The notes beneath the pieces are model-generated. The model saw only the letters and a program-made list of their open reading frames with translations, had not been told where the DNA came from and made no database searches. 64,000 nucleotides of DNA from a phage. Position 1 is the stretch's first letter; the number at the start of each line of letters is the position of its first letter. Of this stretch, positions 1-64,000 are shown piece after piece. The stretch is taken from assembly GCA_025611195.1 (NCBI GenBank), contig GCA_025611195.1_4718.1. One strand, given 5' to 3'. The position numbers and the translations under genes were made by a program.

Positions 1-472
1 GTCCTGAAGTTAACTCAACAAGTAATTGACCAACCCATACTTGGTTACCAGGTTTAGGTGTTATCGCAACATGTATCGGTGATTTGGATTTATCCAGATC
101 CGCGTCGACAATCTCGGTTTTATTGAGAAGGATACCGTACGTTGATGCTAAGACAGGTAATATCTCAGAGACCTTGGTCAGCGCGTCTAAGGTTTCGATC
201 TCGATGGGCCAGCGGTGCTGGCCACCAGACCAAATACCCAGTTTACCAAGATCAACGCGGTTATAATAGATGTCGACAGAGTTCACCAGCCCTGAACCTG
301 GTTGGGGATGCACAGTTAACTTGCTGTTACGCTTGTACCCTGTGCTTTCAGAAGCCTCACCGATAACCAGTTTATCCAGCGTTACGCCTCGAGCATCGAA
401 ATCGCTATGCTTTCGAATCAGCCGAAAGAGGATTTCTTTCGATTCTAACCCTAGGATTTCACTGTACTCCAT
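1..472 (-). CDS. hypothetical protein, N-terminal part only (gene runs past window start)
   Basis: Minus-strand ATG at 470-472 preceded by AAGGGG SD; hand translation MEYSEILGLESKEILFRLIRKHSDFDARGVTLDK... stays open to position 1. Track plus-strand ORFs 84-476 are antisense to it. Confidence 0.5.
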   Translation of the reverse strand, partial: MEYSEILGLESKEILFRLIRKHSDFDARGVTLDKLVIGEASESTGYKRNSKLTVHPQPGSGLVNSVDIYYNRVDLGKLGIWSGGQHRWPIEIETLDALTKVSEILPVLASTYGILLNKTEIVDADLDKSKSPIHVAITPKPGNQVWVGQLLVELTSG

Positions 473-487
473 TTAACACCCCTTAGG

Positions 488-1372
488 TTACGGTAGGATT
501 TCTGCGCCTGTCGGGCCTGCCTTACGAGCTTCCAACGCACCAAGGTCGTATTTCAACGTCAGCGTATCGTTGGTGGTAAATAGGTTGTGGTAAGTCGAAA
601 TCAGATCGGTAACCTGTGCGCCTACGATTTCGTTCATGTCGAAGGTAGAACCTTGACCATCTTCAGCACGAACGATTTTGTCACCAGCAGAGACCATCCC
701 AATTTCAGAAATAACCGCGTACTCTTCACCACCTTCGGTGAGTTTAGCCACATTGAGATATTCGTTAATATCCCATGGTGTCCAGACCAAAGAGACCTTA
801 CAGCTATAATCGTAGTACTCTCCGGTCGCCACCAGAATTCCTGTTGTTGGAATATCCGGTCGGGGCGGGTTGAGGTTCTTGTCGGTTGGATGCCATTCGA
901 TGGTCTGAGCAACACCATCGATGTACTTGGTATACCGCATGGAGCGGACAACGTTATCGAAATCGATACGACGACCGTAATAACAGATGTACTTTTTACC
1001 GTTTTCCAGCGTCTCAATACGACGTAACCCAAATTTAGCGCGTTCGTCTGTGGTCAAATCGTTACCAACTTCACGCATCACGAAAGGTTTGATTTTCCAT
1101 GGTGAAAGATCGCTTGCTTCGTGAGCGATCGGCATCGAGGAAGGGATGCCGTTAGCGTTGCGGATGAATTCGTGACCTTGGTTGCCGATACAGAAGTAAC
1201 GTACAGCAGGATTACCCTCGGGGTAAATCTTTGATTGAATCTGAAGCTTTTCGTTCAAGGTGCTGTGTTCTTCCCACGCATGAGGAAGACCGAGCGTAAG
1301 GTTCGTTTGTACTTGACCGCCGATAATCGTACGGACGATACGATCGGTAGCACGGATTTGTGTAGAAGCCAT
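488..1372 (-). CDS. hypothetical protein (294 aa)
   Basis: Long ORF, ATG start at 1370-1372, tight spacing with neighbours; no recognisable catalytic motif. Confidence 0.75.
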   Translation of the reverse strand: MASTQIRATDRIVRTIIGGQVQTNLTLGLPHAWEEHSTLNEKLQIQSKIYPEGNPAVRYFCIGNQGHEFIRNANGIPSSMPIAHEASDLSPWKIKPFVMREVGNDLTTDERAKFGLRRIETLENGKKYICYYGRRIDFDNVVRSMRYTKYIDGVAQTIEWHPTDKNLNPPRPDIPTTGILVATGEYYDYSCKVSLVWTPWDINEYLNVAKLTEGGEEYAVISEIGMVSAGDKIVRAEDGQGSTFDMNEIVGAQVTDLISTYHNLFTTNDTLTLKYDLGALEARKAGPTGAEILP

Positions 1373-1388
1373 GTCTTTTCCTATTTAA

Positions 1389-2240
1389 TCAGTTATATTG
1401 CATCAACAGGATACCGCCGTAGTTCGTGCAGTAATCTTGGCTAAGCGTAACGATAACAGCGTTAGCGAACGCAGGGTTAACAGGATAACCCTGTGCGATA
1501 AGTTCTGTTGTTTTACCGGTTGCGAGTACGGTAGCCCCGTAAAGGTTGTTTTCGTCTTCACGGCCGTTATAAACCCATGGGGTTGGTGCAACGTTGTTGA
1601 ATAAGCTGACCATTGCGCTTAGGTTACCACCAACCTTTAACCCGGCAAGATCGGAACGGATTGCCGTGCAGTCTATAGCGTAACTGTAGACCAATGCCTG
1701 GATACGATTTGCGGTGTAGTACGGGAAATTGAGACCGGTCATCACCGAAGTCTTCATCATCCCCGCAATATCGTGGGCACTATCGAGGAGGTAGAATGTA
1801 ACACTTCCCGTCCAAGCCAATCCGGTGTTTTTCAATTCTACGACATGAGGGAATGGGTATTCATCACCTCGTACAATCGGAGAATCGACGCAGCTATCCT
1901 GATCGATAACGATTCCGTACGTCGATTGGATCAGAGGGATAAGATCGTGCGTTGTTTTAACCCCGGCGTCGATAGCAAGCTTCGGTTCCATTCCCAAGAA
2001 GAAGTCTTGGATAGGGATACGATCGTACCACACGTAGCTGCTTTCACGGTATTGTGCTGGCGTTACTGTTGCCGAAGGCGATACCTTAGCGCGGGTGTTC
2101 CGTTTATACGCGTGGTTTCCGTTTTCAGCAGCATCCGTGATCTCAAGCGCATCGAAGTTAAAGTCGAAGTCAGGATTGGCTGCCTGAATAAGTTCGGCGA
2201 CCAGTACTTTAGGACTTTTGTTTAACAATTTCTGACTCAT
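1389..2240 (-). CDS. hypothetical protein, paralog of 2251-3198 (possibly structural)
   Basis: AAGGAA SD before ATG at 2240; shares LAWTGSV core and C-terminal DYCTNYGG-type motif with the upstream gene. Confidence 0.75.
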   Translation of the reverse strand: MSQKLLNKSPKVLVAELIQAANPDFDFNFDALEITDAAENGNHAYKRNTRAKVSPSATVTPAQYRESSYVWYDRIPIQDFFLGMEPKLAIDAGVKTTHDLIPLIQSTYGIVIDQDSCVDSPIVRGDEYPFPHVVELKNTGLAWTGSVTFYLLDSAHDIAGMMKTSVMTGLNFPYYTANRIQALVYSYAIDCTAIRSDLAGLKVGGNLSAMVSLFNNVAPTPWVYNGREDENNLYGATVLATGKTTELIAQGYPVNPAFANAVIVTLSQDYCTNYGGILLMQYN

Positions 2241-2250
2241 TGTTTATTCC

Positions 2251-3198
2251 TTAGCCTTGTTCTTCTGGAGAACGACCCTGGAGGCTTGCGGTATGTCCGT
2301 CGACGTTGTAATAGAAAATCAATGGACCGCCGACAGCAGTACAGTAGTTTTCATCCAGACTGATCTCGATACCGTATTGGTAACCCGCTCGTGCTGGAAT
2401 ACGTCCGCCTAACTCGCCGTTGAAAGCCACTTTAGCGTTATACAGGTTATACGGTGCGATGTTGTCGTCTAATACCCAACGGTCGGCGGTCATTTCAGCC
2501 AGAAGATCGGCGACCACCACATCGCTAATGACTGTACCTGTTACCAGCGAAGCCAGCTGCTCACCGTAATCGGAAGTATTGCGACTGTAACTGTAGATCT
2601 CACCGCTAGCGCGTACGCCCTGTCCGAAGAACTTAAGACCATCAAGCTCTTTGATTGCGATAATATCATCAAGATTCGGTACACGCGATTTCATCAAGAT
2701 ACGAACACTTCCCGTCCAAGCCAGGCAACTAGATACGACACGGAGCAATTGTCCGTTAACGGTATCCCAGTTAAGTTCGTCGTTGACAATTTCTTCTGCG
2801 GTAAGGCCGAGACCGAAACGTTCTTTGATGATAGGCCAGATATCACGCATCTTGGTGGCATCTGGCGCATCGATAAGAATAGGTGCTACGTTACGTAGAT
2901 ACGCACCGATGTTAATACGATCGTAATACAGCGTCGTCGAACCTTCATAATCGTCTAACTCGGTAAGCTTAGCGGTTGCTGTTGCCGTAATCTGGGTATC
3001 ACGCTCGTAGGCGCTTTGGTTGGTGGTTGGTGTCCCTAAAACCAATAATTCAGGGGTTAGAACATGTTCTCCGTTCTGAGGTGGGTTATCGTGGTTGATA
3101 AGACCATACACGAGATCGGATGAGGGTAAAGAGACGTCGACCGGGTAAAGTTCGGTGTCGTCAATAGTTGTTACCGTATCACTCACGGTGACCTCCAC
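2251..3198 (-). CDS. hypothetical protein, paralog of 1389-2240
   Basis: Track start is GTG at 3198; GGAGG then GTG at 3186 is an alternative start. Shares LAWTGSV and C-terminal ENYCTAVGG motif with 1389-2240. Confidence 0.7.
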   Translation of the reverse strand: MEVTVSDTVTTIDDTELYPVDVSLPSSDLVYGLINHDNPPQNGEHVLTPELLVLGTPTTNQSAYERDTQITATATAKLTELDDYEGSTTLYYDRINIGAYLRNVAPILIDAPDATKMRDIWPIIKERFGLGLTAEEIVNDELNWDTVNGQLLRVVSSCLAWTGSVRILMKSRVPNLDDIIAIKELDGLKFFGQGVRASGEIYSYSRNTSDYGEQLASLVTGTVISDVVVADLLAEMTADRWVLDDNIAPYNLYNAKVAFNGELGGRIPARAGYQYGIEISLDENYCTAVGGPLIFYYNVDGHTASLQGRSPEEQG

Positions 3199-3245
3199 GC
3201 CAGGAATTAATTAAAAAAGACTTTACGATTTGCTGCACTATCACG

Positions 3246-5657
3246 TTAAGCGTCCTCGATAGGCAAAGGTTTAACAATCAAACGATTGAGCGGATTCGAT
3301 AGACGCATACTGATAGGCTTATACGCAACATGATTCGTCTCACTTAGAACCGCTGACCTGAAACGACCATTCACCTGTTTGTAGATTGGTTCTATCCAAA
3401 GACCTCGAAGGTCATGTTTGCGGAAACGCTGTTCGAACGGTTTGATCGGGTTTATAGTCAGCCCATGCAACGACTCCGACAGTAAACGCTCACGAAGATC
3501 GCGTGGTGCCCGACCTGGGAACGGCGCAAGCCACAAACCATCGAGTGGGTTTTTACGGAAACGTAACGAGATAGGATCACTGACGACTTGTGCCCAATAT
3601 TGCGTACTGAATCGAACGGTTTGAGTATTCTCGTAACCGCTACAATCGCACCAGGTTGGTTTCGGAGGCGCTTCCAAACTTTCAACCGCTGATTCACGCC
3701 AGTTCGTCATCGGGTTGTTATCATGTACGAATTTGATAACTTCCGTAGCCTGGTTATCCGTATCGTGAACGTTTGCTTGCGCCCAGTCTTCCCACAGTTC
3801 TTCACTACCGCGTACTAAACTCGAACCAAGACGAACGGCGATTTTGTTTAGCGGCTTGATTGGATCGCTGTTGATTGTCTGGATAAAATGGATGGTGTAA
3901 CTGCTCAATGTCTTAAGCAGCTGCAGCATTCCGTATTGAATATCCTTAAGACTGGTGACATCTTCCAAATCTTGACCGGTGGCCTTTGTGAAGATATCGA
4001 GAGCTAGGATTCCCGCCTCTTCTTGACTGATTGCGTCAAGCTCCCAATCCATCGCTAAGAACCATTCCTTGTAAAGCTGACCGATACCGAAGTCGACACC
4101 AACATCCATGTAGAAATTTTCAACGATCGCTTCAGCCATGCCTCGAGCTTGATAATGTTCTTGGAGCTGGTACATGAACTGATGACGACGCCAGCCTTGG
4201 TAAATCTCGGTAACGACGTTGAGAAACTCTTCAGTACTGACGACCGCACGCAGCGTCACTTGCTTATCCAAACACCACCAGATCAGTTTATCGGGAATGA
4301 TAGCAGGATCGGTAATGCTGCGGAGATGGTCGAATGTCGGTAGCGTCAATACCCGGACATGGTTAGCATGTATCTTAGGTACTTCAATCAGCGTCATGCC
4401 CATCGAATAGTTAAGCAAGTACAAGAACAGCTTGTATGCATCTTTCATCGACATCGTCATGGTATCACCCGTCACCGGGTTGGTTGTCGTTAACCGTGAC
4501 TGATACATGCCTATTGCGCTAAGATGGATCCATTCATTCAGTAGGAAATCATACTTAGGATACAATTCACTGTCTGTAAGGTCTTCCGCTTCACTTTCCA
4601 ACACCTTGGTCGTTAAGGTGTTGTTGTCGTGCATCGACATCTTCTCTATTGTGCGGTTAAGCTCGGTATAATACTCTGCTTCGTTATCCCGCGCTAAAGG
4701 GAACTGTTGCTGCATCACGGTGGTGACCTTACGTCTTACCGTACCGTTGCCGACGATCTCTTGAAGGTTAAGCGGTTTACGCTCCATGTAAACTGTAGGT
4801 TTTAACGTCTGAGGTATCTCGGAAGCGTCTTGTTTGATCGAGAACGCACCGATTGGAATTCCACGTTCGGTTAATACCTTTTGAATGAGCTTATCGTAGT
4901 TTTCCGTTCTGCCCATGTTTCTTTCAACGTAAGCGATGTTACGATAGAACCAGAGCATTTGGGATTCGGTCATGTATCGCTCGAAACGATCGAGACCTTG
5001 ATGGCTTGCCAGATAACTCCAGATATGGAAGCTATGGGCATAATGGGTATGACAGTTTTCCCAACGAATACCTTTTATCATCTCAGGTATTTGTGTGAAT
5101 AGGATGGCGTATAACGCAGGCCAATGAAGCATATCGACGCTTTCATACGCCGGATGTTCCCAACGTCTAAAGTAGTCGTCGATTTCCTGCTGTAACCGTG
5201 GAATAAGGTTGGCCTCGCGCGATTCAACCTCTCGTGTATCGTACCAGAGAATCTCATGATTGCGTGCCGCAATTGCTTTCTCGATATCGATGGGGTTAAG
5301 GATACCCAAGATCAACATACGTTGTTCCGGGTACCGCGCAATTAAACGATTGAAATAATCTCCACCATACGCGTACTCCCTTGCCGTCATGCGGTGCCGT
5401 AACATGTTTTCCTTGGTGAACTCGATCTCTTCGAGCGTATCCAGGGAATTTACGGTCATCATTGTCTGACAAGGATGATACTCGCCAGCGAGATTCATGT
5501 AGTATAACCACGTGCGTGGGTCGTCCCCGACGGCCATCTGGTAGACTTCGGAAACCTTGAGGTTTAACCGTTCTGCCGTGATGTCGCTTTTAATAATCAG
5601 GGTGTCCGTTAGACGCTGCACGCTTTCCGAATAAAGCTGATAGTCAGTGTTGGACAC
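3246..5657 (-). CDS. hypothetical large protein with C-terminal RFRK-x-L-x-GLW internal repeat
   Basis: Track ORF 3246-5726 starts at TTG; in-frame GTG at 5657 follows GGAGGA SD. C-terminus has two copies of RFRK(N/H)xLxGLW(L/I)xP. Confidence 0.7.
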   Translation of the reverse strand: MSNTDYQLYSESVQRLTDTLIIKSDITAERLNLKVSEVYQMAVGDDPRTWLYYMNLAGEYHPCQTMMTVNSLDTLEEIEFTKENMLRHRMTAREYAYGGDYFNRLIARYPEQRMLILGILNPIDIEKAIAARNHEILWYDTREVESREANLIPRLQQEIDDYFRRWEHPAYESVDMLHWPALYAILFTQIPEMIKGIRWENCHTHYAHSFHIWSYLASHQGLDRFERYMTESQMLWFYRNIAYVERNMGRTENYDKLIQKVLTERGIPIGAFSIKQDASEIPQTLKPTVYMERKPLNLQEIVGNGTVRRKVTTVMQQQFPLARDNEAEYYTELNRTIEKMSMHDNNTLTTKVLESEAEDLTDSELYPKYDFLLNEWIHLSAIGMYQSRLTTTNPVTGDTMTMSMKDAYKLFLYLLNYSMGMTLIEVPKIHANHVRVLTLPTFDHLRSITDPAIIPDKLIWWCLDKQVTLRAVVSTEEFLNVVTEIYQGWRRHQFMYQLQEHYQARGMAEAIVENFYMDVGVDFGIGQLYKEWFLAMDWELDAISQEEAGILALDIFTKATGQDLEDVTSLKDIQYGMLQLLKTLSSYTIHFIQTINSDPIKPLNKIAVRLGSSLVRGSEELWEDWAQANVHDTDNQATEVIKFVHDNNPMTNWRESAVESLEAPPKPTWCDCSGYENTQTVRFSTQYWAQVVSDPISLRFRKNPLDGLWLAPFPGRAPRDLRERLLSESLHGLTINPIKPFEQRFRKHDLRGLWIEPIYKQVNGRFRSAVLSETNHVAYKPISMRLSNPLNRLIVKPLPIEDA

Positions 5658-5684
5658 GATCGGTCCTCCAAGGAGCCAGTGTAA

Positions 5685-8591
5685 ATGAACGATATAAATA
5701 AAGGGCGCGTCGCCCTCGAACGTCAAATGAGCAATAATGACGTTGCGAAGGCACTCATGAACAAATTTGTCGCTCCTGCTCCGCAGTCACGTCTTTATAA
5801 TACACGTGATGCGGAAGGAGCGAGCGGTCGTTTCGGGTTAGTTGTTCCCGACCAAATGACGATGAACACGGTTACGCGTGCGACCGCGACAAACATCGAG
5901 GATAATAAAAACATTCTCGAGCTGTTCCCTGAACTTAAACGCGTGATGCAGATCTACGTTGCCGCGTTGACGAACCCTAACGATCTTAAGACGGTCGAGA
6001 TGTTTATCGATAGCGAAGATTTCCCCGGTAGGGTCGCAGAAATCGTTCAGCCGATGATCGATACCATCGACACGCATTTTAAGAATATCTATAAAATAAA
6101 GACGCTTATCCCTCGTATCATCGAAGACGTCTTCTTTATCAAGGGCAGTTATAACTTCGTTGTTCTGCCAGAAAGCACGCTCGACCGCGCTATTAACGGT
6201 AACGGTCAACTGAAACTTGAAGAATACGGATTTAGAGACAACCACTTTGCAAGTTGGGGGCTTTTAGGTAACGATAGTCGCAAACGTCACGAAAATCAAT
6301 TACCTTCGACGGTTTCGATGGAAGATTATTTCTCAGGCGTTAATGAAACCATACCGTACGATCCCGTTGTCCGTATAGACAGCATTAAGTTTACCAATAC
6401 CCTGCTTCGTGATAAGGACGGTAAATTCATTGAAGCGAAGATCGATATTCCGGATATGGTTACGGTTGTCGATAACCCGGATATCCTCCGTATGCCTATT
6501 TTGCATCAGCGTCGAGCAGCGACAGCGGTGCAGCGTGCGTTACGCGCGAACACATTAGGAGGTAGTGGTTTGGTAACGCTGTCGGGTGATCCAACCCAAA
6601 CCGCTAACCGACGCGAGCTAACGCAAGAGCAGGTTAACGAGATTTGGAATAAACTCAACATCCAACGCCACACTAAGGTATCTCCCGTTTACGCGTTGGC
6701 AACCCCAGATACACTCGATCGTCAAAGTGTTGGTCACCCCGGCGTGATGCATGTACCGCCTGAGGCATTAGAACCAGTACATGCGCCAGGTGATCCGGAG
6801 AACCATATCGGGTATTTAGTTCAGTTGGATGAGTTTGGTTATCCGGTGCGTTTGGTTGAAGATGCGGCGTATTACAAACAGTTGGAAGGTCGGTTGTCGA
6901 AGATCACCGCGGATATCGCAGGTACTTCAAGCAACGGCATGGCGAGCGAGATGATCGGCGCGGCCAAGAACATGGTCCAAGGTACGTCATGTAATCAAGT
7001 AGACATGTCGGCCTTCGTATCGTCGTACGAATCATTGATGCAGCGCTACATTGTTGAACGTATCGTCAACGGTTATCTTGGTAGTGCGGTGGAGATCGGT
7101 GCGACATCATCGTTTTACCTATCGATGCTTGCTCGCAGTCTCGCCCACAAGCAGACTCGTGTTTTGTTTATTCCTCGTGAGATGGTGACATACATCGCTT
7201 ATGAATACAACAAATACGGTATCGGTCGTTCACTGCTTGAAAGTACGAAGATGATCTCGTCGCAACGAGCCATGCTCATGGTTCAAGAACTGATGGCGAA
7301 AATCAAAAGTTCGTTGAACTATACGACGCTAAGCGTAATGCTTGAAGACACCGACAGAAACCCGGTCGATACCGTCGAACAGGCATTACATAGTTTCGCT
7401 CGCGTCTACCAGTCTGGTTTCCCGTTGGGTGAAACTAACCCAATGGATATCATCAACGCGTACGAACGAAGCTCGATTCGATTGAAGGTTGAGGGGAATA
7501 ACCCACGCTTCCCGAAATTGAATACAGATGTCAGCGTTGAGCAGCGTAACTATCAGTCTCCTGATAACGAATTGATGGATCGTTACCGCCGTGACCATTT
7601 CATGGGTTTGGGAGTTTCTCCAGAGATTATCGATACTTCCTACCAATCTGAATTCGCGGCTTCTGTGATTACCGCCAACGCGATGCAAGAGAAGCAGTTC
7701 ACGGTTTGTCGTGAGGTTATCACGAACGGCTTAACTGATCACATCAAGAAGTACACGGCTTACAGTCCTGTATTGTTGACGTCGCTACGAAACACGGTTC
7801 GTGCGAACATGTCTAAGCTCTCCCAAGCACAATTGAAACAGCTTTTTGGTAGCGATTTCGAAAACGGCGTTATTCGTAACGTTAATGCTTATCAGGAGAT
7901 CGACGACCAGTCAGCAACAATGGACCTGGATTATTCTAAACCGGAAGTTCAGGAAGTTATTGCCGATGCTTATGTATCCATGTTCTTAAACAGTCTGCAG
8001 GTGCGTTTACCGAACAGCAATGCTCGCCGCCTTGAAGATCAGGTACGTGAATATAATCAGTACAAGGAAGCGATTACAGCGCAACTTGATGATTATTTAA
8101 CCCCTGATTACGTCATGGGTCTGGGTGGGGTTGATGAAACAACACTGCAGATGATCCGCGCATGCATTATTGGTACCGCGATGCGTACGTGGGCAAAAGA
8201 GAACAACTTCAATCAGGAGCTGGCTGATCTCTTCAGTCTTGACGATAAGAAGAATGCCGTGCAAGATTGGAAACGTGCATCCATGGAGCATATTGAAATC
8301 ATGGGTAAATGCATGGGTGATTTTGCATTGTATATTCAGAATCTGACGAAGAAGATTGAAGAGAAGATGGGGGATCAAGCACAGGACGGCAGCGTTTCAT
8401 CTGATGGTTCTTGGTCGTCTGATTCAAGTAGTGATACCGGTTCTTCTGATGACTTTGGTGGTGATGATTTCGGGGATACCGATTTCGATACCGAAACGAT
8501 GGAGGAAACCTCAACAGAGGAGACAACCACGTCTGAGGATACGACTACCGACACAACGTCAGAAGACGAGACTTCAGGTGATATTGTCTAA
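5685..8591 (+). CDS. hypothetical large protein (968 aa, portal-sized) with acidic Ser/Thr/Asp-rich C-terminal tail
   Basis: AAGGAG SD 10 nt before ATG 5685; last ~65 aa are S/D/T/E-rich low complexity. A portal role is a size- and context-based guess only. Confidence 0.8.
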   Translation: MNDINKGRVALERQMSNNDVAKALMNKFVAPAPQSRLYNTRDAEGASGRFGLVVPDQMTMNTVTRATATNIEDNKNILELFPELKRVMQIYVAALTNPNDLKTVEMFIDSEDFPGRVAEIVQPMIDTIDTHFKNIYKIKTLIPRIIEDVFFIKGSYNFVVLPESTLDRAINGNGQLKLEEYGFRDNHFASWGLLGNDSRKRHENQLPSTVSMEDYFSGVNETIPYDPVVRIDSIKFTNTLLRDKDGKFIEAKIDIPDMVTVVDNPDILRMPILHQRRAATAVQRALRANTLGGSGLVTLSGDPTQTANRRELTQEQVNEIWNKLNIQRHTKVSPVYALATPDTLDRQSVGHPGVMHVPPEALEPVHAPGDPENHIGYLVQLDEFGYPVRLVEDAAYYKQLEGRLSKITADIAGTSSNGMASEMIGAAKNMVQGTSCNQVDMSAFVSSYESLMQRYIVERIVNGYLGSAVEIGATSSFYLSMLARSLAHKQTRVLFIPREMVTYIAYEYNKYGIGRSLLESTKMISSQRAMLMVQELMAKIKSSLNYTTLSVMLEDTDRNPVDTVEQALHSFARVYQSGFPLGETNPMDIINAYERSSIRLKVEGNNPRFPKLNTDVSVEQRNYQSPDNELMDRYRRDHFMGLGVSPEIIDTSYQSEFAASVITANAMQEKQFTVCREVITNGLTDHIKKYTAYSPVLLTSLRNTVRANMSKLSQAQLKQLFGSDFENGVIRNVNAYQEIDDQSATMDLDYSKPEVQEVIADAYVSMFLNSLQVRLPNSNARRLEDQVREYNQYKEAITAQLDDYLTPDYVMGLGGVDETTLQMIRACIIGTAMRTWAKENNFNQELADLFSLDDKKNAVQDWKRASMEHIEIMGKCMGDFALYIQNLTKKIEEKMGDQAQDGSVSSDGSWSSDSSSDTGSSDDFGGDDFGDTDFDTETMEETSTEETTTSEDTTTDTTSEDETSGDIV

Positions 8592-8622
8592 ACGGATGTA
8601 AAAAAAAATAACACATAGTTAA

Positions 8623-8657
8623 CCTTCTCCCCAACCCGATGAGGGAAGGGGAGAAGG
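8623..8657. terminator. GC-rich palindromic hairpin between convergent genes
   Basis: ccttctcccc-aaccc-gatga-ggg-aa-ggggagaagg; A9 run just upstream (U-tract for minus-strand transcripts); TATG at 8660-8663. Confidence 0.55.
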
Positions 8658-8673
8658 GCTATGCGCTATTTAA

Positions 8674-8952
8674 TTATTTTCGAGAGGTTAACCACGATTC
8701 AATTGCGGTGAGGTTGCATTTCAGTTCACGCCAACTAGGGTGTGGTGGGATCACAGCACCTTTGTCGATTACGGTTAGCTGAACCTGGTACTTCTGTTGC
8801 ATACGCGCTACCGTATCGCTTACCGAGAGGAAAAGCTGGTAACGTTCGTACGCTGTCAGTTCGCGGTCCTGATAAACCGCGTAGGTGGCTAACGTAACTT
8901 CGCGTAAGTCCTTTGCGTCTACAGAGACGGTGATGAGTTTATATTGACTCAT
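8674..8952 (-). CDS. hypothetical small protein (92 aa)
   Basis: AAGGAAACC SD before ATG at 8952; flanked by hairpins 8623-8657 and 8972-8994. Confidence 0.6.
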   Translation of the reverse strand: MSQYKLITVSVDAKDLREVTLATYAVYQDRELTAYERYQLFLSVSDTVARMQQKYQVQLTVIDKGAVIPPHPSWRELKCNLTAIESWLTSRK

Positions 8953-8971
8953 ACGGTTTCCTTATCGACTA

Positions 8972-8994
8972 GGGTATTGCAAACTACAATACCC
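8972..8994. terminator. hairpin between 9015-11573 and 8674-8952
   Basis: gggtattg-caaacta-caataccc, 8-bp perfect stem. Confidence 0.4.
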
Positions 8995-9014
8995 GTCATC
9001 GGATGATAACTTAA

Positions 9015-11573
9015 TTACTGCTCTTCACGTTCCAACAGATACTCGGAAGCGGTAATACCGTTTACCGTACGTACTGCTTTCAGACGAGTATCATCACTCA
9101 GAATCACGGTAACAGACTGCAGACCTTTTACTTTGGTCTCGAAGGTCTTGAATACCTGATCCAGCATACGAGCAATGCTTGGGTTGGTTGCAGCCGATGC
9201 GTGAGTGTAACCATTCTGGTTCAGCTTCAGAATCTTGGCGTTGGTTGGTACACGAAGAACAACATGCGGACGCATTGCGAACACACTGTGGTTAAACCAG
9301 TAAGCATCGTTACTATCTTCGTCGGTGACGATGTCTGGATTAACACGCATGTCTTCGGTAGCCGCGTCTGCCAAACGACGTTCGATTTCGTCAGCATCCA
9401 GAGAGCCGTCCTTCTCCAGTTCTGCACGATACTCACTCATGGCAACCAGATGACGTTCACGATTCGCTGCAGATTTTTCGTGAGCGGCTTTCAGGTAGTC
9501 ATGCATGTTGTACAGTTCTGCTATGGAAAGACGAATGTTCCACTGACCTTCGCCGTCACGATTGCAGTAGAGACACTTCAGCATGTTGACCCAGGTGTAG
9601 TAGCAATTGGAGAACTCATCTTCAATGAACTTTTGATCCATTTTAAGATCGTGAATCAGCCAACCGGACAGTTCTCCGATATCATCAACGAAGCTAGAGA
9701 TGGTGGTTTCAGAGAAGTTCTTCGGTACGATACGTTTGATCAGCTTGTTAACGTCTTTGGTCATGCTATCGTTCAGGAAATGCCAAATACGCAGAGGGAT
9801 GACGTCACGATACTGTTGCATGATCTGACGATAAGCTTTGATATCGTCGCTACGACCTTTATCAATAGACAACGCGTCCAGGAATTCATGGATAGCATCC
9901 AGCTCTTTGTCGGTATAGGTTCCCAGATAGGAATTGACCGTGGCAAGGAATGCTAATGCGTCGTTTTGGTTGACGTCAGTGTTGGTCTGCTGAATGATCG
10001 CTACTGCAGCTTTGGTTTCAGCATCCTCAACGCTTGACGCTGCGATCGCGTCGGTAACAGTAAACAGTTTCATTTCGCGCTGTTCGCCGACAACGATCGG
10101 TTCACGTTGAATCGGTTTGTTAAGACTAACGCGAACAACTTCTGCTTGCGCGATACGATCCAGTTTTACCATTTCCTGCTCTGCCATACGACGAGCGGTT
10201 GGATCTGATTCAAGTTCGATGTATTCCACTTCTTCCTCCGTGAGGGATGTAATGTCAACAATGGTTTCATGAAGAATTCCGTTTTCGTCGATACGTGCTC
10301 GACGAGCGAAGTGTCTGAAGTCATACAACGTTGGCCAGCGACAATTCGGCGCGTAGTCTTTGGCCTTCAAACGCATCTGCATAAATTCTTCATGTTGAAC
10401 AACACGACCGTAACGCTTAGCATCTTCGGTCGCATCAATTGGATTAACGGTCTTTGTTACCGTAGCGGAACGAGCCGTACGAATGGGTTCCGGTTTAGTC
10501 TGCACAGGTTCAGGTTGAACGGATTTCTGTTGTCCGGCCTTAACATGCCATTCGGGTTCTTCGTACCGTTCAGCAAATTGCTCGGCTGCTGCAAAGATAT
10601 CATTGATGCCACCAATATCTCCTTCTGGGTTCGTCGAATATACCCGTGGTTGCGGTGCCTCATAACGCGGCGCTGCGGTAGCAGGTGCGTCATTAACGAT
10701 AGGATCGTCATCACCAACATCGTACAAACGGTTGAACGCACAATCCTTCGAATCGATATACGATGGAGCTTGTGGTTGGATAACCGTCGGTCGAGGCTGT
10801 GCGCCGTATCCCGGCATTGTTGGAGCCATACCACGCATAACTGCCGGGTTAGGTTGGTATTGTGGTTGTGGGTAGGTTCCACCATACGTGGGATATGCGG
10901 GCTGTTGCGGTTGACCGTACCCACCGCCAACCATCGCATTTGCTTGCGGCCCACGGTAAGTCATCCCCAGTTGCATTACCTGCTGCTTCAGACCACGGGA
11001 CTTCTGCGCTATTTGCGCTAGACTCCCACTTTTATTTAGCTGCGTGTACTTATTCGCGGCTTCCGGGTTAATGCGCGATAATTCAATCGCACGATAATAT
11101 TCCGGGTATTGATTGGCTTCAAAGAGCCAGGTTACGAGGTGATACAGCGCAACTGTGCTCACAGCAGCAGAGACGATCTGGTCGTTGGACGCATTCTGCG
11201 GCATCGGGTTGATGTAAGAGAATACGTTCCAACAACAGTCTTCAACAAGCGATTCCATCATCATATCGTTATTGGTGTAACGTGCGACGAACTCGGTTTG
11301 TATTTTATCCTGTTGGGCGAAGTCTTTCAGGACATTGAAGACGGCTTGACGGATTTTGACGATCGTCGCTTCTTGGGTGATGAAGTTATAGTTCTGCTGA
11401 TATGATGGTTGTTGGTACTGTGGTTGTTGATAGGTGTTATTCGGGTATGCGCCGTACGGTGGTTGCTGGTACTGTTGCTGGCGAACCTGCTCAGCCGCAT
11501 AATTAATCGTGCTCGCATAAGGGTTTTCGCTGTAGCCCATTTGCTGATACATGTTGTTACTGCCATTATACAT
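9015..11573 (-). CDS. hypothetical protein (852 aa) with Gln/Tyr/Pro-rich low-complexity segments
   Basis: AAGGA SD before ATG 11573; N-terminal ~64 aa and an internal ~58 aa stretch (GGGYGQPQQPAYPTYGGTYPQPQYQP...) are Q/Y/P/G-rich. Confidence 0.8.
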   Translation of the reverse strand: MYNGSNNMYQQMGYSENPYASTINYAAEQVRQQQYQQPPYGAYPNNTYQQPQYQQPSYQQNYNFITQEATIVKIRQAVFNVLKDFAQQDKIQTEFVARYTNNDMMMESLVEDCCWNVFSYINPMPQNASNDQIVSAAVSTVALYHLVTWLFEANQYPEYYRAIELSRINPEAANKYTQLNKSGSLAQIAQKSRGLKQQVMQLGMTYRGPQANAMVGGGYGQPQQPAYPTYGGTYPQPQYQPNPAVMRGMAPTMPGYGAQPRPTVIQPQAPSYIDSKDCAFNRLYDVGDDDPIVNDAPATAAPRYEAPQPRVYSTNPEGDIGGINDIFAAAEQFAERYEEPEWHVKAGQQKSVQPEPVQTKPEPIRTARSATVTKTVNPIDATEDAKRYGRVVQHEEFMQMRLKAKDYAPNCRWPTLYDFRHFARRARIDENGILHETIVDITSLTEEEVEYIELESDPTARRMAEQEMVKLDRIAQAEVVRVSLNKPIQREPIVVGEQREMKLFTVTDAIAASSVEDAETKAAVAIIQQTNTDVNQNDALAFLATVNSYLGTYTDKELDAIHEFLDALSIDKGRSDDIKAYRQIMQQYRDVIPLRIWHFLNDSMTKDVNKLIKRIVPKNFSETTISSFVDDIGELSGWLIHDLKMDQKFIEDEFSNCYYTWVNMLKCLYCNRDGEGQWNIRLSIAELYNMHDYLKAAHEKSAANRERHLVAMSEYRAELEKDGSLDADEIERRLADAATEDMRVNPDIVTDEDSNDAYWFNHSVFAMRPHVVLRVPTNAKILKLNQNGYTHASAATNPSIARMLDQVFKTFETKVKGLQSVTVILSDDTRLKAVRTVNGITASEYLLEREEQ
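10754..10930 (-). other. Gln/Tyr/Pro/Gly-rich low-complexity coding segment
   Basis: Encodes GGGYGQPQQPAYPTYGGTYPQPQYQPNPAVMRGMAPTMPGYGAQPRPTVIQPQAPSY within 9015-11573; a similar segment occupies the N-terminal ~64 codons (about 11380-11573). Coordinates approximate. Confidence 0.6.
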
Positions 11574-11608
11574 TTCTTACGATCCTTTTTATTTTATTCG
11601 GTTATGTG

Positions 11609-13405
11609 TCAATCGATTATGTCACGATCGTTAATTTCTACAATTTCTTCATCGAATCGACCGACGTCTTTCTTCAAGCCTGCATTTGTTGCTGCAACGT
11701 CATTTGCGATTTGTGGGGTAATGATTAACCGACCGCGTTCATCGATAGGTGCGTACATACTGAACTTCTGACGTCCGGTTGGTTCGGAGTGTGGAAGATT
11801 CAGATAGCTTGCGCAGAACGGGATGGAACCACTCACCAAACGACTCTCGTCAGCCAACGCAGCACCGCCTGCATTTTGGCTCTGGAGAACAACATGCGTG
11901 CTCACTTTGAACAGCATGCAATCGCCCGGTGACTGAATCGATGTTGCCACTTTCTCACGCTTATCACGATTGCTCTGGATATTGAGAATCGCTTCCGTTG
12001 CAACTTGATTGCGCAACGCCTTCTGTACATCGCGATTGGTCATCTCTTTACGGTTGTTCTGTCGTTTACCACGTTCCGTGGTTTTAAGATGGAACCCCAG
12101 TTTAAAGATGCTTTTACGCACATCCTCCATGACGTATTCCAACACCATCAATTCCTTACCGAACATCGTCGTGGTATCAACACGACTCATTTCGATAGTA
12201 ACGTTGTCAATCAGATACGCCATAAATTCGTAGAAGTCGTCGCAAGGAATATTTTCCTGTTTGAACTTCTTCTGTTGAATTTCATCAACGTAAAGATCGA
12301 GACTGTCGATGTGGTGGTTTACATCACGCAACAAACGCGCATCCGCATTGTTGTTATTAAAGATAATCAAACCGAGTAATGTACGCCAATGGTCTGGCGC
12401 ATTAGCGAACTCTTCAACCGGATAGTCTTCCGGGAAACGATCGTAATAACGGTCGATGAGATATAAGAACGCGCCGACAAGGCCAAGAACAATACGTTCC
12501 GTACCTCCACGTCTTACAGCGATTTGAATATCGGGATGTTTATAACGTACAGCGTTAGCGCTACGGCTTTTACCGCTTTTGCTGATACTAAAGCCTTTAG
12601 GAATAACCCCCATGGTGCGATAGATTACCCATTGGTCGCGCGGAAAATCGCGTTCAGCAAGATTCCGTCCGGTGACGGCTTCGACGCCAGCAAAACGTCG
12701 GAAACATTCACCCACCCCATACTTCGCAAAGAGATAGTGACCCAGTGTGGTTACGCTGGTGTGGTTGATGTTGTCACCGTTCACTTTACTTTGTTTGGTA
12801 AGATGATAGATTTGCGACCAGGGTAACGACAGGTAATGACGATAATCGATACCCGTTGGTGTATCATTGCTCAGGAACTGATACGGTGTACGTTTAACCG
12901 TGATTTTGTCACGCGGAAGCATGATGAACGCCATGTCTTTCGTGTAACTGATTACAGGGTCAGCGAGCACTGCACTGAGAATGAAGTTCGCACCACGTAG
13001 ACGCATTTTACCACCCTGACCTACCGCGGGCAATAGGAGAGGATGTCGGATAATGCAGTAGTCCTTTCCTGGTTCGCGGCGGTCACCTGATTCCATCGCA
13101 CCATACCAGCGGAATTCTAGCATCACCATAAACACGTCGGAAGGTGCAAGGTCGAAGGTCAGCTTACCGCTATCCTTCCCTTTGGTTTTCTTTCCTCCGC
13201 TTAAGTAGTGGAACTGTTCGCGGGCCATACAACGACGCAGGCCATGATACACCAGATCCTTAGGTAAACTATCTTTGCTGTTCCGCCAAAGACGATCAAC
13301 ATAGGACTCAACATCTTGCATCTTATCGACGACGATGTTGCGTGCTATCTTCTCGTTCATCTTCGGTGCAAGCTCAGCGACAGCTTTGCAGAATCTAGGA
13401 TCCAT
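11609..13405 (-). CDS. hypothetical protein (598 aa)
   Basis: AAAGGAG SD before ATG 13405; no P-loop or polymerase motif recognised. Confidence 0.8.
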   Translation of the reverse strand: MDPRFCKAVAELAPKMNEKIARNIVVDKMQDVESYVDRLWRNSKDSLPKDLVYHGLRRCMAREQFHYLSGGKKTKGKDSGKLTFDLAPSDVFMVMLEFRWYGAMESGDRREPGKDYCIIRHPLLLPAVGQGGKMRLRGANFILSAVLADPVISYTKDMAFIMLPRDKITVKRTPYQFLSNDTPTGIDYRHYLSLPWSQIYHLTKQSKVNGDNINHTSVTTLGHYLFAKYGVGECFRRFAGVEAVTGRNLAERDFPRDQWVIYRTMGVIPKGFSISKSGKSRSANAVRYKHPDIQIAVRRGGTERIVLGLVGAFLYLIDRYYDRFPEDYPVEEFANAPDHWRTLLGLIIFNNNNADARLLRDVNHHIDSLDLYVDEIQQKKFKQENIPCDDFYEFMAYLIDNVTIEMSRVDTTTMFGKELMVLEYVMEDVRKSIFKLGFHLKTTERGKRQNNRKEMTNRDVQKALRNQVATEAILNIQSNRDKREKVATSIQSPGDCMLFKVSTHVVLQSQNAGGAALADESRLVSGSIPFCASYLNLPHSEPTGRQKFSMYAPIDERGRLIITPQIANDVAATNAGLKKDVGRFDEEIVEINDRDIID

Positions 13406-13444
13406 TACTCACTCCTTTCAGAAAGTTGCTTAAGCAGATTAAAG

Positions 13445-14881
13445 TTACTTTTTCGATGACGTCTTCTCAAGAATCTTGAAAAAGGTCATACCTATACCGA
13501 CAACGGCCGCAGTTATACTCGCAGCGGCTTTCCAAACATCGACGTTACGTTGACGTCGCGCTTCTTCCGCTTCACGTTGTCTTTTTGCCTCTTCATCACG
13601 TCGACGTATCTCAGCAGCAAACTCGTCGTGCTTACGTTTGGCTTCTTCGTCTCGACGACGAAGTTCAGCGACGAATTCTTCATGTTTGCGTTTGGCCTCG
13701 TCATCACGACGTTTTAAATCAGCTTGATAATCTTCGTGTATTTGTCTACGTAGATCATCTTGACGTTTCATTTCGGCTTGGTGTTGTTCCATCCTACGTT
13801 TTGATTCGTCTCTAAGCTGATCGAGTTCGGCTTTGTGTTGTTCATCGCGCAGCTTTGCGTCGGCGCGATGCGCTTCGTGCATCTGTGCGATAACCGCCTT
13901 GTGTTCATCCGCCATACGCCGCATTTCAGCCATCACCCCTTTAAGGGTTTCTTCTGATGACTTACGTTCATAGCTACGCTGGTCGAAATCATTTTTGTAG
14001 GCTTCTTTTTGGATGGGGTCGCGCCAATGCAATGCCGATTCACGTGTCGGAAAAACATTATACTTCCACATCTCTTTTTCCAAATCTTCGACCGGTACGA
14101 AGACGGAGTCGTTATTCCCGAAGGTAACCAACATACCTGGCGCGCCTGCTCCATTCGTTGGTTTTATTTCGAACGCTTTCCCCAGCACGTTAACCCATAG
14201 GCTATACGGATTATGAAAGTCGGGCGGCGTCCAATGGATAGTGAGTTGCGTTCCGAGAATCCGGAAACCCTCTGTCTTTCCTGTCAAGCTCCGCGCACAT
14301 GTTGCGATGTAGGGGTGATCAATCCCTTTCGTAACATGGTCTGCGCTTTTGTATTCTCCTTTAACTTTTACGATTGCCACGTTGATTTGCGCGACATAAA
14401 TAGGTTGATTAAAGTTCAACGTGTTGAGGTCAATTTGACATATCTCATCCAGCGTATCGTACCAGTCTTGCTGGTCTAATAGACGCGGTATTTTCTCTGT
14501 GTTAACGGTGCGATGGATATGCGGTTTCCTTATCGCATAACCGGTGCCGTTTTTAACGCGGAGTATATCCCGACGTCTACCCGCGTAGACGAAGTTTCTG
14601 AATGCACCATTCGCATTAGATATGTCATGGCTGTCAACTATTACAGGACTACGAAATTTTGAACGTCGTACGATCCTGAATGTATTGCCGTCCTCAACTC
14701 TACCAGGAATGTACTGGAACATATTGTCGGAGGTGATAACCAACACGGTATGGCCGGATTCATTAATACATGCCCACCCTAATTCCAGGTCATACAACGG
14801 TTCAGCATAACCGTCAATGCGATATGCGTGCGTACCATCCCACGGTTCGAACGCGGTATCACATATTGGCATGGAGGGCAT
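13445..14881 (-). CDS. tail-anchored coiled-coil membrane protein (putative)
   Basis: Track start TTG 14887; GGAGG SD then ATG at 14881. C-terminal third is charged repeats (RRRDEEAKRKH-EF-AE) followed by a hydrophobic segment ITAAVVGIGMTFFKIL near the C-terminus. Confidence 0.75.
   Translation of the reverse strand: MPSMPICDTAFEPWDGTHAYRIDGYAEPLYDLELGWACINESGHTVLVITSDNMFQYIPGRVEDGNTFRIVRRSKFRSPVIVDSHDISNANGAFRNFVYAGRRRDILRVKNGTGYAIRKPHIHRTVNTEKIPRLLDQQDWYDTLDEICQIDLNTLNFNQPIYVAQINVAIVKVKGEYKSADHVTKGIDHPYIATCARSLTGKTEGFRILGTQLTIHWTPPDFHNPYSLWVNVLGKAFEIKPTNGAGAPGMLVTFGNNDSVFVPVEDLEKEMWKYNVFPTRESALHWRDPIQKEAYKNDFDQRSYERKSSEETLKGVMAEMRRMADEHKAVIAQMHEAHRADAKLRDEQHKAELDQLRDESKRRMEQHQAEMKRQDDLRRQIHEDYQADLKRRDDEAKRKHEEFVAELRRRDEEAKRKHDEFAAEIRRRDEEAKRQREAEEARRQRNVDVWKAAASITAAVVGIGMTFFKILEKTSSKK
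13553..13714. repeat. three degenerate tandem copies of a 54-bp unit inside the coiled-coil gene
   Basis: Units 13553-13606, 13607-13660, 13661-13714 (about two thirds identical by eye), each encoding an 18-aa RRRDEEAKRKH-EF-AE-type repeat. Confidence 0.6.
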
Positions 14882-15028
14882 CGTCAACCTCCATCAGATT
14901 GAAAACTATCACGCATAATGCATTTCCCTTTTCTTGTTCTTATCAAGCCGACAGCCGACGGTTTCAGCATCGTCCCTAGCGCGAGAACGACCTTACGTGT
15001 TGTCTATGCCTTATTAATCGCAGGCGTC

Positions 15029-15056
15029 TGTCACCTAGGTAATGTAAGCGTCAAAT
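15029..15056 (-). promoter_or_regulatory. diverged copy B of the promoter-like motif (TACATTAC variant)
   Basis: Minus strand reads ...GACGCTTACATTACCTAGGTGACAG; shares the ATTACCTAGGTGA core; upstream of gene 13445-14881. Confidence 0.35.
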
Positions 15057-15089
15057 TTTTTCTATTTATAACGATAAACGGCATAGAAA

Positions 15090-15119
15090 CCTCCCCCAAC
15101 CCTTACGGGCTGAGGGAGG
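15090..15119. terminator. GC-rich hairpin downstream of the capsid gene
   Basis: cctccc-cc-aa-ccc-ttac-ggg-ctga-gggagg; flanked by CATA (15082-15085) and TATG (15126-15129). Confidence 0.55.
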
Positions 15120-15218
15120 CTGACTTATGTATCACGGTGCCGGATGAATGTCCGGTGCAATGAAACCATCCGCAACGTTGTCGTCAAGAATATCATCCAA
15201 CGAAGCAGCTACGGTAGT

Positions 15219-17441
15219 TCAGTTAGTCTGAACCGGCAGCTTGATGTTTTCAGTGTAGACCTTACGCAGGTTCACAACGTTAATCAGACCCAGCAGCGGG
15301 CAGTTGTTAACGAAGCGGCAGCGAGGCTGAACCATGGTTTCTTTAGAAACCTGACCGTTACGGGTAACCTGAGCAACAGATACCAGTTCCGGTACATACA
15401 GGAACATACCGAAGGTCAGCGGATCCGGAGAACCCTGGATACCACGAGACAGGGTCACGAAGATCTTATCACGCAGCAGGACGTTCGGGTTATCTACAAC
15501 CACGAAGTTGAAGCTTACACCAACGGTACGGAAATCACCATCGGTCTGCAGGAACTGCGGGATGTAGTTGTCGGTTGCTACTACGCAACGCGGTTTCTCA
15601 TCAGCGTTGGAAGACAGCAGCTGCAGAGCTGGCTGATAACCAGACTCGGAGTACATGCGATATGCCATCTCACGAATCACGTTCATGATCGCAGCGGACA
15701 CTTCGGCACGACGTTCTGCAGTGGTGGTACCCTGAACAGATTTCGCCAGGTCCAGATTGATTTCTTCGAACCACGGACGGATCAGGTAACGACCGAAACC
15801 TTCGATCTGGATATCACCGAACTGACGGAAGCGAGAGGTCGCAACCGCTTTCAGTGCATCTTTGTAGCTGAACAGTTTCTCAACCATCAGGTTGTCGAAA
15901 CGTGCGTTAGCAGCTTGGATCAGAACGTCCAGGTCAGCAGCGTTTTCTTCCCAATCCAGCGGACGAGGAATAGAGAACGGAGCCAGCAGGCCGATTGCGT
16001 AACGTTCTTGCTTCATGTTGAAGTCAAGGTGTTTACCACGTTCACGACGGTTGCTGTTGTTACGGCGAATACGCAGTTCGTAACCAACCAGTTTGAAGCT
16101 CAGGTCGTCAGCCAGGTCTTTAAATTCTTGGCTCTTACGCGGCTGTTCGATGTTGTCCTGATCAACCAGGCGATACAGTTCAGCGTTAGCACCGTTAACA
16201 CGCAGACCTGCTTTCTCTACGTTGGAAGAACCGTAAACTTCGATAGCCAGCTGAGCAGCAGATTTCGCATCGATGATGTCCTGCAGCGCTTCAGCTTTCG
16301 CGCCTTTAACGTCAACGGTGTTCTCATCAACGAAGATGGAGTGGGTGTCGAACGCCAGGGTCATTTTGCGGAAGTCGCCTTCCAGGGATTTCTGGAAACC
16401 GTTGGTAATCAGACCGGATACGTCGAACGGAACGTAAGAGGTCTTGCTGTGCTTGGCTGATTTGATTTCCACCAGGATTTTGGTCAGCGTGATCTGAGCA
16501 TCCAGCGCGTCGGTGTTGTCGCTGTAACCGTTAGCCAGAATGCTATCGTCTTCAGCGATACCGATCATGTCGATCAGTTTATCAACAGCCAGGTAAGACG
16601 TTTTGTAAGTTACGCCTTTGATCTCGATGTCGCGCGGAGCAACGATAGTTTTGTCAACGAAGTACTGCGCGTTAGCATCGTCAGCACGATAGATCGGATG
16701 CAGATCGGTCACGTCGTTGGACAGAACGTCGTTGTACATGAACGCATCCAGCAGCGGACGACGTACCCAATCAGCCGGAGTACCGTCAGCGTTACGACGC
16801 AGGTGGTTGAACACCAGCGGACGACGGAAAGATACATCATAACCGATCTGGTTCGGAGCCAGAACGATGGTGTTGTACAGTTCGTTACCCATGCGGCTCA
16901 GACGAGAAGCCTTCACGTTGAACACAACGGAGTACGGCATCATGTCACGCAGTTCTTTCTGGTCGTAGGACAGCTGAACCAGTTCTTCAGATTCGCAACC
17001 GCAGGAATCAGCAGCCATCATGACGAAGTTAGAGCTGTCAACTTCACGGCCAGACGGAGTGGTGCTGATGTTCATGGAACGTGCTTGTTTAGCATATTCC
17101 ACCGGGTTGCCATGAGCCAGCATGATCAGTGCTGCTGCACGAGCCTGCTGTGCGTTCATGGTGAACAGCTGTTCTTCAATACGCTGCTTCTCTTCCGGAG
17201 TGGTGGTTTCGAAGCCCAGCATGGACAGAACCGGTTCTTCTGCTTTACGGATGTCGCTGCTGAAGCTCTTAACATCCATATCGTTAACCAGTTTGTCCAT
17301 GGATTTGAAATCAACCTTAGAAGCAGATTCCATAGACAGGAAGGTGTTCTCCAGACCTTTGTCTGCTGGTTTGCTACCATTAGCGGTCAGGAACTGGCGA
17401 GTGGCCGCGACCTGTTGGCTAAGAAGGGTTTTATCATTCAT
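15219..17441 (-). CDS. putative major capsid protein (740 aa, phiKZ-like size class)
   Basis: AAAGGA SD before ATG 17441; codon usage strikingly different from neighbours (CTG, CGT, GGT, AAC, ACC, TTC dominate), consistent with very high expression. The antisense track ORFs 15144-16460 and 16698-17444 are by-products of that bias. Confidence 0.55.
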   Translation of the reverse strand: MNDKTLLSQQVAATRQFLTANGSKPADKGLENTFLSMESASKVDFKSMDKLVNDMDVKSFSSDIRKAEEPVLSMLGFETTTPEEKQRIEEQLFTMNAQQARAAALIMLAHGNPVEYAKQARSMNISTTPSGREVDSSNFVMMAADSCGCESEELVQLSYDQKELRDMMPYSVVFNVKASRLSRMGNELYNTIVLAPNQIGYDVSFRRPLVFNHLRRNADGTPADWVRRPLLDAFMYNDVLSNDVTDLHPIYRADDANAQYFVDKTIVAPRDIEIKGVTYKTSYLAVDKLIDMIGIAEDDSILANGYSDNTDALDAQITLTKILVEIKSAKHSKTSYVPFDVSGLITNGFQKSLEGDFRKMTLAFDTHSIFVDENTVDVKGAKAEALQDIIDAKSAAQLAIEVYGSSNVEKAGLRVNGANAELYRLVDQDNIEQPRKSQEFKDLADDLSFKLVGYELRIRRNNSNRRERGKHLDFNMKQERYAIGLLAPFSIPRPLDWEENAADLDVLIQAANARFDNLMVEKLFSYKDALKAVATSRFRQFGDIQIEGFGRYLIRPWFEEINLDLAKSVQGTTTAERRAEVSAAIMNVIREMAYRMYSESGYQPALQLLSSNADEKPRCVVATDNYIPQFLQTDGDFRTVGVSFNFVVVDNPNVLLRDKIFVTLSRGIQGSPDPLTFGMFLYVPELVSVAQVTRNGQVSKETMVQPRCRFVNNCPLLGLINVVNLRKVYTENIKLPVQTN

Positions 17442-17590
17442 TGAAAGTATCCTTTACAGAATTAACTTATATAAGTCGGTCGATAGACCATAGCGTACAC
17501 GCGTGCATGCGCCACTATAGTATCAGTAAACACTTACCGTTATTGAGGTTGTGATACAACACTAAAAATGCCGCATAACTTTTCCCTACG

Positions 17591-18211
17591 TCACAAACGA
17601 CGCAGGCGATAATGGATGGAACGATTGGTGCAATATGAACGGAACAGCGGCAATTGCGCAACTTCCGCAAGACTCATATTAATTCGCAGATGTTCAATAA
17701 CGGCGCTGTAGTTATCAGCAATACGATCGCTCAATAACTCTTCTGCCAATAAAGGAAGACAATCGACAACAATCGCGATCACATCCTCATTAACATAACG
17801 CACCCGAACACTCAACGGACGTTTGTCTGGGCTGTAAGTTGGATCCGCCAAACGACGTTCAATATCACGCGGATAGCTCGTCAGTAAATGGTAATAACCA
17901 TTGTCATAACGATTGATGTACTCACACAGCACATCAACATTCTTCTCCGACGGCAAACCTGTTTCGTCATAGTGATACGCAAACATACCACCAAGTAGGT
18001 TGTTAAGATGTACCGCAGGGTTCGCTTGTTCGTGTTCTTTCGTGATGAAGAAAGGCACGTTTTGGGCTGCGAAATAAAAACCTACATCATTGGGCGATAG
18101 TATGCCGAAAAGACTTTTAGGATCCAACAGCACCTGTAAGTCATCACGCGCATTTCGAATAATCGCGTGTTCTACCCAATTCGGAACGACGAGATATCGG
18201 AGTTCCTTCAT
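17591..18211 (-). CDS. hypothetical protein (206 aa)
   Basis: AGAGG SD before ATG 18211; divergent from the helicase gene. Confidence 0.7.
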   Translation of the reverse strand: MKELRYLVVPNWVEHAIIRNARDDLQVLLDPKSLFGILSPNDVGFYFAAQNVPFFITKEHEQANPAVHLNNLLGGMFAYHYDETGLPSEKNVDVLCEYINRYDNGYYHLLTSYPRDIERRLADPTYSPDKRPLSVRVRYVNEDVIAIVVDCLPLLAEELLSDRIADNYSAVIEHLRINMSLAEVAQLPLFRSYCTNRSIHYRLRRL

Positions 18212-18250
18212 TATGATTACCTCTTTGCAAGTATCGAAAGGATTGAGTCG

Positions 18251-19861
18251 ATGGACCCAAAACAGATAGCCATTAAGATTATTACGTTACTGTTTCGTAA
18301 CGCACAATTGAACCATCCCGATCCCAGTACGATCGACCATGTTAAATCCGTCTTAGATAAAGTCGAACCCCCGAAAAACCATCTCGCTACGGACATAGAT
18401 AGAGAGGTTTTCAACAACCTGATGAATACCATTCATTGGATGCTGGAACAACCGTTATCGGAACCTTTCGACAAACAACAGTTGTTACAAAGGATACGTT
18501 TAGATTGCCTTGAGCAAAGCAATCTTTACGAGATTCTTGCCGACGGACTGTACGATATCGAAGACGATGCTCATATCAGTAAGGTCTGTTCGCTTTATTA
18601 CAACGAATTGCGTAACCTGGTTACCCGCCGTCGTGTTTTCGAAACCTTTAGAAACACGTACATGGATATCAGTAACGGGCGACTTGGGGATAAAGAATTT
18701 TTCGATGCGATGGCGAATTTGAAATTATCGCTTGATAGTATCGAAATGGATACCGAAAATCCCGAAGAGATGTCGTGTATGGTTGATGGCTTTATTGCCG
18801 ACAGCGAAGACGATATCGAGAAAGTCGAACGCATGTTCGTCAAAGCGATGGAACGTAACAGTCCTGAAGGTGGGTTTGTAACCGGCTGGCAAGGTTTTAA
18901 TAAAATGTTGGGGTCGGTCGGCGTTTTACGTCGCGGTACCTTAGGACTGATTGGTGCAATGCAGCACCGAAATAAATCGGGTGTGTTGTTAAAACTGTTC
19001 ACGCATCTGGCATTGTACAATAAACCTCATTTCTTTTTTCCGGAGCGAGCAAAGAAAGCATTACTGATTCATTTGTCAACAGAAAACGAAGTAGAAGAAA
19101 ACACGCTTCAGATATACAAGAACATGCGAGAACAGGAAACAGGCGAATATGTCGATATTCGTAAGATTGACCCTCGCGAGGCATCACGTTATGTGTTGAA
19201 GGTGTTCAACGATGCGGGTTTCTCTGTTTGTATGCGCCGTGTTGACGGGATGAGTTACAAACAACTCGCTAATCTCATCGACCATTTCGAACGCATGGGT
19301 TATGAGGTCATGGCGTTGTTCATTGACTATCTGAAAATGTTCTCATCGGAAGGGCTGGATAGAAATGGACCGACCGGCGCATGGCTACAAGAACTCTTCA
19401 ACAAAGTCCGTAACCTCTGCAGTGTTAAACGTATTTTAGGTATGACCGTACACCAGCTGTCATCCGACGCGAAGATGCGCGCACGTGATGGTAACGACGA
19501 AGAGTTTGTTGACCAGGTCGCAGGCTTAAGTTACTGGGATGGTTGTAAAGGGATTGACCGTGAGATCGATCTTGAAGTGATTGTTGATATCGTTAAGGAA
19601 CCGGGTAAACGTCAAAGCTGGCAAGTCTTTGCATTAGGGAAGGACCGTCAACCGGATAACGGTTCAACAAAACCTGAGGATAAACATTTCACAATGCCAT
19701 TCCAAACCATCGGGATGCTTCCTGATGATTACGGTAAGAAAGCAGTATACTGCCGTAAGGTTGGTGGACAACCGGTCTCCGAGGGAGGTAAAGGTCCGTG
19801 GAACAAATTCGATGAAAATGCAGCACCGAGTAATGAATTACAATTTGATTTAGAATTTTAA
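18251..19861 (+). CDS. DnaB-family (RecA-fold) replicative helicase homolog with atypical Walker A
   Basis: AAAGGA SD before ATG 18251 (track ORF starts 18167 and overlaps the divergent gene). Motifs: MALFIDYLKMF (Walker B-like), MTVHQLSSDAK (DnaB QLNR-like), GKDRQPDNG; P-loop position reads GAMQHRNKSG rather than GxxxxGK(S/T). Confidence 0.7.
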   Translation: MDPKQIAIKIITLLFRNAQLNHPDPSTIDHVKSVLDKVEPPKNHLATDIDREVFNNLMNTIHWMLEQPLSEPFDKQQLLQRIRLDCLEQSNLYEILADGLYDIEDDAHISKVCSLYYNELRNLVTRRRVFETFRNTYMDISNGRLGDKEFFDAMANLKLSLDSIEMDTENPEEMSCMVDGFIADSEDDIEKVERMFVKAMERNSPEGGFVTGWQGFNKMLGSVGVLRRGTLGLIGAMQHRNKSGVLLKLFTHLALYNKPHFFFPERAKKALLIHLSTENEVEENTLQIYKNMREQETGEYVDIRKIDPREASRYVLKVFNDAGFSVCMRRVDGMSYKQLANLIDHFERMGYEVMALFIDYLKMFSSEGLDRNGPTGAWLQELFNKVRNLCSVKRILGMTVHQLSSDAKMRARDGNDEEFVDQVAGLSYWDGCKGIDREIDLEVIVDIVKEPGKRQSWQVFALGKDRQPDNGSTKPEDKHFTMPFQTIGMLPDDYGKKAVYCRKVGGQPVSEGGKGPWNKFDENAAPSNELQFDLEF

Positions 19862-19887
19862 ACGCAAAAAAAAAAGATTGTACGGTT

Positions 19888-19919
19888 CCCTCCTCCAACC
19901 CGTAAGGGAAGGAGGAGGG
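19888..19919. terminator. GC-rich hairpin between convergent genes
   Basis: ccctcctcc-aa-ccc-gtaa-ggg-aa-ggaggaggg; A10 run 19866-19875 upstream; TATG 19921-19924. Confidence 0.6.
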
Positions 19920-19934
19920 TTATGACCGCGGTGG

Positions 19935-20261
19935 TTAACTTATCGTCATAAATTCGCTTGGTGAGAATTTCCAACCATTCTCATTGAGAAGTGTGTTGAG
20001 TTTCGCTGCGACGATAAGCCATGCATGCATAGCCGTTATGTCGTATTGGCGATTCACTCGACGTTGGTTTTCGATATTGATTTGCTCCTGTTCAGTGATG
20101 TTTGGATAGAGTGAGATAGCGCTGGGCTTACCCAACGCGCTAGTCATCACCGCAGTACATTCACTGATAATGTTGTTTAAGTGGTAGTTGTATACCGTTC
20201 CACGCATGACGCGATGACGGCATTCGATAATAGCGTCGTAAATGATTTCTCGAGTAATCAT
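19935..20261 (-). CDS. hypothetical small protein (108 aa)
   Basis: ORF between hairpin 19888-19919 and the next gene; weak SD. Confidence 0.55.
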   Translation of the reverse strand: MITREIIYDAIIECRHRVMRGTVYNYHLNNIISECTAVMTSALGKPSAISLYPNITEQEQINIENQRRVNRQYDITAMHAWLIVAAKLNTLLNENGWKFSPSEFMTIS

Positions 20262-20267
20262 GATAAC

Positions 20268-20669
20268 TTAAAACATACGTTCGTTTTTAGCACGTGCGGC
20301 CATTACCAGATCGTAGATACCCGCGGTTCGTAAACATTCGTCGTAGTAACGATGTGCGCCTTCCTCAGCCATCCATGATAACCCACGACTATCCGCAACA
20401 ATAACCAATTTGTTATTGTTGAATGCACACACAACACGGTAAGTCGCGTTGTTATTCGGATCGCGAGTGATCAGTTCATAGACACCGTTAACAGGTTTAC
20501 TGAATTCGCCATTTAACGGGACGAGTTCGGTAGTACCTTCAGCAAACGTTACGTTGATCGGAGAAGGATCTTTAGCGATAACAGTATATTCCACATTGTG
20601 TTCTTTACTGGTCATAATGCCGAAGTAAGAACTGATAGGAGAACGCGGTACACTAAGAATATTAAACAT
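20268..20669 (-). CDS. hypothetical small protein (133 aa)
   Basis: Track ORF extends to 20771; AGAGGA SD precedes in-frame ATG at 20669. Confidence 0.6.
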   Translation of the reverse strand: MFNILSVPRSPISSYFGIMTSKEHNVEYTVIAKDPSPINVTFAEGTTELVPLNGEFSKPVNGVYELITRDPNNNATYRVVCAFNNNKLVIVADSRGLSWMAEEGAHRYYDECLRTAGIYDLVMAARAKNERMF

Positions 20670-20739
20670 GAAAGTTGTCCTCTTAATTGGATATAAATTG
20701 TTGAGTTTGTGATTGGGAAATGAAAACGTTGTTTCGGTT

Positions 20740-21312
20740 TTAGACGATGAGTGACCAGGTGGTAAGCACACCGCTTGCGAATTCGAGCTTAAGACGTTTA
20801 CCGATAAGTTGTTGTTGAATCATCTTTTCAGTGATACGTCGATCTTGCTGAACCGCTTTATCAAACGCTTCTTTCGCTTCGGCTTGGTAGAAGTTCGTTT
20901 CTTCGTTGTCGTCGATCTCTTCGAGAGCGTCATCGTCGATGTCAGCAAGTTTCACTCGACCGTTTTCATCAGGTTGTTCTGCAGGCTCATTGTCATAAGG
21001 CGTGTCTTTTGTTGGTGCGACACGATGATGCAACTCGACCTGTGTTAACATGATCTCCATCTCACCATCGATAGGGATGATTTCATCGGCGCAGCCGTTT
21101 TCGGTCAGCTCTCGACTTTCCAGTAATGTCGTGGTGACAGAGAACACCTCTTCAACAGGAACCTCATCATCGTCGATAGTGTTAACCGTATTGCTGGTAA
21201 CTTCGGCAACGACCATCAAATCGAATGCGTGAGGATCACCTGGCATTTTGATTCCTGGAAGTTTGTTGAGGTACCAAGGATCGAGAATCATGATTTCTGG
21301 ATTAAACATCAT
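20740..21312 (-). CDS. hypothetical acidic protein (190 aa)
   Basis: GAAAGG SD before ATG 21312; Asp/Glu-rich. Confidence 0.65.
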   Translation of the reverse strand: MMFNPEIMILDPWYLNKLPGIKMPGDPHAFDLMVVAEVTSNTVNTIDDDEVPVEEVFSVTTTLLESRELTENGCADEIIPIDGEMEIMLTQVELHHRVAPTKDTPYDNEPAEQPDENGRVKLADIDDDALEEIDDNEETNFYQAEAKEAFDKAVQQDRRITEKMIQQQLIGKRLKLEFASGVLTTWSLIV

Positions 21313-21383
21313 TTTACCTTTCTATGTTAGGTGGATTGCGGATAGAAGAATCAATGCATAAACTAATTTAAGTTTGTTAAGGT

Positions 21384-22286
21384 TTACTTAGCCTTTGAGT
21401 TATGCGGACTAACATGCTGTTGTACTCGTTGGATTGTATCGTAGTACGGGTTAGATTGGTTGAACATGTTGTTGTGTGGGGGATAGCCATATGGCGCATT
21501 TTGCCTTGTTGGTGAGAAACCTTGTTGAGAAGGACGGTTTGAATTAACCGCGAGTACGTAGTAAACCAAATTTTGACGGTCGAATGTTCCTTCGTTTTTG
21601 AAAGTGTCGGCGTAGGCTTTTACCGCTGGAGTGAGCCTATCACCATCGGCTGTAATAATTGTACCGTCTGGGTAAACTTCCCGAACGACGCACCATGTTC
21701 CGATGAGAACATCTTTAGGTGCTGTATTACCATATCCGGTTGTAACGGTAAGGTAAGTATCGAACCCTTCAGAACAACAAGGATGACGATAGATGGGTCC
21801 TGTCATTTCCGTTCTATCGGTATCGCTACATTGTTCTATTGAGAGCGATGATGTGTCGGTTTTGAAATTGTCAAATTCTTTCTTTAAGTCGATTACGGGT
21901 TCTTTCGTATAGTACTTCTTGATTGCTTTGACGTAAAGATCAGGAACGGTTGTCAGCAATCCGTTATACCTGATTCTCAGGTTTTCGAGTAATCCAAAGA
22001 TGCTCGCGCATGCCTGTTCGCGAGGTTTTGTAAGATAAGAGATCCCCTCAGGAACGCTGGGATCTTTGAGAAAGAAGATTGCGTTATTGTCGTTGTGCGA
22101 TGCGTTGAAGAAAACGATTGATTCGATATATACGGAGCATAGGCTGTCATTGGCGTCGTCAGATAACACCCAGATGCACTCATCGGTCGTCTTGTTTAAA
22201 AGTTCTGTTTTGTCGACCAAACGTTGTTTCATTGCGAGGAAATGTGCCTGTTGTTCAGCAGTTAATTCACGATAAATAGTGGTCAT
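21384..22286 (-). CDS. hypothetical protein, Cys-containing paralog of 22372-23145
   Basis: AAGGAG SD before ATG 22286 (track start 22364). Shares (G/K)PIY(R/I)HP(C/E)C...YL(T/T)(V/I)T.G...REVYPDG(T/R)I with the upstream gene. Confidence 0.7.
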   Translation of the reverse strand: MTTIYRELTAEQQAHFLAMKQRLVDKTELLNKTTDECIWVLSDDANDSLCSVYIESIVFFNASHNDNNAIFFLKDPSVPEGISYLTKPREQACASIFGLLENLRIRYNGLLTTVPDLYVKAIKKYYTKEPVIDLKKEFDNFKTDTSSLSIEQCSDTDRTEMTGPIYRHPCCSEGFDTYLTVTTGYGNTAPKDVLIGTWCVVREVYPDGTIITADGDRLTPAVKAYADTFKNEGTFDRQNLVYYVLAVNSNRPSQQGFSPTRQNAPYGYPPHNNMFNQSNPYYDTIQRVQQHVSPHNSKAK

Positions 22287-22331
22287 GTTGGGCTCCTTGA
22301 TTACGATAAGGATGATTGCGGTTTTGTGGGT

Positions 22332-22364
22332 TTGGTAGGGCCCTAAACAAAGGAACCCTACCAA
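22332..22364. terminator. hairpin between the two Cys-containing paralogs
   Basis: ttggtaggg-(15-nt loop)-ccctaccaa, 9-bp stem. Confidence 0.4.
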
Positions 22365-22371
22365 TATTAGG

Positions 22372-23145
22372 TTAATCAGGATCGGCGTAGAAATGGTGAG
22401 GATAGCCGGAGTACGATCCTGCGTTACCGGCTATGGATTCTTTCTGGGAATCGACGACGAGCGCATAGAACTGTCGGGAATTTGTTAGCGTTGAGAAATA
22501 AGCGGAAAGGACTTTTTCATTCAATGCATCACAAGGTAGGCAGGTGCGACCGCAAAACGTCACGATACGGCCGTCAGGATAGATCTCACGAATCATTCTC
22601 CACTCACCGATATCCACTGGTGATGGCGCTGCTACACCACCTGTTATCGTTAAGTAACGATCGTACGTGGTATGGCATTCAGGATGAATATAGATCGGCT
22701 TGTTCGTTTCGACAGGTTCCGAAGTATCTCGACGACTAAGAAGCTCAACGACTTCAAGATAAATCGTTGGTAGATCGCGGAGAATACCGGTGCTACGACG
22801 TTTCTTTGTGATTCGCGGACGAATCTCGTTGAGAGCGTATTCGAGCTTACGTTCAGCTTCGTACGCATCGAGTTTTATCAAGCGACCCGGTTCATCGGAA
22901 TGATCCTGAGTTACGTAAACGAAATACGTGTCGCCTTTTGCAGCGTGAAAGATTCGAGCGACCTTAAATGTTTCTACGGTACGATAACCAAGGCGCGATT
23001 GATTTTCCACAGGAGAAAATATCCAATGCCGTCCTTCGTCAGCCTCAACAATTTCGTTGAAACTATCTGTCTGTTCTGGGACCTGGTAGTCAGCCAGTAA
23101 TGTGTCGAGAGCATCATCAGCCAGTTTGATGTAAATATCTGTCAT
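22372..23145 (-). CDS. hypothetical protein, Cys-containing paralog of 21384-22286
   Basis: GAGGA SD before ATG 23145; C-terminal KPIYIHPECHTTYDRYLTITGG...IREIYPDGRIVTFCGRTCLPC. Confidence 0.75.
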   Translation of the reverse strand: MTDIYIKLADDALDTLLADYQVPEQTDSFNEIVEADEGRHWIFSPVENQSRLGYRTVETFKVARIFHAAKGDTYFVYVTQDHSDEPGRLIKLDAYEAERKLEYALNEIRPRITKKRRSTGILRDLPTIYLEVVELLSRRDTSEPVETNKPIYIHPECHTTYDRYLTITGGVAAPSPVDIGEWRMIREIYPDGRIVTFCGRTCLPCDALNEKVLSAYFSTLTNSRQFYALVVDSQKESIAGNAGSYSGYPHHFYADPD

Positions 23146-23178
23146 GTTTGTATCCTCGGTTATTAAGAGAAATTTACA

Positions 23179-23204
23179 GTGATAACAGTAAGCGTTGTTA
23201 TCAC
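23179..23204 (-). promoter_or_regulatory. hairpin overlapping the 3' end of motif copy A
   Basis: gtgataaca-gtaagcgt-tgttatcac, 9-bp stem. Confidence 0.4.
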
Positions 23205-23230
23205 CTAGGTAATATAGTCGCGAAATAAAC
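23199..23230 (-). promoter_or_regulatory. conserved promoter-like motif, copy A (contains TATATTAC on minus strand)
   Basis: Minus strand reads AGTTTATTTCGCGACTATATTACCTAGGTGATAA; about 65 nt upstream of ATG 23145. Confidence 0.5.
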
Positions 23231-23259
23231 TGGAGTAATGCGCTTAAGACAGCATAAAC

Positions 23260-23291
23260 CCCTCTCCCAACCCGTCAGGGAAGGGAGAGGG
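23260..23291. terminator. GC-rich hairpin (CCCTCTCCC family)
   Basis: ccctctccc-aa-ccc-gtca-ggg-aa-gggagaggg; immediately after the stop of 23296-24663. Confidence 0.6.
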
Positions 23292-23295
23292 AATA

Positions 23296-24663
23296 TTAAA
23301 CGGTTGGACGAACGGTATTGTCTTTTTCTGGTGCGATCCATAACGTGACCGTACCATGGCATGTCCACTGTGGTTCACGTACAGAAGAACCCGCCATCGT
23401 TACAGCGCAATCGGTACGCATGATGACCCCATATGCTTCGCAGAGGTTGTTATCCTGCATCCACACAACTTTAGCGGGCATACCGGGATACAACAGATCC
23501 ATGTTTGCGTATTCCCACACCAACTGCATTGTTCTACCGCGTAATCCAGCAGTATTGCTTATTTCACGCCATCGGTTATCGGTTACGCGTCCCATCCCTT
23601 TCGCCACCTTCACGTTATCGCTACGCTCTTCAGTTACGTACTCGCTAACGTTTACGGTACGACTGATTATGGTATCGCCCCCCTTTGATAATGTCATCCC
23701 CTGACTCATCTGACTTGCCGAAACAAAACGCCCACCCGCATTACCTAACAACGAAGCCGCGTTATTGACGTCGCTTACCGACGCCCCTCTCGTACATGCA
23801 ATTTCCACGTATTTGTCGCGATTGATCCAGGTCTTGTCCATACCCGGAAACATATCGGCAGGATAGTTGTAAAAGATAGCTGTACGTCGACCGTCAGAGA
23901 AACGGGTTTCGTCGTATAAGGGGTAGATATACAGATACGGGGATTGATAATAACAACCGACATCTGCTGAATAAATACCAACCTGGTTCTGGATTTTATC
24001 TACGAGATCCATCGCATTGGTACCGTGTGGAAGAATAAGCAACTTGAATGGGTTGTCGTTATTCGGTGCAACGATATCCACACCCTGCATTTTGAATCCG
24101 GTGTCAGCTTCAACCGCAGAAAGTATCTTGCTGAATTCAAGGCGCAACACATCCAGCACTTTCGATCCAGTATAGTTCTCACCGGTTTCTGATTGCATGA
24201 AGCTTTCAAGAACAGGATCGAACAGTTGAAATTGAAGATCGACCATTTGTTCGTAGTCTTTCTTCGAAGAATCGGTTGCGGTACGTTCGTCGGTAGCAGA
24301 CATACGACTGTCTACGGTTGTTAAACAGACCGCCCGGTAGACATAAGCCTGTGCGGCATCGTCTACGGTTTGGCGTTGTCCGCGCATCAGGCTGTACGCC
24401 TGCACGATGATGCGCATTTTAAGTTGTTGTTGGTACGGTAGAATGTATTTTCCGTAACTGCCTGGTGGAAACTTTACAGAGATATAAAGTTCATCCCCTG
24501 CGTTACGTTCATAGTCTCGATACGTGTGGACTTGAGTCACTAAAGGAACAGACACCGTCATTGACGGCGTGATTAATTCCGCGGTGACTTTATACGCAAC
24601 AGCAACAGCTTCCTGCGCAAACGTACCGATATACCGTCCTAACGGCGTCTGTTTGTAATCCAT
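23296..24663 (-). CDS. hypothetical protein (455 aa), first visible gene of a six-gene operon, possibly structural
   Basis: Long ORF; 3-nt gap to the next gene; no catalytic motif. Confidence 0.8.
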   Translation of the reverse strand: MDYKQTPLGRYIGTFAQEAVAVAYKVTAELITPSMTVSVPLVTQVHTYRDYERNAGDELYISVKFPPGSYGKYILPYQQQLKMRIIVQAYSLMRGQRQTVDDAAQAYVYRAVCLTTVDSRMSATDERTATDSSKKDYEQMVDLQFQLFDPVLESFMQSETGENYTGSKVLDVLRLEFSKILSAVEADTGFKMQGVDIVAPNNDNPFKLLILPHGTNAMDLVDKIQNQVGIYSADVGCYYQSPYLYIYPLYDETRFSDGRRTAIFYNYPADMFPGMDKTWINRDKYVEIACTRGASVSDVNNAASLLGNAGGRFVSASQMSQGMTLSKGGDTIISRTVNVSEYVTEERSDNVKVAKGMGRVTDNRWREISNTAGLRGRTMQLVWEYANMDLLYPGMPAKVVWMQDNNLCEAYGVIMRTDCAVTMAGSSVREPQWTCHGTVTLWIAPEKDNTVRPTV

Positions 24664-24665
24664 GT

Positions 24666-25271
24666 TTAACGACCCCGTTGCTGTTGTTGAATGATGAATT
24701 CTTCGATCTTCGTGCCACGGAATTCGCTGTGACGAACTGCTTGCAGCTGCTCTTCAACGGTTGGACCAGCGTGGAGACCACCACGACGTGCACGGTTGAT
24801 GCCGATGCGACGACGTTGACCGATTTCACGCAAACGTGAAGATAATCCGCTCATTTCGGTTGGGTCTTTAATACGACCGCGTGCAACGTTCCACAGACCA
24901 CCCATGAACTCTTCGAGAATACGACTGGCTTCGAGAGATGGTACGCGTGCGTTAGGATCGTTTTCGAGATTGTATTTAACGTATTCCGTGTGTTCCAGAA
25001 GAAGCATGAACATCTTCATGGCGTTCACGTCAGGATTTGCAATACGCATAGGGACACCACGAGAATGCTTCTCAGCAGCCTGCGGTACGGTGAGCTGTGC
25101 GGGCACCTCTTCGTTCATGGTCATATCGTCGATTTCTGCAACCCCTGAAGAGTAGACACCGCTGACCTCATTGGTGTAATTGTCCACCATGAATTTACGG
25201 GGAATCCAGAATTCGAATTTACGTTCAAATAGACGTTTGGTTGGAGTATCTTTAACGTGTTGTAGACTCAT
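24666..25271 (-). CDS. hypothetical protein (201 aa)
   Basis: 4-nt overlap with the upstream gene (translational coupling). Confidence 0.7.
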   Translation of the reverse strand: MSLQHVKDTPTKRLFERKFEFWIPRKFMVDNYTNEVSGVYSSGVAEIDDMTMNEEVPAQLTVPQAAEKHSRGVPMRIANPDVNAMKMFMLLLEHTEYVKYNLENDPNARVPSLEASRILEEFMGGLWNVARGRIKDPTEMSGLSSRLREIGQRRRIGINRARRGGLHAGPTVEEQLQAVRHSEFRGTKIEEFIIQQQQRGR

Positions 25272-26584
25272 GGCTCAATAGCTCCTGCTCGTAACAGCAT
25301 AATAACGAACGGTGTGAAATAATAACGGTCCAGCGGAGAAAGCAACGGTAATGCGTCAACCATCTGTTTCAGTGCTGGGTGACTGATCGCTTTCTCATCG
25401 ACCATATCACGCACCATACTCTCAATGATTGTCATTGGGGCTTGGTTGCGATAGAAAGCCTCTGTGAAAACATAGTACGGATCGTCTGCTACCGATGGAA
25501 ATAACGGAACGTCGTCATACTCCATCGATGTATGATTGGTCACCAATGGGTTTGTCGGCGGTGTGTTTTCAGGCACAGCCAACTCTTTACCTACGTCTTC
25601 ACCGAGCGACGTGGTCGCAGGCCACATACAGAATCGCGCCCCGCTAAAACGAATCCCACCTGCAGCTGGGTACTGATAGAAACGCTTTGTTGACAACAGT
25701 GTGAATTTCACCGTCAACCGCGCCTCGTCTTCCCGACGTCCGTCCATGACCCATTCAAAGACAGAAATCGCGTTCGCTTCCTGGCTATCATCTACATTAA
25801 GACGTCCGAAGTTCCATGAGGGTTTTCCTTCAAGCGACGACCATAATTTCGTAAACGCGTTAACACACCAGGGGTCGTAGGTTGCAGCATCTTGACCAGG
25901 AACAAGCAGCGTGTTTAATTCACGGCTGTAAAATTCGTGGTAATACGCGTGACAAAGTCCCAGCGCACGACGGAGATAATCATACTTACGATTGTATTTC
26001 TCCGTTGCCATTACGGGATGTTTTCCGTGCTTTAACTGGTCTTGGTCGTACAGTGTATCCTCAACGATTTTCGCTTCCAGTTCGATAAGCTGTTTTTCGT
26101 CAAGAATACGCTGGAAGGAAATATCGCATTCGTAAGCCGGTGCTAAGCTGATGTTCTTCGGTGTGATTCTGGTGATAGTGTACACCGCGATACGATGATC
26201 GAGACCGGAGATTAACAGCATGTTACCTAAAAGAGGAACCGATACTGCCGGAAGTATACACGTACCCTCGGATTGAAAACGTGCGGTACCGTTGTCGTAC
26301 GACGGCGTCAATGACGACATTAACTTGATAGGGTAATGTCTGATACGACGGTACTGTTGTTCGGCGATATCGCGGTTAGCTTGAAAACTGCTTTGTTCAT
26401 CATCACGACCGAGAATCTGTTCGTAATAATCACATTCTACGGAATAACCGGATGCGTAATTCACCAGTCCGATTTGACTATTGTATTGCTCATCCACCAC
26501 CGCAGAACGATAAACATCGTCGCGAGCCTTCGCAGGCTGTTGGGGGTTGATGATGGGTTTCGCGGGCTTCTTAGCGAGCGCCAT
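25268..26584 (-). CDS. hypothetical protein (438 aa)
   Basis: GGAG SD before ATG 26584; overlaps neighbours by a few nt. Confidence 0.8.
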   Translation of the reverse strand: MALAKKPAKPIINPQQPAKARDDVYRSAVVDEQYNSQIGLVNYASGYSVECDYYEQILGRDDEQSSFQANRDIAEQQYRRIRHYPIKLMSSLTPSYDNGTARFQSEGTCILPAVSVPLLGNMLLISGLDHRIAVYTITRITPKNISLAPAYECDISFQRILDEKQLIELEAKIVEDTLYDQDQLKHGKHPVMATEKYNRKYDYLRRALGLCHAYYHEFYSRELNTLLVPGQDAATYDPWCVNAFTKLWSSLEGKPSWNFGRLNVDDSQEANAISVFEWVMDGRREDEARLTVKFTLLSTKRFYQYPAAGGIRFSGARFCMWPATTSLGEDVGKELAVPENTPPTNPLVTNHTSMEYDDVPLFPSVADDPYYVFTEAFYRNQAPMTIIESMVRDMVDEKAISHPALKQMVDALPLLSPLDRYYFTPFVIMLLRAGAIEP

Positions 26585-28136
26585 AGCGTTTCACTCCTAC
26601 GATGGTACCGACAAGAATTCTCGGTACGAATAAACTACGATGTTTGAACCATGAAGCGGTTGTTGGGATACGTTTGATGGCTTCGATAAGCCCGATTAGC
26701 GTATAACATCCCCGGCTGTTCTTCTTAGGCCAGTACTTTTTATCTAAACCTAATACCGCAAACAGTTCATCCACCAGATTGGGATAACAACACAACGCTT
26801 CAAGCGTCTCAACCTGTAACTGACTTAAATCTAACAGTATCGCCAGACGAACGTGGTAATCACTCCGTAAGTCTAACTGATCTTTCGCTTCAAGATCACC
26901 AACGTCGGTTAATGTCCACGCGTCTCTTGCGTAGCGGTATTTACCCTTCCAAACCTCAAGGAAAAAAGGAGATTGGTAATGGCATTTTGACCATTCTGGG
27001 TACTCGCGGAACCACCGAACAAGATCGGGATGGAATTCACCTTCTTCGGCTAACGCGTCCAACGTCACCAACAGGTTAGGTTGTTCAGGATCGATAGCGA
27101 GTAGCGCGGTGAAAAGCGTGCTTGATGGAAGCTCGGTCTCCACGCTCGATGGTGGCAGCCATTCATCCAAATCGGGATACCGATACGCTTGAATCGATGC
27201 ACCCTGTTCCGGCAAGAACGAATCACGAAGAATGTCCTGATACTGCACCACCATACCACCACGACGTGCACGGGATTTATCACGCACCGAGAGGCTCGGT
27301 TTGTAAAGGTACTCTTCGGGGAGTATCTGTTGGTGTACTTGAACCGGATACCGTGCTACGATGTGTGTTGGTGTGTCGTACGTGTAACGGTAAGAGAATG
27401 TAGCGTTGTACGAAGAACTGTTCTCATTCTTCTCTGGCTTCGGAGCGTCAGTGAAATCAAATTGACCAGAGATCTCTTCTTGCATTTCCCTGATAACCAA
27501 TTTAACGCTCTTACCGTCACCTGCGACTGTCGTCATGGTGGTTGCACGGTTGTCGAACCCGTCTCTAAGGTATTCGCTGAACTTATCCTTGTAACCCGCT
27601 ATTGCTTCTCGGTGTGTGTGAATAACTTTTAACAGCATGAGAAACTGTGTAGGGATCGCATAGCTGTATTCAGCACTGAGAAACGCGGCAACATGCTGAC
27701 TTGTGAGCAAACGTTTCATGTCGTACCACCAACGTTCGGCGGTGACCTGATCCTCGAACCGTTTGGTGATCTGCATGGTCGCAACCATCGTACTGTAAAC
27801 AGGTACTAGCGATACGCCAAGGTTACGGTCTTCAAATACTGGAAGACTGTTTCGTTTGTAAACGGTATCGTACATGGACGCCTGTTCTTCAGGAACAACG
27901 TTAAGCTCGATTTGGATAAACCCGTCAGCAGGCCCTTTTACATCCTGATCAACAACTTGCGGCGGTTGCTCGTTCGCAGCGCTCATTTTAGCGTGAAGAG
28001 CTTCCCCTCGAAAAAGAATATTCTCGCGATTGTAATCCCACCCGCAAAGCTCGCTGATCTGCCGTAATACCGCGATTGCAACTGGACGTGTTACCGTCGC
28101 GTATACGTCATTGATTTTTCGATCAAGTTTAGGCAT
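26571..28136 (-). CDS. hypothetical protein (about 521 aa)
   Basis: Track start GTG 28163; GAGGA SD then ATG 28136, overlapping the stop of the upstream gene (ATGCCTAA). Confidence 0.8.
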   Translation of the reverse strand: MPKLDRKINDVYATVTRPVAIAVLRQISELCGWDYNRENILFRGEALHAKMSAANEQPPQVVDQDVKGPADGFIQIELNVVPEEQASMYDTVYKRNSLPVFEDRNLGVSLVPVYSTMVATMQITKRFEDQVTAERWWYDMKRLLTSQHVAAFLSAEYSYAIPTQFLMLLKVIHTHREAIAGYKDKFSEYLRDGFDNRATTMTTVAGDGKSVKLVIREMQEEISGQFDFTDAPKPEKNENSSSYNATFSYRYTYDTPTHIVARYPVQVHQQILPEEYLYKPSLSVRDKSRARRGGMVVQYQDILRDSFLPEQGASIQAYRYPDLDEWLPPSSVETELPSSTLFTALLAIDPEQPNLLVTLDALAEEGEFHPDLVRWFREYPEWSKCHYQSPFFLEVWKGKYRYARDAWTLTDVGDLEAKDQLDLRSDYHVRLAILLDLSQLQVETLEALCCYPNLVDELFAVLGLDKKYWPKKNSRGCYTLIGLIEAIKRIPTTASWFKHRSLFVPRILVGTIVGVKRYGAR

Positions 28137-28512
28137 CGATGTCATCCTCGCTAATTTCACCATATCCTTGTTGTCGATATCCGGTATAATGAATCAGACT
28201 GCTCTGTAGAAGCTCTTTAACGAGCCCTAGACGCGTTTTATCTGCTTCATTGGACGTTTCCATTAATGTTTCTATTTCGTTGTTTAAAACAGCGTATAGC
28301 GCTTCTAACGGCAATCCTTGGATGATTGGTTTGCTGGTGCCTTCTGGCAATGCCGCAACAGGAATCTGCACGACGGTTTCATGCGCAGTATGCGGGTTAA
28401 TACGACAAATATACATACCTGGTACTGAATGTCGCGGGCACGCCGCTACCAAGCATGTCTGTTGTTGCGCACCGTTAAGTGCGAGTGGTAGAAATTTTGC
28501 TTCACGTCTCAT
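28129..28512 (-). CDS. hypothetical small protein (127 aa)
   Basis: ATG 28512 lies about 47 nt downstream of hairpin 28564-28585 and a TATG. Confidence 0.65.
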   Translation of the reverse strand: MRREAKFLPLALNGAQQQTCLVAACPRHSVPGMYICRINPHTAHETVVQIPVAALPEGTSKPIIQGLPLEALYAVLNNEIETLMETSNEADKTRLGLVKELLQSSLIHYTGYRQQGYGEISEDDIDA

Positions 28513-28563
28513 CGCAGATTCCTGTTTGAAAGATAAGATATCACATGATGGTCGACAGCATAA

Positions 28564-28585
28564 AGCCCACCCCGAAGGGCGGGCT
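28564..28585. terminator. imperfect GC-rich hairpin
   Basis: agcccacccc-gaa-gggcgggct with one A.C mismatch; CATA 28559-28562 and TATG 28589-28592 flank it. Confidence 0.45.
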
Positions 28586-28600
28586 GTTTATGCGCACGGA

Positions 28601-31600
28601 TTACTTGTAGGCACCGCAGTGTGCTTTGATGAGGAAAAGCACCGCTTGCATCGGTTTATTGAACTGTTGCCATAACGTCAATGCCGGATGGAACAACCAA
28701 TCTTCCAGGCCAAGAACAATACCGTAGTTAACGACATTATTAACATCGTTCTCAACGTTGAGTTCGCTATCCAGGAATTTATCGATTGAACGCAGGGCCT
28801 GCATGGCGTTGTCAGCAATAAGCCACGCTTCATGCGCTTCACGAGCCGCACGGAGCAATGCTTCCAGTTCGCTGGTGCTGGCTACCGGTAACTCCTCACT
28901 GGTGAGGTCGTCAGAAACCGTAAACTGGCGATTGATACCGGTGTAGATCCACTGCATCAGTTTCGCCGCTTCCTCGTTCGGGTTGTTACGTGTTGTCGCA
29001 TAGGTCGCGCTCATCTTCACGATATGCGTTTCACCAAGATACGCTTTGGACCCAACGCCTTTACGATCGCTGTCTTTCCACGGCTGTACGGTAGCGACCA
29101 TGAGCTTATCCCATTTCTGAATAGGAATACGCTTCAGACCAACAACCGATCCGGCGGATGTTTCGGACTGGTTGCTCTTCCGCACTTCGCCGAGTTCACG
29201 ATCGATAGCAACGATTAATTCACGCGTCATGTTACCAAGCATTTTGATTTCACCCAACGCAGCGATAAGCTTCTTCACATCGGTAATCGGTTCACCACCG
29301 ATGGTAAGATGACGGATGAAACGTTTCAGAATAATCCGTTCTGCTGCTGGGTTACCGCGACGCGCTTTAGCCAACGCTTGCTGTGTTTCGGCGAACAGCT
29401 TATCCCATGGAGCCGTAGCGGCGGTATAGTAACGGTGGTTGGTTTCAATCCAGTTACCGATACGGTTGACCGCACTCTTAACGGTATCCATGAATCCTTC
29501 CATCGCAATTTCGGTAGCTTCGACGTTACCCTGGAAGTTATCAGGACCGATCTCGCGTGCCGCTACCAGAATACCTTCCACCGCACTCACCGCATGCCGA
29601 CCGATAGCCAGATTTCGCTGTGCTTCTTCAGCACGCTCAACGAATTCCACCACTGCAGGATCGTCAACGATTTCCGCCTCGACAACAACACGTGTACCCG
29701 CATCACCTTCCAATGTCTCGATAGTGACAACCGGATCGTTTTCACCAGCAACATCCTGGTACTCTTCCTGTTTGAGTTCGCCGTTATCGGCCGCTGCGAC
29801 AGCGGTGAGTATACGGACGGTAACATCACCGAGTTCTTTCGCAGCGAATCCGTAGACGGTGCATGCTGTTGTCGCAAAGTTCATCAGTGCGCGTGTGCGT
29901 TTAACGATGTAGCCAACGCCGTAGTCACTACCGTTCTTATCGAGGTCGCGGATTAACCGTTCAGCTGTCTCCTGAAGTTGTGTAGCTGCTTTCAGAAGGT
30001 CTTCGTTAAACAGTTTCGTTGACGCATCGATCAGCATATCAACGCTAACGTTAGACGGTACGGCATCATCCTGCTGTTTCATGGCGCTAAGTTCGTCGCG
30101 GAACTTACGGATACCGTCTAAAGCGGCGTCGGCACTATGTCCGAACGCGGCCACGCCAGACATTGTTGTTGCTGTCAGCATGTCCGTATCAGCGTTTGGA
30201 CTTTCGCCTTCTTTAAGATCCTTCAGCTGGTCGAAGAACTTACGGGATGCTTCAGCGATACGTTTGCTGTCTTTTACCGCGTTTACGATTTTATCGACGG
30301 ATTTAGCATCGTTCGCAAGCAGCGTATCGAGTTTGTTCCATTCGACGTTGACTTTCTTTTCATCCGAAGTATTACTCGGTGGAGGAAGCAGTTTCATCAC
30401 CGGTGCTGTGCGTTGTTCTTTGGTCAGCTTGTTGGCCTTCCCTTCGATTTTTTTCTTATTAACACCAAAGAGATTTTTCAAACGCGCCACGAGGGCTTTT
30501 AAGAACTTCGCGACCGCTTCGTAAACCGATTTCAGAATCTGTTTAAAGCGACCCGGCTGCTTTTCCCCGTCTTCCAGATTAAGATCGCTGTTCAGCGCGA
30601 CATCAAGCTGTTTGTACGATTCCATGATGTATTCGTCTTTGATTTCAGGACGAATCTCGAAGCTTTCCATCGGACCTTCAGCCGGACGGAATTCCATTTT
30701 CAGTTCGCCTTGCAGAGTAGGGTCGACAATGGCGATCGCTTCACCCTGACCATCAGCGTTAAAGCGTTCAGCGTAACGAGTACGACGAACAATAACACTC
30801 TTATCCCCATCAAGACGACGTACCACCATGGTGCCAGGAATGTACGGTTGTTCTGTTTCAATGACGGTAACATCTGTCTCACCTTCACCGAGAATAACCG
30901 ATGCGCGCTGTTCAACAACAGGAACATCTAATACACCACGGGCTTCCAGCTCTTGATGAATTTCGAACGACTCTTGTTTCAGATCTTTATCTTCTTCGTT
31001 TTCGTCGTCTTCATCGTCACCTTTGGTGTTTTCATCACCCTCGGTGGTTTTGGTGTCGGCAGCATCAGCATCGGCGTCTGCGTTGGTGGGTTCTTCGGAC
31101 GCAGGTTCGGCGGTGCCGTCCTCGGTAGGCGTTTCATCAGCGTTATCGACATCAACATCGCCTTGCAGTTCTGTTTCCTGAGCAACTGCTTCGGCTTTCT
31201 GCTCGCCGGTATTACCGTCATTAGCGTCGACAGCAGGTTGTTCGTCAGCGACGGTATCTTCAACCTTTTCTACTTTCTCTACGACACGTTTAATCACAGT
31301 GACTTTGATGGGTTCTTCCGTTGTTTTGGTTTCTGGTACCGCATCGGCTACCGCAGGTGCTGTTTCAACAACAGGTTCTGCTTCTTCCGGTTCGACGACA
31401 CTACCTTTAACACCCTCGGTAGTTTCCGCAGGTTGTGCTGCCTGTTCGATTTGTGTTGGGTTGGTTGGATCGATGGCGTTAGCCGCATCCTGAATCTTGT
31501 TCTTCAGGTTATCGCGGTCAGCGTTAACGGTCGGGTCATTGGTCACTTTCGGTGCCGGTGTTTCGGTCGGTGCGTTTGCCGGATACGGGTTCTTCGGCTC

Positions 31601-31984
31601 TTCACCAGGTGCGGTTGGTACCGCGATCAGAACGAACGGTTGAACATCGTTACCGTCTTCCATGGTCACGCCACCGTTGCTCGGTGTGAAACGAATTCGT
31701 AAACTACCATCGATAGGACGGGTCACAATAACAGCACGCACGACATCCTCACCGTTTTCATCCGTGCTACGAATCACACGAACGGCGTCATCAACAGTAG
31801 CCCCTTCCTCGAGCGTATCTGATTCGATCGTCGCTTCGATGCTGTCTGGCCGTGCCGCTGTAGGTAATGCGATCACTTGCTCTTCTTTATCGGTAGAAAG
31901 CGTTGCTTTGACTTCGATGGGTGTATCGCCGCTTTCCAGGTTAAGATGCGACTTACGCATCAGATCAGCTAACGATTTTTTCAT
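28601..31984 (-). CDS. large head-type protein (1127 aa) with acidic low-complexity region; member of the paralogous inner-body-like family
   Basis: AAGAGGA SD before ATG 31984; ~180 aa Asp/Glu/Thr/Ala-rich segment; carries the family helix (PMESFEIRPEIKDEY...RFKQILKSVYEAVAKFLKAL). Confidence 0.8.
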   Translation of the reverse strand: MKKSLADLMRKSHLNLESGDTPIEVKATLSTDKEEQVIALPTAARPDSIEATIESDTLEEGATVDDAVRVIRSTDENGEDVVRAVIVTRPIDGSLRIRFTPSNGGVTMEDGNDVQPFVLIAVPTAPGEEPKNPYPANAPTETPAPKVTNDPTVNADRDNLKNKIQDAANAIDPTNPTQIEQAAQPAETTEGVKGSVVEPEEAEPVVETAPAVADAVPETKTTEEPIKVTVIKRVVEKVEKVEDTVADEQPAVDANDGNTGEQKAEAVAQETELQGDVDVDNADETPTEDGTAEPASEEPTNADADADAADTKTTEGDENTKGDDEDDENEEDKDLKQESFEIHQELEARGVLDVPVVEQRASVILGEGETDVTVIETEQPYIPGTMVVRRLDGDKSVIVRRTRYAERFNADGQGEAIAIVDPTLQGELKMEFRPAEGPMESFEIRPEIKDEYIMESYKQLDVALNSDLNLEDGEKQPGRFKQILKSVYEAVAKFLKALVARLKNLFGVNKKKIEGKANKLTKEQRTAPVMKLLPPPSNTSDEKKVNVEWNKLDTLLANDAKSVDKIVNAVKDSKRIAEASRKFFDQLKDLKEGESPNADTDMLTATTMSGVAAFGHSADAALDGIRKFRDELSAMKQQDDAVPSNVSVDMLIDASTKLFNEDLLKAATQLQETAERLIRDLDKNGSDYGVGYIVKRTRALMNFATTACTVYGFAAKELGDVTVRILTAVAAADNGELKQEEYQDVAGENDPVVTIETLEGDAGTRVVVEAEIVDDPAVVEFVERAEEAQRNLAIGRHAVSAVEGILVAAREIGPDNFQGNVEATEIAMEGFMDTVKSAVNRIGNWIETNHRYYTAATAPWDKLFAETQQALAKARRGNPAAERIILKRFIRHLTIGGEPITDVKKLIAALGEIKMLGNMTRELIVAIDRELGEVRKSNQSETSAGSVVGLKRIPIQKWDKLMVATVQPWKDSDRKGVGSKAYLGETHIVKMSATYATTRNNPNEEAAKLMQWIYTGINRQFTVSDDLTSEELPVASTSELEALLRAAREAHEAWLIADNAMQALRSIDKFLDSELNVENDVNNVVNYGIVLGLEDWLFHPALTLWQQFNKPMQAVLFLIKAHCGAYK

Positions 31985-31999
31985 AAAGCGTTATTCCTC

Positions 32000-33106
32000 T
32001 TAAAAGTAATATTTCAGCGCCTCGCGAGAGACCTCAAGCATAGCCGCCGTTGAATTCGTAAAGAACTCGGCATAGCCCACAAGCGGCACCTTGATCCACG
32101 CGGTATACGCTGTAAGGTATCGAGAAAGGGCTACCATAGCATCATCAGAAGCAGTAGTAACTGACAACTGACCTTGTTGACGATAAACGTCGTTAAGTTT
32201 TGCTTGTAGATTCCCTGCAATTTCGAGTAACTCACTGGCGTACTTTTTACGATGGTAACTAACCAGTAAATCAACACCCGTATTCACAGACTCGAGCAGA
32301 ATACCAACTTGTTCTAATGTTGGCATTGTAACCACCATATCCCGTTCAACGGACGGTACGTCCTGGACTTCAAACCGTGCGGATTGAATGGCGAGGGACT
32401 GTTGAATTGATCCGGAACCTGAGGCGGTAACCTGATCGAGTCGCAGCATACGGTTGCCCAGTAACGTTACGTTGACGAGTCTCGATTCGTTCAGCGTACT
32501 GTAGACTTTATGCAATAACGTATACGCATCGCGATTAATCACATCGATTAATGCGGTATCCGTCTGTTTTAAGATAATGTCGAGCGCTCTATCTAACGTA
32601 TTAGCGAACTGCTTGAAATCATCACGGAACGACGAAGACAAGAGATATTCAGCGATTGCCAAATTCTGTTTGTATAATGTATTCCCGGTCGTGAAATCGA
32701 ACCCAAAACTGTTCCCATACCGTAGATGTGGTGCCAGCATTGTCGAAGCTTCGAAGCTTTGCGCGATGGGTTTACGACCAACGGCTTTTGTGTAGTGGCG
32801 ACGGATGTTACTGAGTTCGAGTTGTAGTGCGCGACTACGATCGATAAACCGTGCGATAAACGCAGTAATGTTCCGCAACGTTGTCCAGATTGCATCGATG
32901 ATGGCTTTGATGATTTTCATCGCAAGCTGATTGTACGATTCCATCGTGAGGAGATCAGCACTTTCTGTGGTATAGCTGGTCGGCAGCATACCGCCCGCTT
33001 GTTGATAAATAAGCTGGTGAATTTGTCGTTGCGTTGCTGTCTCTGGCACAGGTAATGTCTTTAACAAGCTTAACGCTTGAATCTGTCCATCATAGGTCTG
33101 CAGCAT
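32000..33106 (-). CDS. inner-body-like paralog (putative head protein)
   Basis: Track start 33169; GAGGAAA SD then ATG 33106, overlapping the upstream stop. Motif MESYNQLAMKIIKAIIDAIWTTL. Confidence 0.7.
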   Translation of the reverse strand: MLQTYDGQIQALSLLKTLPVPETATQRQIHQLIYQQAGGMLPTSYTTESADLLTMESYNQLAMKIIKAIIDAIWTTLRNITAFIARFIDRSRALQLELSNIRRHYTKAVGRKPIAQSFEASTMLAPHLRYGNSFGFDFTTGNTLYKQNLAIAEYLLSSSFRDDFKQFANTLDRALDIILKQTDTALIDVINRDAYTLLHKVYSTLNESRLVNVTLLGNRMLRLDQVTASGSGSIQQSLAIQSARFEVQDVPSVERDMVVTMPTLEQVGILLESVNTGVDLLVSYHRKKYASELLEIAGNLQAKLNDVYRQQGQLSVTTASDDAMVALSRYLTAYTAWIKVPLVGYAEFFTNSTAAMLEVSREALKYYF

Positions 33107-34391
33107 TGCCGGTTTCCTCAAGTTCGAGATGTGCATCAAGATAATCATTAAGACCGTCGATGACGTCACAGACAGTTAACAGGAATCGGGCAAAAGCGAC
33201 CGCCTGGAAACCGACGACGTTACGCGCGATACCCACACGCTGAACGATAGCGGATGAAGCGGTATCGTTGTTGTCCATCTGTTGTAGCAAACGTTCATAA
33301 GGCTGAATCCATTCGTCCTGGTCGGCAAGGCTTGCTTCAAGACACCGTTTAAATTCCAACTGTCGTAGCGTAGACCATAACGTACTTAATGCGTTGATAA
33401 TCGCGTTGGTTCCGTCGATAACATCGTTCAACGGCAAGAAACGGAATCCGTCTTTTGCTGATTGGAAAGATACGGCTTCCCACACAACGCTGAATTGCGT
33501 TCCTGTTGCGTCTTCGATGTCGTGTACTTTAAGATAGGAAGCACCAACAGGTACGTCAACGACGATATCGTCTGTTCCGGTAGGCTTTAACGGCTTCTCG
33601 CATAACGCATCGTTGATGGCCTCGAGAATATTCTCCCAACAGGCTTCGTTTTCTGCAGCGATACCTTCTTTGTTATCCGCTGATGGTGCTTTTAGTAGCT
33701 GCATTAATAACGGATCGAGTTGACGATGCCATGCTGCGAGGATCCCTGTGTTCGTTACGATGTTTTCTGCGGTTTGCCGTAAATCAGCAATACTGCTTAC
33801 CGCACCGCCTTTCGGATGAAGATATCGCCAGTTGTAGGGAAAGTTCTCCCAGAATGCGTTATCTTCATTAACATCGTATTCGGAAATAGTTTTCAACGCA
33901 GCCGCTTTCTTTAATAACGGCTTCACCTGACGAACGAATCGACGATAACAACGATTACAGATATCGATCGCGTAGCGGTATAACTCGTTCATGTAAAGCC
34001 ATAATGCACGGGTTGCTTCTTTTGAGGTCTTGTCAAAACTTTCCATGTTCAAGCTCATCCCGCTGGAAGTTTCCTCTTCCAGACCCTCGATGATTTGGTT
34101 TGGGTCCATTCCCATTCCGGCTGCTGCGGTTGTTGCGATATGTTTGATCGTGCTGATATCGCGTTCTTCAACTTCAGTCATGTTTGGGACAATATCCAGC
34201 CGGAGTTTATTTAATGTTTGAAGGTGTTGTTCACCTTCTTTCATCACCGTGTTTGTTTCGTCGATTGAGTGAAACTGATTCTCAATATTACTGGCATCGA
34301 GAATATTGCCAGCGATACCGAACGATTCTACAGGTTCATCATCAATCCCTTGAAACAACGATGTCATGGGTTGTTGTAACACGTTTTCCAT
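33090..34391 (-). CDS. inner-body-like paralog (putative head protein)
   Basis: ATG 34391; motif MESFDKTSKEATRALWLYMNELY. Confidence 0.75.
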   Translation of the reverse strand: MENVLQQPMTSLFQGIDDEPVESFGIAGNILDASNIENQFHSIDETNTVMKEGEQHLQTLNKLRLDIVPNMTEVEERDISTIKHIATTAAAGMGMDPNQIIEGLEEETSSGMSLNMESFDKTSKEATRALWLYMNELYRYAIDICNRCYRRFVRQVKPLLKKAAALKTISEYDVNEDNAFWENFPYNWRYLHPKGGAVSSIADLRQTAENIVTNTGILAAWHRQLDPLLMQLLKAPSADNKEGIAAENEACWENILEAINDALCEKPLKPTGTDDIVVDVPVGASYLKVHDIEDATGTQFSVVWEAVSFQSAKDGFRFLPLNDVIDGTNAIINALSTLWSTLRQLEFKRCLEASLADQDEWIQPYERLLQQMDNNDTASSAIVQRVGIARNVVGFQAVAFARFLLTVCDVIDGLNDYLDAHLELEETGNAADL

Positions 34392-34443
34392 TTGGGACTC
34401 CTACGTAGGAAAATCTTGGCGGGTGATCATGTCCGCCATTTAC

Positions 34444-34466
34444 CTTCTGAACCGTTGATTCAGAAG
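34444..34466. other. hairpin in the 5' leader of gene 33090-34391
   Basis: cttctgaa-ccgttga-ttcagaag, 8-bp perfect stem. Confidence 0.4.
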
Positions 34467-34497
34467 TCAAAAGATAACCGGATACCAACGCCATAAA

Positions 34498-34529
34498 CCT
34501 TCCTCCAACCCAACAGGGAAGGAGGAAGG
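34498..34529. terminator. GC-rich hairpin (CCCTCTCCC family)
   Basis: ccttcctcc-aa-ccc-aaca-ggg-aa-ggaggaagg; after the stop of 34540-35829. Confidence 0.6.
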
Positions 34530-34539
34530 GATATAGTGG

Positions 34540-35829
34540 TTATGCTTTTTCGGTCACGGCGTTAAAGTATTTCGCTGCAGCAAATACGGCATCCGCATAT
34601 TGACGTATCGAAGCGCGAAGAATCTTGGTTGACAGTACCGTACTTAAACGCGCCATTTCAGAAACCGCGCCTACATAAGGACGGATGGTTTCACGATCGG
34701 CTTCAGGCAACTTGTCGAGCATATCACCCCACTTCGTTTTGATTTTCATACCGTTGAGTTTAGCGGTACGCTCCACAGAACCAGCCAAAGCTTCAACCAT
34801 GTGAAAATAAGAGGGGTCGATCGTACGGAACACGTTAAGATAGGAAGTTAACGCACCCTTCAGTTCGTTATCGTCTTTGAAAATGTTTGCGTTCTCTATC
34901 TCACCGGCCACCGTCATCTCGGCTTCAACCCGAATATTTTTCACCAACGTATAGGCTTTAATCGCGTCACGTTCGTTTTCAACAGCATCGAGACCTTGAA
35001 TAACGAATTCCTTCCCACCGCTCTCTGGAAAAACAACTTTATTCAGCGCGGATTTGATCGCCAGCAGGTATTTGTCTAAGATAGACGGAAGTAGAGTTAG
35101 GTCGGTGAGGTCTGCGACCTTTTTATTGATATCAGCTACTTGCTTAAACAGTGAATCTACCCCGCTTGCGCTTGCAGCGAGTTGTTCGATATGCTTGCTT
35201 GCAAACATGGCATTCGCTGACTTCGCGTTAGGGAACATATTGACCATATTTTCAGTGGGTTTATCCAGTTGTTTGATATGGCGTTCACCTTTATTCACGG
35301 CGGTTGCGATGCCGACAATTTTGTTGTATGCGATGACCAGGTTCTTGAACAGCATCTGGAGCAGTTTGAACAGCTGCTCAGCGATATTTGCAATGATTAC
35401 CCAGACAGCATATAACGCTTGTGCTGCGCGTTCTTTAAAGCCTTCCAATACAATAGCTTGCCCTTCCACTAACTTATCATTAGCCTGGAACATGTCTTCA
35501 TCGGACATCCCCAGGTTAGCCGCTGATGTCGAAGCGATCTGACGGATAAGTGCGACGTCGCTCGCACGTGCTTCCAAGATCGTTGGTGCGATCATGTATG
35601 CTGTATCTTCCAGCGTTGCTGAGGTACGCACTGCAATTTCAGCCAGTTCGCTGGATTCATCGATTGTCTCGTCGGTACGTTGAATCACCAACTCAACTTC
35701 ACCCTCTTCAATTTCTGCGTTAGGATCGTGCTGCTCCGCCGGAATCGTCGCGAGAAGATCTTCGGCGCTCAATAGAGAGAGTTCGAATGCGTTTTTATTG
35801 ACGTTATCAAAAAGAGAAATACGTGCCAT
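34540..35829 (-). CDS. inner-body-like paralog (putative head protein)
   Basis: AAGGAA SD before ATG 35829; N-terminal AxE-rich propeptide; motif QAIVLEGFKERAAQALYAVWVIIANIAEQLF. Confidence 0.8.
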   Translation of the reverse strand: MARISLFDNVNKNAFELSLLSAEDLLATIPAEQHDPNAEIEEGEVELVIQRTDETIDESSELAEIAVRTSATLEDTAYMIAPTILEARASDVALIRQIASTSAANLGMSDEDMFQANDKLVEGQAIVLEGFKERAAQALYAVWVIIANIAEQLFKLLQMLFKNLVIAYNKIVGIATAVNKGERHIKQLDKPTENMVNMFPNAKSANAMFASKHIEQLAASASGVDSLFKQVADINKKVADLTDLTLLPSILDKYLLAIKSALNKVVFPESGGKEFVIQGLDAVENERDAIKAYTLVKNIRVEAEMTVAGEIENANIFKDDNELKGALTSYLNVFRTIDPSYFHMVEALAGSVERTAKLNGMKIKTKWGDMLDKLPEADRETIRPYVGAVSEMARLSTVLSTKILRASIRQYADAVFAAAKYFNAVTEKA

Positions 35830-35838
35830 GTTAGTTCC

Positions 35839-37155
35839 TTAACCTTTGGTATAGGCTTTAACGAGAGTGTTGATAAATGAAGTCAGTGCGCGAAGATATT
35901 GGTAAGCGAATTGGTTTTCAATACGGTTCTCTTTACCGCAAAGCAGAATCGCGCGCTTAACGAGTTTAGGGTAGATCTCGACGTACGGTTGGTAGCTCGC
36001 ATCAAAATTCTGCTCGTTGAAGCGTTTCATGGTGATTTCCTGGATGCGCTCCATGGTGCGAATTTTATTGCGAGAGAACATCTCAGAGAAAGCGTGTCCG
36101 CGTTTTGTTACCATCAACAGATCTTTCGCGAACGTCAGCTGTCGAACGCTACGCAAATCGTCAGGTGTTGGTAGGACGTACGTTTCCGGTTCACTATCCC
36201 ATTCAACATCTTCAACGATAATATCCAAGTCGAGGTAACGTTTAACCGCATCGATGATGTTGTCTTTTGACGCATCGAATTCTTTCAAGAAGACTGCGCC
36301 GTTGATGTAGCGGATACGTTTTCCGGAAACCGTTGGGGTGATAACGTCAGCACCTTCCACAGAACCACGATTTTCCAGCGTTGATTTGACAGCGTGCAAG
36401 AAAGACAGATAATCAACGGGAAGTTTTTCGACCTTATCTAAATGGAAGTCGAAGATGTTTAATCCTAAACCATCAATAACTGAATAGCCGTCCGATTTAA
36501 GGAACATCTGATTGAAGGTATCGATGTTGCTTTTCAGTGTGTCTACACCACCAACTTTGTTACGGTTAGGGAAAAGTGCCCACCATTCAGGTTTAAACGC
36601 AACCTCTTTATTTTCCGTGTATTTGCCTTTGGGCATTTGTTCGAGGTTCGCAACGGCTTTCTGAAAATTGCGTGTTTCGTCGTAAACAAGACGGGTGAGC
36701 TTCTCGAAGGCTGCTGCCAGAGTCAGGGCAATATCAACGATGATATCCCAGATCTTTTTCATGGCTTTTACAACGGTGTCCTTAAACCCCTCAACAACCA
36801 AAGCTTCTCCAACCTCAACACGATCGGTTGGAGTCAGCAACGCTTCGGAGGGCAGACCCAGAGCAATCGATGCGGATTCTTGAACGTTACGAACTAATGC
36901 AACGTCACAGTAGTTAGCCGATTCGATAGTCGGAGCAACATCAAAACTGATTTCCCGCAGTGCAGCAACAGCAGGGAAAGCACGATCGAGTGCATCTTCA
37001 TGTTCGTCGATTGTCGCCAAACGTAATTCAACACCATCGGCATCGATGACTTCAGCGGTAGGCTCCACAGCAAGCGCTTCAGCAACAATAGGATCTTTTT
37101 CAAACGCCTCAAGGCTGATATCGCCTTGTGTCGTAAATAGTGGTATGTGTACCAT
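35839..37155 (-). CDS. inner-body-like paralog (putative head protein)
   Basis: Track start TTG 37179; GGAGA SD then ATG 37155. Motif EALVVEGFKDTVVKAMKKIWDIIVDIAL. Confidence 0.8.
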   Translation of the reverse strand: MVHIPLFTTQGDISLEAFEKDPIVAEALAVEPTAEVIDADGVELRLATIDEHEDALDRAFPAVAALREISFDVAPTIESANYCDVALVRNVQESASIALGLPSEALLTPTDRVEVGEALVVEGFKDTVVKAMKKIWDIIVDIALTLAAAFEKLTRLVYDETRNFQKAVANLEQMPKGKYTENKEVAFKPEWWALFPNRNKVGGVDTLKSNIDTFNQMFLKSDGYSVIDGLGLNIFDFHLDKVEKLPVDYLSFLHAVKSTLENRGSVEGADVITPTVSGKRIRYINGAVFLKEFDASKDNIIDAVKRYLDLDIIVEDVEWDSEPETYVLPTPDDLRSVRQLTFAKDLLMVTKRGHAFSEMFSRNKIRTMERIQEITMKRFNEQNFDASYQPYVEIYPKLVKRAILLCGKENRIENQFAYQYLRALTSFINTLVKAYTKG

Positions 37156-37203
37156 GTGTTGTCTCCAGTAATGATTCAAAAGATAAACCTGGACGGCATA
37201 TAA

Positions 37204-37235
37204 CCCTCTCCCAACCCGTAAGGGAAGGGAGAGGG
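37204..37235. terminator. GC-rich hairpin downstream of the highly expressed 37258-38583 gene
   Basis: ccctctccc-aa-ccc-gtaa-ggg-aa-gggagaggg; minus-strand TATATG follows (plus 37197-37202), 42 nt before ATG 37155. Confidence 0.65.
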
Positions 37236-37257
37236 AATATATCAGTCTATTAACTGA

Positions 37258-38583
37258 TTACTGCTGTGCTGCGTCAGCCGGTTTCTCAGCCGCCTGGCCG
37301 CCGTACTCTTTCAGCATTTTAGCAGCGCCGTCCAGGACAGCGTTACCTGCCTGAACACCGTATTTCATCAGACCAGTCTGCGGGTTCACGTAGCAGGAAC
37401 GTGCGTCTTTCAGTGCAGACAGTACAGCTTGAACACGCTGTTTTTCCTGAGCGGAAACTTCGCCTTTCTTAGACAGATCAGCTTCCATATCGTCACCGAA
37501 TTTAACAGCGTCTTTGAAGCCCTGGGATTTCTTACCGATGTTGCCTTTCAGCGCCAGCAGTTTGTCAGCCAGTACTTCAACACCGCTAACCGCAGCGGCC
37601 AGCTGATTCAGGGACAGGACGGTAGCTTCAACTTCTTTTGCTTCACCGGAGCGTTCCCAGGTTACTTTACCGTCGTTGGTTTTGAAACCCCAACCTGCCG
37701 GGCCAGCAACATCTGCGATTGCCGGTGCGTTCAGTTTATCAGCGTACTCGGTGTGAGATTTAGCAACAACGGTGTTGACGAATTTATCAGCACGGTCGTC
37801 AGCAGCCTTCATTGCTTTCTCGAAGGTGTCAGCGATTTTGGTCGCACCGGTAACCAGATCGTCGCCACCGATGTAACCTGAAATGCCGCTACCCAGGGTA
37901 ACTTTGGCATTTTTAGCAGCGCCTTTACGTTTGGCAATCATTTCTTTCAGTTTAGCAGCGCGTGCTTTCAGTTTGGTTGCGCCGTCGAAGATACGATCCA
38001 TGAACTTCACGAAGGTTTCCCAGGAAGTTTTCAGGAAGTTCTTGATGGTTGCCCACAGTTTCTGCCACCATTTTTGTTCTTCCAGGAAGATCATGTTGGT
38101 TGCGTCGTAACGGGAAGCGGAACCACCGAAGCTTTCGAAGGACGGCATGGTTTCCGGCAGTTTGAAACCGATAGTACCACACAGGCGTTTCAGGTTACGC
38201 ATGTGTTCCTGAGCGGTTTGTGCAGACATACCACCGTCTTTTAGGTAGCTTTCGGTTGCAACAACGGTTTCCGTCAGTTCGTCCATGGCTTCGTCCATGG
38301 CTTCTGCGGTTTCGTCGTCTTTTGCAATTTCGATAACAACAGCATCAACCTGCTCGATATCGCCACGAACTTCGATAGCCAGTTCGGTTTCAGCTGCGGT
38401 ATCTTCAGCGATTTCAGCGCGTTCGGTCAGTTCAGCTACAACGGTTTCATCTGCTGCTGCTGCGGCATCAGCTGCCGGTTCTGCTTCAACGGTTGCCGCT
38501 GCATCTGGATCGATCTCAGCAGCCAGTTGAACCAGCTGTGCGTTAGATGGATTTGCGACAAGACGATCAAAAATAGAAGGCAT
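37258..38583 (-). CDS. inner-body-like paralog, highly expressed (host-optimised codons)
   Basis: AAAGGAAAC SD before ATG 38583; Ala/Glu-rich N-terminal ~150 aa with many A-x-E sites; codon usage like the capsid gene; motif ESFGGSASRYDATNMIFLEEQKWWQKLWATIKNFL. Confidence 0.8.
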   Translation of the reverse strand: MPSIFDRLVANPSNAQLVQLAAEIDPDAAATVEAEPAADAAAAADETVVAELTERAEIAEDTAAETELAIEVRGDIEQVDAVVIEIAKDDETAEAMDEAMDELTETVVATESYLKDGGMSAQTAQEHMRNLKRLCGTIGFKLPETMPSFESFGGSASRYDATNMIFLEEQKWWQKLWATIKNFLKTSWETFVKFMDRIFDGATKLKARAAKLKEMIAKRKGAAKNAKVTLGSGISGYIGGDDLVTGATKIADTFEKAMKAADDRADKFVNTVVAKSHTEYADKLNAPAIADVAGPAGWGFKTNDGKVTWERSGEAKEVEATVLSLNQLAAAVSGVEVLADKLLALKGNIGKKSQGFKDAVKFGDDMEADLSKKGEVSAQEKQRVQAVLSALKDARSCYVNPQTGLMKYGVQAGNAVLDGAAKMLKEYGGQAAEKPADAAQQ

Positions 38584-38608
38584 AATTTGTTTCCTTTACA
38601 ATAAATTG

Positions 38609-38651
38609 CACATTAGCTAATGTGGCTTAAGTGGACCGTTAGCCCACTTAA
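38609..38651. other. two adjacent hairpins upstream of the highly expressed 37258-38583 gene
   Basis: cacattagctaatgtg (perfect 16-nt palindrome) and ttaagtgg-accgttagc-ccacttaa. Confidence 0.4.
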
Positions 38652-39178
38652 AAGCCCTTAAAACCCGGTGCCATAGGTTGCCCAAACACCGCATTCAAAG
38701 TACATATGATGTCCTGGATGCCATTGTCCCAATGGAGCCAAGTACGCACCATCTCTTCGTCTGACAACGTGATATAACTCATAAGTTTACCGCTGCTTTC
38801 CAGACGTTGGTGTGAACTTAGCGACTGACGATCTGACCAGTTATCAATCAATTGACCGGCAATCTGAACGTTCGTGTCTCGTCTACCCGTGTGAATGAAC
38901 CGCAGTGTATCACGGATAAACTCCAGACTGGTGAAATTCAGATTTGGGTTATGGCTGTTCATTTCCACCCAATCGGTGATGGGGTACATCAAACGATAAA
39001 GGGTAGAAAGAACCTGACGTTCATATTTCCAGTCGTCGAGAGGGGTACCGTCGACCAAACGCTGATACAAACTAACAACGTCACGATCGTAGTTCTCCTG
39101 GCGTTTTACACCGTTAACCGGAAATCCAAAGAACCCGGTACCGTATAACGTTAAAGGGACGTCACGAAGTGCACTCAT
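38648..39178 (-). CDS. hypothetical protein (about 176 aa)
   Basis: Track start 39310 lies inside the upstream gene; ATG 39178 overlaps the upstream stop (ATGA) with GAGG SD. Confidence 0.65.
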   Translation of the reverse strand: MSALRDVPLTLYGTGFFGFPVNGVKRQENYDRDVVSLYQRLVDGTPLDDWKYERQVLSTLYRLMYPITDWVEMNSHNPNLNFTSLEFIRDTLRFIHTGRRDTNVQIAGQLIDNWSDRQSLSSHQRLESSGKLMSYITLSDEEMVRTWLHWDNGIQDIICTLNAVFGQPMAPGFKGF

Positions 39179-40077
39179 ACAGCCGCCTCTTCTTTTCGTT
39201 TGATGTCGTAACGAAGTTTCTTCAGTCGCTCTTCGTGATATTCGATCTGCTGCTGGATTTTTGGATCGTTGCCCGCATTCTGTTGCTTTTGCTTCAGTGA
39301 CAAAATCCAATACTCCAGTGCTTGGGCTTCTTCTTTGGCCGCTTGCAATGATGCTTCTTCACGTTCGCTGCGCCAGATACGGAAACGGTAAACGAGCGTG
39401 TCGGTTACATCACCGTTAGCCCACGAACCCATACGCATCGGGTCAGTATTACCCGCGTTGTACAACCCATTACCAACACCGTCTTCATCAGAAACCACGA
39501 CATCCGGGATTTTATCCAACCCAGCAAGGATCTGTTGTTTCTGTCCACACAGCACTTCGGTGGCAATGGCGAAACCGTACATATTGGCGGTCAGGTAAGC
39601 AATCTCGTTTTTGGTGAAGAACTCACCAAGTGCTTTATCACCACCTGGCATGCTTTCGCAGATGACCGTCGCACGAAGCAGTGTACGAGCGTAGCTAACG
39701 TAGAAGCCCAAGGACTCAACAAGACGTACCAGAGCGGCTTCTTTGAAACTTAGACCGTCGGCAGCAACATCGATTTCCAGGTTTTTGTTAACACGTTTAA
39801 CAATTTCTGGAATCAGGTCAACAGCATTACGTAACGCTAAGTGAACGTTTTCTACCCAGCTTCCAGATCGAACGCGGGTTAAACGCTGGTGCAGATCCTT
39901 GTCAGCGAGTTTCCATAATGCGCTTTCTCCCTTTTGGAGAAGCGAAGCGGATGTCTCGTAGTAAGGAATCGCGGTGTTGTTGATTTCGTCACGGATTGAT
40001 TCAAGTGCGTCAGCAACACCGGTGCGTTTAAAAAGCGGCTTCAAACCGCGAATGAATTCTTTAAAATCGATTGCCAT
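39175..40077 (-). CDS. hypothetical protein (300 aa)
   Basis: AGGTG SD before ATG 40077. Confidence 0.75.
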   Translation of the reverse strand: MAIDFKEFIRGLKPLFKRTGVADALESIRDEINNTAIPYYETSASLLQKGESALWKLADKDLHQRLTRVRSGSWVENVHLALRNAVDLIPEIVKRVNKNLEIDVAADGLSFKEAALVRLVESLGFYVSYARTLLRATVICESMPGGDKALGEFFTKNEIAYLTANMYGFAIATEVLCGQKQQILAGLDKIPDVVVSDEDGVGNGLYNAGNTDPMRMGSWANGDVTDTLVYRFRIWRSEREEASLQAAKEEAQALEYWILSLKQKQQNAGNDPKIQQQIEYHEERLKKLRYDIKRKEEAAV

Positions 40078-40116
40078 GAGTGAGCACCTATGCTATTTCG
40101 AAACAGGTTACGTGTA

Positions 40117-41223
40117 TTAACGAATCTGTGGGACGTTTCCGGTACGGAGCGCCTGGAGGATCGTCAGAAGATCGGAACCCGAGGTTGACGAACTGTTGGA
40201 TTTTTCCAGCTGCTTGAAGCTTACGGTGGTCCCTTGATCCAAGCTGTGGAAATAGAAGGTCACCATCTCTTCAGCTTCGTCGATGATGATCAACTGCATT
40301 GCAAGGGCTTCAGCCATGACTTTCTGACGTGTGTTATAGTCAGATAAACGACGTCCGATCTTACGCTCGATGGCTTCCTGGTTAGCCTTAGAGATGATAT
40401 AGGTGGAGGCGATTGCTCCAGAAGAAGGGATCTTTGTGCTCGCTGCTGCTTTTGCGGCATTGATGCGCGCAGCATTAACAGCCTTGCGGATACCCTCTTT
40501 ATCCATGCGTGAGATTCGTTTATGTTCACGAACCAGATCGCTAAGCAGGATCATATCGCTCCAGAAAGATAGCTCACCGGCCATCATGCGATGCCAACGT
40601 GCTCGCCAGGTGTTCTGTGGACCGCCAATCGCTAAAATCGCTGCAAGCACTTCCGCTGGCGAACTCGCGATACGCATGCTGATGTTCAACGGCATTTTCA
40701 TCGTTGCCTGACCATCGGTCAGCGTTACGGTTAAGAACTTGCCGGTAACCGCGTTCGCATCTTTGTTCAGCAATTCGATCGCAGCGTCGCTGGCTCCAAC
40801 ATCGGCGATGTTTTTTTGTTTCCCCTGCAGGTTGAATCCTTTGTCATCAAGGAAAACAAGGCTTTTGCTATCCGCACTTTCCAGTGCTAATTTAACAGCC
40901 TTATCCATCAGGTTAGCGTTACGGTTTGGGTTCACACGACCCAGCGTTTTATCGACACTGATATTACCCACCTGCATGATGGTGTTCAACGCCAGTAAAT
41001 AGAACCCGGTATACATGTTTTCAGCGGTGCGCATGCAGTTGCCTAACGCATTGCGTGCGTCGCTATAATACAACTCACGTTCAAAAATCAACGGCGCGAT
41101 AACGCGTGAAGGTTGTGAGAGTTCAACCAGCGAACCTGGCTGGATAAGTTTATTAACTTCGTAGACTTTAGCGATACCGGACGCAACAACGTTAACAGCG
41201 TCGGCAATTTCTGATGCTACCAT
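40117..41223 (-). CDS. hypothetical protein (368 aa)
   Basis: AAGGA SD before ATG 41223; divergent from the 41258 gene with only 34 nt between starts. Confidence 0.8.
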   Translation of the reverse strand: MVASEIADAVNVVASGIAKVYEVNKLIQPGSLVELSQPSRVIAPLIFERELYYSDARNALGNCMRTAENMYTGFYLLALNTIMQVGNISVDKTLGRVNPNRNANLMDKAVKLALESADSKSLVFLDDKGFNLQGKQKNIADVGASDAAIELLNKDANAVTGKFLTVTLTDGQATMKMPLNISMRIASSPAEVLAAILAIGGPQNTWRARWHRMMAGELSFWSDMILLSDLVREHKRISRMDKEGIRKAVNAARINAAKAAASTKIPSSGAIASTYIISKANQEAIERKIGRRLSDYNTRQKVMAEALAMQLIIIDEAEEMVTFYFHSLDQGTTVSFKQLEKSNSSSTSGSDLLTILQALRTGNVPQIR

Positions 41224-41257
41224 ATTGAAATCCTTATTTACAAATAAAGGAAAGAAA

Positions 41258-42463
41258 ATGTCTAATTACTACGACCAAGCTATTCAAACCATTCAGGAGA
41301 ATAATGCGTCGTTAACACCCGAAGCTGTGGAGGCAGCGGGCAATGCGGTGTTATTCACTGATTCGGATTGGGCAATAGCGCGGAAGAATATTCGTACCAG
41401 TGTCGGTCAAGGGACATACGAGGACAGTATCGCCAGACGGTATCGGAATGTGTCACCTATTCCAGGTAACAGCCCGATTCCGATTAACCGCGATCATGCC
41501 GGTATTACCTTCTTCACACGACCTAATTTACATCTTACCGACGCGAACTTAAAACGAGATCGACGTTTGTGGTCGTTACGCACGGATAACCCTAACAGTA
41601 TTCAGGCTGTTGTCCGCGACTACTTGGACCCTGTGGGTGCCAGAAAGCGGAACCATCGAGGACGTGCCATCGTCGATGAGCGCAATCCATTCATAAGTAT
41701 ACTGACGGACAACCTAACGGATATCAGTGGCTTCAACGACATGGAAATGCAGGTTTACCAGGGTAAACCGGGATTACGTCAAGAAACCGTTGTGATGGCT
41801 GACGGTTCAGTGGATATGTTCCAGCCCTATAACCTGAACGCGACGTTCAAGAACATCATGGGTAACCCCATCATGTTCCTTCATTATATTTGGTTGATTT
41901 ACATCGCAGGCGTGCATAATGGCGAACTGACGCCAAGCCCTCAGGCCATCATTGATAATGAAATGGATTACTGGACAAGATGCTATCGTATCATCTTGGA
42001 TCCGACTGGGATGTATGTTCGTTATATCTTCGCACCGACCGCGATGTTTCCTGTCGGGTTACCGATCGGTAATATGGCTAACTACAGCGTCGATAAACCC
42101 TTCACGCAAGATAACGAACGTATCACTATCCCATACCAAGCGGTTGGTAACAACGCATTCGATGAAATTCTGAAGGATGAATTCAATCGCCTTGTTCTGA
42201 TGTTCTATTACGGTGAGAACGATACCCGTACGTTCCTTGAAGATGAGGAGTTGGTACCTATCTCACCCTACGAGCGTCGAATCATGTCGTATCGTGTCGA
42301 TATGTATCCATTTATTCATCCGTTGACCTCAGAGCTTCTTTGGTTCGTACCCGCTGATGCTTACAACGAATTCTATCTGGATCTTGAGCCATCGGCGTTA
42401 CCACCGGATACGTTCAGTCGCGATCTTGTCCGTACCACCATTCCGCAAAATTACGAGGGATAA
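41258..42463 (+). CDS. hypothetical protein (401 aa)
   Basis: Track start is TTG 41225; AAAGGAAAG SD precedes ATG 41258. Confidence 0.75.
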   Translation: MSNYYDQAIQTIQENNASLTPEAVEAAGNAVLFTDSDWAIARKNIRTSVGQGTYEDSIARRYRNVSPIPGNSPIPINRDHAGITFFTRPNLHLTDANLKRDRRLWSLRTDNPNSIQAVVRDYLDPVGARKRNHRGRAIVDERNPFISILTDNLTDISGFNDMEMQVYQGKPGLRQETVVMADGSVDMFQPYNLNATFKNIMGNPIMFLHYIWLIYIAGVHNGELTPSPQAIIDNEMDYWTRCYRIILDPTGMYVRYIFAPTAMFPVGLPIGNMANYSVDKPFTQDNERITIPYQAVGNNAFDEILKDEFNRLVLMFYYGENDTRTFLEDEELVPISPYERRIMSYRVDMYPFIHPLTSELLWFVPADAYNEFYLDLEPSALPPDTFSRDLVRTTIPQNYEG

Positions 42464-42466
42464 TAA

Positions 42467-45460
42467 ATGAGCGTAACCAACAAAGATCTTGCTGAACAGC
42501 TCAATCGCTATATGCTTTCACCTATTGAGATGCAGGCTGTTGCAAGCGATATGATCCGTTTGGCTTCTGATGGTGAATTAACCCTGGTTGACCCCAGCTG
42601 TCCGTTTGTTTATCTGCTGGAGGTTGCAACGGCGACGGCTGCGAACCAGAACGCACGGGATGAGTCCCGTGTTCGCGAACTGTATCCAAAACTTGCAACG
42701 AACTGGAATCAGCTCTATCGTTGGATGTATGATGAGTCGTACGTCGGACGTTTCGCAATGCCGGGTAAAACGGAAATCATTTATTCGTTAGGGTATCAGG
42801 AAATCCTCGATCGCGCTGTAGAAATTCCAAACACCGCTTCCTCCGATGATTTAAGCCGTTCTTACAGCCGTAAGTTAGTGATACCACGTACGACGGCGTT
42901 TACGGTAGCCGGAATGGATTTCGGGTTGCATTATCCCATCGAAATCCAAGTGCAGGCGCACGACCAGATACGCGTTGTTTATAACACGGATAACATCAGC
43001 CCGTTGCAAACCTTGGAGAGTAACCAAGTTGAGTATGGGGTTGTTCGTGTAAAAGCGGGCAAAGTGTTGGTGATGCGTATCCCGCTGTTCCAGTTTAAAA
43101 CGCTGGTAAAAGATGTGCCGTTTAACAGCGTTCACGGGATGAACAGCAGCATTACCTTCGAAGATCAGTTTTACCATTGTCGTGCGTACATGTCGTCGGA
43201 TAACGATACCTGGACGGAGATAGCGACAACCCACAGTCAACAGATCTACGATCCGTTAACACCGACCATCGCGTTACAAGTAGAAGGGAACAAACTTAAC
43301 TGGCGTGTTCCTGAAATTTATTTGTCTCAAGGTACGATGGATAAAAGCACCATTCGACTTGAGGTGTTGACGACGAAAGGGAAAATCAGCGTCGACCCGT
43401 CTGATTACGACGTGACCGATTGGAAAGATAACTACATCGATTTGTCACCAAAAGCCGAACAGAAATACAGTGCGCCGCTAAGTGCGTTCAACATTAAAGG
43501 GATTTATAGTGAAGGGGCGTTGTCGGGCGGACGATCCGCATTAACGTTCGAGGAGCAACGTGAACGCGTTATGGCAGGCGTGAACAAAACCAAGGTACCG
43601 ATCACGGGAACACAGGTAGAGCTGGTGCTTCAAGATGCGGGTTATGGGATGGTAACCACTATCGACAACGTAACAAATCGTTCGTTCCTGGCAACCCGAG
43701 ATTTACCGCAATTGAGCGACAGCGTGCCGCAGGCCGGTTCGTTGATGGGGTCTTTCTATACGTCAGCCGCAGCATTGGTGAAAAGTAAGTTTGTCGCCGA
43801 TAACGGCGATCGTATCACGATTAAACCTGACTGCCTGTATCGTGACAGTAACGGAAGTATCGCGCTGTTGTCAGACGATGAAATTGATCGTATTAATGCA
43901 GGCGACTCCGATGCGAAGTTGAACGCAGTAAACAACGCCATGTTGTTTTACAGCCCGTTTCATTACGTGTTGGATGCGACAAGCGATTTCGACATTCATG
44001 CTTATTACCTGGATGCTCCTAAGATCGGCACACAAGCATTCCTCGACGCGAACGAGACAATCCCGTTAACCGCTATGGTGACCGGATACCGTCTGGACCG
44101 TATCGCTGAAGGATATCGTCTAAGCCTCATCGTCGAAGGTAACGACGCATGGAAAGCGCTCGACGATAAAAACGTGCATGTGCAACTGGGATTCAATCCG
44201 CGGGGTGAGGGTGATTACGCAACGATGTTAGCATCGCCTACAACCGATGATGAAGGTCGTCGTTTGTTCACCTTCGATATCACCACGAATTATGATTTTA
44301 CACGAATCCTGGCTGATGATTCCACAGCGTATGAACCGTATATCGCACTGACGTCCTTCTCGATGTATGAATCCACACCACGCGATTACTGGGCGTCATT
44401 ACAACAGTACCTGGAAATCTTCCATGTGGTGACGGATTACGCGCCGGAAGATGTCGACGGTATTTTACACAGCGCTTCCGATAATTACCTGGTTAAGAAA
44501 CTTACGCTTCAAAATGGGTATTGTTTCTACCGTGAACGTCTCACCGCAACCTTTGGTTATGATCTGGATGGTCTTTGGATGCGCTCTCGTACGGTAGCCT
44601 CGGAGATTACGTATAAACGTTACACCGAGAACATTCCGTGGGTGTATGAAGAAGATATTCCAGCGACGGATGAGACCGGTTCGGTTATCATTGAGCAAGG
44701 TGAAGACGGTACGTTGTCGGTTAAATACCTGCATCGTAAAGGTGACCCGAAATTAAACAGTGATGGAAGCCAAGCCTATCGTTATCTGAAAGGCGACATC
44801 ATGAAAGATAATTACGGTAATCCGATTCCTGTCGATGAACGTGAAGTTCTGCGTAACCTGGACATGTTCTTTATCGATGCGTCGTATCTGCTAGCGAACG
44901 ATACTGACGTGATTGACTATCGTAATGCGATTCCTACGCAGCTTATCGAGTGGATCAAGAACGATATCATCACGTTCAGGAATTTCTGTTATGAGGAAAC
45001 GGAAATTTCACTGTATCCTAAACAATCGTTGGGGTATGTGGACGTTATTGTGGAGAACGGATTGGAAACGACGCTTCCTGCTGCCCTATCGTTTAACGTA
45101 ACGCTGTACTTACCGGCTAAGCAATACGCGGATTTGGATCTACGTCAAGTCCTTCAAGCGATGGTATCGAAAGTCATCAATAAATGCTTAACATCCCGTA
45201 CAGTGGCTAAAGCAGAAATGATCGCGATGATTCGTGAGGAAGGTGGCGACGACATCCTTAACGTTGAAATCGATGATTTTGGACCAGGTAAGAACCTCAG
45301 TGTTTATACCGCGAAGAACGACGGTGTTCGTTGTGCGGTGAAGAAAGAGCTTTATGTGAAAGCGGATGGTATCTTGTCCGTACGTGAAGCGATCGATGTA
45401 AGTTTTGTGAAACATGCACAAAGCAACAGTTCGGCATTAGCGCAAGGCCTTCGTGTCTAA
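42467..45460 (+). CDS. hypothetical large protein (997 aa), possibly structural
   Basis: Starts 4 nt after the previous stop; ends before hairpin 45482-45513. Confidence 0.8.
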   Translation: MSVTNKDLAEQLNRYMLSPIEMQAVASDMIRLASDGELTLVDPSCPFVYLLEVATATAANQNARDESRVRELYPKLATNWNQLYRWMYDESYVGRFAMPGKTEIIYSLGYQEILDRAVEIPNTASSDDLSRSYSRKLVIPRTTAFTVAGMDFGLHYPIEIQVQAHDQIRVVYNTDNISPLQTLESNQVEYGVVRVKAGKVLVMRIPLFQFKTLVKDVPFNSVHGMNSSITFEDQFYHCRAYMSSDNDTWTEIATTHSQQIYDPLTPTIALQVEGNKLNWRVPEIYLSQGTMDKSTIRLEVLTTKGKISVDPSDYDVTDWKDNYIDLSPKAEQKYSAPLSAFNIKGIYSEGALSGGRSALTFEEQRERVMAGVNKTKVPITGTQVELVLQDAGYGMVTTIDNVTNRSFLATRDLPQLSDSVPQAGSLMGSFYTSAAALVKSKFVADNGDRITIKPDCLYRDSNGSIALLSDDEIDRINAGDSDAKLNAVNNAMLFYSPFHYVLDATSDFDIHAYYLDAPKIGTQAFLDANETIPLTAMVTGYRLDRIAEGYRLSLIVEGNDAWKALDDKNVHVQLGFNPRGEGDYATMLASPTTDDEGRRLFTFDITTNYDFTRILADDSTAYEPYIALTSFSMYESTPRDYWASLQQYLEIFHVVTDYAPEDVDGILHSASDNYLVKKLTLQNGYCFYRERLTATFGYDLDGLWMRSRTVASEITYKRYTENIPWVYEEDIPATDETGSVIIEQGEDGTLSVKYLHRKGDPKLNSDGSQAYRYLKGDIMKDNYGNPIPVDEREVLRNLDMFFIDASYLLANDTDVIDYRNAIPTQLIEWIKNDIITFRNFCYEETEISLYPKQSLGYVDVIVENGLETTLPAALSFNVTLYLPAKQYADLDLRQVLQAMVSKVINKCLTSRTVAKAEMIAMIREEGGDDILNVEIDDFGPGKNLSVYTAKNDGVRCAVKKELYVKADGILSVREAIDVSFVKHAQSNSSALAQGLRV

Positions 45461-45481
45461 AACAAAATAGCATGAGCATAA

Positions 45482-45513
45482 CCCTCCTCCAACCCAACAG
45501 GGAAGGAGGAGGG
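45482..45513. terminator. GC-rich hairpin between convergent genes
   Basis: ccctcctcc-aa-ccc-aaca-ggg-aa-ggaggaggg; CATA 45477-45480 and TATG 45516-45519. Confidence 0.6.
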
Positions 45514-45522
45514 AATATGTTG

Positions 45523-48315
45523 TTATCTTACGTTGCTGCTATTCTGCTGTTCGCTGAACCAACAGTACACCTTGAGATCGGTACCGTATTTCAATGCGAT
45601 ATACGCATTCAGTGCGGCACAGAACAAAGACGCGAATGCCCATATCAGCGAAGGATCAACATCTTCCGTTACTACCGGGGGAGTATTATCCGGTTCCCAT
45701 GATGGAGAACTGTCCATGAACGTCGTGTACCATTCCCGCCGTTGTTCTTCAGTGGTAAAGTCGCTATGAGGTTCCAACGCTTCTTTTGCCAGACGTCGAT
45801 ATTCGAACATATGCGTTGCTAAAGCCGATGAGTTACCAGATTCGCCTTCATAGTTCGGATCCACCGCATAACAGAGTTCTGTGGAATTTAACAAAGCAAT
45901 CGCTTGTATGATGCTGTCGGCAGTGCCTGCACTATAGAGCTCGATAGACCGCGAAAGCTTTTCACAGAACGTATTTAACGCGGCAGGATTGGACACCTGA
46001 AGGTCGAGGCCTAATGTCCACGGATAGTTACTGAACACGCCCGTAAACCGCGGCATAACACCCAACAGATGTTGTCCGATTACGGCACGGTTATAAACAG
46101 CCCGGTTATAGACTTGAAACGCAGCCTCCAAGGCTTGGTTATAATGACGACGAAGTTCATCACGCGAGTTGCGGAATCTGTTTGCCGCAAGACTTGTGGC
46201 TGCGACGCTACAAACATCGTAATCGGTGGACGAGAGCACAGTTTCGTTAAGATCGAACGCTTCCTGTTTCAACGTTCCGCTAACAGCCGCTGCTTCGCTG
46301 TTTGCTTTATCGACAACTGTACTCAAAGCGTTGATGTAACGCTTAGCTCGGACCTCCAACCATTGTGCGATGCCGAGAATATCCACCGCAGCTTTAGCAA
46401 GGTCGCGTGCGTTCACGATTTCGTTCTTCAACGCACCTAAACCTTTATTCTCAGGCGATGAGGCTTGTTGACGAATCATGCTGTTCAACATGGTAAGCAG
46501 ATTATCCAACTCGTGTCCGCTGACCTTGTTACGCGCATCGGTAACTGGCCCTTGCAGGAATTTACGGCAACCATCGTTGTATCGAATCAGTTTATCCACA
46601 TCGATCGATTCGTTCGTGGATTCCTTGAACTGATCCTTCAATTCTTCACGGTAGTCATGGATTTCACTTGCGAGATTATCGATAGTGATACCATCGTGTC
46701 CAAGAAGAACTTTATTGAAGTTACCTTTCTCGAATGCAAGAGCAAGACCTTCACGAATCTTAGCGAGTTTATCCTGATCGAGTTCACGACCGTTCGATAG
46801 CTCTTTCACTTCCGAGCTGATTAATGCCGAAACGTTACCCAGATTGTCGGTAACCCCTTTGAACGCTCCCGACCAAATCGTTCCTGCTTCAGCGTATTTC
46901 GCAATGGTCTGAATACCGACGGTGTGCAGCGATGCTAAACGTTTCTTCGTGCCTTCGGTAAGCAATGCGTCTTTAGCTCGCGTAAGTTGACTGTTATTAG
47001 CTTCCGCCTGCTGAATCGCTGCTTTCGCACTTCCATTACGCCAGCTCTTAACCAGCCAATCAACCAAACGTTTTAGGATATTGACGGTGTATTCCATTGT
47101 CCGCCGTAACGTTTCCCACGCGCTTTCTGCGGTATAGATGCCGTACCCTTCCATCTTCGTTGGGTCAAAGAAACCTTCCTGCACGAGATCGGTACGTGTG
47201 TAGCCATCAGCAGCTTCTACTTCCGCCTGGGTTTTATCCCAGAAGTCGTCACTCTTTGCAGCAATCGCTGTATCTTTAACGTCCAGGATGATCTGACCAA
47301 CCGTTTGTGCAAACAGCAAGGCCGCACGTACCGATTGTGCGAACATCCGCTGATATTTGATTCGAACGCATTGCATCTGGGTTAGCAGATTCAGTTGTGC
47401 GATCCCATCCAAGGTGCTATCCTGAGCAAGCCCTTCGGCTTTAGCGATAACCTGTTTTACACGTTCAGCGACATCACCGTACTGCTGGCAAACATCCCGC
47501 AGAATACGTACCGCGAAGACCCCGGTACCGATATAGTTCAATAGGTCTTTTAACGACCATTCGGTCGGACAATCGGTCGGCGCAATAGGGAGTAAGCAAC
47601 CATCACCGTCCATGAATCTCTCTAATGCGTTAATATCCTGATTTTCTACGCTCATGGGGATATCGACATCAGCCGCTTGCAGATCCAGCATCTGTTGTAG
47701 GATGTTGGTATCGGCTTGTACAAGCGTCGCAAGCGCTTGGCTGTGTGCGATTATTGGTAACGCAGGCGACCATACTGCAGCAAGCTTGTCGACGTGACGT
47801 TGAATGGCATACCCCATATCCTCGATCACATCGGGATGCTCGATAACCCCCTGAAGCGTTTGATGTAGCTCACCGAGTTGCTGAGACAGATCGACCATCA
47901 TGGTGTTGAAGGTTTCGCCATCCTCTTTGTGGTTGTCCAGACGCTCGAGTTCATGTCGAAGCAATGTAACGAGCTGTCCGTTGCCTTCTTGCTTCAGCTT
48001 GCTTTCCATTAACGTAATGGCTTTATCGACGATCTGACACGCTTCACGAAAACCGGTTGTGGAAGGAAGCTCTGTCCATAACGCCAGCGGTTTACCGTCA
48101 AGGGCTTCCGGCATCGATAACGAAAGCATAGACAGTTGTTGACGTGATACTTGCTGTTCACGGTGTAATGTTTCTTTTAACGCCAGGAGATCGTCAAGAA
48201 ACGCGCCGTTAAGGGTGGTCGTACGCGGTGTTGAATTAATACCGTCAGTTAACGATTCAAGCACCAGGAGACCGTTATCAGCTGAAGAGAGTCCCGCGGC
48301 AAGATATTTGTTCAT
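45523..48315 (-). CDS. large inner-body-like family member (930 aa)
   Basis: GGAGTG SD before ATG 48315; contains DLVQEGFFDP...WETLRRTMEYTVNILKRLVDWLV matching the family helix. Confidence 0.75.
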   Translation of the reverse strand: MNKYLAAGLSSADNGLLVLESLTDGINSTPRTTTLNGAFLDDLLALKETLHREQQVSRQQLSMLSLSMPEALDGKPLALWTELPSTTGFREACQIVDKAITLMESKLKQEGNGQLVTLLRHELERLDNHKEDGETFNTMMVDLSQQLGELHQTLQGVIEHPDVIEDMGYAIQRHVDKLAAVWSPALPIIAHSQALATLVQADTNILQQMLDLQAADVDIPMSVENQDINALERFMDGDGCLLPIAPTDCPTEWSLKDLLNYIGTGVFAVRILRDVCQQYGDVAERVKQVIAKAEGLAQDSTLDGIAQLNLLTQMQCVRIKYQRMFAQSVRAALLFAQTVGQIILDVKDTAIAAKSDDFWDKTQAEVEAADGYTRTDLVQEGFFDPTKMEGYGIYTAESAWETLRRTMEYTVNILKRLVDWLVKSWRNGSAKAAIQQAEANNSQLTRAKDALLTEGTKKRLASLHTVGIQTIAKYAEAGTIWSGAFKGVTDNLGNVSALISSEVKELSNGRELDQDKLAKIREGLALAFEKGNFNKVLLGHDGITIDNLASEIHDYREELKDQFKESTNESIDVDKLIRYNDGCRKFLQGPVTDARNKVSGHELDNLLTMLNSMIRQQASSPENKGLGALKNEIVNARDLAKAAVDILGIAQWLEVRAKRYINALSTVVDKANSEAAAVSGTLKQEAFDLNETVLSSTDYDVCSVAATSLAANRFRNSRDELRRHYNQALEAAFQVYNRAVYNRAVIGQHLLGVMPRFTGVFSNYPWTLGLDLQVSNPAALNTFCEKLSRSIELYSAGTADSIIQAIALLNSTELCYAVDPNYEGESGNSSALATHMFEYRRLAKEALEPHSDFTTEEQRREWYTTFMDSSPSWEPDNTPPVVTEDVDPSLIWAFASLFCAALNAYIALKYGTDLKVYCWFSEQQNSSNVR

Positions 48316-48330
48316 AAAACACTCCGTTGG

Positions 48331-48361
48331 CCTAGGGGAAGGTTTTCAGCCTTCCCCTAGG
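48331..48361. terminator. 12-bp perfect-stem hairpin between 48375-51179 and 45523-48315
   Basis: cctaggggaagg-ttttcag-ccttcccctagg. Confidence 0.55.
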
Positions 48362-48374
48362 GTTATAAACACAA

Positions 48375-51179
48375 TTAAGCTAATTTACCGAAACCGGCTT
48401 TCTGTAGTTTCTCGTTGATGATTTTCGCTTCAGCGAAGACGTAATCGCGGTAGGCGGTCACTAACGCATCCACACGTGAACGCAAGGCTTCTTCGAAGCT
48501 ATACCACGCTGCGATTTCACGAATCTGTGCGTTGATATAATCAACGGTTGAGCGAAGCTCGGTTGCGTTTTCTTGCGGGATGGCTTTCACCTGGCGAGCA
48601 ACGTCATTTAAACGACGGAACTGTGTTTCGATTTCTTTAAACTTACTGTCGGCAAGTTTGCTGAATTCGTCACCGGAACGGGTAAATAACAGATAGCTGT
48701 TGCCGTCAAGTGCGGTCGCTAACTGCTGAAGTACGTTGGTGTCCGGATACACAGGAGTACCGCTTTGCAATACTTTCTCACCGAATTCCGCGAAGTCCTT
48801 CGGCGGTAAGTGTGCAGACGTTGTCAACTCGTTGAAACGGAAAGTCAGCGAATTATCATAAAGCATCCGGTACGCTTCCATACCCTGTTTCATGGTACCA
48901 GCCAGGTTAGCCAGACGCGGAGCAATCTCACCTTCTTTAGCGCGTTTCTGATCTTCTAACGCCCCTTCGAGTTCTTTACACTGGTCATTCAGATACACGA
49001 TACGATCGGGACGCAGACGACGCATCTCACGAAGAATAGTATCCAGCTTACCTTCCTGGAAATAACCTAACGTTAAAGACGTACACGCTTGCTGAAGACG
49101 ATCGAACACCGGTAAGGTCACCATCTCTTTACGGATACCATCAACAATCGCAGAAACAGCCGAAAGTTTCTGTTCGGTGGTTAATGGAGCGTCAGAGACC
49201 GACTTGCTGGGCGCGCCAACAACGTTACGCATTGCGTCGGTATCCTCGGTTTTATCAACCTCTTTACGAACGTTCTCATCAGGAACATAAACGTTCGCGT
49301 TACGTTTCGCCTGCTTGATGGCGTCGTTGGCTGCTTTTTCGGTGGCCGCTACACTATCGGCACGTTTCTTCAAGAGTTCAATAATCCAGAGCAACAGACG
49401 ACGAATCGCTGTATAGGCTGTCGTGATGATGACACCGATAACAGCCATCTTCATGATACCGAACGATTCCATGGTCGGCTCTAACGCCCGGTCTGGCATA
49501 TACCGTTCACGCAGTTCCAGATAGATCTGCTCATCTGGTTTGCTGATCTCACCACGATGCGAAGTCCGATAGATGGCTTCGTCAATCTCAACAAGATCTT
49601 TACGTGCTTGACGGTCTGTTTCGGTCAAATAAGCGCAGCCGGATACGTCGTCTTCAAAACTTTCGAACTTAAAGAAATCGACAACCATCTTGGCAAGCGC
49701 CTCTTTCTTAGCAGGATCGAGCGTCTTCGCATCCTCTTTTTGCTTATCCATTTTTTCCTTGAATTTCTCTTTATAGTCATTCAAGGGTTTTACCGCTCTT
49801 GCCTTCAACGCGTTATAGATAGCTTTCCACTCATCGTCACGTTCGAGGACAATGAAATGGTTCTTGAGTTCGAAAGCACGATAGCGTGCAACGAGCTGTT
49901 CTACCTGAATGTGAGCGAGTTGGATATCCATTAACCAACGCGACATCGCCGAGATCAAACGGCTATAAGCGAACAACGTTTGGTAGGTTAACTTCATGTA
50001 TGTTTCATACAGCTCAATATCGCCGCTCTGAATATTGGCTGTTGGATTCATTTCCTTTGTTGCCCTGAAGACCTGTTCTGCTTCTCTCAGCGTCTTTTCG
50101 AACTTAACGTCATTAAACGCAGTGAATGGTTCAGCCAACTCATGCATTTTATCGTGGAGTTCGCGGATCCAAGATTCCTTGCTGTCGCGGATGGTGTTTT
50201 CATCATGGAGCGCAGTCTGATGTTTTCGTACCCATTCTTCCACGATATCAGCAGCTGCAACCACCTGGACACGATCTGAAATCAATGGGACAATCGCGTG
50301 AAGTGCCCCAACACATTCTGGCGTGTCCCAGTGTTTCTGGAGGTCACCACGGAAACGGTCGATGTCTTTTAAGGTGGTACCTAAGTCAAGGAAAGTGCCG
50401 CCATTATGACTCATTTGTGCGACAAGATCGGCAAATACCTTTTGTTTTTCGATGACAAAAGGAACCATCCGCATAAGCCATTCAGCAGTTGCTTTAGCCT
50501 TTTCTTTCAGATTTTTGTCGGCGATTTCTTTAAGGTTAATCGCGCTACTGTATCCTGCAAGTTCGTTGTAGACGTCGTTAACCGTCATCTCTTTATCCAA
50601 CATTTCTTTGAAACGTGGATAATCTGCACCTAACGCGTCGATGACTTCTTGGATGATGTCGTCTGTGGTGGCGATAAATTTATTTGTGCCACCGTAATGT
50701 TTCCAGATTTTCTGTAGCATCTTCTTAAAGAATTCGAAGACGAATGTCCAGATACGCTTGATGAGTTCCCAGACTTTCTTCGCGCCATCGACAAACAGTT
50801 TAGAGACCTTGGCAACGAATCCTTCCTGTACCAACTCAACGCCGTTACGTGATGGGATTTCCGTGAAGAAAGCATCTGGCAGTTGTTTCGGGAACGCATC
50901 GCCAAGACGCATACGTAGTTCAGGTACATCGGCACGAGAGATACCGCGTGTTACTAACTGTTCGTGAAGACGAACATTTTCTTCACCAGAGGCTACGAAT
51001 TCGTTAACGTCAAATGAAACCAGTTCTTGATCTTCGGTGGTGACGACGCTTGAACCATCACTGGTTTGGATGTCTTCGTCAGGGAACGCCATCAGCATAC
51101 CGTGACGCATTTCAACCACTCCGTAATCGGTTGCTAAACCGAATTCGTTGTGATCGGGAGTAATAACTGGGATACTCAT
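48375..51179 (-). CDS. large inner-body-like family member (934 aa) with one hydrophobic helix
   Basis: ATG 51179 overlaps upstream stop; motif VELVQEGFVAKVSKLFVDGAKKVWELIKRIW; hydrophobic segment MAVIGVIITTAYTAI. Confidence 0.75.
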   Translation of the reverse strand: MSIPVITPDHNEFGLATDYGVVEMRHGMLMAFPDEDIQTSDGSSVVTTEDQELVSFDVNEFVASGEENVRLHEQLVTRGISRADVPELRMRLGDAFPKQLPDAFFTEIPSRNGVELVQEGFVAKVSKLFVDGAKKVWELIKRIWTFVFEFFKKMLQKIWKHYGGTNKFIATTDDIIQEVIDALGADYPRFKEMLDKEMTVNDVYNELAGYSSAINLKEIADKNLKEKAKATAEWLMRMVPFVIEKQKVFADLVAQMSHNGGTFLDLGTTLKDIDRFRGDLQKHWDTPECVGALHAIVPLISDRVQVVAAADIVEEWVRKHQTALHDENTIRDSKESWIRELHDKMHELAEPFTAFNDVKFEKTLREAEQVFRATKEMNPTANIQSGDIELYETYMKLTYQTLFAYSRLISAMSRWLMDIQLAHIQVEQLVARYRAFELKNHFIVLERDDEWKAIYNALKARAVKPLNDYKEKFKEKMDKQKEDAKTLDPAKKEALAKMVVDFFKFESFEDDVSGCAYLTETDRQARKDLVEIDEAIYRTSHRGEISKPDEQIYLELRERYMPDRALEPTMESFGIMKMAVIGVIITTAYTAIRRLLLWIIELLKKRADSVAATEKAANDAIKQAKRNANVYVPDENVRKEVDKTEDTDAMRNVVGAPSKSVSDAPLTTEQKLSAVSAIVDGIRKEMVTLPVFDRLQQACTSLTLGYFQEGKLDTILREMRRLRPDRIVYLNDQCKELEGALEDQKRAKEGEIAPRLANLAGTMKQGMEAYRMLYDNSLTFRFNELTTSAHLPPKDFAEFGEKVLQSGTPVYPDTNVLQQLATALDGNSYLLFTRSGDEFSKLADSKFKEIETQFRRLNDVARQVKAIPQENATELRSTVDYINAQIREIAAWYSFEEALRSRVDALVTAYRDYVFAEAKIINEKLQKAGFGKLA

Positions 51180-51616
51180 GCATTCTCTCCTTGCAGTGCG
51201 TTAGCGAAAGCTGTTGCAAGTTGCGCAACCAGTTTCGGATCAACGCCTTCGATAACGTCGGGCAGCCCCGCGGTTTCTTGGTCACGAACAGCAGCTGCTA
51301 ATAACAGCATGGTTTCAGGTGCTGTCGGCTCATGCACCATGCGGTAACGCAGGCACCAGAAGTAGCGGGCAACGTCTAACGCATCAGCCAACCCAATAAC
51401 CAGCACCTTGTTCAGCTTATCCAGCCCTTCACGGATTTTAGGGAGATGTTCACGAACGAAAATGCTATCTGCGGTCAGATCTTCTTTTTCAGCGAATACC
51501 GGCATGCTGTAACCAGCGATGTAACCTGCGGCAATACTCAATGCACGGGTCTGTTGTTCGGCCGGGAAATCACGTACCAGGTCTTTCAGCTGAACGGCGA
51601 AATCAGAAATATTCAT
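51176..51616 (-). CDS. hypothetical protein (146 aa)
   Basis: Coupled (ATGA overlap) to the downstream gene. Confidence 0.65.
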   Translation of the reverse strand: MNISDFAVQLKDLVRDFPAEQQTRALSIAAGYIAGYSMPVFAEKEDLTADSIFVREHLPKIREGLDKLNKVLVIGLADALDVARYFWCLRYRMVHEPTAPETMLLLAAAVRDQETAGLPDVIEGVDPKLVAQLATAFANALQGENA

Positions 51617-51645
51617 GTTAAATTCCTTTATAGTGAGGTTAAAGA

Positions 51646-52965
51646 TTAGGCGACAATAGAGTCAAGTGTTGCTGCCGTTTTAAACAGATCGTTGTTGATA
51701 ACCGTAGACAGTGTTTTCTGAACCTGCTCCTGCTTCACGGCTTGCTGAACATCAGAACGCAACGCGATGGTAATGAGCTCCATAACGGTACGATTATCGT
51801 TGACCGTTTTCAAGATCTTGTCGATTTCTTTTATCGCGTCTAGTGTCGAAACGCGGATATCCTGAGGTAAATCACGATCTTTAAGACGTCCAACCAACTC
51901 TTGTTTTAATTTCGCAACACGATCCTTGTCGCTGGTGTACGTGGAATAGGTAAAGTCGTATAGTGTTATTGTTTTCAGGTTGACGAAAAGAGCTACCGTA
52001 CTCATTGTACCCAGGATTGGGTTAATTAACGATAAACCAACGATTGCGCCAATAACGGACAATGAACATACAGCATATTGCGTCCAAATACTATTGCGAT
52101 CCCTTACTGATATTTTTCCGAGACGTTTGTAAATTTTTGCTAGCGCGTCTGCCATTGCAGCTCCGCCGCCATGACGGGTGACGAATTGATCGGCGACAAA
52201 TTCCGCTGAAGTATCGGAATAGCGACCCATGTGCGTTGCGACACGTGTCTGCTCTTCTTTATTGCTTATATACACGGTGTACCAGGTGGCAACATCGCTT
52301 GATTCCGCAATGACGTTGACGTCAACCGTTGTACCCATCGCATCGTTTAATGATTTCGCGAGCGTGATCTTTTTCTCTTTATCTGTTGTTTGTAGTAATT
52401 CGCGTGCGGCGGTTGCGAGAGAAAAATCCGTCTTAGCGGATTCGGCGATAAATTCCAGGAAAGTAAAAGCGTGCCCAACTTCGTGCAATACAAACGCTGC
52501 TTTGTTTTCCGGAGTGAATTCCGTATCACGAATAAATCCGTCGGTTACAAATACGCGGATAACGATTTTCTCGAACGCACCTTTCACCCTACCATTGACA
52601 AGATCGACCACACCGACGATTTCATCGATATTCTTACTTAACTGTTTAAAATCTCTGTTTCGATAGAACTGTTTACGCCATTCTTCAATAAGCACATTGT
52701 TTTTTGTAATGTCTGGAGTAATACAGGAACAGTTAATTTCACTCATGTTCGGTATTACTTCTGTCTGGATGGTCAACCCAGTGTGTTTGCGTATTAAATC
52801 GGATAGTGGCTTACCACTGATATATTTTACCTTTTCTTCATAGCTGGTAAGATTATCCATTGTTTTGAATAACTCGGTCATTTCCTTGAACAAGGAACCA
52901 TCTTGAAACTTGATGGCCTCCATCGTTAATTCGTCATGACCATACACGCGTTGTAGTAATGACAT
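51646..52965 (-). CDS. putative membrane-associated Zn metallopeptidase (HExxH)
   Basis: GAGAG SD before ATG 52965; motif AFVLHEVGHAFTFLEFIAE (HExxH plus downstream Glu); ~40-residue hydrophobic stretch YAVCSLSVIGAIVGLSLINPILGTMSTVALFV. Confidence 0.5.
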   Translation of the reverse strand: MSLLQRVYGHDELTMEAIKFQDGSLFKEMTELFKTMDNLTSYEEKVKYISGKPLSDLIRKHTGLTIQTEVIPNMSEINCSCITPDITKNNVLIEEWRKQFYRNRDFKQLSKNIDEIVGVVDLVNGRVKGAFEKIVIRVFVTDGFIRDTEFTPENKAAFVLHEVGHAFTFLEFIAESAKTDFSLATAARELLQTTDKEKKITLAKSLNDAMGTTVDVNVIAESSDVATWYTVYISNKEEQTRVATHMGRYSDTSAEFVADQFVTRHGGGAAMADALAKIYKRLGKISVRDRNSIWTQYAVCSLSVIGAIVGLSLINPILGTMSTVALFVNLKTITLYDFTYSTYTSDKDRVAKLKQELVGRLKDRDLPQDIRVSTLDAIKEIDKILKTVNDNRTVMELITIALRSDVQQAVKQEQVQKTLSTVINNDLFKTAATLDSIVA

Positions 52966-52977
52966 TGTACACTCTCT

Positions 52978-52993
52978 AAATTTACGTAAATTT
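52978..52993. promoter_or_regulatory. perfect 16-bp palindrome in divergent intergenic region (candidate operator)
   Basis: aaatttacgtaaattt equals its own reverse complement; centred about 20 nt upstream of the metallopeptidase start codon. Confidence 0.35.
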
Positions 52994-53186
52994 AAGGGCT
53001 AATGGATCGGCTGGCCGCACCAATCACAATGTGTTCGTTGCTATGCAACGGCATTCATAGAAATACCTTTTGACGGTAACATCACCGTTCATACCCCAAG
53101 CGATAAGAGTGGTCGGTTAAAAACAACAGAACGTGGGGATGATATAGAAAATCACCTTTTAACACTTATTACGAGTTTAGCAAGCC

Positions 53187-54938
53187 ATGAGCGAACAAGA
53201 ACGAAAACCTAAGAAGAAACTGCTCGGTATTCAATGTCGACACATCAGCTATAACGAAGCGAACGATGGTAGTAAGAACGACCTCATGATCGCAAAAGAG
53301 ATCATGTTCTTCGATGATAATACGCAAGCGACGAACCTTCGCTTCTTCGAGAATTACAAACGTCCGTTTTGGGTGACGGTAGAGAGTAAACGCAAGAACA
53401 AATATAAAAAGGAAAGCGAGAAGCTCTCGCACGTGCGACGCTACGATGTCCGTCAAAGTGAGCTGGTTGAAAAGATCAGCTCGGTGCTTTATAAAAGACG
53501 TGCTGACGATAACACCCGTTTACAGCAGCTTGCACGGAGTCCCTACCTCTATGGCACGGACGTTAGCGCCAGCTGTTATTTAAAAACCCAATACAATACA
53601 AAATGGCCGGAATACGTCGATAAATTACCCGCGTCTATCGCATGTTTCGATATCGAAACCGATGTTGTCCACGGACACGGTAAGATCGTCTGTATGTCTA
53701 TTACAATGGGATACAATGCGATCCTTTGCTATACCAAGGACTTCGTTGGTCATATTCCGAATGCGATTGAGAAAACCCATGAGAAGATTCGATATTACCT
53801 GGCCGAACGTCTGAACACCAAAGAAGATCCTCATGCGTTCGAAAAATATCAGTACGATGTTCGAATCGTAGAAAGCCCAGCACAAGCGGTCATCCAATGC
53901 ATGCAGAAGGTTCACGAATGGCAGCCGGATTATCTCCTTGGCTGGAATATCGCGTTCGATATTCCGCGTATGCTCCAGGCACTGAACGAGGAAGGGTATC
54001 GTCCCGAGGATGTTTTCTCCGATCCTCGTGTACCACCTAAGTATCGTATTGCTCGCTGGGTACCACCGAAGACCGACAAGGTATCTGCTTCAGGTCGTAA
54101 AACCAACCTTACCCTTGAGCAAACCTGGCCGATGTTTTATACGATGGCCACGTATCAGGTTATGGATGCGATGTGTGGTTATAAGTTCGTTCGTTTAGGA
54201 AGACCGGATGAGGGGAGATACTCACTCGATGCGGTGTTAGAGCGAAATAAATGTCATACGAAATTAAAAGCAATTCCTGGTACAGAGGGGTTCACGGAGC
54301 TTGCGTGGCACGAAGAGATGCAAACGAACCATCAAATCGACTACGGCGTATATAACCTTTGGGATAACCAGGGTATCGAGGCGTTGGACCAGAAAACAAA
54401 AGACTATTCGATGACCATCCCTATTCGTTTGGCAGCATCGGATTTGAAAGATTTCAGTTCTAACCCTAAACGTATCTGCGATAAACTTTTCTTCGTTTAT
54501 CTTAACCGTGGGGAAGTCATGGGATGCACCGCCGACGACATGACCCAGGAAGAAGATAAGTGGGTTATCTCACGAACCGGACATATCGTCACATTGCCAT
54601 GCGATCTCATGGCGGACAACGGCATCCATCTCTTCTGGGATATGCCGAACCTGAGAAGTTATATCCGTCTATTCGTTGCAGACCTCGACATTAGCAGTTC
54701 ATACCCGAATGGGCAGATCCTGTTGAATCTATCCAGAGCATGTGTTTTTCGTGAGCTCTCACGCATTGAAGGCGTCTCTGACTATCAGTTCAGGAAGTTA
54801 GGTATCAACTTTATTACCGGAGGTAAAACGAACGCTGTAGACTTCTGTAGAATCGTTTATAAAGCACCATCGATGTTCGAACTCTTAGAACATTTCGATG
54901 CAACGCGTCCAAAAGGGGAAGCGCGGACCATCGAATGA
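53187..54938 (+). CDS. family-B DNA polymerase, N-terminal fragment (3'-5' exonuclease domain plus motif A)
   Basis: Exo I ACFDIETD, Exo II GWNIAFDIP, Exo III YGVYNLWD, motif A DLDISSSYPN; ORF stops ~75 aa later with no motif B (KxxxNSxYG) or motif C (YGDTDS). Confidence 0.75.
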   Translation: MSEQERKPKKKLLGIQCRHISYNEANDGSKNDLMIAKEIMFFDDNTQATNLRFFENYKRPFWVTVESKRKNKYKKESEKLSHVRRYDVRQSELVEKISSVLYKRRADDNTRLQQLARSPYLYGTDVSASCYLKTQYNTKWPEYVDKLPASIACFDIETDVVHGHGKIVCMSITMGYNAILCYTKDFVGHIPNAIEKTHEKIRYYLAERLNTKEDPHAFEKYQYDVRIVESPAQAVIQCMQKVHEWQPDYLLGWNIAFDIPRMLQALNEEGYRPEDVFSDPRVPPKYRIARWVPPKTDKVSASGRKTNLTLEQTWPMFYTMATYQVMDAMCGYKFVRLGRPDEGRYSLDAVLERNKCHTKLKAIPGTEGFTELAWHEEMQTNHQIDYGVYNLWDNQGIEALDQKTKDYSMTIPIRLAASDLKDFSSNPKRICDKLFFVYLNRGEVMGCTADDMTQEEDKWVISRTGHIVTLPCDLMADNGIHLFWDMPNLRSYIRLFVADLDISSSYPNGQILLNLSRACVFRELSRIEGVSDYQFRKLGINFITGGKTNAVDFCRIVYKAPSMFELLEHFDATRPKGEARTIE

Positions 54939-54985
54939 ATCAAGTATGTTGATCCTCGTTTAACAAAAAGAAAACGCATGCGAAG

Positions 54986-55017
54986 CCCCTCCCCCTGGCG
55001 GAAGCCGGAGGGAGGGG
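54986..55017. terminator. GC-rich hairpin between the DNA polymerase fragment and the small-paralog operon
   Basis: cccctccc-cct-ggc-ggaa-gcc-gga-gggagggg; A-rich upstream, U-rich plus TATG (55027-55030) downstream. Confidence 0.55.
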
Positions 55018-55035
55018 TGGAAGTTTTATGTGTTT

Positions 55036-55485
55036 TTAATTATTGTTGATGGGGTTATCGTCCGGCTTATATTCGATGCCGTAGGCGACGTAACGGTCTG
55101 TCGTATGGACGACAAGCGAGATGGGGAAATCATAATGCGTGGTTTTGTCTCGGACGAGCTGAGTAAAGAGATCCATATAACGTATTAAGTCTTCACTGGT
55201 GTAATCAGAAGGGAAGAAGACGTCGATGGTTATTGAATCTTCATAGAGGCGTATAACCAACTTATCCAGAAGGTCGGCATATTGGTTAGCCGGGGTGACG
55301 TCCAGCTCACAGATATCACGATCTCCTTCGTCTCGTGATACCCACATCATGGTATCCTGTAATGAGGTTTCAAGGATCTCGAAAATGCATTTTGCTGTAA
55401 GTTTTAGTTTATTTGTTACGTCATGGTTAGGTGAATAATGGTCACGGATGTTTTTCACTGCGTCTTTGATAGAGAAAGTCATCAT
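55036..55485 (-). CDS. small paralog family member 1 (149 aa)
   Basis: C-terminal DFPISLVVHTTDRYVAYGIEYKPDDN matches the family FP(I/L)xL...(E/H)YxPD signature. Confidence 0.7.
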   Translation of the reverse strand: MMTFSIKDAVKNIRDHYSPNHDVTNKLKLTAKCIFEILETSLQDTMMWVSRDEGDRDICELDVTPANQYADLLDKLVIRLYEDSITIDVFFPSDYTSEDLIRYMDLFTQLVRDKTTHYDFPISLVVHTTDRYVAYGIEYKPDDNPINNN

Positions 55486-55495
55486 TGATGCTCCT

Positions 55496-56005
55496 TCAAA
55501 TGAAATTAATACGTGCGGCTGTCGAAACGAGTTCGCTTGTAAAGCAATGCTTACCGTCGGTGTTTACCGTGTATGTAAGTTTACAAACCTTAGCGGCAGG
55601 GTTAGCACCGATAACAAGGACGGTCGTCATATCGAACAGTTCCACACGTTGAAGAAATGCCGTATCGGCTACCTTCTGTAAACCGGTTGCTTCAAAATCG
55701 ATGTGGTCGTTAAGAGGCACCAATTGGATTTCAATGCGTTCTTTGAAAAGTTTAAACGTTACTGAAAACCGATGAGGTTCGGTATTAAGCCATAAAGGTC
55801 CACGTTGGAAGTGCTGATATGCTTCATTCGCGGTGTTCTCGAAAACCCAGCAGTCGTGGACAAGAGAAGCCTCTTGTAACGATGATTCCAGGTAGTCAAA
55901 TACCTTGTTTATCGTTTTCTCAAGCATAGGCGCTAGTGAACCAGGGTATCCGGCAAATGCTGCTTCGGCAATCGATTTTATTGATACGATGTTGTTCTGA
56001 CTCAT
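55496..56005 (-). CDS. small paralog family member 2 (about 169 aa)
   Basis: AAGGAA SD then ATG 56005 (track start 56032); architecture resembles neighbours but divergent. Confidence 0.6.
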   Translation of the reverse strand: MSQNNIVSIKSIAEAAFAGYPGSLAPMLEKTINKVFDYLESSLQEASLVHDCWVFENTANEAYQHFQRGPLWLNTEPHRFSVTFKLFKERIEIQLVPLNDHIDFEATGLQKVADTAFLQRVELFDMTTVLVIGANPAAKVCKLTYTVNTDGKHCFTSELVSTAARINFI

Positions 56006-56009
56006 TTCT

Positions 56010-56462
56010 TTATTCCTTGTTGGCTTCTTCAATGTGCTTGGTGTCGTAAGACAAATGCTGAATTAATTTTCTAGGTTCGATGAAAATACGACATGTGATA
56101 AACACATCAGGGTTGTATTGTTCCACGCAACGTCCGAAGGCTCGTTTTGCGGACTGACGCATCAATGTTAATTCCTGATCGTTCATCTCATCATCAAATT
56201 CGATGTGTATCGTGATTTTATCGGGAAATAAATAGATAGAGTAGTCGCTACCGATATCACCGTCGTCAAAACGATAATCGTTGTGGTAATGGTGGAGTTT
56301 ACCTTCGTGTATCGTCTGGTACCACCCAACGATACTATCAAGACCCATACCCAGGCGTCCGAATGCTTGAGTAATAACATCCTCAACGACGGATGCGGGC
56401 GTGGGACCATTGAATAGACGATCTAAGCGCTTTTTCATTGATTTGTCGGTTTTCATGTTCAT
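56010..56462 (-). CDS. small paralog family member 3 (about 150 aa)
   Basis: Track start TTG 56492 lies inside hairpin 56493-56522; AGGAAAAG SD then ATG 56462. C-terminal AKRAFGRCVEQYNPD. Confidence 0.65.
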   Translation of the reverse strand: MNMKTDKSMKKRLDRLFNGPTPASVVEDVITQAFGRLGMGLDSIVGWYQTIHEGKLHHYHNDYRFDDGDIGSDYSIYLFPDKITIHIEFDDEMNDQELTLMRQSAKRAFGRCVEQYNPDVFITCRIFIEPRKLIQHLSYDTKHIEEANKE

Positions 56463-56492
56463 TGTTTCTTTTCCTGTGTAGTCGGTATACAA

Positions 56493-56522
56493 CCCTTCCC
56501 CGGCCTGATGGCTAGGGAAGGG
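56493..56522. terminator. GC-rich hairpin inside the small-paralog operon
   Basis: cccttccc-cggcc-tgat-ggcta-gggaaggg; TATG 56525-56528. Confidence 0.5.
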
Positions 56523-56536
56523 GCTATGCTACGTTG

Positions 56537-56935
56537 TTATGCTTCGCAATCAGCTGAAGACGTCGCGCCTTTCTTACCAGCGATACGCCAAATCCGACAC
56601 GCTGGATAATGGTTAACCTCTAGAGAGCAAGGAATGTTATATTTCTCTTCCAGCGCATAAAGACATTTCGTTAGCTGCTCCAGCGCGTTCTCGTCGTGTC
56701 GTAACGCGTGGTGGCCTAATCGATGTTGGTCGTTCTTTATATACGCCTCGAAGAGAACATGTTGGCGATGTACGCTGACGTTTACAGCCTCGAGTATAGC
56801 TTGGTCGAGCATACGACTAAAGCACATCAACGAGTCAGATACGTTTTCTCGCTTAACCAGATCGATCATGGCGGGAATATACGAATGGTCGATGTTATCG
56901 ATGACCGCTTTAGCGACGGAATCAGCAACGTTCAT
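56537..56935 (-). CDS. small paralog family member 4 (about 132 aa)
   Basis: Track start GTG 56965; AGGGA SD then ATG 56935. Close paralog of 56972-57367 (VAKAVIDNIDH..., EEKYNIPCSLEVN). Confidence 0.7.
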   Translation of the reverse strand: MNVADSVAKAVIDNIDHSYIPAMIDLVKRENVSDSLMCFSRMLDQAILEAVNVSVHRQHVLFEAYIKNDQHRLGHHALRHDENALEQLTKCLYALEEKYNIPCSLEVNHYPACRIWRIAGKKGATSSADCEA

Positions 56936-56971
56936 CTTTTTAATCCCTAGTTTGTTATTGATCACGTATAT

Positions 56972-57367
56972 TTACTCTTTGACGTCAGTTGTCGTTTCGA
57001 CATGCTTCTCACTACTGACGTACCAGAGCAGGTACGCTGGGAAAAGATTGACCTCTAAGCTAAATGGGATATTGTATTTCTCTTCCATTTTACAGAGATG
57101 TTCTTTAATTAAATTTCTCGCGTCTCTGTCACCACGAACAGAGTGCCAGTCTAGTTCTTTGTTCTCCTTTACCAGGACCTCTACGATGATACGTTGCTCG
57201 TGAACCTCGGTTTTCACAGTGAAAAGTAAATCGCTGCTATCAAAACGGGTAAAACGAATGTATGAACCAGGTGTTTTTTCTTGTTTAATAATATCGATCA
57301 TGGTAGAAATGCGCGGATGATCGATGTTGTCGTTAACAGCTTTAACGATGGATTCTACAATGCTCAT
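56972..57367 (-). CDS. small paralog family member 5 (131 aa)
   Basis: IVKAVNDNIDHPRISTMIDIIKQE and EEKYNIPFSLEVN mirror member 4. Confidence 0.7.
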   Translation of the reverse strand: MSIVESIVKAVNDNIDHPRISTMIDIIKQEKTPGSYIRFTRFDSSDLLFTVKTEVHEQRIIVEVLVKENKELDWHSVRGDRDARNLIKEHLCKMEEKYNIPFSLEVNLFPAYLLWYVSSEKHVETTTDVKE

Positions 57368-57399
57368 TTTTTATCCTTAATGTTATCGATTTGGAAATA

Positions 57400-58167
57400 T
57401 TACTTATTTTTGCTTTCTTTATAGACAGTTGTTACCCACGATGGGAAAGCCGGATGGAAACAGAGCGTGAACGTAACTGTCGTATCGTATTTAAACGCGC
57501 AGTTCACTAACCGGGTATCGAACGTTTTCCTTAGACCATCATCATCGTTATCGATGACAGCCATATCTCTTAATATCCCAAGCACGTTAACGCCGTCGAG
57601 TGTCTGGGTTACGACAAGTCGTCGTAATGGCCCGCATGTATAGTCACGTACAAATCCTTTCTTCGGGTCCGATACCCTGTTTAACGCATCGTGATTTTTG
57701 ATGAATTCATCGGCGATACAATAGGTTTGTTCCCTTGCTTTATCGGGATCGTATTCTGCTAATAGTTCCTTCGTGTCGAACGTTATCATGTTATTATCAT
57801 TCGATTCAGAAGGGAAACATAAAACTAAACGAACAGGGTATTCGTATTGATCTGTTCTTGTTTCGAAAGCATTAGCTAGACACGGCTTGTATGCCTTTGC
57901 GTCGACATTGTCCAAACATGGATGCAATAATGCATGAATAACGGCACCATCGTCAGTTAAACCGAATTCCAGAAATTGTACTTTATCAGTATCCGCTACG
58001 GTTTTCTGAAGATACGCTTTACCGTTTACGATATCGGTATCCCACATATCGTCGTTTAACGATTCTTCAAACTTATCGAATATATGGTTTACGAGATTGA
58101 CGAGTTCATCAATACGGCACTGTTGGTTGAATTCGATTAATCGCTGAACTTTATCTTTGATAGACAT
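57400..58167 (-). CDS. small paralog family member 6 (255 aa, apparently two-domain)
   Basis: YEYPVRLVLCFPS...EYDPD signature plus a second VTFTLCFHP strand. Confidence 0.7.
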   Translation of the reverse strand: MSIKDKVQRLIEFNQQCRIDELVNLVNHIFDKFEESLNDDMWDTDIVNGKAYLQKTVADTDKVQFLEFGLTDDGAVIHALLHPCLDNVDAKAYKPCLANAFETRTDQYEYPVRLVLCFPSESNDNNMITFDTKELLAEYDPDKAREQTYCIADEFIKNHDALNRVSDPKKGFVRDYTCGPLRRLVVTQTLDGVNVLGILRDMAVIDNDDDGLRKTFDTRLVNCAFKYDTTVTFTLCFHPAFPSWVTTVYKESKNK

Positions 58168-58169
58168 GA

Positions 58170-58628
58170 TTACCCCTTAGTTTCTTCTTCGTCTGGAGAG
58201 TACTCCATTGTGTAGAATTCATAACCATCGGAAAACTTGAGTGTTAATGTAATAGGGAAATCGCACGGCATAGCTGATTTCGTAAACGCGTTATTAGCAA
58301 CATCAGCCAACCGACGTATAGCATCAGTCCCGCTGACGCTGAACGGTAGTTGTATGTTGATAAGGATGCGGTGCTTGTAAACATGGAAAACAACGGTACT
58401 GTCAAGATAAACGCTATGGAACGGTATTGTTGGGATGCGTTCCACGATGGTAAAATACGTCCCGTCATTATCGCTATGTCCCATCGACCAAATATCGGAT
58501 TTGCGTAGATTTTGTTTGAGGGATTCGATACTTCGAGTGACGGTATCAACAACAGGCGTGACGTAAGTGTCTTTATGCGAGTCGAAAAGTTCGTTGACGT
58601 TAGATTCGAATGAATACATTGTTGCCAT
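58170..58628 (-). CDS. small paralog family member 7 (152 aa)
   Basis: QLPFSVSGTDAIRRLADVANNAF...CDFPITLTLKFSDGYEFYTMEYSPDEE; start ATG overlaps upstream stop (TAATG). Confidence 0.75.
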   Translation of the reverse strand: MATMYSFESNVNELFDSHKDTYVTPVVDTVTRSIESLKQNLRKSDIWSMGHSDNDGTYFTIVERIPTIPFHSVYLDSTVVFHVYKHRILINIQLPFSVSGTDAIRRLADVANNAFTKSAMPCDFPITLTLKFSDGYEFYTMEYSPDEEETKG

Positions 58629-59089
58629 TATTCTACCTCTTTCTTCATCTTCATCGGAACAGAGAGTGCTGTTATCTCTGTTCCATTATCCGGTTCATAC
58701 TCCAATGTAACGAGATTGCAGCCATCCGATAATTCATAATCGATCGCTAGGGGGAACGAGACACCGTGCGACTTTATGCATTTACCAAATGTCTCGTTGG
58801 CTGTATACATTAGAAGTTGCTTTGCGGCAAGCCCGTTTACGCTGAAAGGTAATCGTGCTGTCGCAGCGATACGATTATTGTAAACTCTGATATCGGTGAT
58901 ATCTACAATCGTAGCATTGCCGTGTTGTGTCGTTGGAACGGATAGGCTGTAGAAGTAAGGTTCGGAGTCGGAATCGGGCTCGTTAAATAATTCCCAGCAC
59001 CCGTCCTCCTGCAATCTTACTTCGAGTATTTCAAAGCTTTTAATTATCGATTCTACCAGCTGCTCACCGTAAGAATCCCATGTCGTCAT
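58628..59089 (-). CDS. small paralog family member 8 (about 153 aa)
   Basis: Track start GTG 59107; AAGGTG SD then ATG 59089. RLPFSVNGLAAKQLL...VSFPLAIDYELSDGCNLVTLEYEPDNG. Confidence 0.7.
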   Translation of the reverse strand: MTTWDSYGEQLVESIIKSFEILEVRLQEDGCWELFNEPDSDSEPYFYSLSVPTTQHGNATIVDITDIRVYNNRIAATARLPFSVNGLAAKQLLMYTANETFGKCIKSHGVSFPLAIDYELSDGCNLVTLEYEPDNGTEITALSVPMKMKKEVE

Positions 59090-59159
59090 TTTTAACACCT
59101 TCGACACCTTTTAACCGATGCGTGCCCCACCTAACAAGGGACACGATATCGTTGATTAA

Positions 59160-59654
59160 TTACTCTTCTGTGTTTTCATTGTCAGGATCGTAATGGAATT
59201 CGAACAGCCCTGAACCGTCATGTCCGTTGATTGTTAGTATAACGGGCATATCGAATCCTCGGACGCGCGAATGAAAACACTGTGCTAATTTTAGTTTGGC
59301 GTATGCCGCTATTTCATTGACGGCAATACACGACTCACCTGTTATACTCAGTATAACGTCGATACTAACAACGTTGTCGTGCAACGCAAAACGCCAGCGA
59401 TCGATACGATTATTATCTTTAGCAGCTGTCTCGTTTACGAGATAGACTTTATCGTCAACTGACAAAGCAGGGCTCCAGCAACGTTCGTTTATTAAATTCG
59501 CCTGGAGTTTTAGTATCGTCTGATCAATAATATCCCAACACGCAACCAGTGTGGTGTCGGGCACTGAACAGAGAAGGGCGAGCACTTTATCCTTTATTTT
59601 AAGTGCTTCCACAGAGCGTCCGCAAATACCATGCATTTCAACCTTCTTATTCAT
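59160..59654 (-). CDS. small paralog family member 9 (about 164 aa)
   Basis: Track start GTG 59660; AGAGGTG SD then ATG 59654. ...FDMPVILTINGHDGSGLFEFHYDPDNE. Confidence 0.7.
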   Translation of the reverse strand: MNKKVEMHGICGRSVEALKIKDKVLALLCSVPDTTLVACWDIIDQTILKLQANLINERCWSPALSVDDKVYLVNETAAKDNNRIDRWRFALHDNVVSIDVILSITGESCIAVNEIAAYAKLKLAQCFHSRVRGFDMPVILTINGHDGSGLFEFHYDPDNENTEE

Positions 59655-59697
59655 ATTCACCTCTTTCTTAATCTAAATGTTAGTTGGGGTGGGATGC

Positions 59698-60300
59698 TTA
59701 CATGCTTTCTAGCATATTGACGATCATGGAACCCATACCGAAACTCGGTCTCTCGCCAATGTACTCAGCAAGCTGACGATGAACGTCTTTTGGATTCCCT
59801 TCTTCACCGTCGGCGTCGATGTAAACCGAAAAAGAAAATGAATCGCAATCCACGCTGATAACCAGACGACGCTCATTGCGTTCCTTGAGTGTGTCGACAA
59901 TAGCTGCTTTCAGTACTGCGATCGCGTTCATCGCGTGCAAGATATCTCCATCGGGTTTCGGCAGATCGATCTTTTCTTTCAGGTCGATATTGATGTTGGT
60001 TACAATTGGATTGAGGTCGACCTTGACATAATCGTTAGGGTACATGCGAATAATCGCACGATCGATATCTGAACCGTAAAAGTCAACACGCGGCTTTAAC
60101 ACTTCTTTGTTTGGATCCATGTTTTCATCCATACCCGCCTGTAGAAAGCGTTCTACGTTATCCAGTTCACGATAGATTGACGCTTCGATTTCTTTCAGAT
60201 AGTTGGCTGCGGTTTCATGTTCTTTACGCAGCTCGTCTTTAAGGAGCTGTACGGTGGTTTCACTGGAACGAATGCTGTTTGCGAACTGGGTAATTGACAT
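59698..60300 (-). CDS. hypothetical small protein (200 aa)
   Basis: Track ORF extends to 60390 across terminator 60357-60377; AAGGAA SD then ATG 60300. Confidence 0.65.
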   Translation of the reverse strand: MSITQFANSIRSSETTVQLLKDELRKEHETAANYLKEIEASIYRELDNVERFLQAGMDENMDPNKEVLKPRVDFYGSDIDRAIIRMYPNDYVKVDLNPIVTNINIDLKEKIDLPKPDGDILHAMNAIAVLKAAIVDTLKERNERRLVISVDCDSFSFSVYIDADGEEGNPKDVHRQLAEYIGERPSFGMGSMIVNMLESM

Positions 60301-60349
60301 ATCGAATTCCTTAAATTCTCTTGAGTTCAATTGATGATGAAAAGCTGTT

Positions 60350-60377
60350 AAAAAAATGGTGGGGTTCTCCCCCACCA
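60350..60377 (-). terminator. canonical intrinsic terminator (minus strand): hairpin plus U7
   Basis: Minus-strand RNA would read GGUGGGG-gagaa-CCCCACC followed by UUUUUUU (plus 60350-60356). Confidence 0.65.
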
Positions 60378-60400
60378 AAACGTCAGACACACGCAGAAAA

Positions 60401-60823
60401 TCAATTCAGTGATGCATACAACGCATAACGACTGTAGATTTCAACCGCTGGTCCATTATGCGTTAACAGACCATCTCGGTTGTAGTATTGGAAAAATGAA
60501 TAACGTTTGTCGAAGTGATAAACGAAAGCAATGTCTTTGCCAAGACCTGTGATGTGCGGTCTGTTTTTATCTAGCAATGCTTTGACTTTTAACAGTGTTG
60601 CCGCACGCGCTTTAACATTAGGGATTAATCCATCACAGTCGATATAAATCGTGTAACCTGTTTCTGATGCTGCGACAGTTGTATTGCGATTGACGCGAAA
60701 GATTTTTGTTTTGTATGTATCATCTTCAAGGATTGGGTTTTGTTTTTCGTATTTTCGTTTACGCAGAAATTCTACAACGGTAATATAGTTAGCGGTAATA
60801 TGTCCGGTTATAGCTTGTAACAT
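60401..60823 (-). CDS. hypothetical small protein (140 aa)
   Basis: ATG 60823 is about 65-95 nt downstream of conserved promoter-like motif 60889-60918; followed by a canonical terminator. Confidence 0.65.
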   Translation of the reverse strand: MLQAITGHITANYITVVEFLRKRKYEKQNPILEDDTYKTKIFRVNRNTTVAASETGYTIYIDCDGLIPNVKARAATLLKVKALLDKNRPHITGLGKDIAFVYHFDKRYSFFQYYNRDGLLTHNGPAVEIYSRYALYASLN

Positions 60824-60867
60824 CTTGACATCCTCTTATATTGGATTGATTACAGTTATCTTAAATA

Positions 60868-60895
60868 GGTGATAAGATATCTTGCTCTTATCACC
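60868..60895 (-). promoter_or_regulatory. hairpin overlapping the 3' end of motif copy C
   Basis: ggtgataaga-tatcttgc-tcttatcacc, 10-bp stem; stem differs from copy A by paired substitutions. Confidence 0.4.
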
Positions 60896-60918
60896 TTAGT
60901 AATATAGTCGTGAAATAG
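60889..60918 (-). promoter_or_regulatory. conserved promoter-like motif, copy C (contains TATATTAC on minus strand)
   Basis: Minus strand reads AGTCTATTTCACGACTATATTACTAAGGTGATAA, about 29 of 33 positions identical to copy A; upstream of ATG 60823. Confidence 0.5.
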
Positions 60919-60951
60919 ACTGCGTTAACAAGAAATAAAAACAGCATAAAA

Positions 60952-60989
60952 CCTCCTCCCCCATCCTTCAAGAGGACGGTGGGAAGAGG
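60952..60989. terminator. imperfect GC-rich hairpin
   Basis: cctcctccc-ccatcc-ttcaaga-ggacgg-t-gggaagagg with mismatches; minus-strand side followed by UUUUAUG and U-rich sequence. Confidence 0.4.
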
Positions 60990-60997
60990 GAGAGAGA

Positions 60998-61399
60998 TTA
61001 AATGTCGTGGACGGCAATGCCGTTTAACCAGCAATACAGCTTAACGCGACACGGATATCGCTTCGTTGCAGCAGCCATTTCATCGCGTAAACGCTGGTAG
61101 ATTTCATCCTGGTGTTCACGTTCAATGGGGTAATCAGCCCAACATTCGATCATGACGTCACCATTAGTCAAAATCGTCGTACGCATCCTGTCCTGGACAC
61201 GACGATCTTTCCCAGCATTAGGGAAATACATTCCTTCAGTACGAATAAGGTCGCCACAGGGCATGACTAACCATTCGTTCGTTTTGCTGGTATTCTTATA
61301 ATCCAATACAGCTTGCATTGCGGTGTCAACGCTAAAAGAAACATAATTCCAAACGGGGGTCCAACGATAGATTGCAGGTTGTTCAAGTGTTTCGTTCAT
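60998..61399 (-). CDS. hypothetical small protein (133 aa)
   Basis: AGGAAAAG SD before ATG 61399; TATG 49 nt upstream; bounded by hairpins on both sides. Confidence 0.65.
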   Translation of the reverse strand: MNETLEQPAIYRWTPVWNYVSFSVDTAMQAVLDYKNTSKTNEWLVMPCGDLIRTEGMYFPNAGKDRRVQDRMRTTILTNGDVMIECWADYPIEREHQDEIYQRLRDEMAAATKRYPCRVKLYCWLNGIAVHDI

Positions 61400-61456
61400 G
61401 AGGCGCTTTTCCTATTTTTTATTTTCTGCACAGGATAAATTCAACGGCATAAAGCC

Positions 61457-61484
61457 CTTCCCTGCCCTTATATGGGGCGGGAAG
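61457..61484. terminator. GC-rich hairpin with bulges
   Basis: cttccctgccc-ttatat-ggggcgggaag; CATA 61448-61451 and TATG 61488-61491. Confidence 0.45.
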
Positions 61485-61614
61485 AGTTTATGACCGCAAT
61501 GAGAATCTCTCACGACAAGCTCACGACGATTATCGCATCACCCCGCGAGTGAGGGAGATCAGGATCACCTCCTACGTCGTAATGACAGCAATCCTGTTAA
61601 CGTCGCCTTAGGCA

Positions 61615-62253
61615 TTATGCAAAGCGACGCATGTAACCTGCCAGATAGTTACGCGTATCGAAGTAGGCGATTTCAGGAATTGCGATATTAAGGTCGATAG
61701 CGCGGATTTCAACTTGGCGACGGCTTTCATCATAGATCGCATCCATCAGACGCAGTACTGTCAGGAAAGCCATGCGGGTATGGTAGTCCAGCGGCATGTT
61801 ATCGATACCGCGATACAGATAACGGTTTGCGTTAAACGCCCCTTCACTGTTATCTTTCCAGATCTTCAGAATATCAGCAAAAGCGGCGCGGAAAACCTCA
61901 GGATTATCCACATCCAGTAACGCACGGAAGGCAGACATCAAAGATCGCTGATGACGGATCAAGGACTGCGGCGTTTGCGGCATGGTCGGACCCATTTCTT
62001 CCGCATATTTCTGGAACGGGGCGACCAGGGTTGCGGCACGAGAAGCAACGATAGAAACAGCAGGCGATTCTTTCACCGCTGGTTTCGCAGGCTTTTCTTC
62101 AACGGTGGTTTCCTTCTTCTCAACAGCAACCGTTTCCGGTTGTGCTACAACGTTGTTGGTCGGAGCAGCAGTCGCACCATTTTCCACGGCGGTCTCTACT
62201 GCTGTAATCTTTTCTTCCATTTGTGCGGAACGTTGGTCTTTATTCTTGCTCAT
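61615..62253 (-). CDS. hypothetical protein (212 aa) immediately downstream of the RNAP beta-prime fragment
   Basis: Ala/Glu/Val-rich N-terminus then a helical domain; no recognised motif. Confidence 0.7.
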   Translation of the reverse strand: MSKNKDQRSAQMEEKITAVETAVENGATAAPTNNVVAQPETVAVEKKETTVEEKPAKPAVKESPAVSIVASRAATLVAPFQKYAEEMGPTMPQTPQSLIRHQRSLMSAFRALLDVDNPEVFRAAFADILKIWKDNSEGAFNANRYLYRGIDNMPLDYHTRMAFLTVLRLMDAIYDESRRQVEIRAIDLNIAIPEIAYFDTRNYLAGYMRRFA

Positions 62254-62278
62254 GTCTATTTCCTTTCATTTAACAAGG

Positions 62279-63580
62279 TTAACTAATATAAAGTTCAGGA
62301 TCGTAAGGCGCTAATGATACACTGGCGTTATGCATTGCTTTCATCATAGTGTTCATGAAAACGTTGTTTACACCGGTGATCTCTGCCCCGATCGCGTCTG
62401 GGGTTGGAGCCATCGCGTTACCGCAACAGGTAGCACAGTATTCCAATGGACCTGCTTTACAGCGCTGAGGATCGCGTAACTTGATGGTTTGTCCTTCCAA
62501 GGAAGCGAGTAATTCAGCATCAATAAGTTTAAGCGCTGCGCCGTCGATCATGTAACGGCCGACAAGTAGCTTATCTTTGATGTGGTCGCGGTTTACCGTG
62601 AACAGAATATGTTCTTGGGTGCCGCAGTCGTCCATCGTGATTTTAAGGTTCTGTGTTGCGCGTTGTGATTCTTTAGCCGTTTGTCCAGCTAAAGCGGTCA
62701 ACGCACCACGTGAGAACGAACCAGCACGTGCACTGTTGTTGTACTCCGCCCAATGGTCGACACGCATCCCTTCAGCCAGGCTGTGTGTGATAACGTTACG
62801 TTTACCAGGGTCAACGAAGTCAGCCTCAACCCCCATCATGATGTGCGTTTTCTTTCGAGTATTACCGAAACTCTTGCCAGGGTTAATATAGAACCCTTCC
62901 GATTCATCGCCCTTAAAGGATTCCTTATCCATTTTGGTTAGCGTGGCTTCGAGTTTGATCAGTTCTTCAGGCGTGAACTTACCTTCCTCTTGCAAACGCG
63001 CTAACTCTTTATCACGATAGGCAATAATATCATCGTCGACCGTTAACGCTTTATCGCTCATCGATGGCACAATCAAACGGTTGATAGCGGTTAATGCGCT
63101 GATATTGTTGGTGAATTTCTTCACTTCGCTTGCGTATAGCGGGCCAATCGGACGTTCGTTAGGATCGGGTATTCCCTCTTCAGGGTCGTCTGCTACGCGT
63201 GGCGCAATCAGTGATTCTAGTGTACCGCTGGTCAACCGTCCTGCCTGATATTCAATCTGAATACCGAAAGCATCATAAAGGACGTACATATTGAACAACG
63301 CTTCACCGAAGGTTGTGGCGGTTGTGTTCTTAACCGACGGTAGATCACCAGGTGCAAGCTCCAACGGCTCCCAGAAATTCAACAAGGGTTTTGTTGGTTC
63401 TGTTTCCCATTGGTGTTCTTCACCGTCGATGGTAACCGTAACGATGTTACCTTGACGACGTAATTTAGGCTGATACTTCTCAGCACCGCCTTCCGTAAAA
63501 GCAAATGCGTCGTTAATCCATTCAAGATAACGGTAGTGCCCTTCACGCAACGCGTAAAGGAAATAATCACGAGGTGTCAT
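62279..63580 (-). CDS. multisubunit RNA polymerase beta-prime homolog, C-terminal fragment (bridge helix to trigger loop)
   Basis: AAAAGGAG SD before ATG 63580. GALTALAGQTAKES...MDDCGTQEHILF resembles the bacterial bridge helix plus DDCGT; CATCCGN...AIGAEITGVNNVFMNTMMKAMH resembles the trigger-loop region. No NADFDGD motif, so the catalytic N-terminal half is encoded elsewhere. Confidence 0.7.
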   Translation of the reverse strand: MTPRDYFLYALREGHYRYLEWINDAFAFTEGGAEKYQPKLRRQGNIVTVTIDGEEHQWETEPTKPLLNFWEPLELAPGDLPSVKNTTATTFGEALFNMYVLYDAFGIQIEYQAGRLTSGTLESLIAPRVADDPEEGIPDPNERPIGPLYASEVKKFTNNISALTAINRLIVPSMSDKALTVDDDIIAYRDKELARLQEEGKFTPEELIKLEATLTKMDKESFKGDESEGFYINPGKSFGNTRKKTHIMMGVEADFVDPGKRNVITHSLAEGMRVDHWAEYNNSARAGSFSRGALTALAGQTAKESQRATQNLKITMDDCGTQEHILFTVNRDHIKDKLLVGRYMIDGAALKLIDAELLASLEGQTIKLRDPQRCKAGPLEYCATCCGNAMAPTPDAIGAEITGVNNVFMNTMMKAMHNASVSLAPYDPELYIS

Positions 63581-63593
63581 GTAACAACTCCTT

Positions 63594-64000
63594 TTAAACG
63601 TGGGTCAGGTCACCGTGACGTGAAACGAACTCTGATAACGCTCGGGTTGCTTCTTTGGATTCTTCAACCATCGGGAAGTTTGTGGTAACAAGTTCTCGTA
63701 GGACAGGAATGATTTCATTATCTTCGAGATCGGAAGCTAACGCGAATGCGATCAGTTCTTGGGCGTACGCATACGGCTGCTGACGTAATGCGGCAAGCTG
63801 ATTCCGACACTGCGACATTAGCAGGTCCAGTGGAACCGCTATTGTACCCCCTTCATCAATATACTGACCGAATACCGGTGGGAACGCATCGCTGATTACA
63901 CGAATTCGTCGACGGATGCGATCAGGAATCTGGACGTTTTCTTCGTCGGCGATATTTTCGCTGTCTTTCTCCAGCTTCTTGGTTAACACCTGCTGGATAC
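63594..64000 (-). CDS. hypothetical protein, C-terminal part only (N-terminus beyond window end)
   Basis: Frame stays open upstream of the track start (GTG 63989) to the window edge. Confidence 0.5.
   Translation of the reverse strand, partial: IQQVLTKKLEKDSENIADEENVQIPDRIRRRIRVISDAFPPVFGQYIDEGGTIAVPLDLLMSQCRNQLAALRQQPYAYAQELIAFALASDLEDNEIIPVLRELVTTNFPMVEESKEATRALSEFVSRHGDLTHV

Follow-up and report, generated by a model that had tools for sequence, protein, structure and literature searches.

Hairpins with a conserved TTATG tail at gene ends of a Goslar-like jumbo phage: a probable lineage form of the phiKZ-type transcription terminator

The transcription terminators of two nucleus-forming jumbo phages provide the closest described systems. 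In phiKZ, 133 termination regions were mapped by ONT-cappable-seq, and the motif 5'-BCCYCCCCHWWDGGGRRGGBYTTATKYYGT-3' was reported for 61 of them (Putzeys 2024, PMC10914365). According to the part of the 201phi2-1 report considered here, the same motif is present in 59 terminators, all eight terminators tested work in vivo (the motif of each being unspecified), and elongated stems are associated with stronger termination (PMC11512511). Three termination sites given in the main text of the 201phi2-1 report (179552, 183876, and 189851) were checked and lie 7-8 nt past the stem, inside TTTATG. The kind of hairpin described below is already known as a terminator mapped in these two phages, and the present copies are a further instance of it. 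Judging from their sequences, they very likely constitute the Goslar-lineage form of a conserved terminator of phiKZ-like nucleus-forming jumbo phages, and many of them are probably bidirectional.

The analysis covered one window, a 64,000-nt stretch of phage DNA (contig GCA_025611195.1_4718.1). Its close relative is Escherichia phage Goslar (95.5% identity), whose annotation includes several proteins weakly similar to the RNA polymerase beta/beta' subunits of related jumbo phages. The phage resembles the two mapped systems in being a phiKZ relative annotated with multisubunit RNA polymerase homologues. The literature search turned up no transcript map of Goslar or of this phage, and the ChmC RNA-binding paper contains neither a Goslar RNA map nor a Goslar motif. 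A scan of viral contigs with the inner motif gave, among the matches listed, mostly chance hits and otherwise only near-identical Goslar relatives (about 90-96% identity).

The hairpin family was located by a local-folding scan combined with a search for pyrimidine/purine arms; a search for perfect stems of at least 8 bp overlooked it due to the internal loop. In total, 13 intergenic hairpins were found in the window (Table 1), comprising the 12 of the preliminary description, all present where it had placed them, and the hairpin at 28564-28585, which it had not listed and which is the copy nearest to the phiKZ consensus. The exact two-tier form, Y9-AA-CCC-loop-GGG-AA-R9, occurs at six sites. 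The earlier count of at least twelve sites therefore holds when the variants are included, while the formula quoted for them is exact in six only; every quoted arm variant and loop (GTAA, GTCA, AACA, TTAC, and GGAA) was located in the sequence. At 12 of the 13 sites the 5' arm is rich in pyrimidines and the 3' arm in purines, the arms at 48331 being inverted, and the inner tier is added at 6-7 of the 13. Rfam 15 at the gathering threshold gave no matches in the whole window.

Table 1. Hairpins of the family in the window, with flanking tails and gene context. E values refer to the covariance model built from phiKZ copies.
Span	Strand	Hairpin	Tail or flank	Gene context	Model match or folding
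8623..8657	.	8623-8657, exact two-tier, CCTTCTCCCC-AA-CCC-GATGA-GGG-AA-GGGGAGAAGG	CTATG 3' of the hairpin on either strand (8658-8666 on +, 8611-8622 on -)	convergent junction (+ gene end 8591, - gene end 8674)	dG -26, z -5.6
15078..15119	-	15090-15119, degenerate two-tier; on - strand only, continuous 13-bp helix with 2 G-U pairs	TTTCTATGCCGT (15078-15089)	downstream of putative major head protein gene	match; both strands folded
19888..19931	.	19888-19919, exact two-tier	TTATGACCG on +; T10 run on - begins 12 nt past stem	convergent junction (18167..19861 on +, 19935..20261 on -)	match
23249..23291	-	23260-23291, exact two-tier	GTTTATGCTGT (23249-23259)	begins 4-5 nt past stop of - gene 23296..24663	E 1.1e-5
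28555..28585	-	28564-28585, simple 9-bp, AGCCCGCCC-TTCG-GGGTGGGCT	TTATGCTGT (28555-28563)		E 7.6e-9
34488..34529	-	34498-34529, exact two-tier	TTTATGGCGT (34488-34497)		E 1.5e-4
37193..37235	-	37204-37235, exact two-tier	TTATATGCCGT (37193-37203)		E 8.6e-5
45470..45525	.	45482-45513, exact two-tier	TTATGCTCA on -, AATATGTTGT on +	convergent junction (42467..45460 on +, 45523..48315 on -)	E 2.3e-4 and 0.064 (both strands matched)
48331..48361	-	48331-48361, purine-first variant, CCTAGGGGAAGG-loop-CCTTCCCCTAGG	no TATG tail	flanked by two - genes	no match
54986..55032	.	54986-55017, variant inner part, CCCCTCCC-CC-TGGC-GGAA-GCCG-GA-GGGAGGGG	TTTTATGTG on +, 6 nt past hairpin	convergent junction (53187..54938 on +, 55036..55485 on -)	E 0.15
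56493..56534	.	56493-56522, variant inner part, CCCTTCCC-...-GGGAAGGG	next downstream, GCTATGCTACG on +, TTGTATACC on -	flanked by two - genes	E 0.14
60941..60989	-	60952-60989, variant inner part, 16-bp; 2 G-U pairs on - strand only	TTTTATGCTGT (60941-60951)		E 0.06
61444..61488	-	~61453-61488, variant inner part	TTTATGCCGT (61444-61453); mirror-image TATGACCGC on +		E 5e-3

All 13 hairpins lie between ORFs, 3-30 nt past a stop codon, and each of the four convergent junctions in the window carries one. The non-overlapping convergent junctions of Goslar likewise all have such a hairpin (16 of 16, dG from -16 to -32). The 12 sites compared between the two phages occupy orthologous positions, and the hairpins at 8623-8657 and 48331-48361 are identical in sequence in Goslar. 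Some copies adjoin differences in gene content between this phage and Goslar; Pfam gave no match for either of the two strain-specific ORFs that neighbor site 23260. The purine-rich 3' arm (GGAGG) was considered as a ribosome-binding site of the next gene and rejected, since the start codons at the same-direction tailed sites measured are about 45-120 nt past TATG and no gene follows at convergent sites.

The most diagnostic feature of the family, overlooked in the preliminary description, is a TTATG(C)YGT tail, typically TTATGCYGT directly 3' of the hairpin. In 16 of the 26 flanks, TATG lies no more than 12 nt from the stem, compared with a background of 2.3% (P ~2e-20); same-direction sites have it on the sense flank in 7 of 9 cases, and at convergent sites 5 of 8 flanks carry it. 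Its reverse complement, CATAA, is often found on the other side of the hairpin. A GC-rich hairpin right past a gene is also characteristic of bacterial Rho-independent terminators, for which the 3' end is expected 7-9 nt past the stem, and symmetric flanks permit use in both directions, as in bidirectional terminators of that class. Here, however, the stem is followed not by a U-tract but by UUAU and then a conserved G-YY-GT. The lack of an immediate U-tract, pointed out earlier, is borne out by a canonical hairpin and T-run scan of positions 19000-38999 (at least 5 T in 8 nt, 0-2 nt past the stem), which reported no family hairpin; its 23 matches compare with 21.7 expected by chance, and the canonical promoter and terminator scan was uninformative for this phage.

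Folding showed all 13 hairpins to be far more stable than dinucleotide shuffles of their sequences (z from -3.8 to -6.3; none of 200 shuffles as stable), with free energies of about -18 to -28 kcal/mol. In a set of 14 distinct two-tier copies, taken from this phage and relatives of it, pairing was kept in 98.2% of cells, two-sided changes were observed at 5 of the 12 pairs and one-sided changes at none, in agreement with the earlier statement that stem changes are compensated in the 3' arm. The covariation score was reached by none of 500 shuffles. Since MAFFT alignments of hairpins of variable length were out of register, they were left out of the models, and sets of equal length were used. 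Between this phage and Goslar, differences affect 2 of 320 stem positions, 9 of 94 loop positions, and 92 of 1040 flank positions. In addition, the same-direction sites 15090, 60952, and 28564 have G-U pairs on the transcribed strand only (one within the 9-bp stem of 28564-28585, on the minus strand), and the minus strand is favored by 9.1 kcal/mol at 15090 (-26.5 versus -17.4) and by 7.0 kcal/mol at 60952 (-27.4 versus -20.4). Pairing in the two-tier copies is strictly Watson-Crick, giving perfect palindromes without G-T pairs, and this strictness is attributable to use on both strands. The compensatory changes, the conservation of stems relative to Goslar, and the strand-limited G-U pairs support selection acting on hairpin structure, as had been proposed.

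Comparison with the phiKZ motif (201phi2-1 'motif A') revealed the same pyrimidine-rich 5' arm, purine-rich 3' arm, and tetraloop or pentaloop, an identical TTATG-YY-GT tail next to the stem with a CATAA-like sequence upstream, and the same location past stop codons and between convergent genes. The 3' part of the consensus, GGBYTTATKYYGT, was matched without mismatches at 23249, 28555, 60941, and 61444 and with one mismatch at 37193, in all five cases on the minus strand and directly 3' of a hairpin. With up to three mismatches allowed, the full 29-nt consensus had a sole match, at 28555-28583 (none expected by chance). A covariance model (R1) was built solely from five phiKZ motif copies obtained by pattern search. 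Its top 13 matches in the window, with E values from 7.6e-9 to 0.22, were all family sites; at each site a gene ends just upstream on the better-scoring strand. The same model gave 41 matches at E<=1 in Goslar. Together, the motif match and this recovery support by homology the earlier suggestion of terminators for the phage RNA polymerase. The main difference is that about half of the copies here are two-tier, with an outer helix of 9-10 bp, a 2x2 internal loop that is always AA/AA (UU/UU on the opposite strand), and an apical helix that is always CCC/GGG, in contrast to the single 7-8 bp stem of the phiKZ consensus. The internal loop and inner stem fall outside that published consensus, which counts against the terminator reading; the part of the 201phi2-1 report considered also describes elongated forms (motif A plus B).

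By analogy with the relatives, RNA 3' ends would form at the hairpins of the window, and the enzymes stopped there would be the phage's own multisubunit RNA polymerases. In the proposed mechanism, the nascent RNA would form a highly stable, GC-rich hairpin whose 5' arm is rich in pyrimidines and whose 3' arm is rich in purines, the conserved (Y)TTATG-YY-GT tail directly past it would substitute for the usual U-tract, and the transcript would end about 7-8 nt past the stem, within the tail. The perfect Watson-Crick palindrome of the stem, together with the CATAA often present on its other side, may let many copies act in both directions; copies between same-direction genes appear to be tuned to the transcribed strand. 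Two members without the tail (48331, and 56493 on its sense, minus strand) speak against termination by this mechanism. In the part of the 201phi2-1 report considered, the in vivo assays used cells of the uninfected host, in which the host polymerase presumably acted in place of the phage enzymes, and this also weakens the terminator reading.

An unlikely alternative is that the hairpins are stability or processing elements only, with polymerase reading through and nucleases trimming to the hairpin or cutting beside it to leave a protected 3' end. The high stability of the hairpins agrees with such a role, as does the ability of the upstream CATAA to pair with the tail UUAUG, leaving the end fully paired. 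The 3' ends mapped in relatives fit termination and trimming to a protective hairpin alike, and sequence alone cannot separate the two. However, protection from exonucleases needs no conserved downstream tail, and the spacing of 7-8 nt from stem to 3' end is the classical distance for intrinsic termination. Moreover, the eight 201phi2-1 terminators tested, of unspecified motif in the part of the report considered, all block a downstream reporter in vivo, an outcome that calls for termination or an equivalent block. Palindromes acting at the DNA level, whether as sites for dimeric proteins, cruciforms, or mobile repeats of the REP/MITE type, are a highly improbable explanation. The two-tier copies, perfectly paired and without G-T pairs, would suit it, as would the copies adjoining gene-content differences relative to Goslar. 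Yet the arms vary, with compensation, in a way that would be incompatible with a sequence-specific binding site, the G-U pairs of same-direction copies correspond to A-C mismatches on the opposite strand, and the orientation of the tail follows transcription. Mobile repeats were rejected: the sites compared are orthologous in Goslar, with unique flanks and no sign of transposition.

A further reading adds to the terminator reading and does not exclude it. The terminator tail and the core of the late promoter would be the same TATG, either because the hairpin and tail form a coupled stop-and-restart module, in which the same G ends one transcript and starts the next by the non-virion RNA polymerase, or because TATG recognition on the non-template strand by the beta lobe of a sigma-less polymerase causes a terminating pause and replaces the U-tract. 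This is a tentative proposal and rather improbable. In its favor, phiKZ late promoters have a TATG consensus in which G is +1, and the non-virion polymerase transcribes far less in vitro once any single one of these bases is substituted (PMC4666361); on the non-template strand, TATG is bound by the beta-like subunit gp123 (PMC12809450). The enrichment of TATG at a fixed short distance past most hairpins, the 201phi2-1 3' ends at or 1 nt past the tail G, and the distance to downstream starts at same-direction sites are consistent with restarting. A pause is suggested by the arrangement GG(-11/-10)...Y(-1)G(+1), which fits the general pause consensus G-10 Y-1 G+1 (PMC6062546) provided that the 3' end is about 8 nt past the stem. 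On the other hand, convergent junctions, where no gene follows, have TATG tails too (8623 and 45482 on both strands, 19888 on the plus strand), and the tail is therefore not solely a promoter. The known late promoter has no hairpin, the well-studied P119L having none upstream, and late promoters are conserved in TATG only (PMC4666361), in contrast to the terminator tail, in which YYGT comes next.

As terminators, the hairpins would provide a ready map of terminators and operons for Goslar-type E. coli jumbo phages. The phiKZ signal, a hairpin with TTATGYYGT, appears to be conserved between phages of such distant hosts as Pseudomonas and E. coli, which points to recognition by the phage RNA polymerase and not by host factors. 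In engineering, the bidirectional two-tier form could serve as a compact insulator part. The overlap of the tail with the TATG promoter core, if true, would give new insight into how sigma-less polymerases stop and start.

Twelve intergenic hairpins in the window were recovered with a local-folding scan and with a search that paired pyrimidine-only arms with complementary purine-only ones. These and a thirteenth are named by their start coordinates and listed in the table, where two-tier denotes an outer pyrimidine/purine helix, an AA/AA internal loop, an inner CCC/GGG helix, and an apical loop. All 13 are located between ORFs, from a few to about 30 nt past a stop codon, and have folding energies of -18 to -28 kcal/mol (z from -3.8 to -6.3 against dinucleotide shuffles). 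The preliminary description had reported at least twelve sites of one form; its elements were recovered with the arm variants and loops that it named, but its count included variants, and the exact form was found at six sites.

Intergenic hairpins of the window, grouped by form
Element (window position)	Form
8623	two-tier, exact Y9-10/AA/CCC/4-5 nt loop/GGG/AA/R9-10
19888	two-tier, exact
23260	two-tier, exact
34498	two-tier, exact
37204	two-tier, exact
45482	two-tier, exact
15090	degenerate two-tier copy
54986	pyrimidine-to-purine arms common with the family, inner part different
56493	pyrimidine-to-purine arms common with the family, inner part different
60952	pyrimidine-to-purine arms common with the family, inner part different
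61453	pyrimidine-to-purine arms common with the family, inner part different
48331	purine-first variant
28564-28585	thirteenth, simpler hairpin

A 4-kb sample of the window was 95.5% identical to Escherichia phage vB_EcoM_Goslar, a relative of phiKZ, and the whole window is collinear with Goslar 28.2-89.8 kb (89-96% identity, with a few insertions/deletions). Most of the window's genes are minus-strand genes for virion proteins. Covariation was evaluated on 14 distinct two-tier copies from the window phage, Goslar, and two further Goslar-like contigs. Pairing was retained in 98.2% of cells, both sides had changed in 5 of 12 pairs, and no one-sided change was observed; the covariation score was reached by no shuffle, and shifting the partner by one column reduced pairing to 64-70%. 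Between the window and Goslar, differences affected 2 of 320 paired positions, 92 of 1040 flanking positions (paired versus flank, P = 3.6e-9), and 9 of 94 positions in loops and internal loops. Most of the within-element differences were in the apical loops, e.g., GTCA/GTAA and AACA/GTAA. The loop AACA is present at both 34498 and 45482, and GTAA at both Goslar counterparts (61018 and 71999); this same three-base switch may point to an exchange of sequence among copies or to a preference for certain loop forms.

In several hairpins between minus-strand genes, G-U pairs form in the minus-strand RNA only, and the opposite strand has A-C mismatches. The folding energies on the minus and plus strands were -26.5 versus -17.4 kcal/mol for 15090 and -27.4 versus -20.4 kcal/mol for 60952; the 9-bp stem at 28564-28585 has one G-U pair on the minus strand. 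The hairpins at convergent junctions are nearly equal on both strands (difference of 1-2.5 kcal/mol). This strand dependence marks the hairpins as RNA elements that are read along transcription, in both directions at convergent junctions, and it also accounts for the absence of G-U from the two-tier copies. The selection on structure proposed in the preliminary description is borne out by three independent lines, namely copies within the lineage, Goslar orthologues, and strand polarity.

Alignment of the flanks revealed a feature overlooked in that description, a conserved TTATGCYGT-like tail that directly follows the 3' arm of the stem in the transcribed strand (TTTATGCTGT, TTATATGCCGT, TTTATGGCGT, TTATGCTCA, TTTCTATGCCGT, TTTTATGCTGT, and TTTATGCCGT). 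TATG was located within 12 nt of the stem in 16 of 26 flanks, versus 2.3% of random 12-mers (P about 2e-20). CATAA, the reverse complement of the tail, is often found on the opposite side of the hairpin, which makes the element quasi-palindromic as a whole. In Goslar, the small gene Goslar_00047 (63 aa) is annotated to start at the ATG of a tail CTTATG (49770-49772, orthologous to window ~23250); the conserved tail may have caused a spurious call here. A9/A10 runs at 8600-8608 and 19869-19878 adjoin two convergent-junction hairpins; they are minus-strand T-runs 12-14 nt past the stem, and a classical U-tract would be nearer. Among the matches listed, CCCCCC-AA-CCC-RRAA-GGG-AA-GGGGGG hairpins were found in many unrelated IMG/VR viral contigs. 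Read on the other strand, these hairpins have the form Y6-UU-CCC-loop-GGG-UU-R6 with a T-rich run after it; thus, other phages combine the two-tier design with an ordinary U-tract.

Termination regions of phiKZ have been mapped by ONT-cappable-seq (Putzeys et al. 2024, PMC10914365). For 61 of them that paper reports the conserved motif 5'-BCCYCCCCHWWDGGGRRGGBYTTATKYYGT-3', in which TTAT comes after a stem-loop. The 201phi2-1 study (PMC11512511) reports the same motif in 59 terminators, elongated hairpins where a second motif co-occurs, and eight terminators active in vivo, longer stems being stronger and the motif of each unspecified. In the window, GGBYTTATKYYGT was matched directly 3' of the hairpin without mismatches at four sites and with one at a fifth, and the full 29-nt consensus was matched at 28555-28583, with none expected by chance. 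In 100 kb of phiKZ, a GC-rich hairpin precedes 15 of 27 TTATKYYGT matches, most of these hairpins having pyrimidine-to-purine arms and several an upstream CATAA/CATAG. A covariance model built from five phiKZ motif copies only was run unfiltered over the window, and its top 13 hits were all family sites. The higher-scoring strand at each site was one with a gene end just upstream, and the inner tier was handled as a loop insertion. Across Goslar, the model gave 41 hits at E<=1. Such a hairpin was present at all 16 non-overlapping convergent junctions of Goslar. The two-tier form has 16 copies in Goslar, 10 of them at convergent junctions. Only some of these hairpins are annotated as putative terminators in the Goslar GenBank record, and none of the two-tier orthologues of 23260, 34498, 37204, and 45482 is. 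The window hairpins are very probably the version of the phiKZ/201phi2-1 terminator in a Goslar-type E. coli phage, of which the two-tier, often bidirectional stem is distinctive.

Directly downstream of the 23260 hairpin, a 1.8-kb segment (window 21360-23141) takes the place of 90 bp of Goslar; its two ORFs, both on the minus strand (326 and 257 aa), had no Pfam match. The Goslar-specific 1.8-kb insertion 81182-82967, including an annotated NUMOD1/HNH gene (81279-82469), is missing from the window at 54679-54702, a point roughly 0.3 kb upstream of hairpin 54986. Since both segments adjoin or lie near hairpins, gene-content differences cluster at or near terminator-bounded junctions. The small minus-strand genes at 55030-59182 have 89-92% identity to Goslar with unalignable stretches, versus 94-96% in the remaining window.

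The gene ends carry a stable, transcription-oriented RNA hairpin under selection, followed by a conserved 9-nt tail. By analogy with the relatives, RNA 3' ends would form at these elements. Three published 201phi2-1 termination sites were checked (179552, 183876, and 189851); they lie 7-8 nt past the stem, the ends TTTATG|C, TTTATGA|, and TTATATG| being either at the G of TATG or 1 nt beyond it. This distance is the classical spacing of intrinsic termination. A role in RNA processing or stability only, without true termination, would also fit the sequence, but the 201phi2-1 reporter assays and the conservation of the tail downstream make it less likely. A DNA-level role of the palindromes is disfavoured by the G-U pairs specific to one strand, the orientation of the tail, and the compensated arm variation.

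For the terminator reading, the enzymes stopped would, by analogy with the relatives, be the phage's own polymerases. In the Goslar annotation, several proteins show weak similarity to beta/beta' RNA polymerase subunits from related jumbo phages, and phages of this kind are, by analogy with phiKZ, probably independent of host RNA polymerase. The depletion of sigma-70-like promoter sites in window 19000-38999 (11 versus 26 +/- 5.5 in shuffles) is consistent with this. The weak hybrid provided by the tail would be UUAU only, and the conservation of G-YY-GT further on points to a sequence-specific pause/release signal rather than a U-tract.

A possible added promoter role of the tail is attractive. 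In phiKZ, TATG forms the core of the late promoters used by the non-virion polymerase, its G being +1 (PMC4666361), and a beta-like subunit binds it on the non-template strand (PMC12809450). However, the tail is also present at convergent junctions, where no gene starts, and therefore belongs to the terminator first. The 201phi2-1 3' ends and the phiKZ late-promoter +1 share the same G of TATG; by analogy, the corresponding G in the window would be at 23252, 28559, 37197, 60945, and 61448. The available portions of the phiKZ/201phi2-1 transcript-map and promoter papers contain no remark on this overlap of termination and start sites. The TATG shared by the terminator tail and the late promoter is the point worth testing.

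Follow-up and report, generated by a model that had tools for sequence, protein, structure and literature searches.

Gene content and setting of the locus

The DNA analysed here is a stretch of 64,000 nucleotides (the 64-kb window) from a Goslar-like E. coli chimallivirus. On its minus strand, positions 9015–11573 hold a complete open reading frame for a protein of 852 residues, to which Goslar gp38 (Goslar_00038 / YP_009820723.1) is 95.7% identical by tblastn; we call both proteins gp38 below. The Goslar entry carries the database label "hypothetical", and searches of PHROGs, Pfam and NCBIfam assigned no family to the product of 9015–11573. A match to Cas9_C_2 was sub-threshold (18.5 bits, with the cut-off at 27) and was rejected as chance. 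Literature matches for 'gp38' concern phiKZ gp38 and none the Goslar protein, which is also absent from a published list of chimallivirus core genes. The gene lies 35 nt downstream of a co-directional gene for a subunit of the non-virion RNA polymerase (nvRNAP), and a Shine-Dalgarno-like AAGGA 9 nt before the ATG backs translation of the low-complexity tract with which the protein begins. Two long opposite-strand open reading frames (9201–9956 and 10269–11021, both plus) were dismissed as shadows, given the strong purifying selection on the minus-strand frame. No Rfam match was found on either strand between 7000 and 15000, and consensus scans for promoters and terminators gave nothing beyond shuffled expectation. 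The features of the locus are as follows.

9015..11573, minus strand: complete coding sequence, 852 aa, ATG start; Goslar gp38 ortholog and, very probably, divergent JADA ortholog
11382..11573, minus strand: LCR1, Q/Y/P/N-rich prion-like N-terminal tail, aa 1–64 (composition, alignment of relatives)
10959..11381, minus strand: N-terminal helical domain, aa 65–205 (AF2 helices, pLDDT ~60–70)
10758..10958, minus strand: LCR2, G/Y/Q/P-rich first part of the inter-domain linker, aa 206–272 (composition)
10419..10757, minus strand: linker part 2, Pro/acidic-rich, aa 273–385 (composition, AF2, alignment)
10701..10736, minus strand: tentative candidate short linear motif FNRLYDVGDDDP, aa 280–291 (alignment)
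9018..10418, minus strand: C-terminal domain, aa 386–852 (hhalign and Foldseek matches to the JADA CTD, the dimeric domain, sufficient for Avs5 activation, whose structure is PDB 9RP3)
11583..11587, minus strand: Shine-Dalgarno-like AAGGA, 9 nt 5' of the ATG at 11573
11609..13405, minus strand: upstream nvRNAP subunit gene, phiKZ gp123 family / Goslar gp39

The protein thus divides into a tail (LCR1), a helical N-terminal domain (NTD), a linker spanning aa 206–385, all of which is low-complexity or of low pLDDT, and a large C-terminal domain (CTD). Within the second part of the linker there is a short predicted helix at aa ~323–336, INDIFAAAEQFAERYEEPEW, which is conserved in the more distant Goslar-like relatives P0005 and P0008, and upstream of it the candidate motif aligns with a linker sequence of the phiKZ/201phi2-1 clade, ANSLYD[VI]P..EP. 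AF2 was run twice, with 5 and 12 sequences, and both models were poor (mean pLDDT 39 and 44), so that our statements about fold are confined to the Foldseek match described below and the disorder of the tracts is inferred mostly from their composition and from cryo-EM of an ortholog.

Two tracts of extreme, prion-like composition

An earlier note on this DNA had singled out two segments of the protein, which lie at aa 9–64 (YQQMGYSENPY...YQQNYNF) and aa 216–272 (GGGYGQPQQPAYPTYGGTYPQPQYQP...), as Q/Y/P/G-rich sequence of low complexity flanking ordinary folded sequence. Both parts of that description hold: the tracts border the helical N-domain and the large C-domain, and they are extreme and prion-like in composition, almost uncharged and with a tyrosine about every 5 residues in the N-terminal one. 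LCR1 contains 15 Q, 12 Y, 9 N and 6 P with 3 charged residues; LCR2 has no acidic residues and 14 prolines in 67 positions, and both tracts satisfy a criterion of uncharged polar composition.

The note had also held that a composition analysis finding no significant bias relative to the rest of the proteome would count against it. Across 17,946 forty-residue windows from the 54 open reading frames of the 64-kb window, the bias is significant: the combined content of Q, Y, P and G peaks at 28/40 in gp38 (mean 6.85, SD 2.86; next-ranked gene 19) and that of Q and Y at 21/40 (mean 3.2, SD 2.0; next-ranked gene 13), with binomial tail probabilities per window of ~2e-13 and ~3e-12, respectively. 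Overall, aa 1–64 and 206–272 stand ~7–9 SD above the proteome of the 64-kb window, and in the Goslar genome (245 open reading frames, 73,151 aa) the highest-scoring uncharged polar tract is again that of gp38. The bias is a feature of the protein rather than of the DNA, since the coding sequence contains no tandem repeats, Q, Y, P and G are encoded by a mixture of synonymous codons, and the indels that separate relatives, including those within the N-terminal tract, keep the reading frame.

The aromatic residues of LCR1 (13 of 64, with tyrosines at 35, 40, 43, 48, 53, 58 and 62) are more evenly spaced than in shuffled sequences, with a coefficient of variation of 0.47 against 0.81 (P 0.012; P 0.002 for tyrosine only). 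Spacing is likewise more even than in shuffles in LCR1 of the relative P0003 (P 0.0006), and it is not significantly so in LCR2 (P 0.51) or in the Eowyn and 201phi2-1 proteins.

A prion-like Q/N domain by the criterion of Michelitsch and Weissman has at least 30 Q+N per 80 residues. The maximum is 27 in the protein of the window and 26 in Goslar, below that threshold, while the relatives P0003 and P0004 reach 30. Together with a composition resembling the Sup35 N-domain (Q/N/Y/G/P with YQQP-like oligopeptide units), these relatives would be the natural argument for a Q/Y-rich tail that converts into a self-propagating amyloid. We consider such a switch scarcely credible: besides the sub-threshold Q+N count, the high proline content of both LCR1 (6/64) and LCR2 (14/67) disfavours amyloid, the tail is missing in P0005 and P0008, and it is hard to see what a lytic phage with a cycle of about an hour would gain from a heritable conformer.

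gp38 as a divergent JADA ortholog

JADA was recently described as an essential early protein of nucleus-forming jumbo phages, in which an NTD is joined by a long disordered linker to a CTD that forms a rigid homodimer (PMC12931631). The protein is abundant, forms infection-dependent foci at early-phage-infection (EPI) vesicles and is diffuse when expressed in uninfected cells, and its CTD alone suffices to trigger the bacterial immune sensor Avs5 (PMC12931631). The dimer, the early, abundant and essential status, the EPI localisation and the activation of Avs5 are established for the Pa36 and phiKZ orthologs. Knocking down PHIKZ124 by antisense leads to strong changes in phage transcription at 30 min (PMC12571901), and transposon insertions are missing from every phiKZ gene of more than 2,154 bp (PMC12676376), a statement under which gp124 (2,166 bp) appears to fall.

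Several lines of evidence lead us to conclude, with high confidence, that gp38 is a divergent ortholog of JADA (phiKZ gp124 / Pa36 gp316, PDB 9RP3). Only 4 close relatives came out of a word-indexed search with the full-length protein, in which low-complexity words had probably crowded out other homologs, and an exhaustive HMMER search of 1.84 billion representatives added one more distant homolog, P0005; a search with the CTD alignment returned 8 proteins. P0005 serves as an intermediate, matching Xoo-sp14 gp124 by tblastn (E 2e-6), and a CTD HMM recovers the proteins of Eowyn (58 bits), FLC9 (36), PCH45 (34) and RSL2 (31). When a profile of gp38 and its relatives was aligned by hhalign with one of phiKZ gp124, 201phi2-1 gp204 and Xoo-sp14 gp124, the match had a probability of 98.6% and an E-value of 7.2e-16 over 260 columns (aa 388–674 against 338–611), and the alignment of the CTD extends to the C-terminal end. 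phiKZ gp124 is essentially identical to the chain deposited as 'Gp316/JADA' (9rp3_A; 1666 bits), and a Foldseek search of the PDB gave 9rp3_B and 9rp3_A as the only matches below E 0.001 (E 5.8e-5 and 8.1e-5, probability 1.00, with the next match at 0.7), for an AF2 model of pLDDT 44 and a TM-score of 0.37 on the target, a match that favours the 9RP3 fold without deciding it. A search of the PDB sequences with the Goslar-clade profile found no match, so that the link requires profile–profile sensitivity.

Consistent with these alignments, the position of the gene is that of the family. Adjacency to the nvRNAP subunit is a syntenic hallmark of JADA, as seen on inspection of 15 other phage lineages: an open reading frame of 516–911 aa follows the co-directional subunit gene in Goslar, L002, phiKZ, 201phi2-1, Xoo-sp14 and 12 further lineages. 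The arrangement of helical N-domain, long low-complexity linker and CTD is also the same in phiKZ and 201phi2-1. The N-domain of gp38 agrees with the JADA NTD in position, length and helical character only; in two attempts, hhalign of the Goslar-clade NTDs against those of 8–10 other lineages gave a probability of 0.2%, too low to demonstrate homology.

gp38 and JADA therefore share a homologous CTD, the place after the nvRNAP subunit and the three-part layout, but they differ in much else. Identity between the CTDs is only about 18–19%, the CTD of gp38 contains an insertion of ~75–100 aa (about aa 690–765) relative to the Pseudomonas clade, and BLAST, PHROGs, Pfam and NCBIfam give no link between the two proteins. 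gp38 is longer (852 aa against 721 aa) and carries the extra 64-residue Q/Y/P/N tail, and its linker is ~180 aa and Tyr/Pro-rich where that of JADA is ~100 aa and rich in Q, G, N, S and M. The two tracts can be placed on this scheme: the internal Q/Y/P/G tract is the beginning of the known disordered inter-domain linker of JADA, and the N-terminal Q/Y/P/N tract is an additional tail present in close relatives of Goslar. gp38 is, in short, no orphan oddity but the JADA ortholog of the Goslar clade.

Conservation of the tracts and a possible spacer role

LCR1 is present in close relatives and missing from the more distant Goslar-like P0005 and P0008 and from the Pseudomonas clade, while LCR2 is 87–90% identical among clade members whose overall identity is 81–96%. 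In the Goslar clade both tracts are under purifying selection (dN/dS 0.06–0.17), and at high divergence (dS ~0.8–1.3) this selection is at least as strong as that on the folded domains, with values of 0.06–0.09 for LCR2, 0.06–0.17 for LCR1, 0.14–0.15 for the NTD and 0.09–0.11 for the CTD, all of them read from few sites and from a dS that is partly saturated. Against Goslar itself, dN/dS of LCR2 is 0.19, above that of the NTD (0.03) and CTD (0.04).

Most of the 12 syntenic proteins from the further lineages also have low-complexity tracts, either at the N-terminus or after the N-domain, and these come in different flavours: Q/Y/P, G/Q/W (as in FLC9), N/G with NPF, or R/D/G (as in PCH45 and RSL2). 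The tract of SEGD1 is mostly G/S, much like an ordinary linker, and in the EL-like protein the only tract is acidic. The earlier note had called such composition unusual in phage proteins. This is correct within the phage's own proteome, but such tracts recur in most members of the JADA family and in a further chimallivirus protein, ChmC.

This pattern of loss and exchange is what would be expected if the tracts were flexible, non-interacting spacers that allow the N-domain and the CTD dimer to reach separate partners, with their Q/Y/P flavour a product of drift and lineage-specific mutational or compositional bias. In support of this idea, the JADA linker is unresolved in cryo-EM and has been treated solely as disordered or flexible (PMC12931631); neither sequence, length nor composition is conserved between clades, some of the tracts being of G/S type or acidic; the N-terminal tract is lost in the lineages named above; and the aromatics of LCR2 and of several other linkers show no significant evenness of spacing. 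An inert spacer is the main rival to the interpretation preferred below, and in our view somewhat less likely than it. LCR2 is better conserved than the N-domain at high divergence, the tracts are rich in aromatic or arginine stickers in place of the Gly, Ser, Thr, Glu and Lys of inert linkers, the tyrosines of LCR1 are evenly spaced, and a possibly conserved motif is embedded in the linker.

That motif raises the further idea that the disordered regions are docking sites, whose short linear motifs attach to particular proteins of the host or the phage, such as those of replication or division, nvRNAP or one anchored in the vesicle, and which require no collective assembly. LYD[VI] recurs at matching places in the linkers of the Goslar and the phiKZ/201phi2-1 clades, the short helix of linker part 2 is conserved, and a conserved neighbouring gene, gp40 of the phiKZ gp122 family, encodes a protein with a tail-anchor-like C-terminus. 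In addition, phiKZ gp058, gp124 and gp287 are said, in a second-hand account citing Van den Bossche 2014, to have co-purified with host DnaX and FtsZ. We judge docking of this kind unlikely to be what the tracts are for: the motif is short enough to be a chance occurrence (roughly 0.1 expected per 450 aa, by estimate), it was looked for in the remaining clades and not found, and it lies outside the Q/Y-rich stretches.

gp38 in virion preparations

The earlier note had likened the tracts to those of fibre- or matrix-forming proteins, and a structural protein, carried in the virion or ejected from it, with tracts serving as fibre, matrix or internal-body material within the capsid, would suit the position of the gene among head genes, between those for the major capsid protein and the portal. 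Moreover, mass spectrometry of CsCl-purified Goslar virions detected gp038 with 26 peptides and 28% coverage, at an estimated ~17–39 copies per virion. In the same preparation, however, PhuZ (~170 copies) and chimallin (~126), neither of which belongs to the virion, have higher apparent copy numbers, leaving the fibre or matrix idea poorly supported. gp38 lies outside the 28 modelled structural proteins and goes unmentioned in the text of that Goslar paper; 201phi2-1 gp204 and phiKZ gp124 lack the virion-protein flag that their neighbours carry; and the protein matches no structural family in PHROGs or Pfam. JADA is, furthermore, made early and diffuse in uninfected cells (PMC12931631), and we regard a structural role as very improbable.

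Multivalent tracts as a possible means of clustering

The interpretation that we tentatively prefer is that the tracts are multivalent sticker tracts which help dimeric gp38 to cluster at the early infection vesicle. The CTD dimer would present two arms, each with two nearly uncharged, Tyr-studded tracts, so forming a 'sticker-and-spacer' scaffold. Such a protein would be dispersed when dilute; at the EPI vesicle or the nascent nucleus it would self-associate, either because it becomes concentrated there or because a partner nucleates it. The resulting focus or condensate may help to bring order to early transcription and to the handling of mRNA. Other lineages might reach the same outcome with Trp/Gly, NPF or Arg-rich (RGG/RD-type) stickers, and sticker swapping of this kind would account for the persistence of low complexity despite changes in sequence and composition.

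In favour of a functional role for the tracts we count their extreme composition, the purifying selection on them, the even aromatic spacing in LCR1, their recurrence across lineages and the precedent of ChmC, and phase separation of gp38, of the kind raised in the earlier note, would plausibly fit the published JADA foci at the early infection vesicle. Against a sticker role we count the wide variation in composition and length between lineages, which a passive spacer would show likewise, the sufficiency of the CTD alone for activation of Avs5, the dN/dS of LCR2 against Goslar, and a Q+N content slightly under the classic threshold. The vesicle foci could also come purely from one specific binding partner.

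The nearest precedent from a phage is ChmC of PhiPA3, an N/G-rich tail of which has been shown to drive condensates with RNA in vitro. Its Goslar counterpart, gp176, has an uncharged polar tract that ranks second in the proteome after gp38. The two proteins are otherwise dissimilar: ChmC is a tetramer of Whirly domains, an unrelated fold, its tract is C-terminal, with aromatics at 2/40 against 8/40 in gp38, and it acts in mRNA export at the mature nucleus, not at the EPI vesicle.

Beyond phages, Sup35 N, FUS and hnRNPA1 combine Q/N/G/P/S spacers with regular tyrosine stickers and almost no charge. The gp38 tracts share the polar spacers, the near absence of charge and, in LCR1, the regular tyrosines, and the Arg/Gly/Asp-rich tracts of other JADA lineages recall RGG domains; but there is no homology, and the gp38 tracts are much shorter (64 and 67 aa), contain more proline and have fewer than 30 Q/N per 80 residues. 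A further parallel is found in E. coli SSB, where a disordered G/Q/P-rich linker that is a reported driver of condensates lies between the oligomeric domain and an acidic motif. gp38 resembles SSB in composition, with GQPQQP followed downstream by an acidic DVGDDDP. We set mimicry of the SSB linker aside because the acidic patch is internal in gp38 and C-terminal in SSB, and the match is one of composition.

JADA is essential, early, abundant and recognised by Avs5, and the three findings made here (a Goslar-clade JADA, the most prion-like tracts of the proteome, and low complexity that most lineages inspected keep while its chemistry is exchanged) offer a testable handle on its function. They bear on the recruitment and organisation of the earliest transcription and translation machinery by the infection vesicle, and on what prepares the transition to the phage nucleus; Goslar is an E. 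coli phage for which knock-down and imaging tools are in place. They also annotate a 'hypothetical protein' of a model jumbo phage and provide a candidate trigger for Avs5-type defences of enterobacteria.

A bolder and, as it stands, improbable extension is that JADA scaffolds a membraneless layer, so far unrecognised, that surrounds the early infection vesicle. Here a rigid CTD dimer, possibly nucleic-acid-binding, would carry sticker-rich disordered arms; evolution would have exchanged the stickers repeatedly (Tyr/Gln, Trp/Gly, NPF, Arg-rich RGG/RD) and preserved the collective behaviour. Within the layer, nvRNAP, early mRNAs and ribosomes would become concentrated, and it is this structure that Avs5 would patrol. 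The tail-anchor-like protein of the phiKZ gp122 family, the nvRNAP subunit and JADA might then form a single module linking vesicle membrane, polymerase and condensate.

Identity and gene neighbourhood of the window protein

Over its first 25 kb, the window shares 95% identity with the nucleus-forming Escherichia jumbo phage vB_EcoM_Goslar, a chimallivirus, and the window protein is 95.7% identical to Goslar_00038 (gp38), labelled 'hypothetical protein' in that genome. Its ATG is preceded, at 9 nt, by an AAGGA ribosome-binding site. The neighbouring genes, in Goslar numbering, are:

5685-8591 (+), gp36, portal, near the window ORF
gp37, 92-aa ORF, near the window ORF
9015-11573 (-), gp38 counterpart, the window protein, 852 aa
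gp39, phiKZ gp123-type non-virion RNA polymerase (nvRNAP) subunit, immediately upstream on the same strand
13445-14887 (-), gp40 homolog, phiKZ gp122 family, core gene cg35, directly upstream of the nvRNAP subunit gene
gp41, major capsid protein, following gp40

The gp38 gene is missing from the published table of chimallivirus core genes, in which gp039 is followed directly by gp036. Searches of PHROGs, Pfam and NCBIfam placed the window protein in no family. A word-indexed search returned four close relatives (79-99% identity). One more distant homolog, P0005, was all that an exhaustive HMMER search of 1.84 billion representatives contributed beyond these; this 774-aa protein (33-35% identity over the full length) is encoded in the same gene order on a metagenomic Goslar-like contig. 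By tblastn, P0005 matched gp124 of Xanthomonas phage Xoo-sp14 (E 2e-6) and gave a weak match to 201phi2-1 gp204; the matched ORF is directly downstream of the nvRNAP subunit in the two phages, as gp124 is in phiKZ. Profile-profile comparison of the Goslar clade with these three proteins gave 98.6% probability (E 7.2e-16, aa 388-674), and in a five-way alignment the similarity reaches the C-terminal end, interrupted by a Goslar-clade insertion of ~75-100 aa. The phiKZ gp124 protein is near-identical to PDB 9RP3, 'Gp316/JADA'. AF2 modelled the window protein poorly in both runs (pLDDT 39 and 44), and a Foldseek search of the PDB with such a poor model gave significant matches only to 9rp3_B and 9rp3_A (E 5.8e-5 and 8.1e-5; next match E 0.7).

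We assign the window ORF with high confidence as the Goslar-clade ortholog of JADA, an identity not given in the Goslar annotation. By sequence and synteny it is a divergent, previously unannotated member of this recently described family, from which it differs in an extra N-terminal prion-like tail, a longer Tyr/Pro-rich linker and an insertion in the C-terminal domain (CTD). [quoted passage not shown]

In JADA, residues 1-170 make up the N-domain and residues 270-721 the C-domain, which forms a rigid homodimer with a novel fold; a long disordered linker joins the two (PMC12931631). The protein is diffuse without infection and forms foci at early-phage-infection (EPI) vesicles upon infection, and its CTD is enough to trigger the bacterial immune sensor Avs5; its authors describe the linker just as 'disordered or flexible' and the molecular function as unknown (PMC12931631). 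Antisense knock-down of PHIKZ124 strongly changed phage transcription at 30 min (PMC12571901). Transposon insertions were missing from every phiKZ gene above 2,154 bp (PMC12676376), a statement that would cover gp124 (2,166 bp), and the knock-down and transposon screens agree with the importance of JADA.

Domain architecture

The window protein is organised as follows:

aa 1-64, LCR1, low-complexity Q/Y/P/N tail
aa 65-205, helical N-domain
aa 206-272, LCR2, low-complexity G/Y/Q/P tract with zero acidic residues
aa 273-385, Pro/acidic linker including a short conserved helix
aa 280-291, FNRLYDVGDDDP motif
aa 386-852, CTD

LCR2 is the start of the disordered linker known for JADA. The N-terminal tract is an addition found in close Goslar relatives: in the close homologs P0003 and P0004 it carries ~11 extra residues of YQQP-like units, and the more distant homologs P0005 and P0008, like the Pseudomonas clade, are without it and have just short N/Q/P-rich N-termini. 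The FNRLYDVGDDDP motif aligns with ANSLYD[VI]P..EP of the phiKZ/201phi2-1 clade; it is regarded as tentative because it is short and absent from clades other than these two. The tracts might serve as a hub of specific short motifs, for which the LYDV motif in the linker speaks, as does the co-purification, reported at second hand, of phiKZ gp124 with host DnaX or FtsZ complexes; we consider this improbable.

Composition of the low-complexity tracts

The two Q/Y/P/G-rich segments described in the earlier note were located at aa 9-64 and aa 216-272, and their bias withstands comparison with the rest of the window. Against a crude set of 54 non-overlapping window ORFs (17,946 40-residue windows), Q+Y+P+G reaches 28 per 40 residues in the window protein (mean 6.85, SD 2.86; runner-up gene 19) and Q+Y reaches 21 (mean 3.2; runner-up 13), with binomial tail probabilities of ~1e-12 to 1e-13 per 40-residue window at the peaks. 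The bias is significant and therefore real. Tandem Repeats Finder detected no DNA tandem repeats in the coding sequence, and the Q, Y, P and G codons are a synonymous mixture; the bias is not a DNA-level repeat.

LCR1 contains 15 Q, 12 Y, 9 N and 6 P, with just 3 charged residues in 64. Its aromatic residues, with Tyr at positions 35, 40, 43, 48, 53, 58 and 62, are spaced more evenly than in composition-preserving shuffles (P 0.012 for Y/F/W, 0.002 for Y alone), as are those of the P0003 N-terminal tract (P 0.0006); aromatic spacing in LCR2 showed no significant regularity by the same test (P 0.5). By analogy, the tracts resemble eukaryotic prion-like or FUS-type domains in composition and Tyr patterning, but their Q+N content (27 per 80 residues) falls under the classic Q/N threshold, and that the protein is a true prion seems extremely improbable.

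In a scan of the Goslar proteome (245 ORFs), the top two uncharged polar tracts were those of gp38 and then of gp176 (ChmC; Goslar MK327938.1 160931-161719, outside the window), whose N/G-rich C-terminal region ranks second genome-wide. The equivalent tail of PhiPA3 ChmC is needed for RNA-dependent condensates in vitro. Both of these most prion-like Goslar tracts sit in proteins tied to phage compartments.

Selection and possible recombination within the Goslar clade

In codon alignments with P0003 and P0004, dN/dS was 0.06-0.09 for LCR2, 0.06-0.17 for LCR1, 0.14-0.15 for the N-domain and ~0.09-0.11 for the CTD. At this divergence (dS ~0.8-1.3, partly saturated, with few sites) constraint on the tracts is no weaker than on the folded parts. 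In the closest pair, window and Goslar, dN/dS was 0.19 for LCR2 versus 0.03-0.04 for the folded domains.

The P0003 gene (L025:3001-5592) is a mosaic relative to window 9015-11573: its CTD is 98% identical to that of the window protein (dS 0.23), and its N-terminal tail, N-domain and LCR2 have diverged far more from the window protein at synonymous sites (dS 1.2-2.6, 76-88% amino-acid identity) and are P0004-like, which suggests a recombination breakpoint within the disordered linker.

Low complexity recurs with shifting chemistry

The ORF downstream of the nvRNAP subunit was retrieved from 12 further lineages. A CTD HMM matched those of Eowyn (58 bits), FLC9 (36), PCH45 (34) and RSL2 (31); its matches to Ea35-70, FishSpeaker and an EL-like phage were weaker, and the remaining lineages are assigned to JADA from synteny alone. 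Most of the 12 carry low-complexity tracts at the N-terminus and/or behind the N-domain, with differing chemistry.

Low-complexity tracts in JADA-position proteins of other lineages
Klebsiella phage Eowyn: 163-aa Q/P/Y tract (49 Q, 15 Y)
Erwinia Ea35-70: Q/M/P N-tail; Q/P/L linker
Burkholderia FLC9: G/Q/N/W tract
Erwinia EarlPhillipIV: N/G/S tract with four NPF[LT] motifs
Aeromonas D6, Vibrio 2-TSL, Shewanella FishSpeaker: Q/G/P/M or Q/N/G N-tails
Xoo-sp14, Ralstonia RSL2: R/D/G-rich, RGG-like linkers
Serratia PCH45: R/E/S/D-rich linker, similar in character to those of Xoo-sp14 and RSL2
SEGD1: mostly G/S tract
EL-like phage: acidic tract only

As far as we found, the literature holds no description of such family-wide interchange of low-complexity chemistries. 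A purely passive tether is supported by the lack of conservation between clades, the G/S or acidic tracts of some members and the raised dN/dS that LCR2 shows between window and Goslar; we hold this reading, the main rival of the scaffold proposed below, to be rather unlikely.

In the EarlPhillipIV linker (L018:5762-7312) the four NPF[LT] motifs are separated by N/S/G spacers (NPFTSGGGNSSNNPFLSNNSNAGNSNNPFLSNNNSAGQGNTNDNPFLG) and are reminiscent of FG-type or NPF-type repeats; this ORF had no significant match to the CTD HMM, and its JADA position comes from synteny.

A possible multivalent scaffold at the EPI vesicle

We tentatively propose that the tracts make the window protein a multivalent scaffold that self-associates at the EPI vesicle. 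The CTD dimer would present two arms with two sticker-rich tracts per arm; such a scaffold would be dispersed while dilute and would self-associate upon concentration or nucleation at the vesicle. The proposal fits the published infection-dependent foci and transcription phenotype of JADA.

The earlier note called such composition typical of phase-separating or of fibre- or matrix-forming proteins, and gp038 was indeed detected by LC-MS/MS in Goslar virions (26 peptides, ~17-39 copies; bioRxiv 10.64898/2026.04.21.720040, Table S4). However, the same sample contained more apparent copies per virion of PhuZ (~170) and chimallin (~126), so that carry-over of abundant intracellular protein is the simpler explanation for gp038, and may underlie the low-copy 'virion-associated' calls in that table, gp038 included. 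The orthologs also carry no virion-protein flag, and a virion, fibre or matrix role is very unlikely.

The gp38 finding overturns no existing view. The scaffold proposal offers a concrete, experimentally cheap hypothesis on the function of the essential, immune-sensed JADA in a tractable E. coli phage.

Other features of the window

In the gp40 homolog, charged helical repeats (RRRDEEAKRKH[DE]EF[VA]AE[LI]) precede a hydrophobic extreme C-terminus (VWKAAASITAAVVGIGMTFFKIL). In 11/11 gp122-family lineages checked, hydrophobicity over 19 aa peaks at the C-terminal end or at most ~25 residues away (Kyte-Doolittle 1.1-2.0; >=1.6 in 7/11), as in a tail anchor. Knock-down of PHIKZ122, as of PHIKZ124, strongly perturbs phage transcription (PMC12571901). 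The protein may act as an anchor at the EPI vesicle membrane and, together with JADA and the nvRNAP subunit, make up one module; we found no literature linking gp122 with the EPI vesicle.

The portal (gp36 homolog) has a strongly acidic S/T/D/E tail at aa ~905-968, ending …DDFGDTDFDTETMEETSTEETTTSEDTTTDTTSEDETSGD, which is the lowest-entropy 40-aa segment of the window. Several other head-region proteins (37258-38583, 28601-31984 and 61615-62253) also have low-complexity tracts, N-terminal or internal, that are acidic or Ala-rich.

At window 21361-23140 there is a 1.78-kb insertion where Goslar has 89 bp, containing this ORF:

21384-22364 (-), 300-326-aa ORF

Its C-terminal Q/N/P/Y-rich tail (…SNRPSQQGFSPTRQNAPYGYPPHNNMFNQSNPYYDT…) is the second-highest Q+Y+P+G tract of the window (19/40), and the ORF has no match in PHROG or NCBIfam. 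A variable region spans window 51697-59181 (Goslar 78209-84973). The window is without the Goslar NUMOD1/HNH homing-endonuclease gene gp69 (Goslar ~81183-82966; gap between window 54679 and 54702), and stretches unmatched or more divergent relative to Goslar lie at window 51697-52859, 55031-55986 and 56546-58179.

Follow-up and report, generated by a model that had tools for sequence, protein, structure and literature searches.

A putative tail-anchored protein on a variable repeat stalk, related to phiKZ gp122, in a Goslar-like nucleus-forming phage

Introduction

What is the role of a phage protein that combines a globular domain, a long charged repeat region and one hydrophobic helix near its C-terminus, and whose gene is located between those for the major capsid protein and an RNA polymerase subunit? 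This question was raised by a locus in the window, the whole stretch of 64,000 nucleotides analysed here, which comes from a Goslar-like nucleus-forming jumbo phage. In phages of this type two membrane-dependent steps are unexplained, namely the transfer of the genome from a lipid vesicle into the protein nucleus and the assembly of capsids on the inner membrane, and no phage-encoded membrane protein is named for either step in the literature cited below.

Results

The gene (13445..14881, minus strand) is an open reading frame of 478 codons plus a stop codon and is the ortholog of Goslar_00040, a hypothetical protein gene of phage Goslar, with 96.7% nucleotide and 98.1% amino acid identity. 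The ATG at 14881 is also the annotated start of Goslar_00040, and a ribosome-binding site, GGAGG, can be read from the sequence 6 nt 5' of it (14888..14892, minus strand). The upstream neighbour encodes a phiKZ-type major capsid protein (15219..17441, minus strand), and the downstream neighbour encodes a non-virion RNA polymerase beta-like subunit, a homolog of phiKZ gp123 (11609..13405, minus strand), which begins 39 nt past the stop codon of the 478-aa gene with no intervening terminator. When phage genomes were searched by BLAST and tblastn, Goslar was the sole match, and the gene was not found in complete E. coli RefSeq genomes. No significant family was detected with Pfam, in which a FUSC match (E 0.024) and matches of the coiled-coil type were compositional, and no soluble enzyme family was matched in the Pfam and profile searches. 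Literature searches for Goslar gp40, for chimallivirus transmembrane proteins, and for tail-anchored proteins at the phage nucleus returned nothing relevant; the "gp122" of the Churi paper is another PhiPA3 protein and not the counterpart of phiKZ gp122.

By profile comparison, the 478-aa protein is a divergent ortholog of the chimallivirus core protein known as phiKZ gp122 or 201phi2-1 gp202, whose family also contains PhiPA3 gp138 and SPN3US-type gp77 and corresponds to PHROGs 7727, 7286, and 15024. When the Goslar-type family was compared by hhalign with the syntenic proteins of 11 chimalliviruses, the two matched with a probability of 97.2% (E 3.4e-11) across 228 head-domain columns, and the homology of the heads was also found with Foldseek (E 1e-8 to 1e-9). 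The 478-aa protein itself matched PHROG 7727 weakly (phrog_7727, E 1.1e-4), and this PHROG was also matched by 11 of the 15 proteins in an alignment composed of the window protein, three close relatives, and the 11 syntenic orthologs. All 27 Foldseek matches in BFVD at E <= 1e-3 were uncharacterised chimallivirus proteins, including 201phi2-1 B3FJ64 and proteins of Eowyn, PhiEaH1, and RSL2. The divergence is considerable, as head identity to other family members is only 11-18% and the 478-aa protein is 100-170 aa longer. An exhaustive HMMER search with the head domain recovered just three 50%-identity clusters among 1.84 billion representatives, and hardly anything more came from two additional word-indexed homolog searches that used mixed alignments.

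Gene order points to the same family. A divergent DnaB gene on the opposite strand, a small gene, the capsid gene, the 478-aa gene or its counterpart, the RNA polymerase subunit gene, and a large ORF (~720-850 aa in most phages) follow one another in Goslar, L002, phiKZ, PhiPA3, Eowyn, and the SPN3US-like SEGD1. The order is kept to the end of the contig in L018, and from the gp122-family gene onward in PCH45. The 478-aa gene has this setting between the capsid and polymerase subunit genes, all on one strand.

Alignments and the structure model indicate that residues 1 to ~295 (13997..14881, minus strand) form a beta-rich globular head domain, for which the model has fair confidence at aa 211-290 only. 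The head carries the family motifs N40-x-S42 (INESGH), H189-P190, and F277-x-T-x-E-x-A283, of which N-x-[ST] near residue 40 and F-x-T-x-E-x-A at the end of the head are shared with the phiKZ gp122 family, as is a following RK(D)SSE. The N-terminus, MPSMPICDTAFEPWDG, is polar and lacks a signal peptide. Directly after the head lies a family motif of juxtamembrane type, KD.[FY]E.RS..RKDSSE (KNDFDQRSYERKSSEE, aa 296-311; 13949..13996, minus strand), and the N-terminal domain, put at ~330 aa in the initial annotation, shortens to about 295-310 aa. In the 478-aa protein as in the rest of the family, a helical segment precedes a hydrophobic or amphipathic helix at the C-terminus; the arrangement differs. 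In other chimalliviruses the helical region precedes the RKDSSE motif and the motif abuts the C-terminal putative anchor, whereas in the Goslar lineage the motif is kept at a distance from the anchor, with a ~135-aa helix of 18-aa repeats lying between the two.

This helix is a charged, proline-free stalk (aa 312-450; 13532..13948, minus strand) with a length of ~21 nm at full extension. Most of it is an array of ~7 units of 18 aa or 54 bp (aa 318-443; 13553..13930, minus strand). The three degenerate 54-bp repeats first noticed at 13553-13714 (minus strand) correspond exactly to the three clearest units, aa 390-443, while the period itself extends over the whole array. Tandem Repeats Finder reported no repeat in the 478-aa gene because the copies are only 67-70% identical in DNA. 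With a repeat so diverged in DNA, periodicity was shown instead by a repeat search and by autocorrelation. The repeat search found three copies of 54 nt at 13583-13744 and weaker copies at 54-nt spacing up to 13876; the DNA autocorrelation had maxima at 54, 108, and 162 nt; and lag-18 identity over aa 311-450 was 0.377, compared with 0.103 +/- 0.027 for shuffled sequences (0 of 5000 shuffles reached 0.377).

For this region AlphaFold2 predicted one unbroken helix over aa 310-475 with pLDDT of 72-90. The composition of the stalk is 27% D/E and 27% K/R (~54% charged), with no proline and 17% LIVMFYW, and residues of opposite charge are paired at i/i+3 or i/i+4 at a rate of 0.57 per residue versus 0.29 +/- 0.04 after shuffling. 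The hydrophobic period is 3.62 residues and not the 3.5 residues of a heptad, and each 18-residue unit contributes a weak regular stripe of F14, L18, A7, and H11. Its salt bridges are patterned as in a single stable helix, and the stalk does not qualify as a canonical heptad coiled coil; the original suggestion of a charged coiled-coil stalk is partly right, in that the charged helix is real, with an 18-residue stripe (3.6 residues per turn) in place of heptads. In its charge content, enriched i/i+3 and i/i+4 pairs, lack of proline, 3.6-residue period, and changes of length by whole turns (18 or 11 residues), the stalk is similar to ER/K single alpha-helix (SAH) spacers and to 18-residue (11+7) non-supercoiled helical repeats; one relative (P0017) has a textbook ER/K stalk. 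It differs from these by the weak regular stripe and the 17% hydrophobic residues, on account of which the stalk could still dimerise along its length.

Such length changes are found among isolates. Relatives of 460, 478, 489, and 507 aa differ by exact indels of 54 bp, 54 bp, and 33 bp; repeat number therefore varies, as had been anticipated from the sequence of the window. A pair of 18-nt direct repeats (13772..13843, minus strand) spaced 54 bp apart and 94% identical (13772-13789 and 13826-13843) flanks the exact 54-bp unit that is absent from the 460-aa variants. The distal stalk is the fastest-evolving part of the protein, with 66% identity versus 98% for the head in one relative (P0003). 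In contrast, the membrane-proximal 33 aa (FAAEIRRRDEEAKRQREAEEARRQRNVDVWK, aa 418-450; 13532..13630, minus strand) are the slowest-evolving part, with 67% identity versus 30% for the head in a 413-aa relative (P0015).

The stalk leads into a C-terminal hydrophobic helix, a putative tail anchor (KAAASITAAVVGIGMTFFKIL, aa 451-471; 13469..13531, minus strand), which is followed by the seven-residue tail EKTSSKK (aa 472-478; 13448..13468, minus strand). Within it, AASITAAVVGIGMTFFKIL (aa 453-471) exceeds every other segment of the protein in hydrophobicity by a wide margin, with a 19-residue Kyte-Doolittle mean of 1.76 (classical threshold, 1.6), and the position-independent summed cost on the Hessa scale is +2.8 kcal/mol, compared with at least 9.6 for any other segment. 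It is the only strongly hydrophobic segment, so that the single hydrophobic helix of the initial annotation is confirmed, and the succession of head, charged helical stalk, and C-terminal hydrophobic helix recurs in distant orthologs. The helix is moderately hydrophobic, with 17 apolar or small residues between K451 and K469, and the tail, which insertion would have to carry across the membrane, has a net charge of +2 (+3 with K469). One face (A452, I456, V460, G464) is conserved. The orthologs in Eowyn, FLC9, RSL2, PhiEaH1, PCH45, and SEGD1 have a transmembrane-like terminal helix with 0-10 residues behind it, and those in Centimanus, 2050HW, and pTD1 have a terminal cationic amphipathic helix (hydrophobic moment 0.52-0.57). 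Cationic amphipathic helices are the other classical membrane-targeting device. Judged by their sequences, most orthologs thus end in a transmembrane-like or a cationic amphipathic helix, and the C-terminal helix of the 478-aa protein is likely to be a membrane anchor.

The promoter-like motif upstream of the gene mentioned in the initial annotation is real and conserved: TACATTACCTAGGTGA (15031..15046, minus strand), 150 nt 5' of the ATG, is a conserved variant of a TATATTAC-N6-G motif, and TACATTAC-N6-G is conserved at six loci (the window, Goslar, L016, L017, L002, and L018) representing three lineages whose proteins share only ~28% identity with one another. Two orphan genes of the window are preceded by the same motif, as TATATTAC-N6-G. 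Early promoters of the virion RNA polymerase are described as having an AT-rich consensus, 6 nt downstream of which transcription starts (PMC5312081). The motif matches this description, and by analogy TACATTACCTAGGTGA may belong to this promoter class; the T-to-C change in it could modify how the virion polymerase recognises it, or prevent recognition altogether. A terminator-like hairpin lies 3' of the capsid gene, with a 15-bp stem and a GUAA loop (15088..15121, minus strand). The 64-nt segment 15072-15135 folds with an MFE of -32 kcal/mol (z -5.2), and the stem sequence covaries between lineages. Directly 3' of the hairpin is a T-run with TATGCCG (15078..15089, minus strand); TATG is the late-promoter motif of the phiKZ non-virion RNA polymerase (PMC5312081). 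A scan for sigma-70 promoters and terminators gave nothing relevant and missed the strong 3'-capsid hairpin as well, a blank that is expected for sigma-70 promoters because the phage has its own polymerases. From this arrangement we infer that the 478-aa gene and the RNA polymerase subunit gene are expressed as a single operon from an early-type promoter.

Discussion

The 478-aa protein is most likely a membrane-tethered adaptor on a variable-length spacer. More specifically, we assign a probability of roughly 0.55 to the reading that the Goslar-lineage gp122 ortholog is a tail-anchored protein in which a cytoplasmic head is carried on a stiff repeat stalk that serves as a membrane tether and spacer. 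Because there is no signal peptide, insertion of the helix at aa 451-471 would be post-translational. The receiving membrane would be one in contact with the cytoplasm, namely the inner membrane or the early-infection (EPI) vesicle that arises from it. With a C-terminal anchor and a non-hydrophobic N-terminus, both the beta-rich head and the salt-bridged stalk would remain in the cytoplasm. In the Goslar lineage the stalk may have been enlarged by tandem duplication of the 54-bp (18-aa) unit between the juxtamembrane motif and the anchor, and unequal recombination or slippage between units would still shift its length in steps of 18 residues (5 turns) or 11 residues (3 turns). Steps of whole turns would preserve the helical phase, and a change of stalk length in such steps on an anchored protein suggests a tether or spacer, by which a phage structure could be kept ~10-25 nm off the membrane.

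Proteins with the topology proposed here exist in the host. E. coli ElaB, YqjD, and YgaM are tail-anchored stress proteins of ~100 aa with one C-terminal transmembrane segment, a very short periplasmic tail, a helical cytoplasmic part, and no signal peptide, which requires insertion after translation. Unlike the 478-aa protein, they have neither a large head domain nor a repeat stalk, and no sequence similarity between them and the 478-aa protein was found.

Published data are available for phiKZ 122, which is listed as "uncharacterised core genome". Both antisense oligomers against phiKZ 122 lower plaquing, and its knock-down strongly alters transcription at 30 min (PMC12571901, supplementary file 5). 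Transposon insertions are absent from PHIKZ120-124, compared with 8616 reads in PHIKZ125 (PMC12676376, supplementary file 2). phiKZ 122 is therefore apparently essential, and the knock-down and transposon phenotypes may be polar on the adjacent RNA polymerase gene. It is also known that capsids assemble on the inner membrane and that EPI vesicles remain attached to the nucleus (PMC12908238, PMC10541120). A tentative choice of cargo is the stage of the EPI vesicle and nascent nucleus, where the protein might, for instance, tether the vesicle to the ChmA (chimallin) shell; this is speculative. Put more generally, and with equal reserve, a chimallivirus-specific core protein might link the EPI vesicle or inner membrane to the ChmA nucleus or to the procapsid, the Goslar repeats tuning a helical "ruler".

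A role in capsid assembly, for which the same tether would act at the inner membrane in these phages, is also speculative and somewhat less probable. The protein would then anchor or nucleate proheads on the cytoplasmic face of the inner membrane, and the length of the stalk would set the distance between shell and membrane. In phage T4, head formation is reportedly initiated in a membrane-bound state by the gp20 portal with gp40; as a case of head assembly beginning on the inner membrane this is a possible functional analogy only, with no sequence or structural relationship to the 478-aa protein and no evidence of portal binding. The position of the 478-aa gene or its counterpart is in favour of this role. 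In most of the chimalliviruses examined, the major capsid gene is its immediate 5' neighbour, but this adjacency is weak evidence because the syntenic block also contains a helicase and a polymerase subunit. Cryo-tomography shows partial capsids on the inner membrane, where the tethering factor is unnamed (PMC12908238), and the apparent essentiality of phiKZ 122 (PMC12676376, supplementary data) would agree with such a role. With regard to expression, the TATG late-type motif 3' of the capsid terminator is favourable, whereas the strong terminator itself separates the capsid gene from the 478-aa gene, and the early-type promoter motif would drive the latter along with the RNA polymerase subunit gene. 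Furthermore, the knock-down of phiKZ 122 strongly alters the transcriptome at 30 min, and the knock-downs named as strong in effect do not include that of the capsid gene (PMC12571901).

A rather unlikely explanation is that the protein is not a membrane protein at all. The C-terminal helix would then be an oligomerisation or partner-binding element of a soluble, elongated gene-expression factor that works together with the non-virion RNA polymerase subunit and with the large 852-aa product of the downstream ORF. phiKZ 122 and 124 flank the polymerase gene 123 and both knock-downs disturb transcription (PMC12571901), and the C-termini of the phiKZ and PhiPA3 orthologs, those with functional data, contain D, E, and K and do not look membrane-spanning. 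In addition, the membrane-proximal stalk and one face of the terminal helix are conserved in the manner of a protein interface. However, the terminal helix exceeds the classical hydrophobicity threshold, with 0-10 residues behind it, in nine lineages examined (five close variants, 85-98% identical to the 478-aa protein, carry the same helix), and the cationic amphipathic helices of three more lineages fit membrane targeting better than they fit a common interface. The polymerase acts inside the nucleus, where there is no obvious place for a 20-nm stalk with an exposed hydrophobic end, and the transcription phenotype itself is explicable by polarity.

The functions proposed in the initial annotation, those of a spanin-like, lysis or superinfection-exclusion factor at the membrane, would be favoured by the anchor-like helix, the long charged helix and a repeat-number variation that could recall an arms-race gene, but they are very improbable and were rejected on topology, size, context, and core-gene status. 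The i-spanin Rz shares a membrane helix and a long charged helical region with the 478-aa protein, but its topology is the opposite, and its N-terminal anchor, periplasmic coil, o-spanin lipoprotein partner, and lysis cassette are all lacking here; neither within the gene nor next to it was an ORF found that encodes a signal sequence and lipobox, and the neighbours are the capsid and RNA polymerase subunit genes, with no lysis genes nearby. Holins and superinfection-exclusion proteins are products of small accessory genes. At 478 aa the protein is far larger than a holin, the part that varies is a spacer and not a recognition surface, and the family is a syntenic core of the nucleus-forming phages whose phiKZ member is apparently essential (PMC12571901; PMC12676376).

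If the 478-aa protein does link a membrane to the nascent nucleus or to the growing procapsid, the vesicle-to-nucleus step, or else the membrane-to-capsid step, of nucleus-forming phages would gain its first named membrane component. Most core genes of these phages have no assigned function, and the gp122 family, in which, judging from the sequences, a helical spacer is usually followed by a terminal helix of membrane-targeting type, is a concrete candidate. In Goslar-like phages, which offer a genetically tractable system in E. coli, this spacer is a repeat array of naturally variable length.

Gene, genomic context and family

The studied gene is an intact open reading frame of 478 codons (13445-14881, minus strand), with a GGAGG ribosome-binding site read from the sequence 6 nt upstream of the ATG at 14881. 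The phage is closely related to vB_EcoM_Goslar, an Escherichia phage of the nucleus-forming jumbo type (Chimalliviridae), whose Goslar_00040, annotated as a hypothetical protein and nothing more, matches the gene with 96.7% DNA identity and 98.1% protein identity. It lies between the phiKZ-type major capsid protein gene upstream (15219-17441, minus strand; PF25620, E 1.6e-217) and the gene for a non-virion RNA polymerase subunit homologous to phiKZ gp123 downstream (11609-13405, minus strand; phrog_2943).

Taken by itself, the protein resembles an orphan: an exhaustive HMMER search with the head domain (1.84 billion representatives) returned three clusters only, one of the Goslar type and two represented by P0016 (413 aa) and by P0017 (406 aa). 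These two distant relatives share the plan of a head, a charged helix and a hydrophobic helix near a C-terminus that ends in basic residues (KK, but a single K in P0016), the stalk of P0017 being a plain ER/K helix without 18-mers, and both genes are located between the capsid and polymerase subunit genes. In other chimalliviruses the gene at this position encodes a protein of 310-390 aa whose function is unknown: phiKZ gp122, PhiPA3 gp138, Eowyn gp144, SEGD1 (SPN3US-like) gp077, FLC9 gp91, PhiEaH1 gp214, 2050HW gp040, pTD1 gp064 and the occupants in PCH45, RSL2 and Centimanus. Profile-profile comparison joined the Goslar-type family to these proteins over 228 head-domain columns (probability 97.2%, E 3.4e-11). 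PHROG 7727 was matched by 11 of the 15 proteins of a combined alignment (11 orthologs, the studied protein and three close relatives), weakly by the studied protein itself, and related PHROGs are all annotated "unknown function". With a head model of mean pLDDT 52, in which aa 211-290 alone reach 73-86, Foldseek gave 27 matches in BFVD at E <= 1e-3, all 27 of them uncharacterised chimallivirus proteins, including 201phi2-1 B3FJ64. Based on these three lines of evidence, the studied gene is a divergent ortholog of phiKZ gp122.

Family landmarks are an invariant Asn within N-x-[ST] (INESGH in the studied protein), the motif HP[YF], the motif F-x-T-x-E-x-A that closes the head (F277-A283) and KD.[FY]E.RS..RKDSSE. 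Only one Asn and a few Gly, Pro and Ala are invariant, and no conserved catalytic-type residues were seen across the family alignments. In RSL2, FLC9, PhiEaH1, PCH45 and SEGD1 a terminal TM-like helix follows directly after the last motif (for example RKDSSEMWKFIPTVVMGAGAAIVALKSLFSN), whereas in the studied protein the motif at aa 296-311 (KNDFDQRSYERKSSEE) is separated from the anchor by ~135 residues of repeat helix. The repeat stalk is therefore regarded as a lineage-specific insertion or expansion.

In phiKZ (L005:4494-5985) and PhiPA3 (L008:3447-4989) the slot contains two overlapping annotated ORFs, gp121 with gp122 and gp137 with gp138, and SEGD1 has an additional ORF, gp076; these small upstream ORFs have no similarity to the Goslar protein. 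Five Goslar-type proteins (P0004, P0006, P0012, P0013 and P0014) come from deposited assemblies of bacterial isolates, namely Salmonella enterica (serovar Panama and others) and E. coli O157; their contigs reach ~244 kb, as long as a phage genome. This suggests that the isolates carry, or are contaminated by, Goslar-like phages and that the host range includes Salmonella. A screen of 5,426 complete E. coli RefSeq genomes did not find the gene.

Repeat stalk and its variation

Tandem Repeats Finder reported no array in the gene. A DNA repeat search recovered three copies of 54 nt (67-70% identity) at 13583-13744 and more at 54-nt spacing extending to 13876; autocorrelation of the DNA has maxima at 54, 108 and 162 nt, and protein identity at lag 18 over aa 311-450 was 0.377 against 0.103 +/- 0.027 in shuffled sequences (0 of 5000 reached 0.377). 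The initial annotation was right about tandem 54-bp, 18-aa units and undercounted them: in register, aa 318-443 hold ~7, and the three it had placed at 13553-13714 are the last, [KR]RRD[DE]EAKR[KQ][HR][ED]E[FA][VAE]A[ER][LIR]. Its N-terminal domain of ~330 aa shrinks to a globular part of ~295-310 aa. The feature is confirmed as real and well-defined, with the architecture first observed.

Acidic and basic residues each make up 27% of the stalk (aa 313-448), Ala 13% and large hydrophobic residues 17%; proline is absent, and AlphaFold2 models aa 310-475 as one helix (pLDDT 72-90). Opposite-charge pairs (i/i+3, i/i+4) number 0.57 per residue versus 0.29 +/- 0.04 in shuffled stalks, a charge pattern that is that of a predicted salt-bridge-stabilised single alpha-helix. 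The long charged helix of the earlier "coiled-coil stalk" is retained; the canonical heptad form of a coiled coil lacks support, as hydrophobic periodicity peaks at 3.62 residues and not 3.5. It is possible that a weak stripe in each unit (F14, L18, A7 and H11) leaves room for lateral pairing of stalks. At full extension aa 312-450 would measure ~21 nm, and the variants ~18 to 25 nm.

The suspicion that repeat number varies between isolates was borne out. A search of 5.8 billion proteins gave close relatives in four lengths (460, 478, 489 and 507 aa) as well as two distant relatives with 413 aa each, and in their alignment every length difference falls within the stalk, in blocks of 18, 18 and 11 residues. 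At the DNA level, comparison with the 507-aa and 460-aa variants showed indels of exactly 54, 54 and 33 bp. Since 18 residues make five turns and 11 make three, all observed changes keep the helical phase. The 54-bp block absent from the 460-aa form sits between two 18-nt direct repeats, GAACAACAC[A/C]AAGCCGAA (13772-13789 and 13826-13843), which is the signature that slippage or unequal recombination between units would leave. At the locus of the 507-aa variant (L016:1112-1500), the 5' leader also has an extra ~51-nt insertion, absent in the window and Goslar, with two short palindromes inside, CCTTCTTGACGATATCAAGAAGG and TGACGCAAAGCGTCA.

Terminal helix

A single hydrophobic helix near the C-terminus had been proposed, and AASITAAVVGIGMTFFKIL agrees with it: its mean on the Kyte-Doolittle scale is 1.76, and its summed cost on the Hessa scale is +2.8 kcal/mol versus at least 9.6 kcal/mol for every other 19-residue window; only seven residues, EKTSSKK, follow. 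The helix has one invariant face among relatives (A452, I456, V460 and G464). Within the Goslar group the distal stalk evolves fastest (66% identity where the head has 98%), and the slowest part is the membrane-proximal 33 residues (67% identity to P0015, a 413-aa relative, where the head has 30%). Because of this contrast and the invariant face, the stalk end and anchor look like a specific interface and the remaining stalk like a spacer.

Nine lineages have a terminal helix above the classical hydrophobicity threshold followed by 0-10 residues, and Centimanus, 2050HW and pTD1 have cationic amphipathic terminal helices (hydrophobic moment 0.52-0.57). The phiKZ and PhiPA3 C-termini contain acidic residues and do not appear membrane-spanning. 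Judged from these sequences, a terminal membrane-targeting element would be the common denominator of the family, though not a universal one.

Upstream region and expression

Within the 337-nt gap between the capsid gene and the studied gene lies a hairpin of 15 bp closed by a GUAA loop (15088-15121, minus strand); folding of the 64 nt that enclose it (15072-15135) gave an MFE of -32 kcal/mol and a z of -5.2. Directly after the hairpin comes TTTCTATGCCG, and ~35 nt beyond lies the 16-mer TACATTACCTAGGTGA (15031-15046, minus strand). Among six loci, which represent three lineages with proteins only ~28% identical between lineages, the hairpin is present in five (window, Goslar, L016, L002 and L018) and the 16-mer in all six as TACATTACCTA[GA][GT]TGA, L018 differing at 2 of 16 positions. 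The hairpin stem varies in sequence with pairing kept, and the 16-mer is nearly invariant. The diverged promoter-like motif noted initially is therefore upheld by its presence in 6/6 loci, the T-to-C difference being itself conserved.

Matches to the motif in the window number three, versus 0.35 expected. The two other copies are canonical, TATATTACCTAGGTGA (23201-23216) and TATATTACTAAGGTGA (60891-60906); both are preceded by a hairpin and TTTATGCTG and followed by an orphan gene with no PHROG match. It has been reported that in phiKZ-like phages the early promoters of the virion RNA polymerase share an AT-rich consensus and that transcription starts 6 nt past it, AR9 having the form TATATTAT-N6-G, and that the phiKZ late promoter motif is TATG (PMC5312081). 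The form TATATTAC-N6-G in the window fits this description of early promoters. A composite intergenic element occurs three times (minus strand: 15031-15135, 23201-~23290 and 60891-~60960), in the order GC-rich hairpin, T-run with TATGC[CT]G, AT-rich spacer of ~35-45 nt and TA[TC]ATTAC-N6-G; it resembles a terminator with promoter motifs of the late (TATG) and the early type behind it. A terminator scan found none between the studied gene and the polymerase subunit gene, and we infer that the two are probably co-transcribed from the early-type promoter, possibly with additional late expression of the studied gene.

Downstream of one early-type motif copy, only 62% of 20000-24700 is alignable to Goslar (94% identity in the aligned part), and the window phage therefore has differing accessory genes there.

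Proposed role

The best-supported reading is that the protein is a putative tail-anchored, cytoplasm-facing tether, in which the terminal helix would sit in a membrane, the stiff stalk of variable length would serve as a spacer, and the beta-rich head would be the binding module. A role at the vesicle or nucleus stage is slightly favoured, because the gene apparently shares an early-type promoter with that of the polymerase subunit, the family is restricted to chimalliviruses and phiKZ shows a transcription phenotype. In phiKZ, 122 was classed as "uncharacterised core genome" and its knock-down was among the few that strongly affected phage transcription at 30 min, together with those of ChmA, polymerase subunits, PicA, 124 and 151 (PMC12571901); both antisense oligomers lowered plaque formation (+) (PMC12571901, suppl. 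file 5). Transposon sequencing found no insertions in PHIKZ120-124 and 8616 reads in PHIKZ125 (PMC12676376, suppl. file 2). These phenotypes could be polar on gene 123. The lipid EPI (early-infection) vesicle is the site of early transcription and, late in infection, is still found fixed to the surface of the nucleus (PMC10541120).

Alternatively, the protein may tether procapsids, given that its gene adjoins the capsid gene and that capsids are assembled on the inner membrane (PMC12908238, a review). The C-termini in phiKZ and PhiPA3 are the main reason why a soluble, non-membrane role is possible. Topology, size, context and the status as a core gene contradict a function as spanin, holin or exclusion factor, and with it the spanin-like, lysis or superinfection-exclusion factor first suggested. 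The literature examined names no phage membrane protein for capsid assembly or the vesicle step, and nothing was found pairing "tail-anchored" with "phage nucleus" or "Goslar" with "gp40".

An 852-aa protein gene 3' of the polymerase subunit gene (9015-11573, minus strand), which matched no Pfam or PHROG family, is the positional counterpart of phiKZ gp124, whose knock-down likewise disturbs phage transcription (PMC12571901); its product may act jointly with the studied protein.

The studied protein thus represents a form, particular to its lineage and expanded by repeats, of a core protein of nucleus-forming phages that looks essential and is uncharacterised, and if the idea of a tether or ruler is true, its interest would rise from moderate to high.
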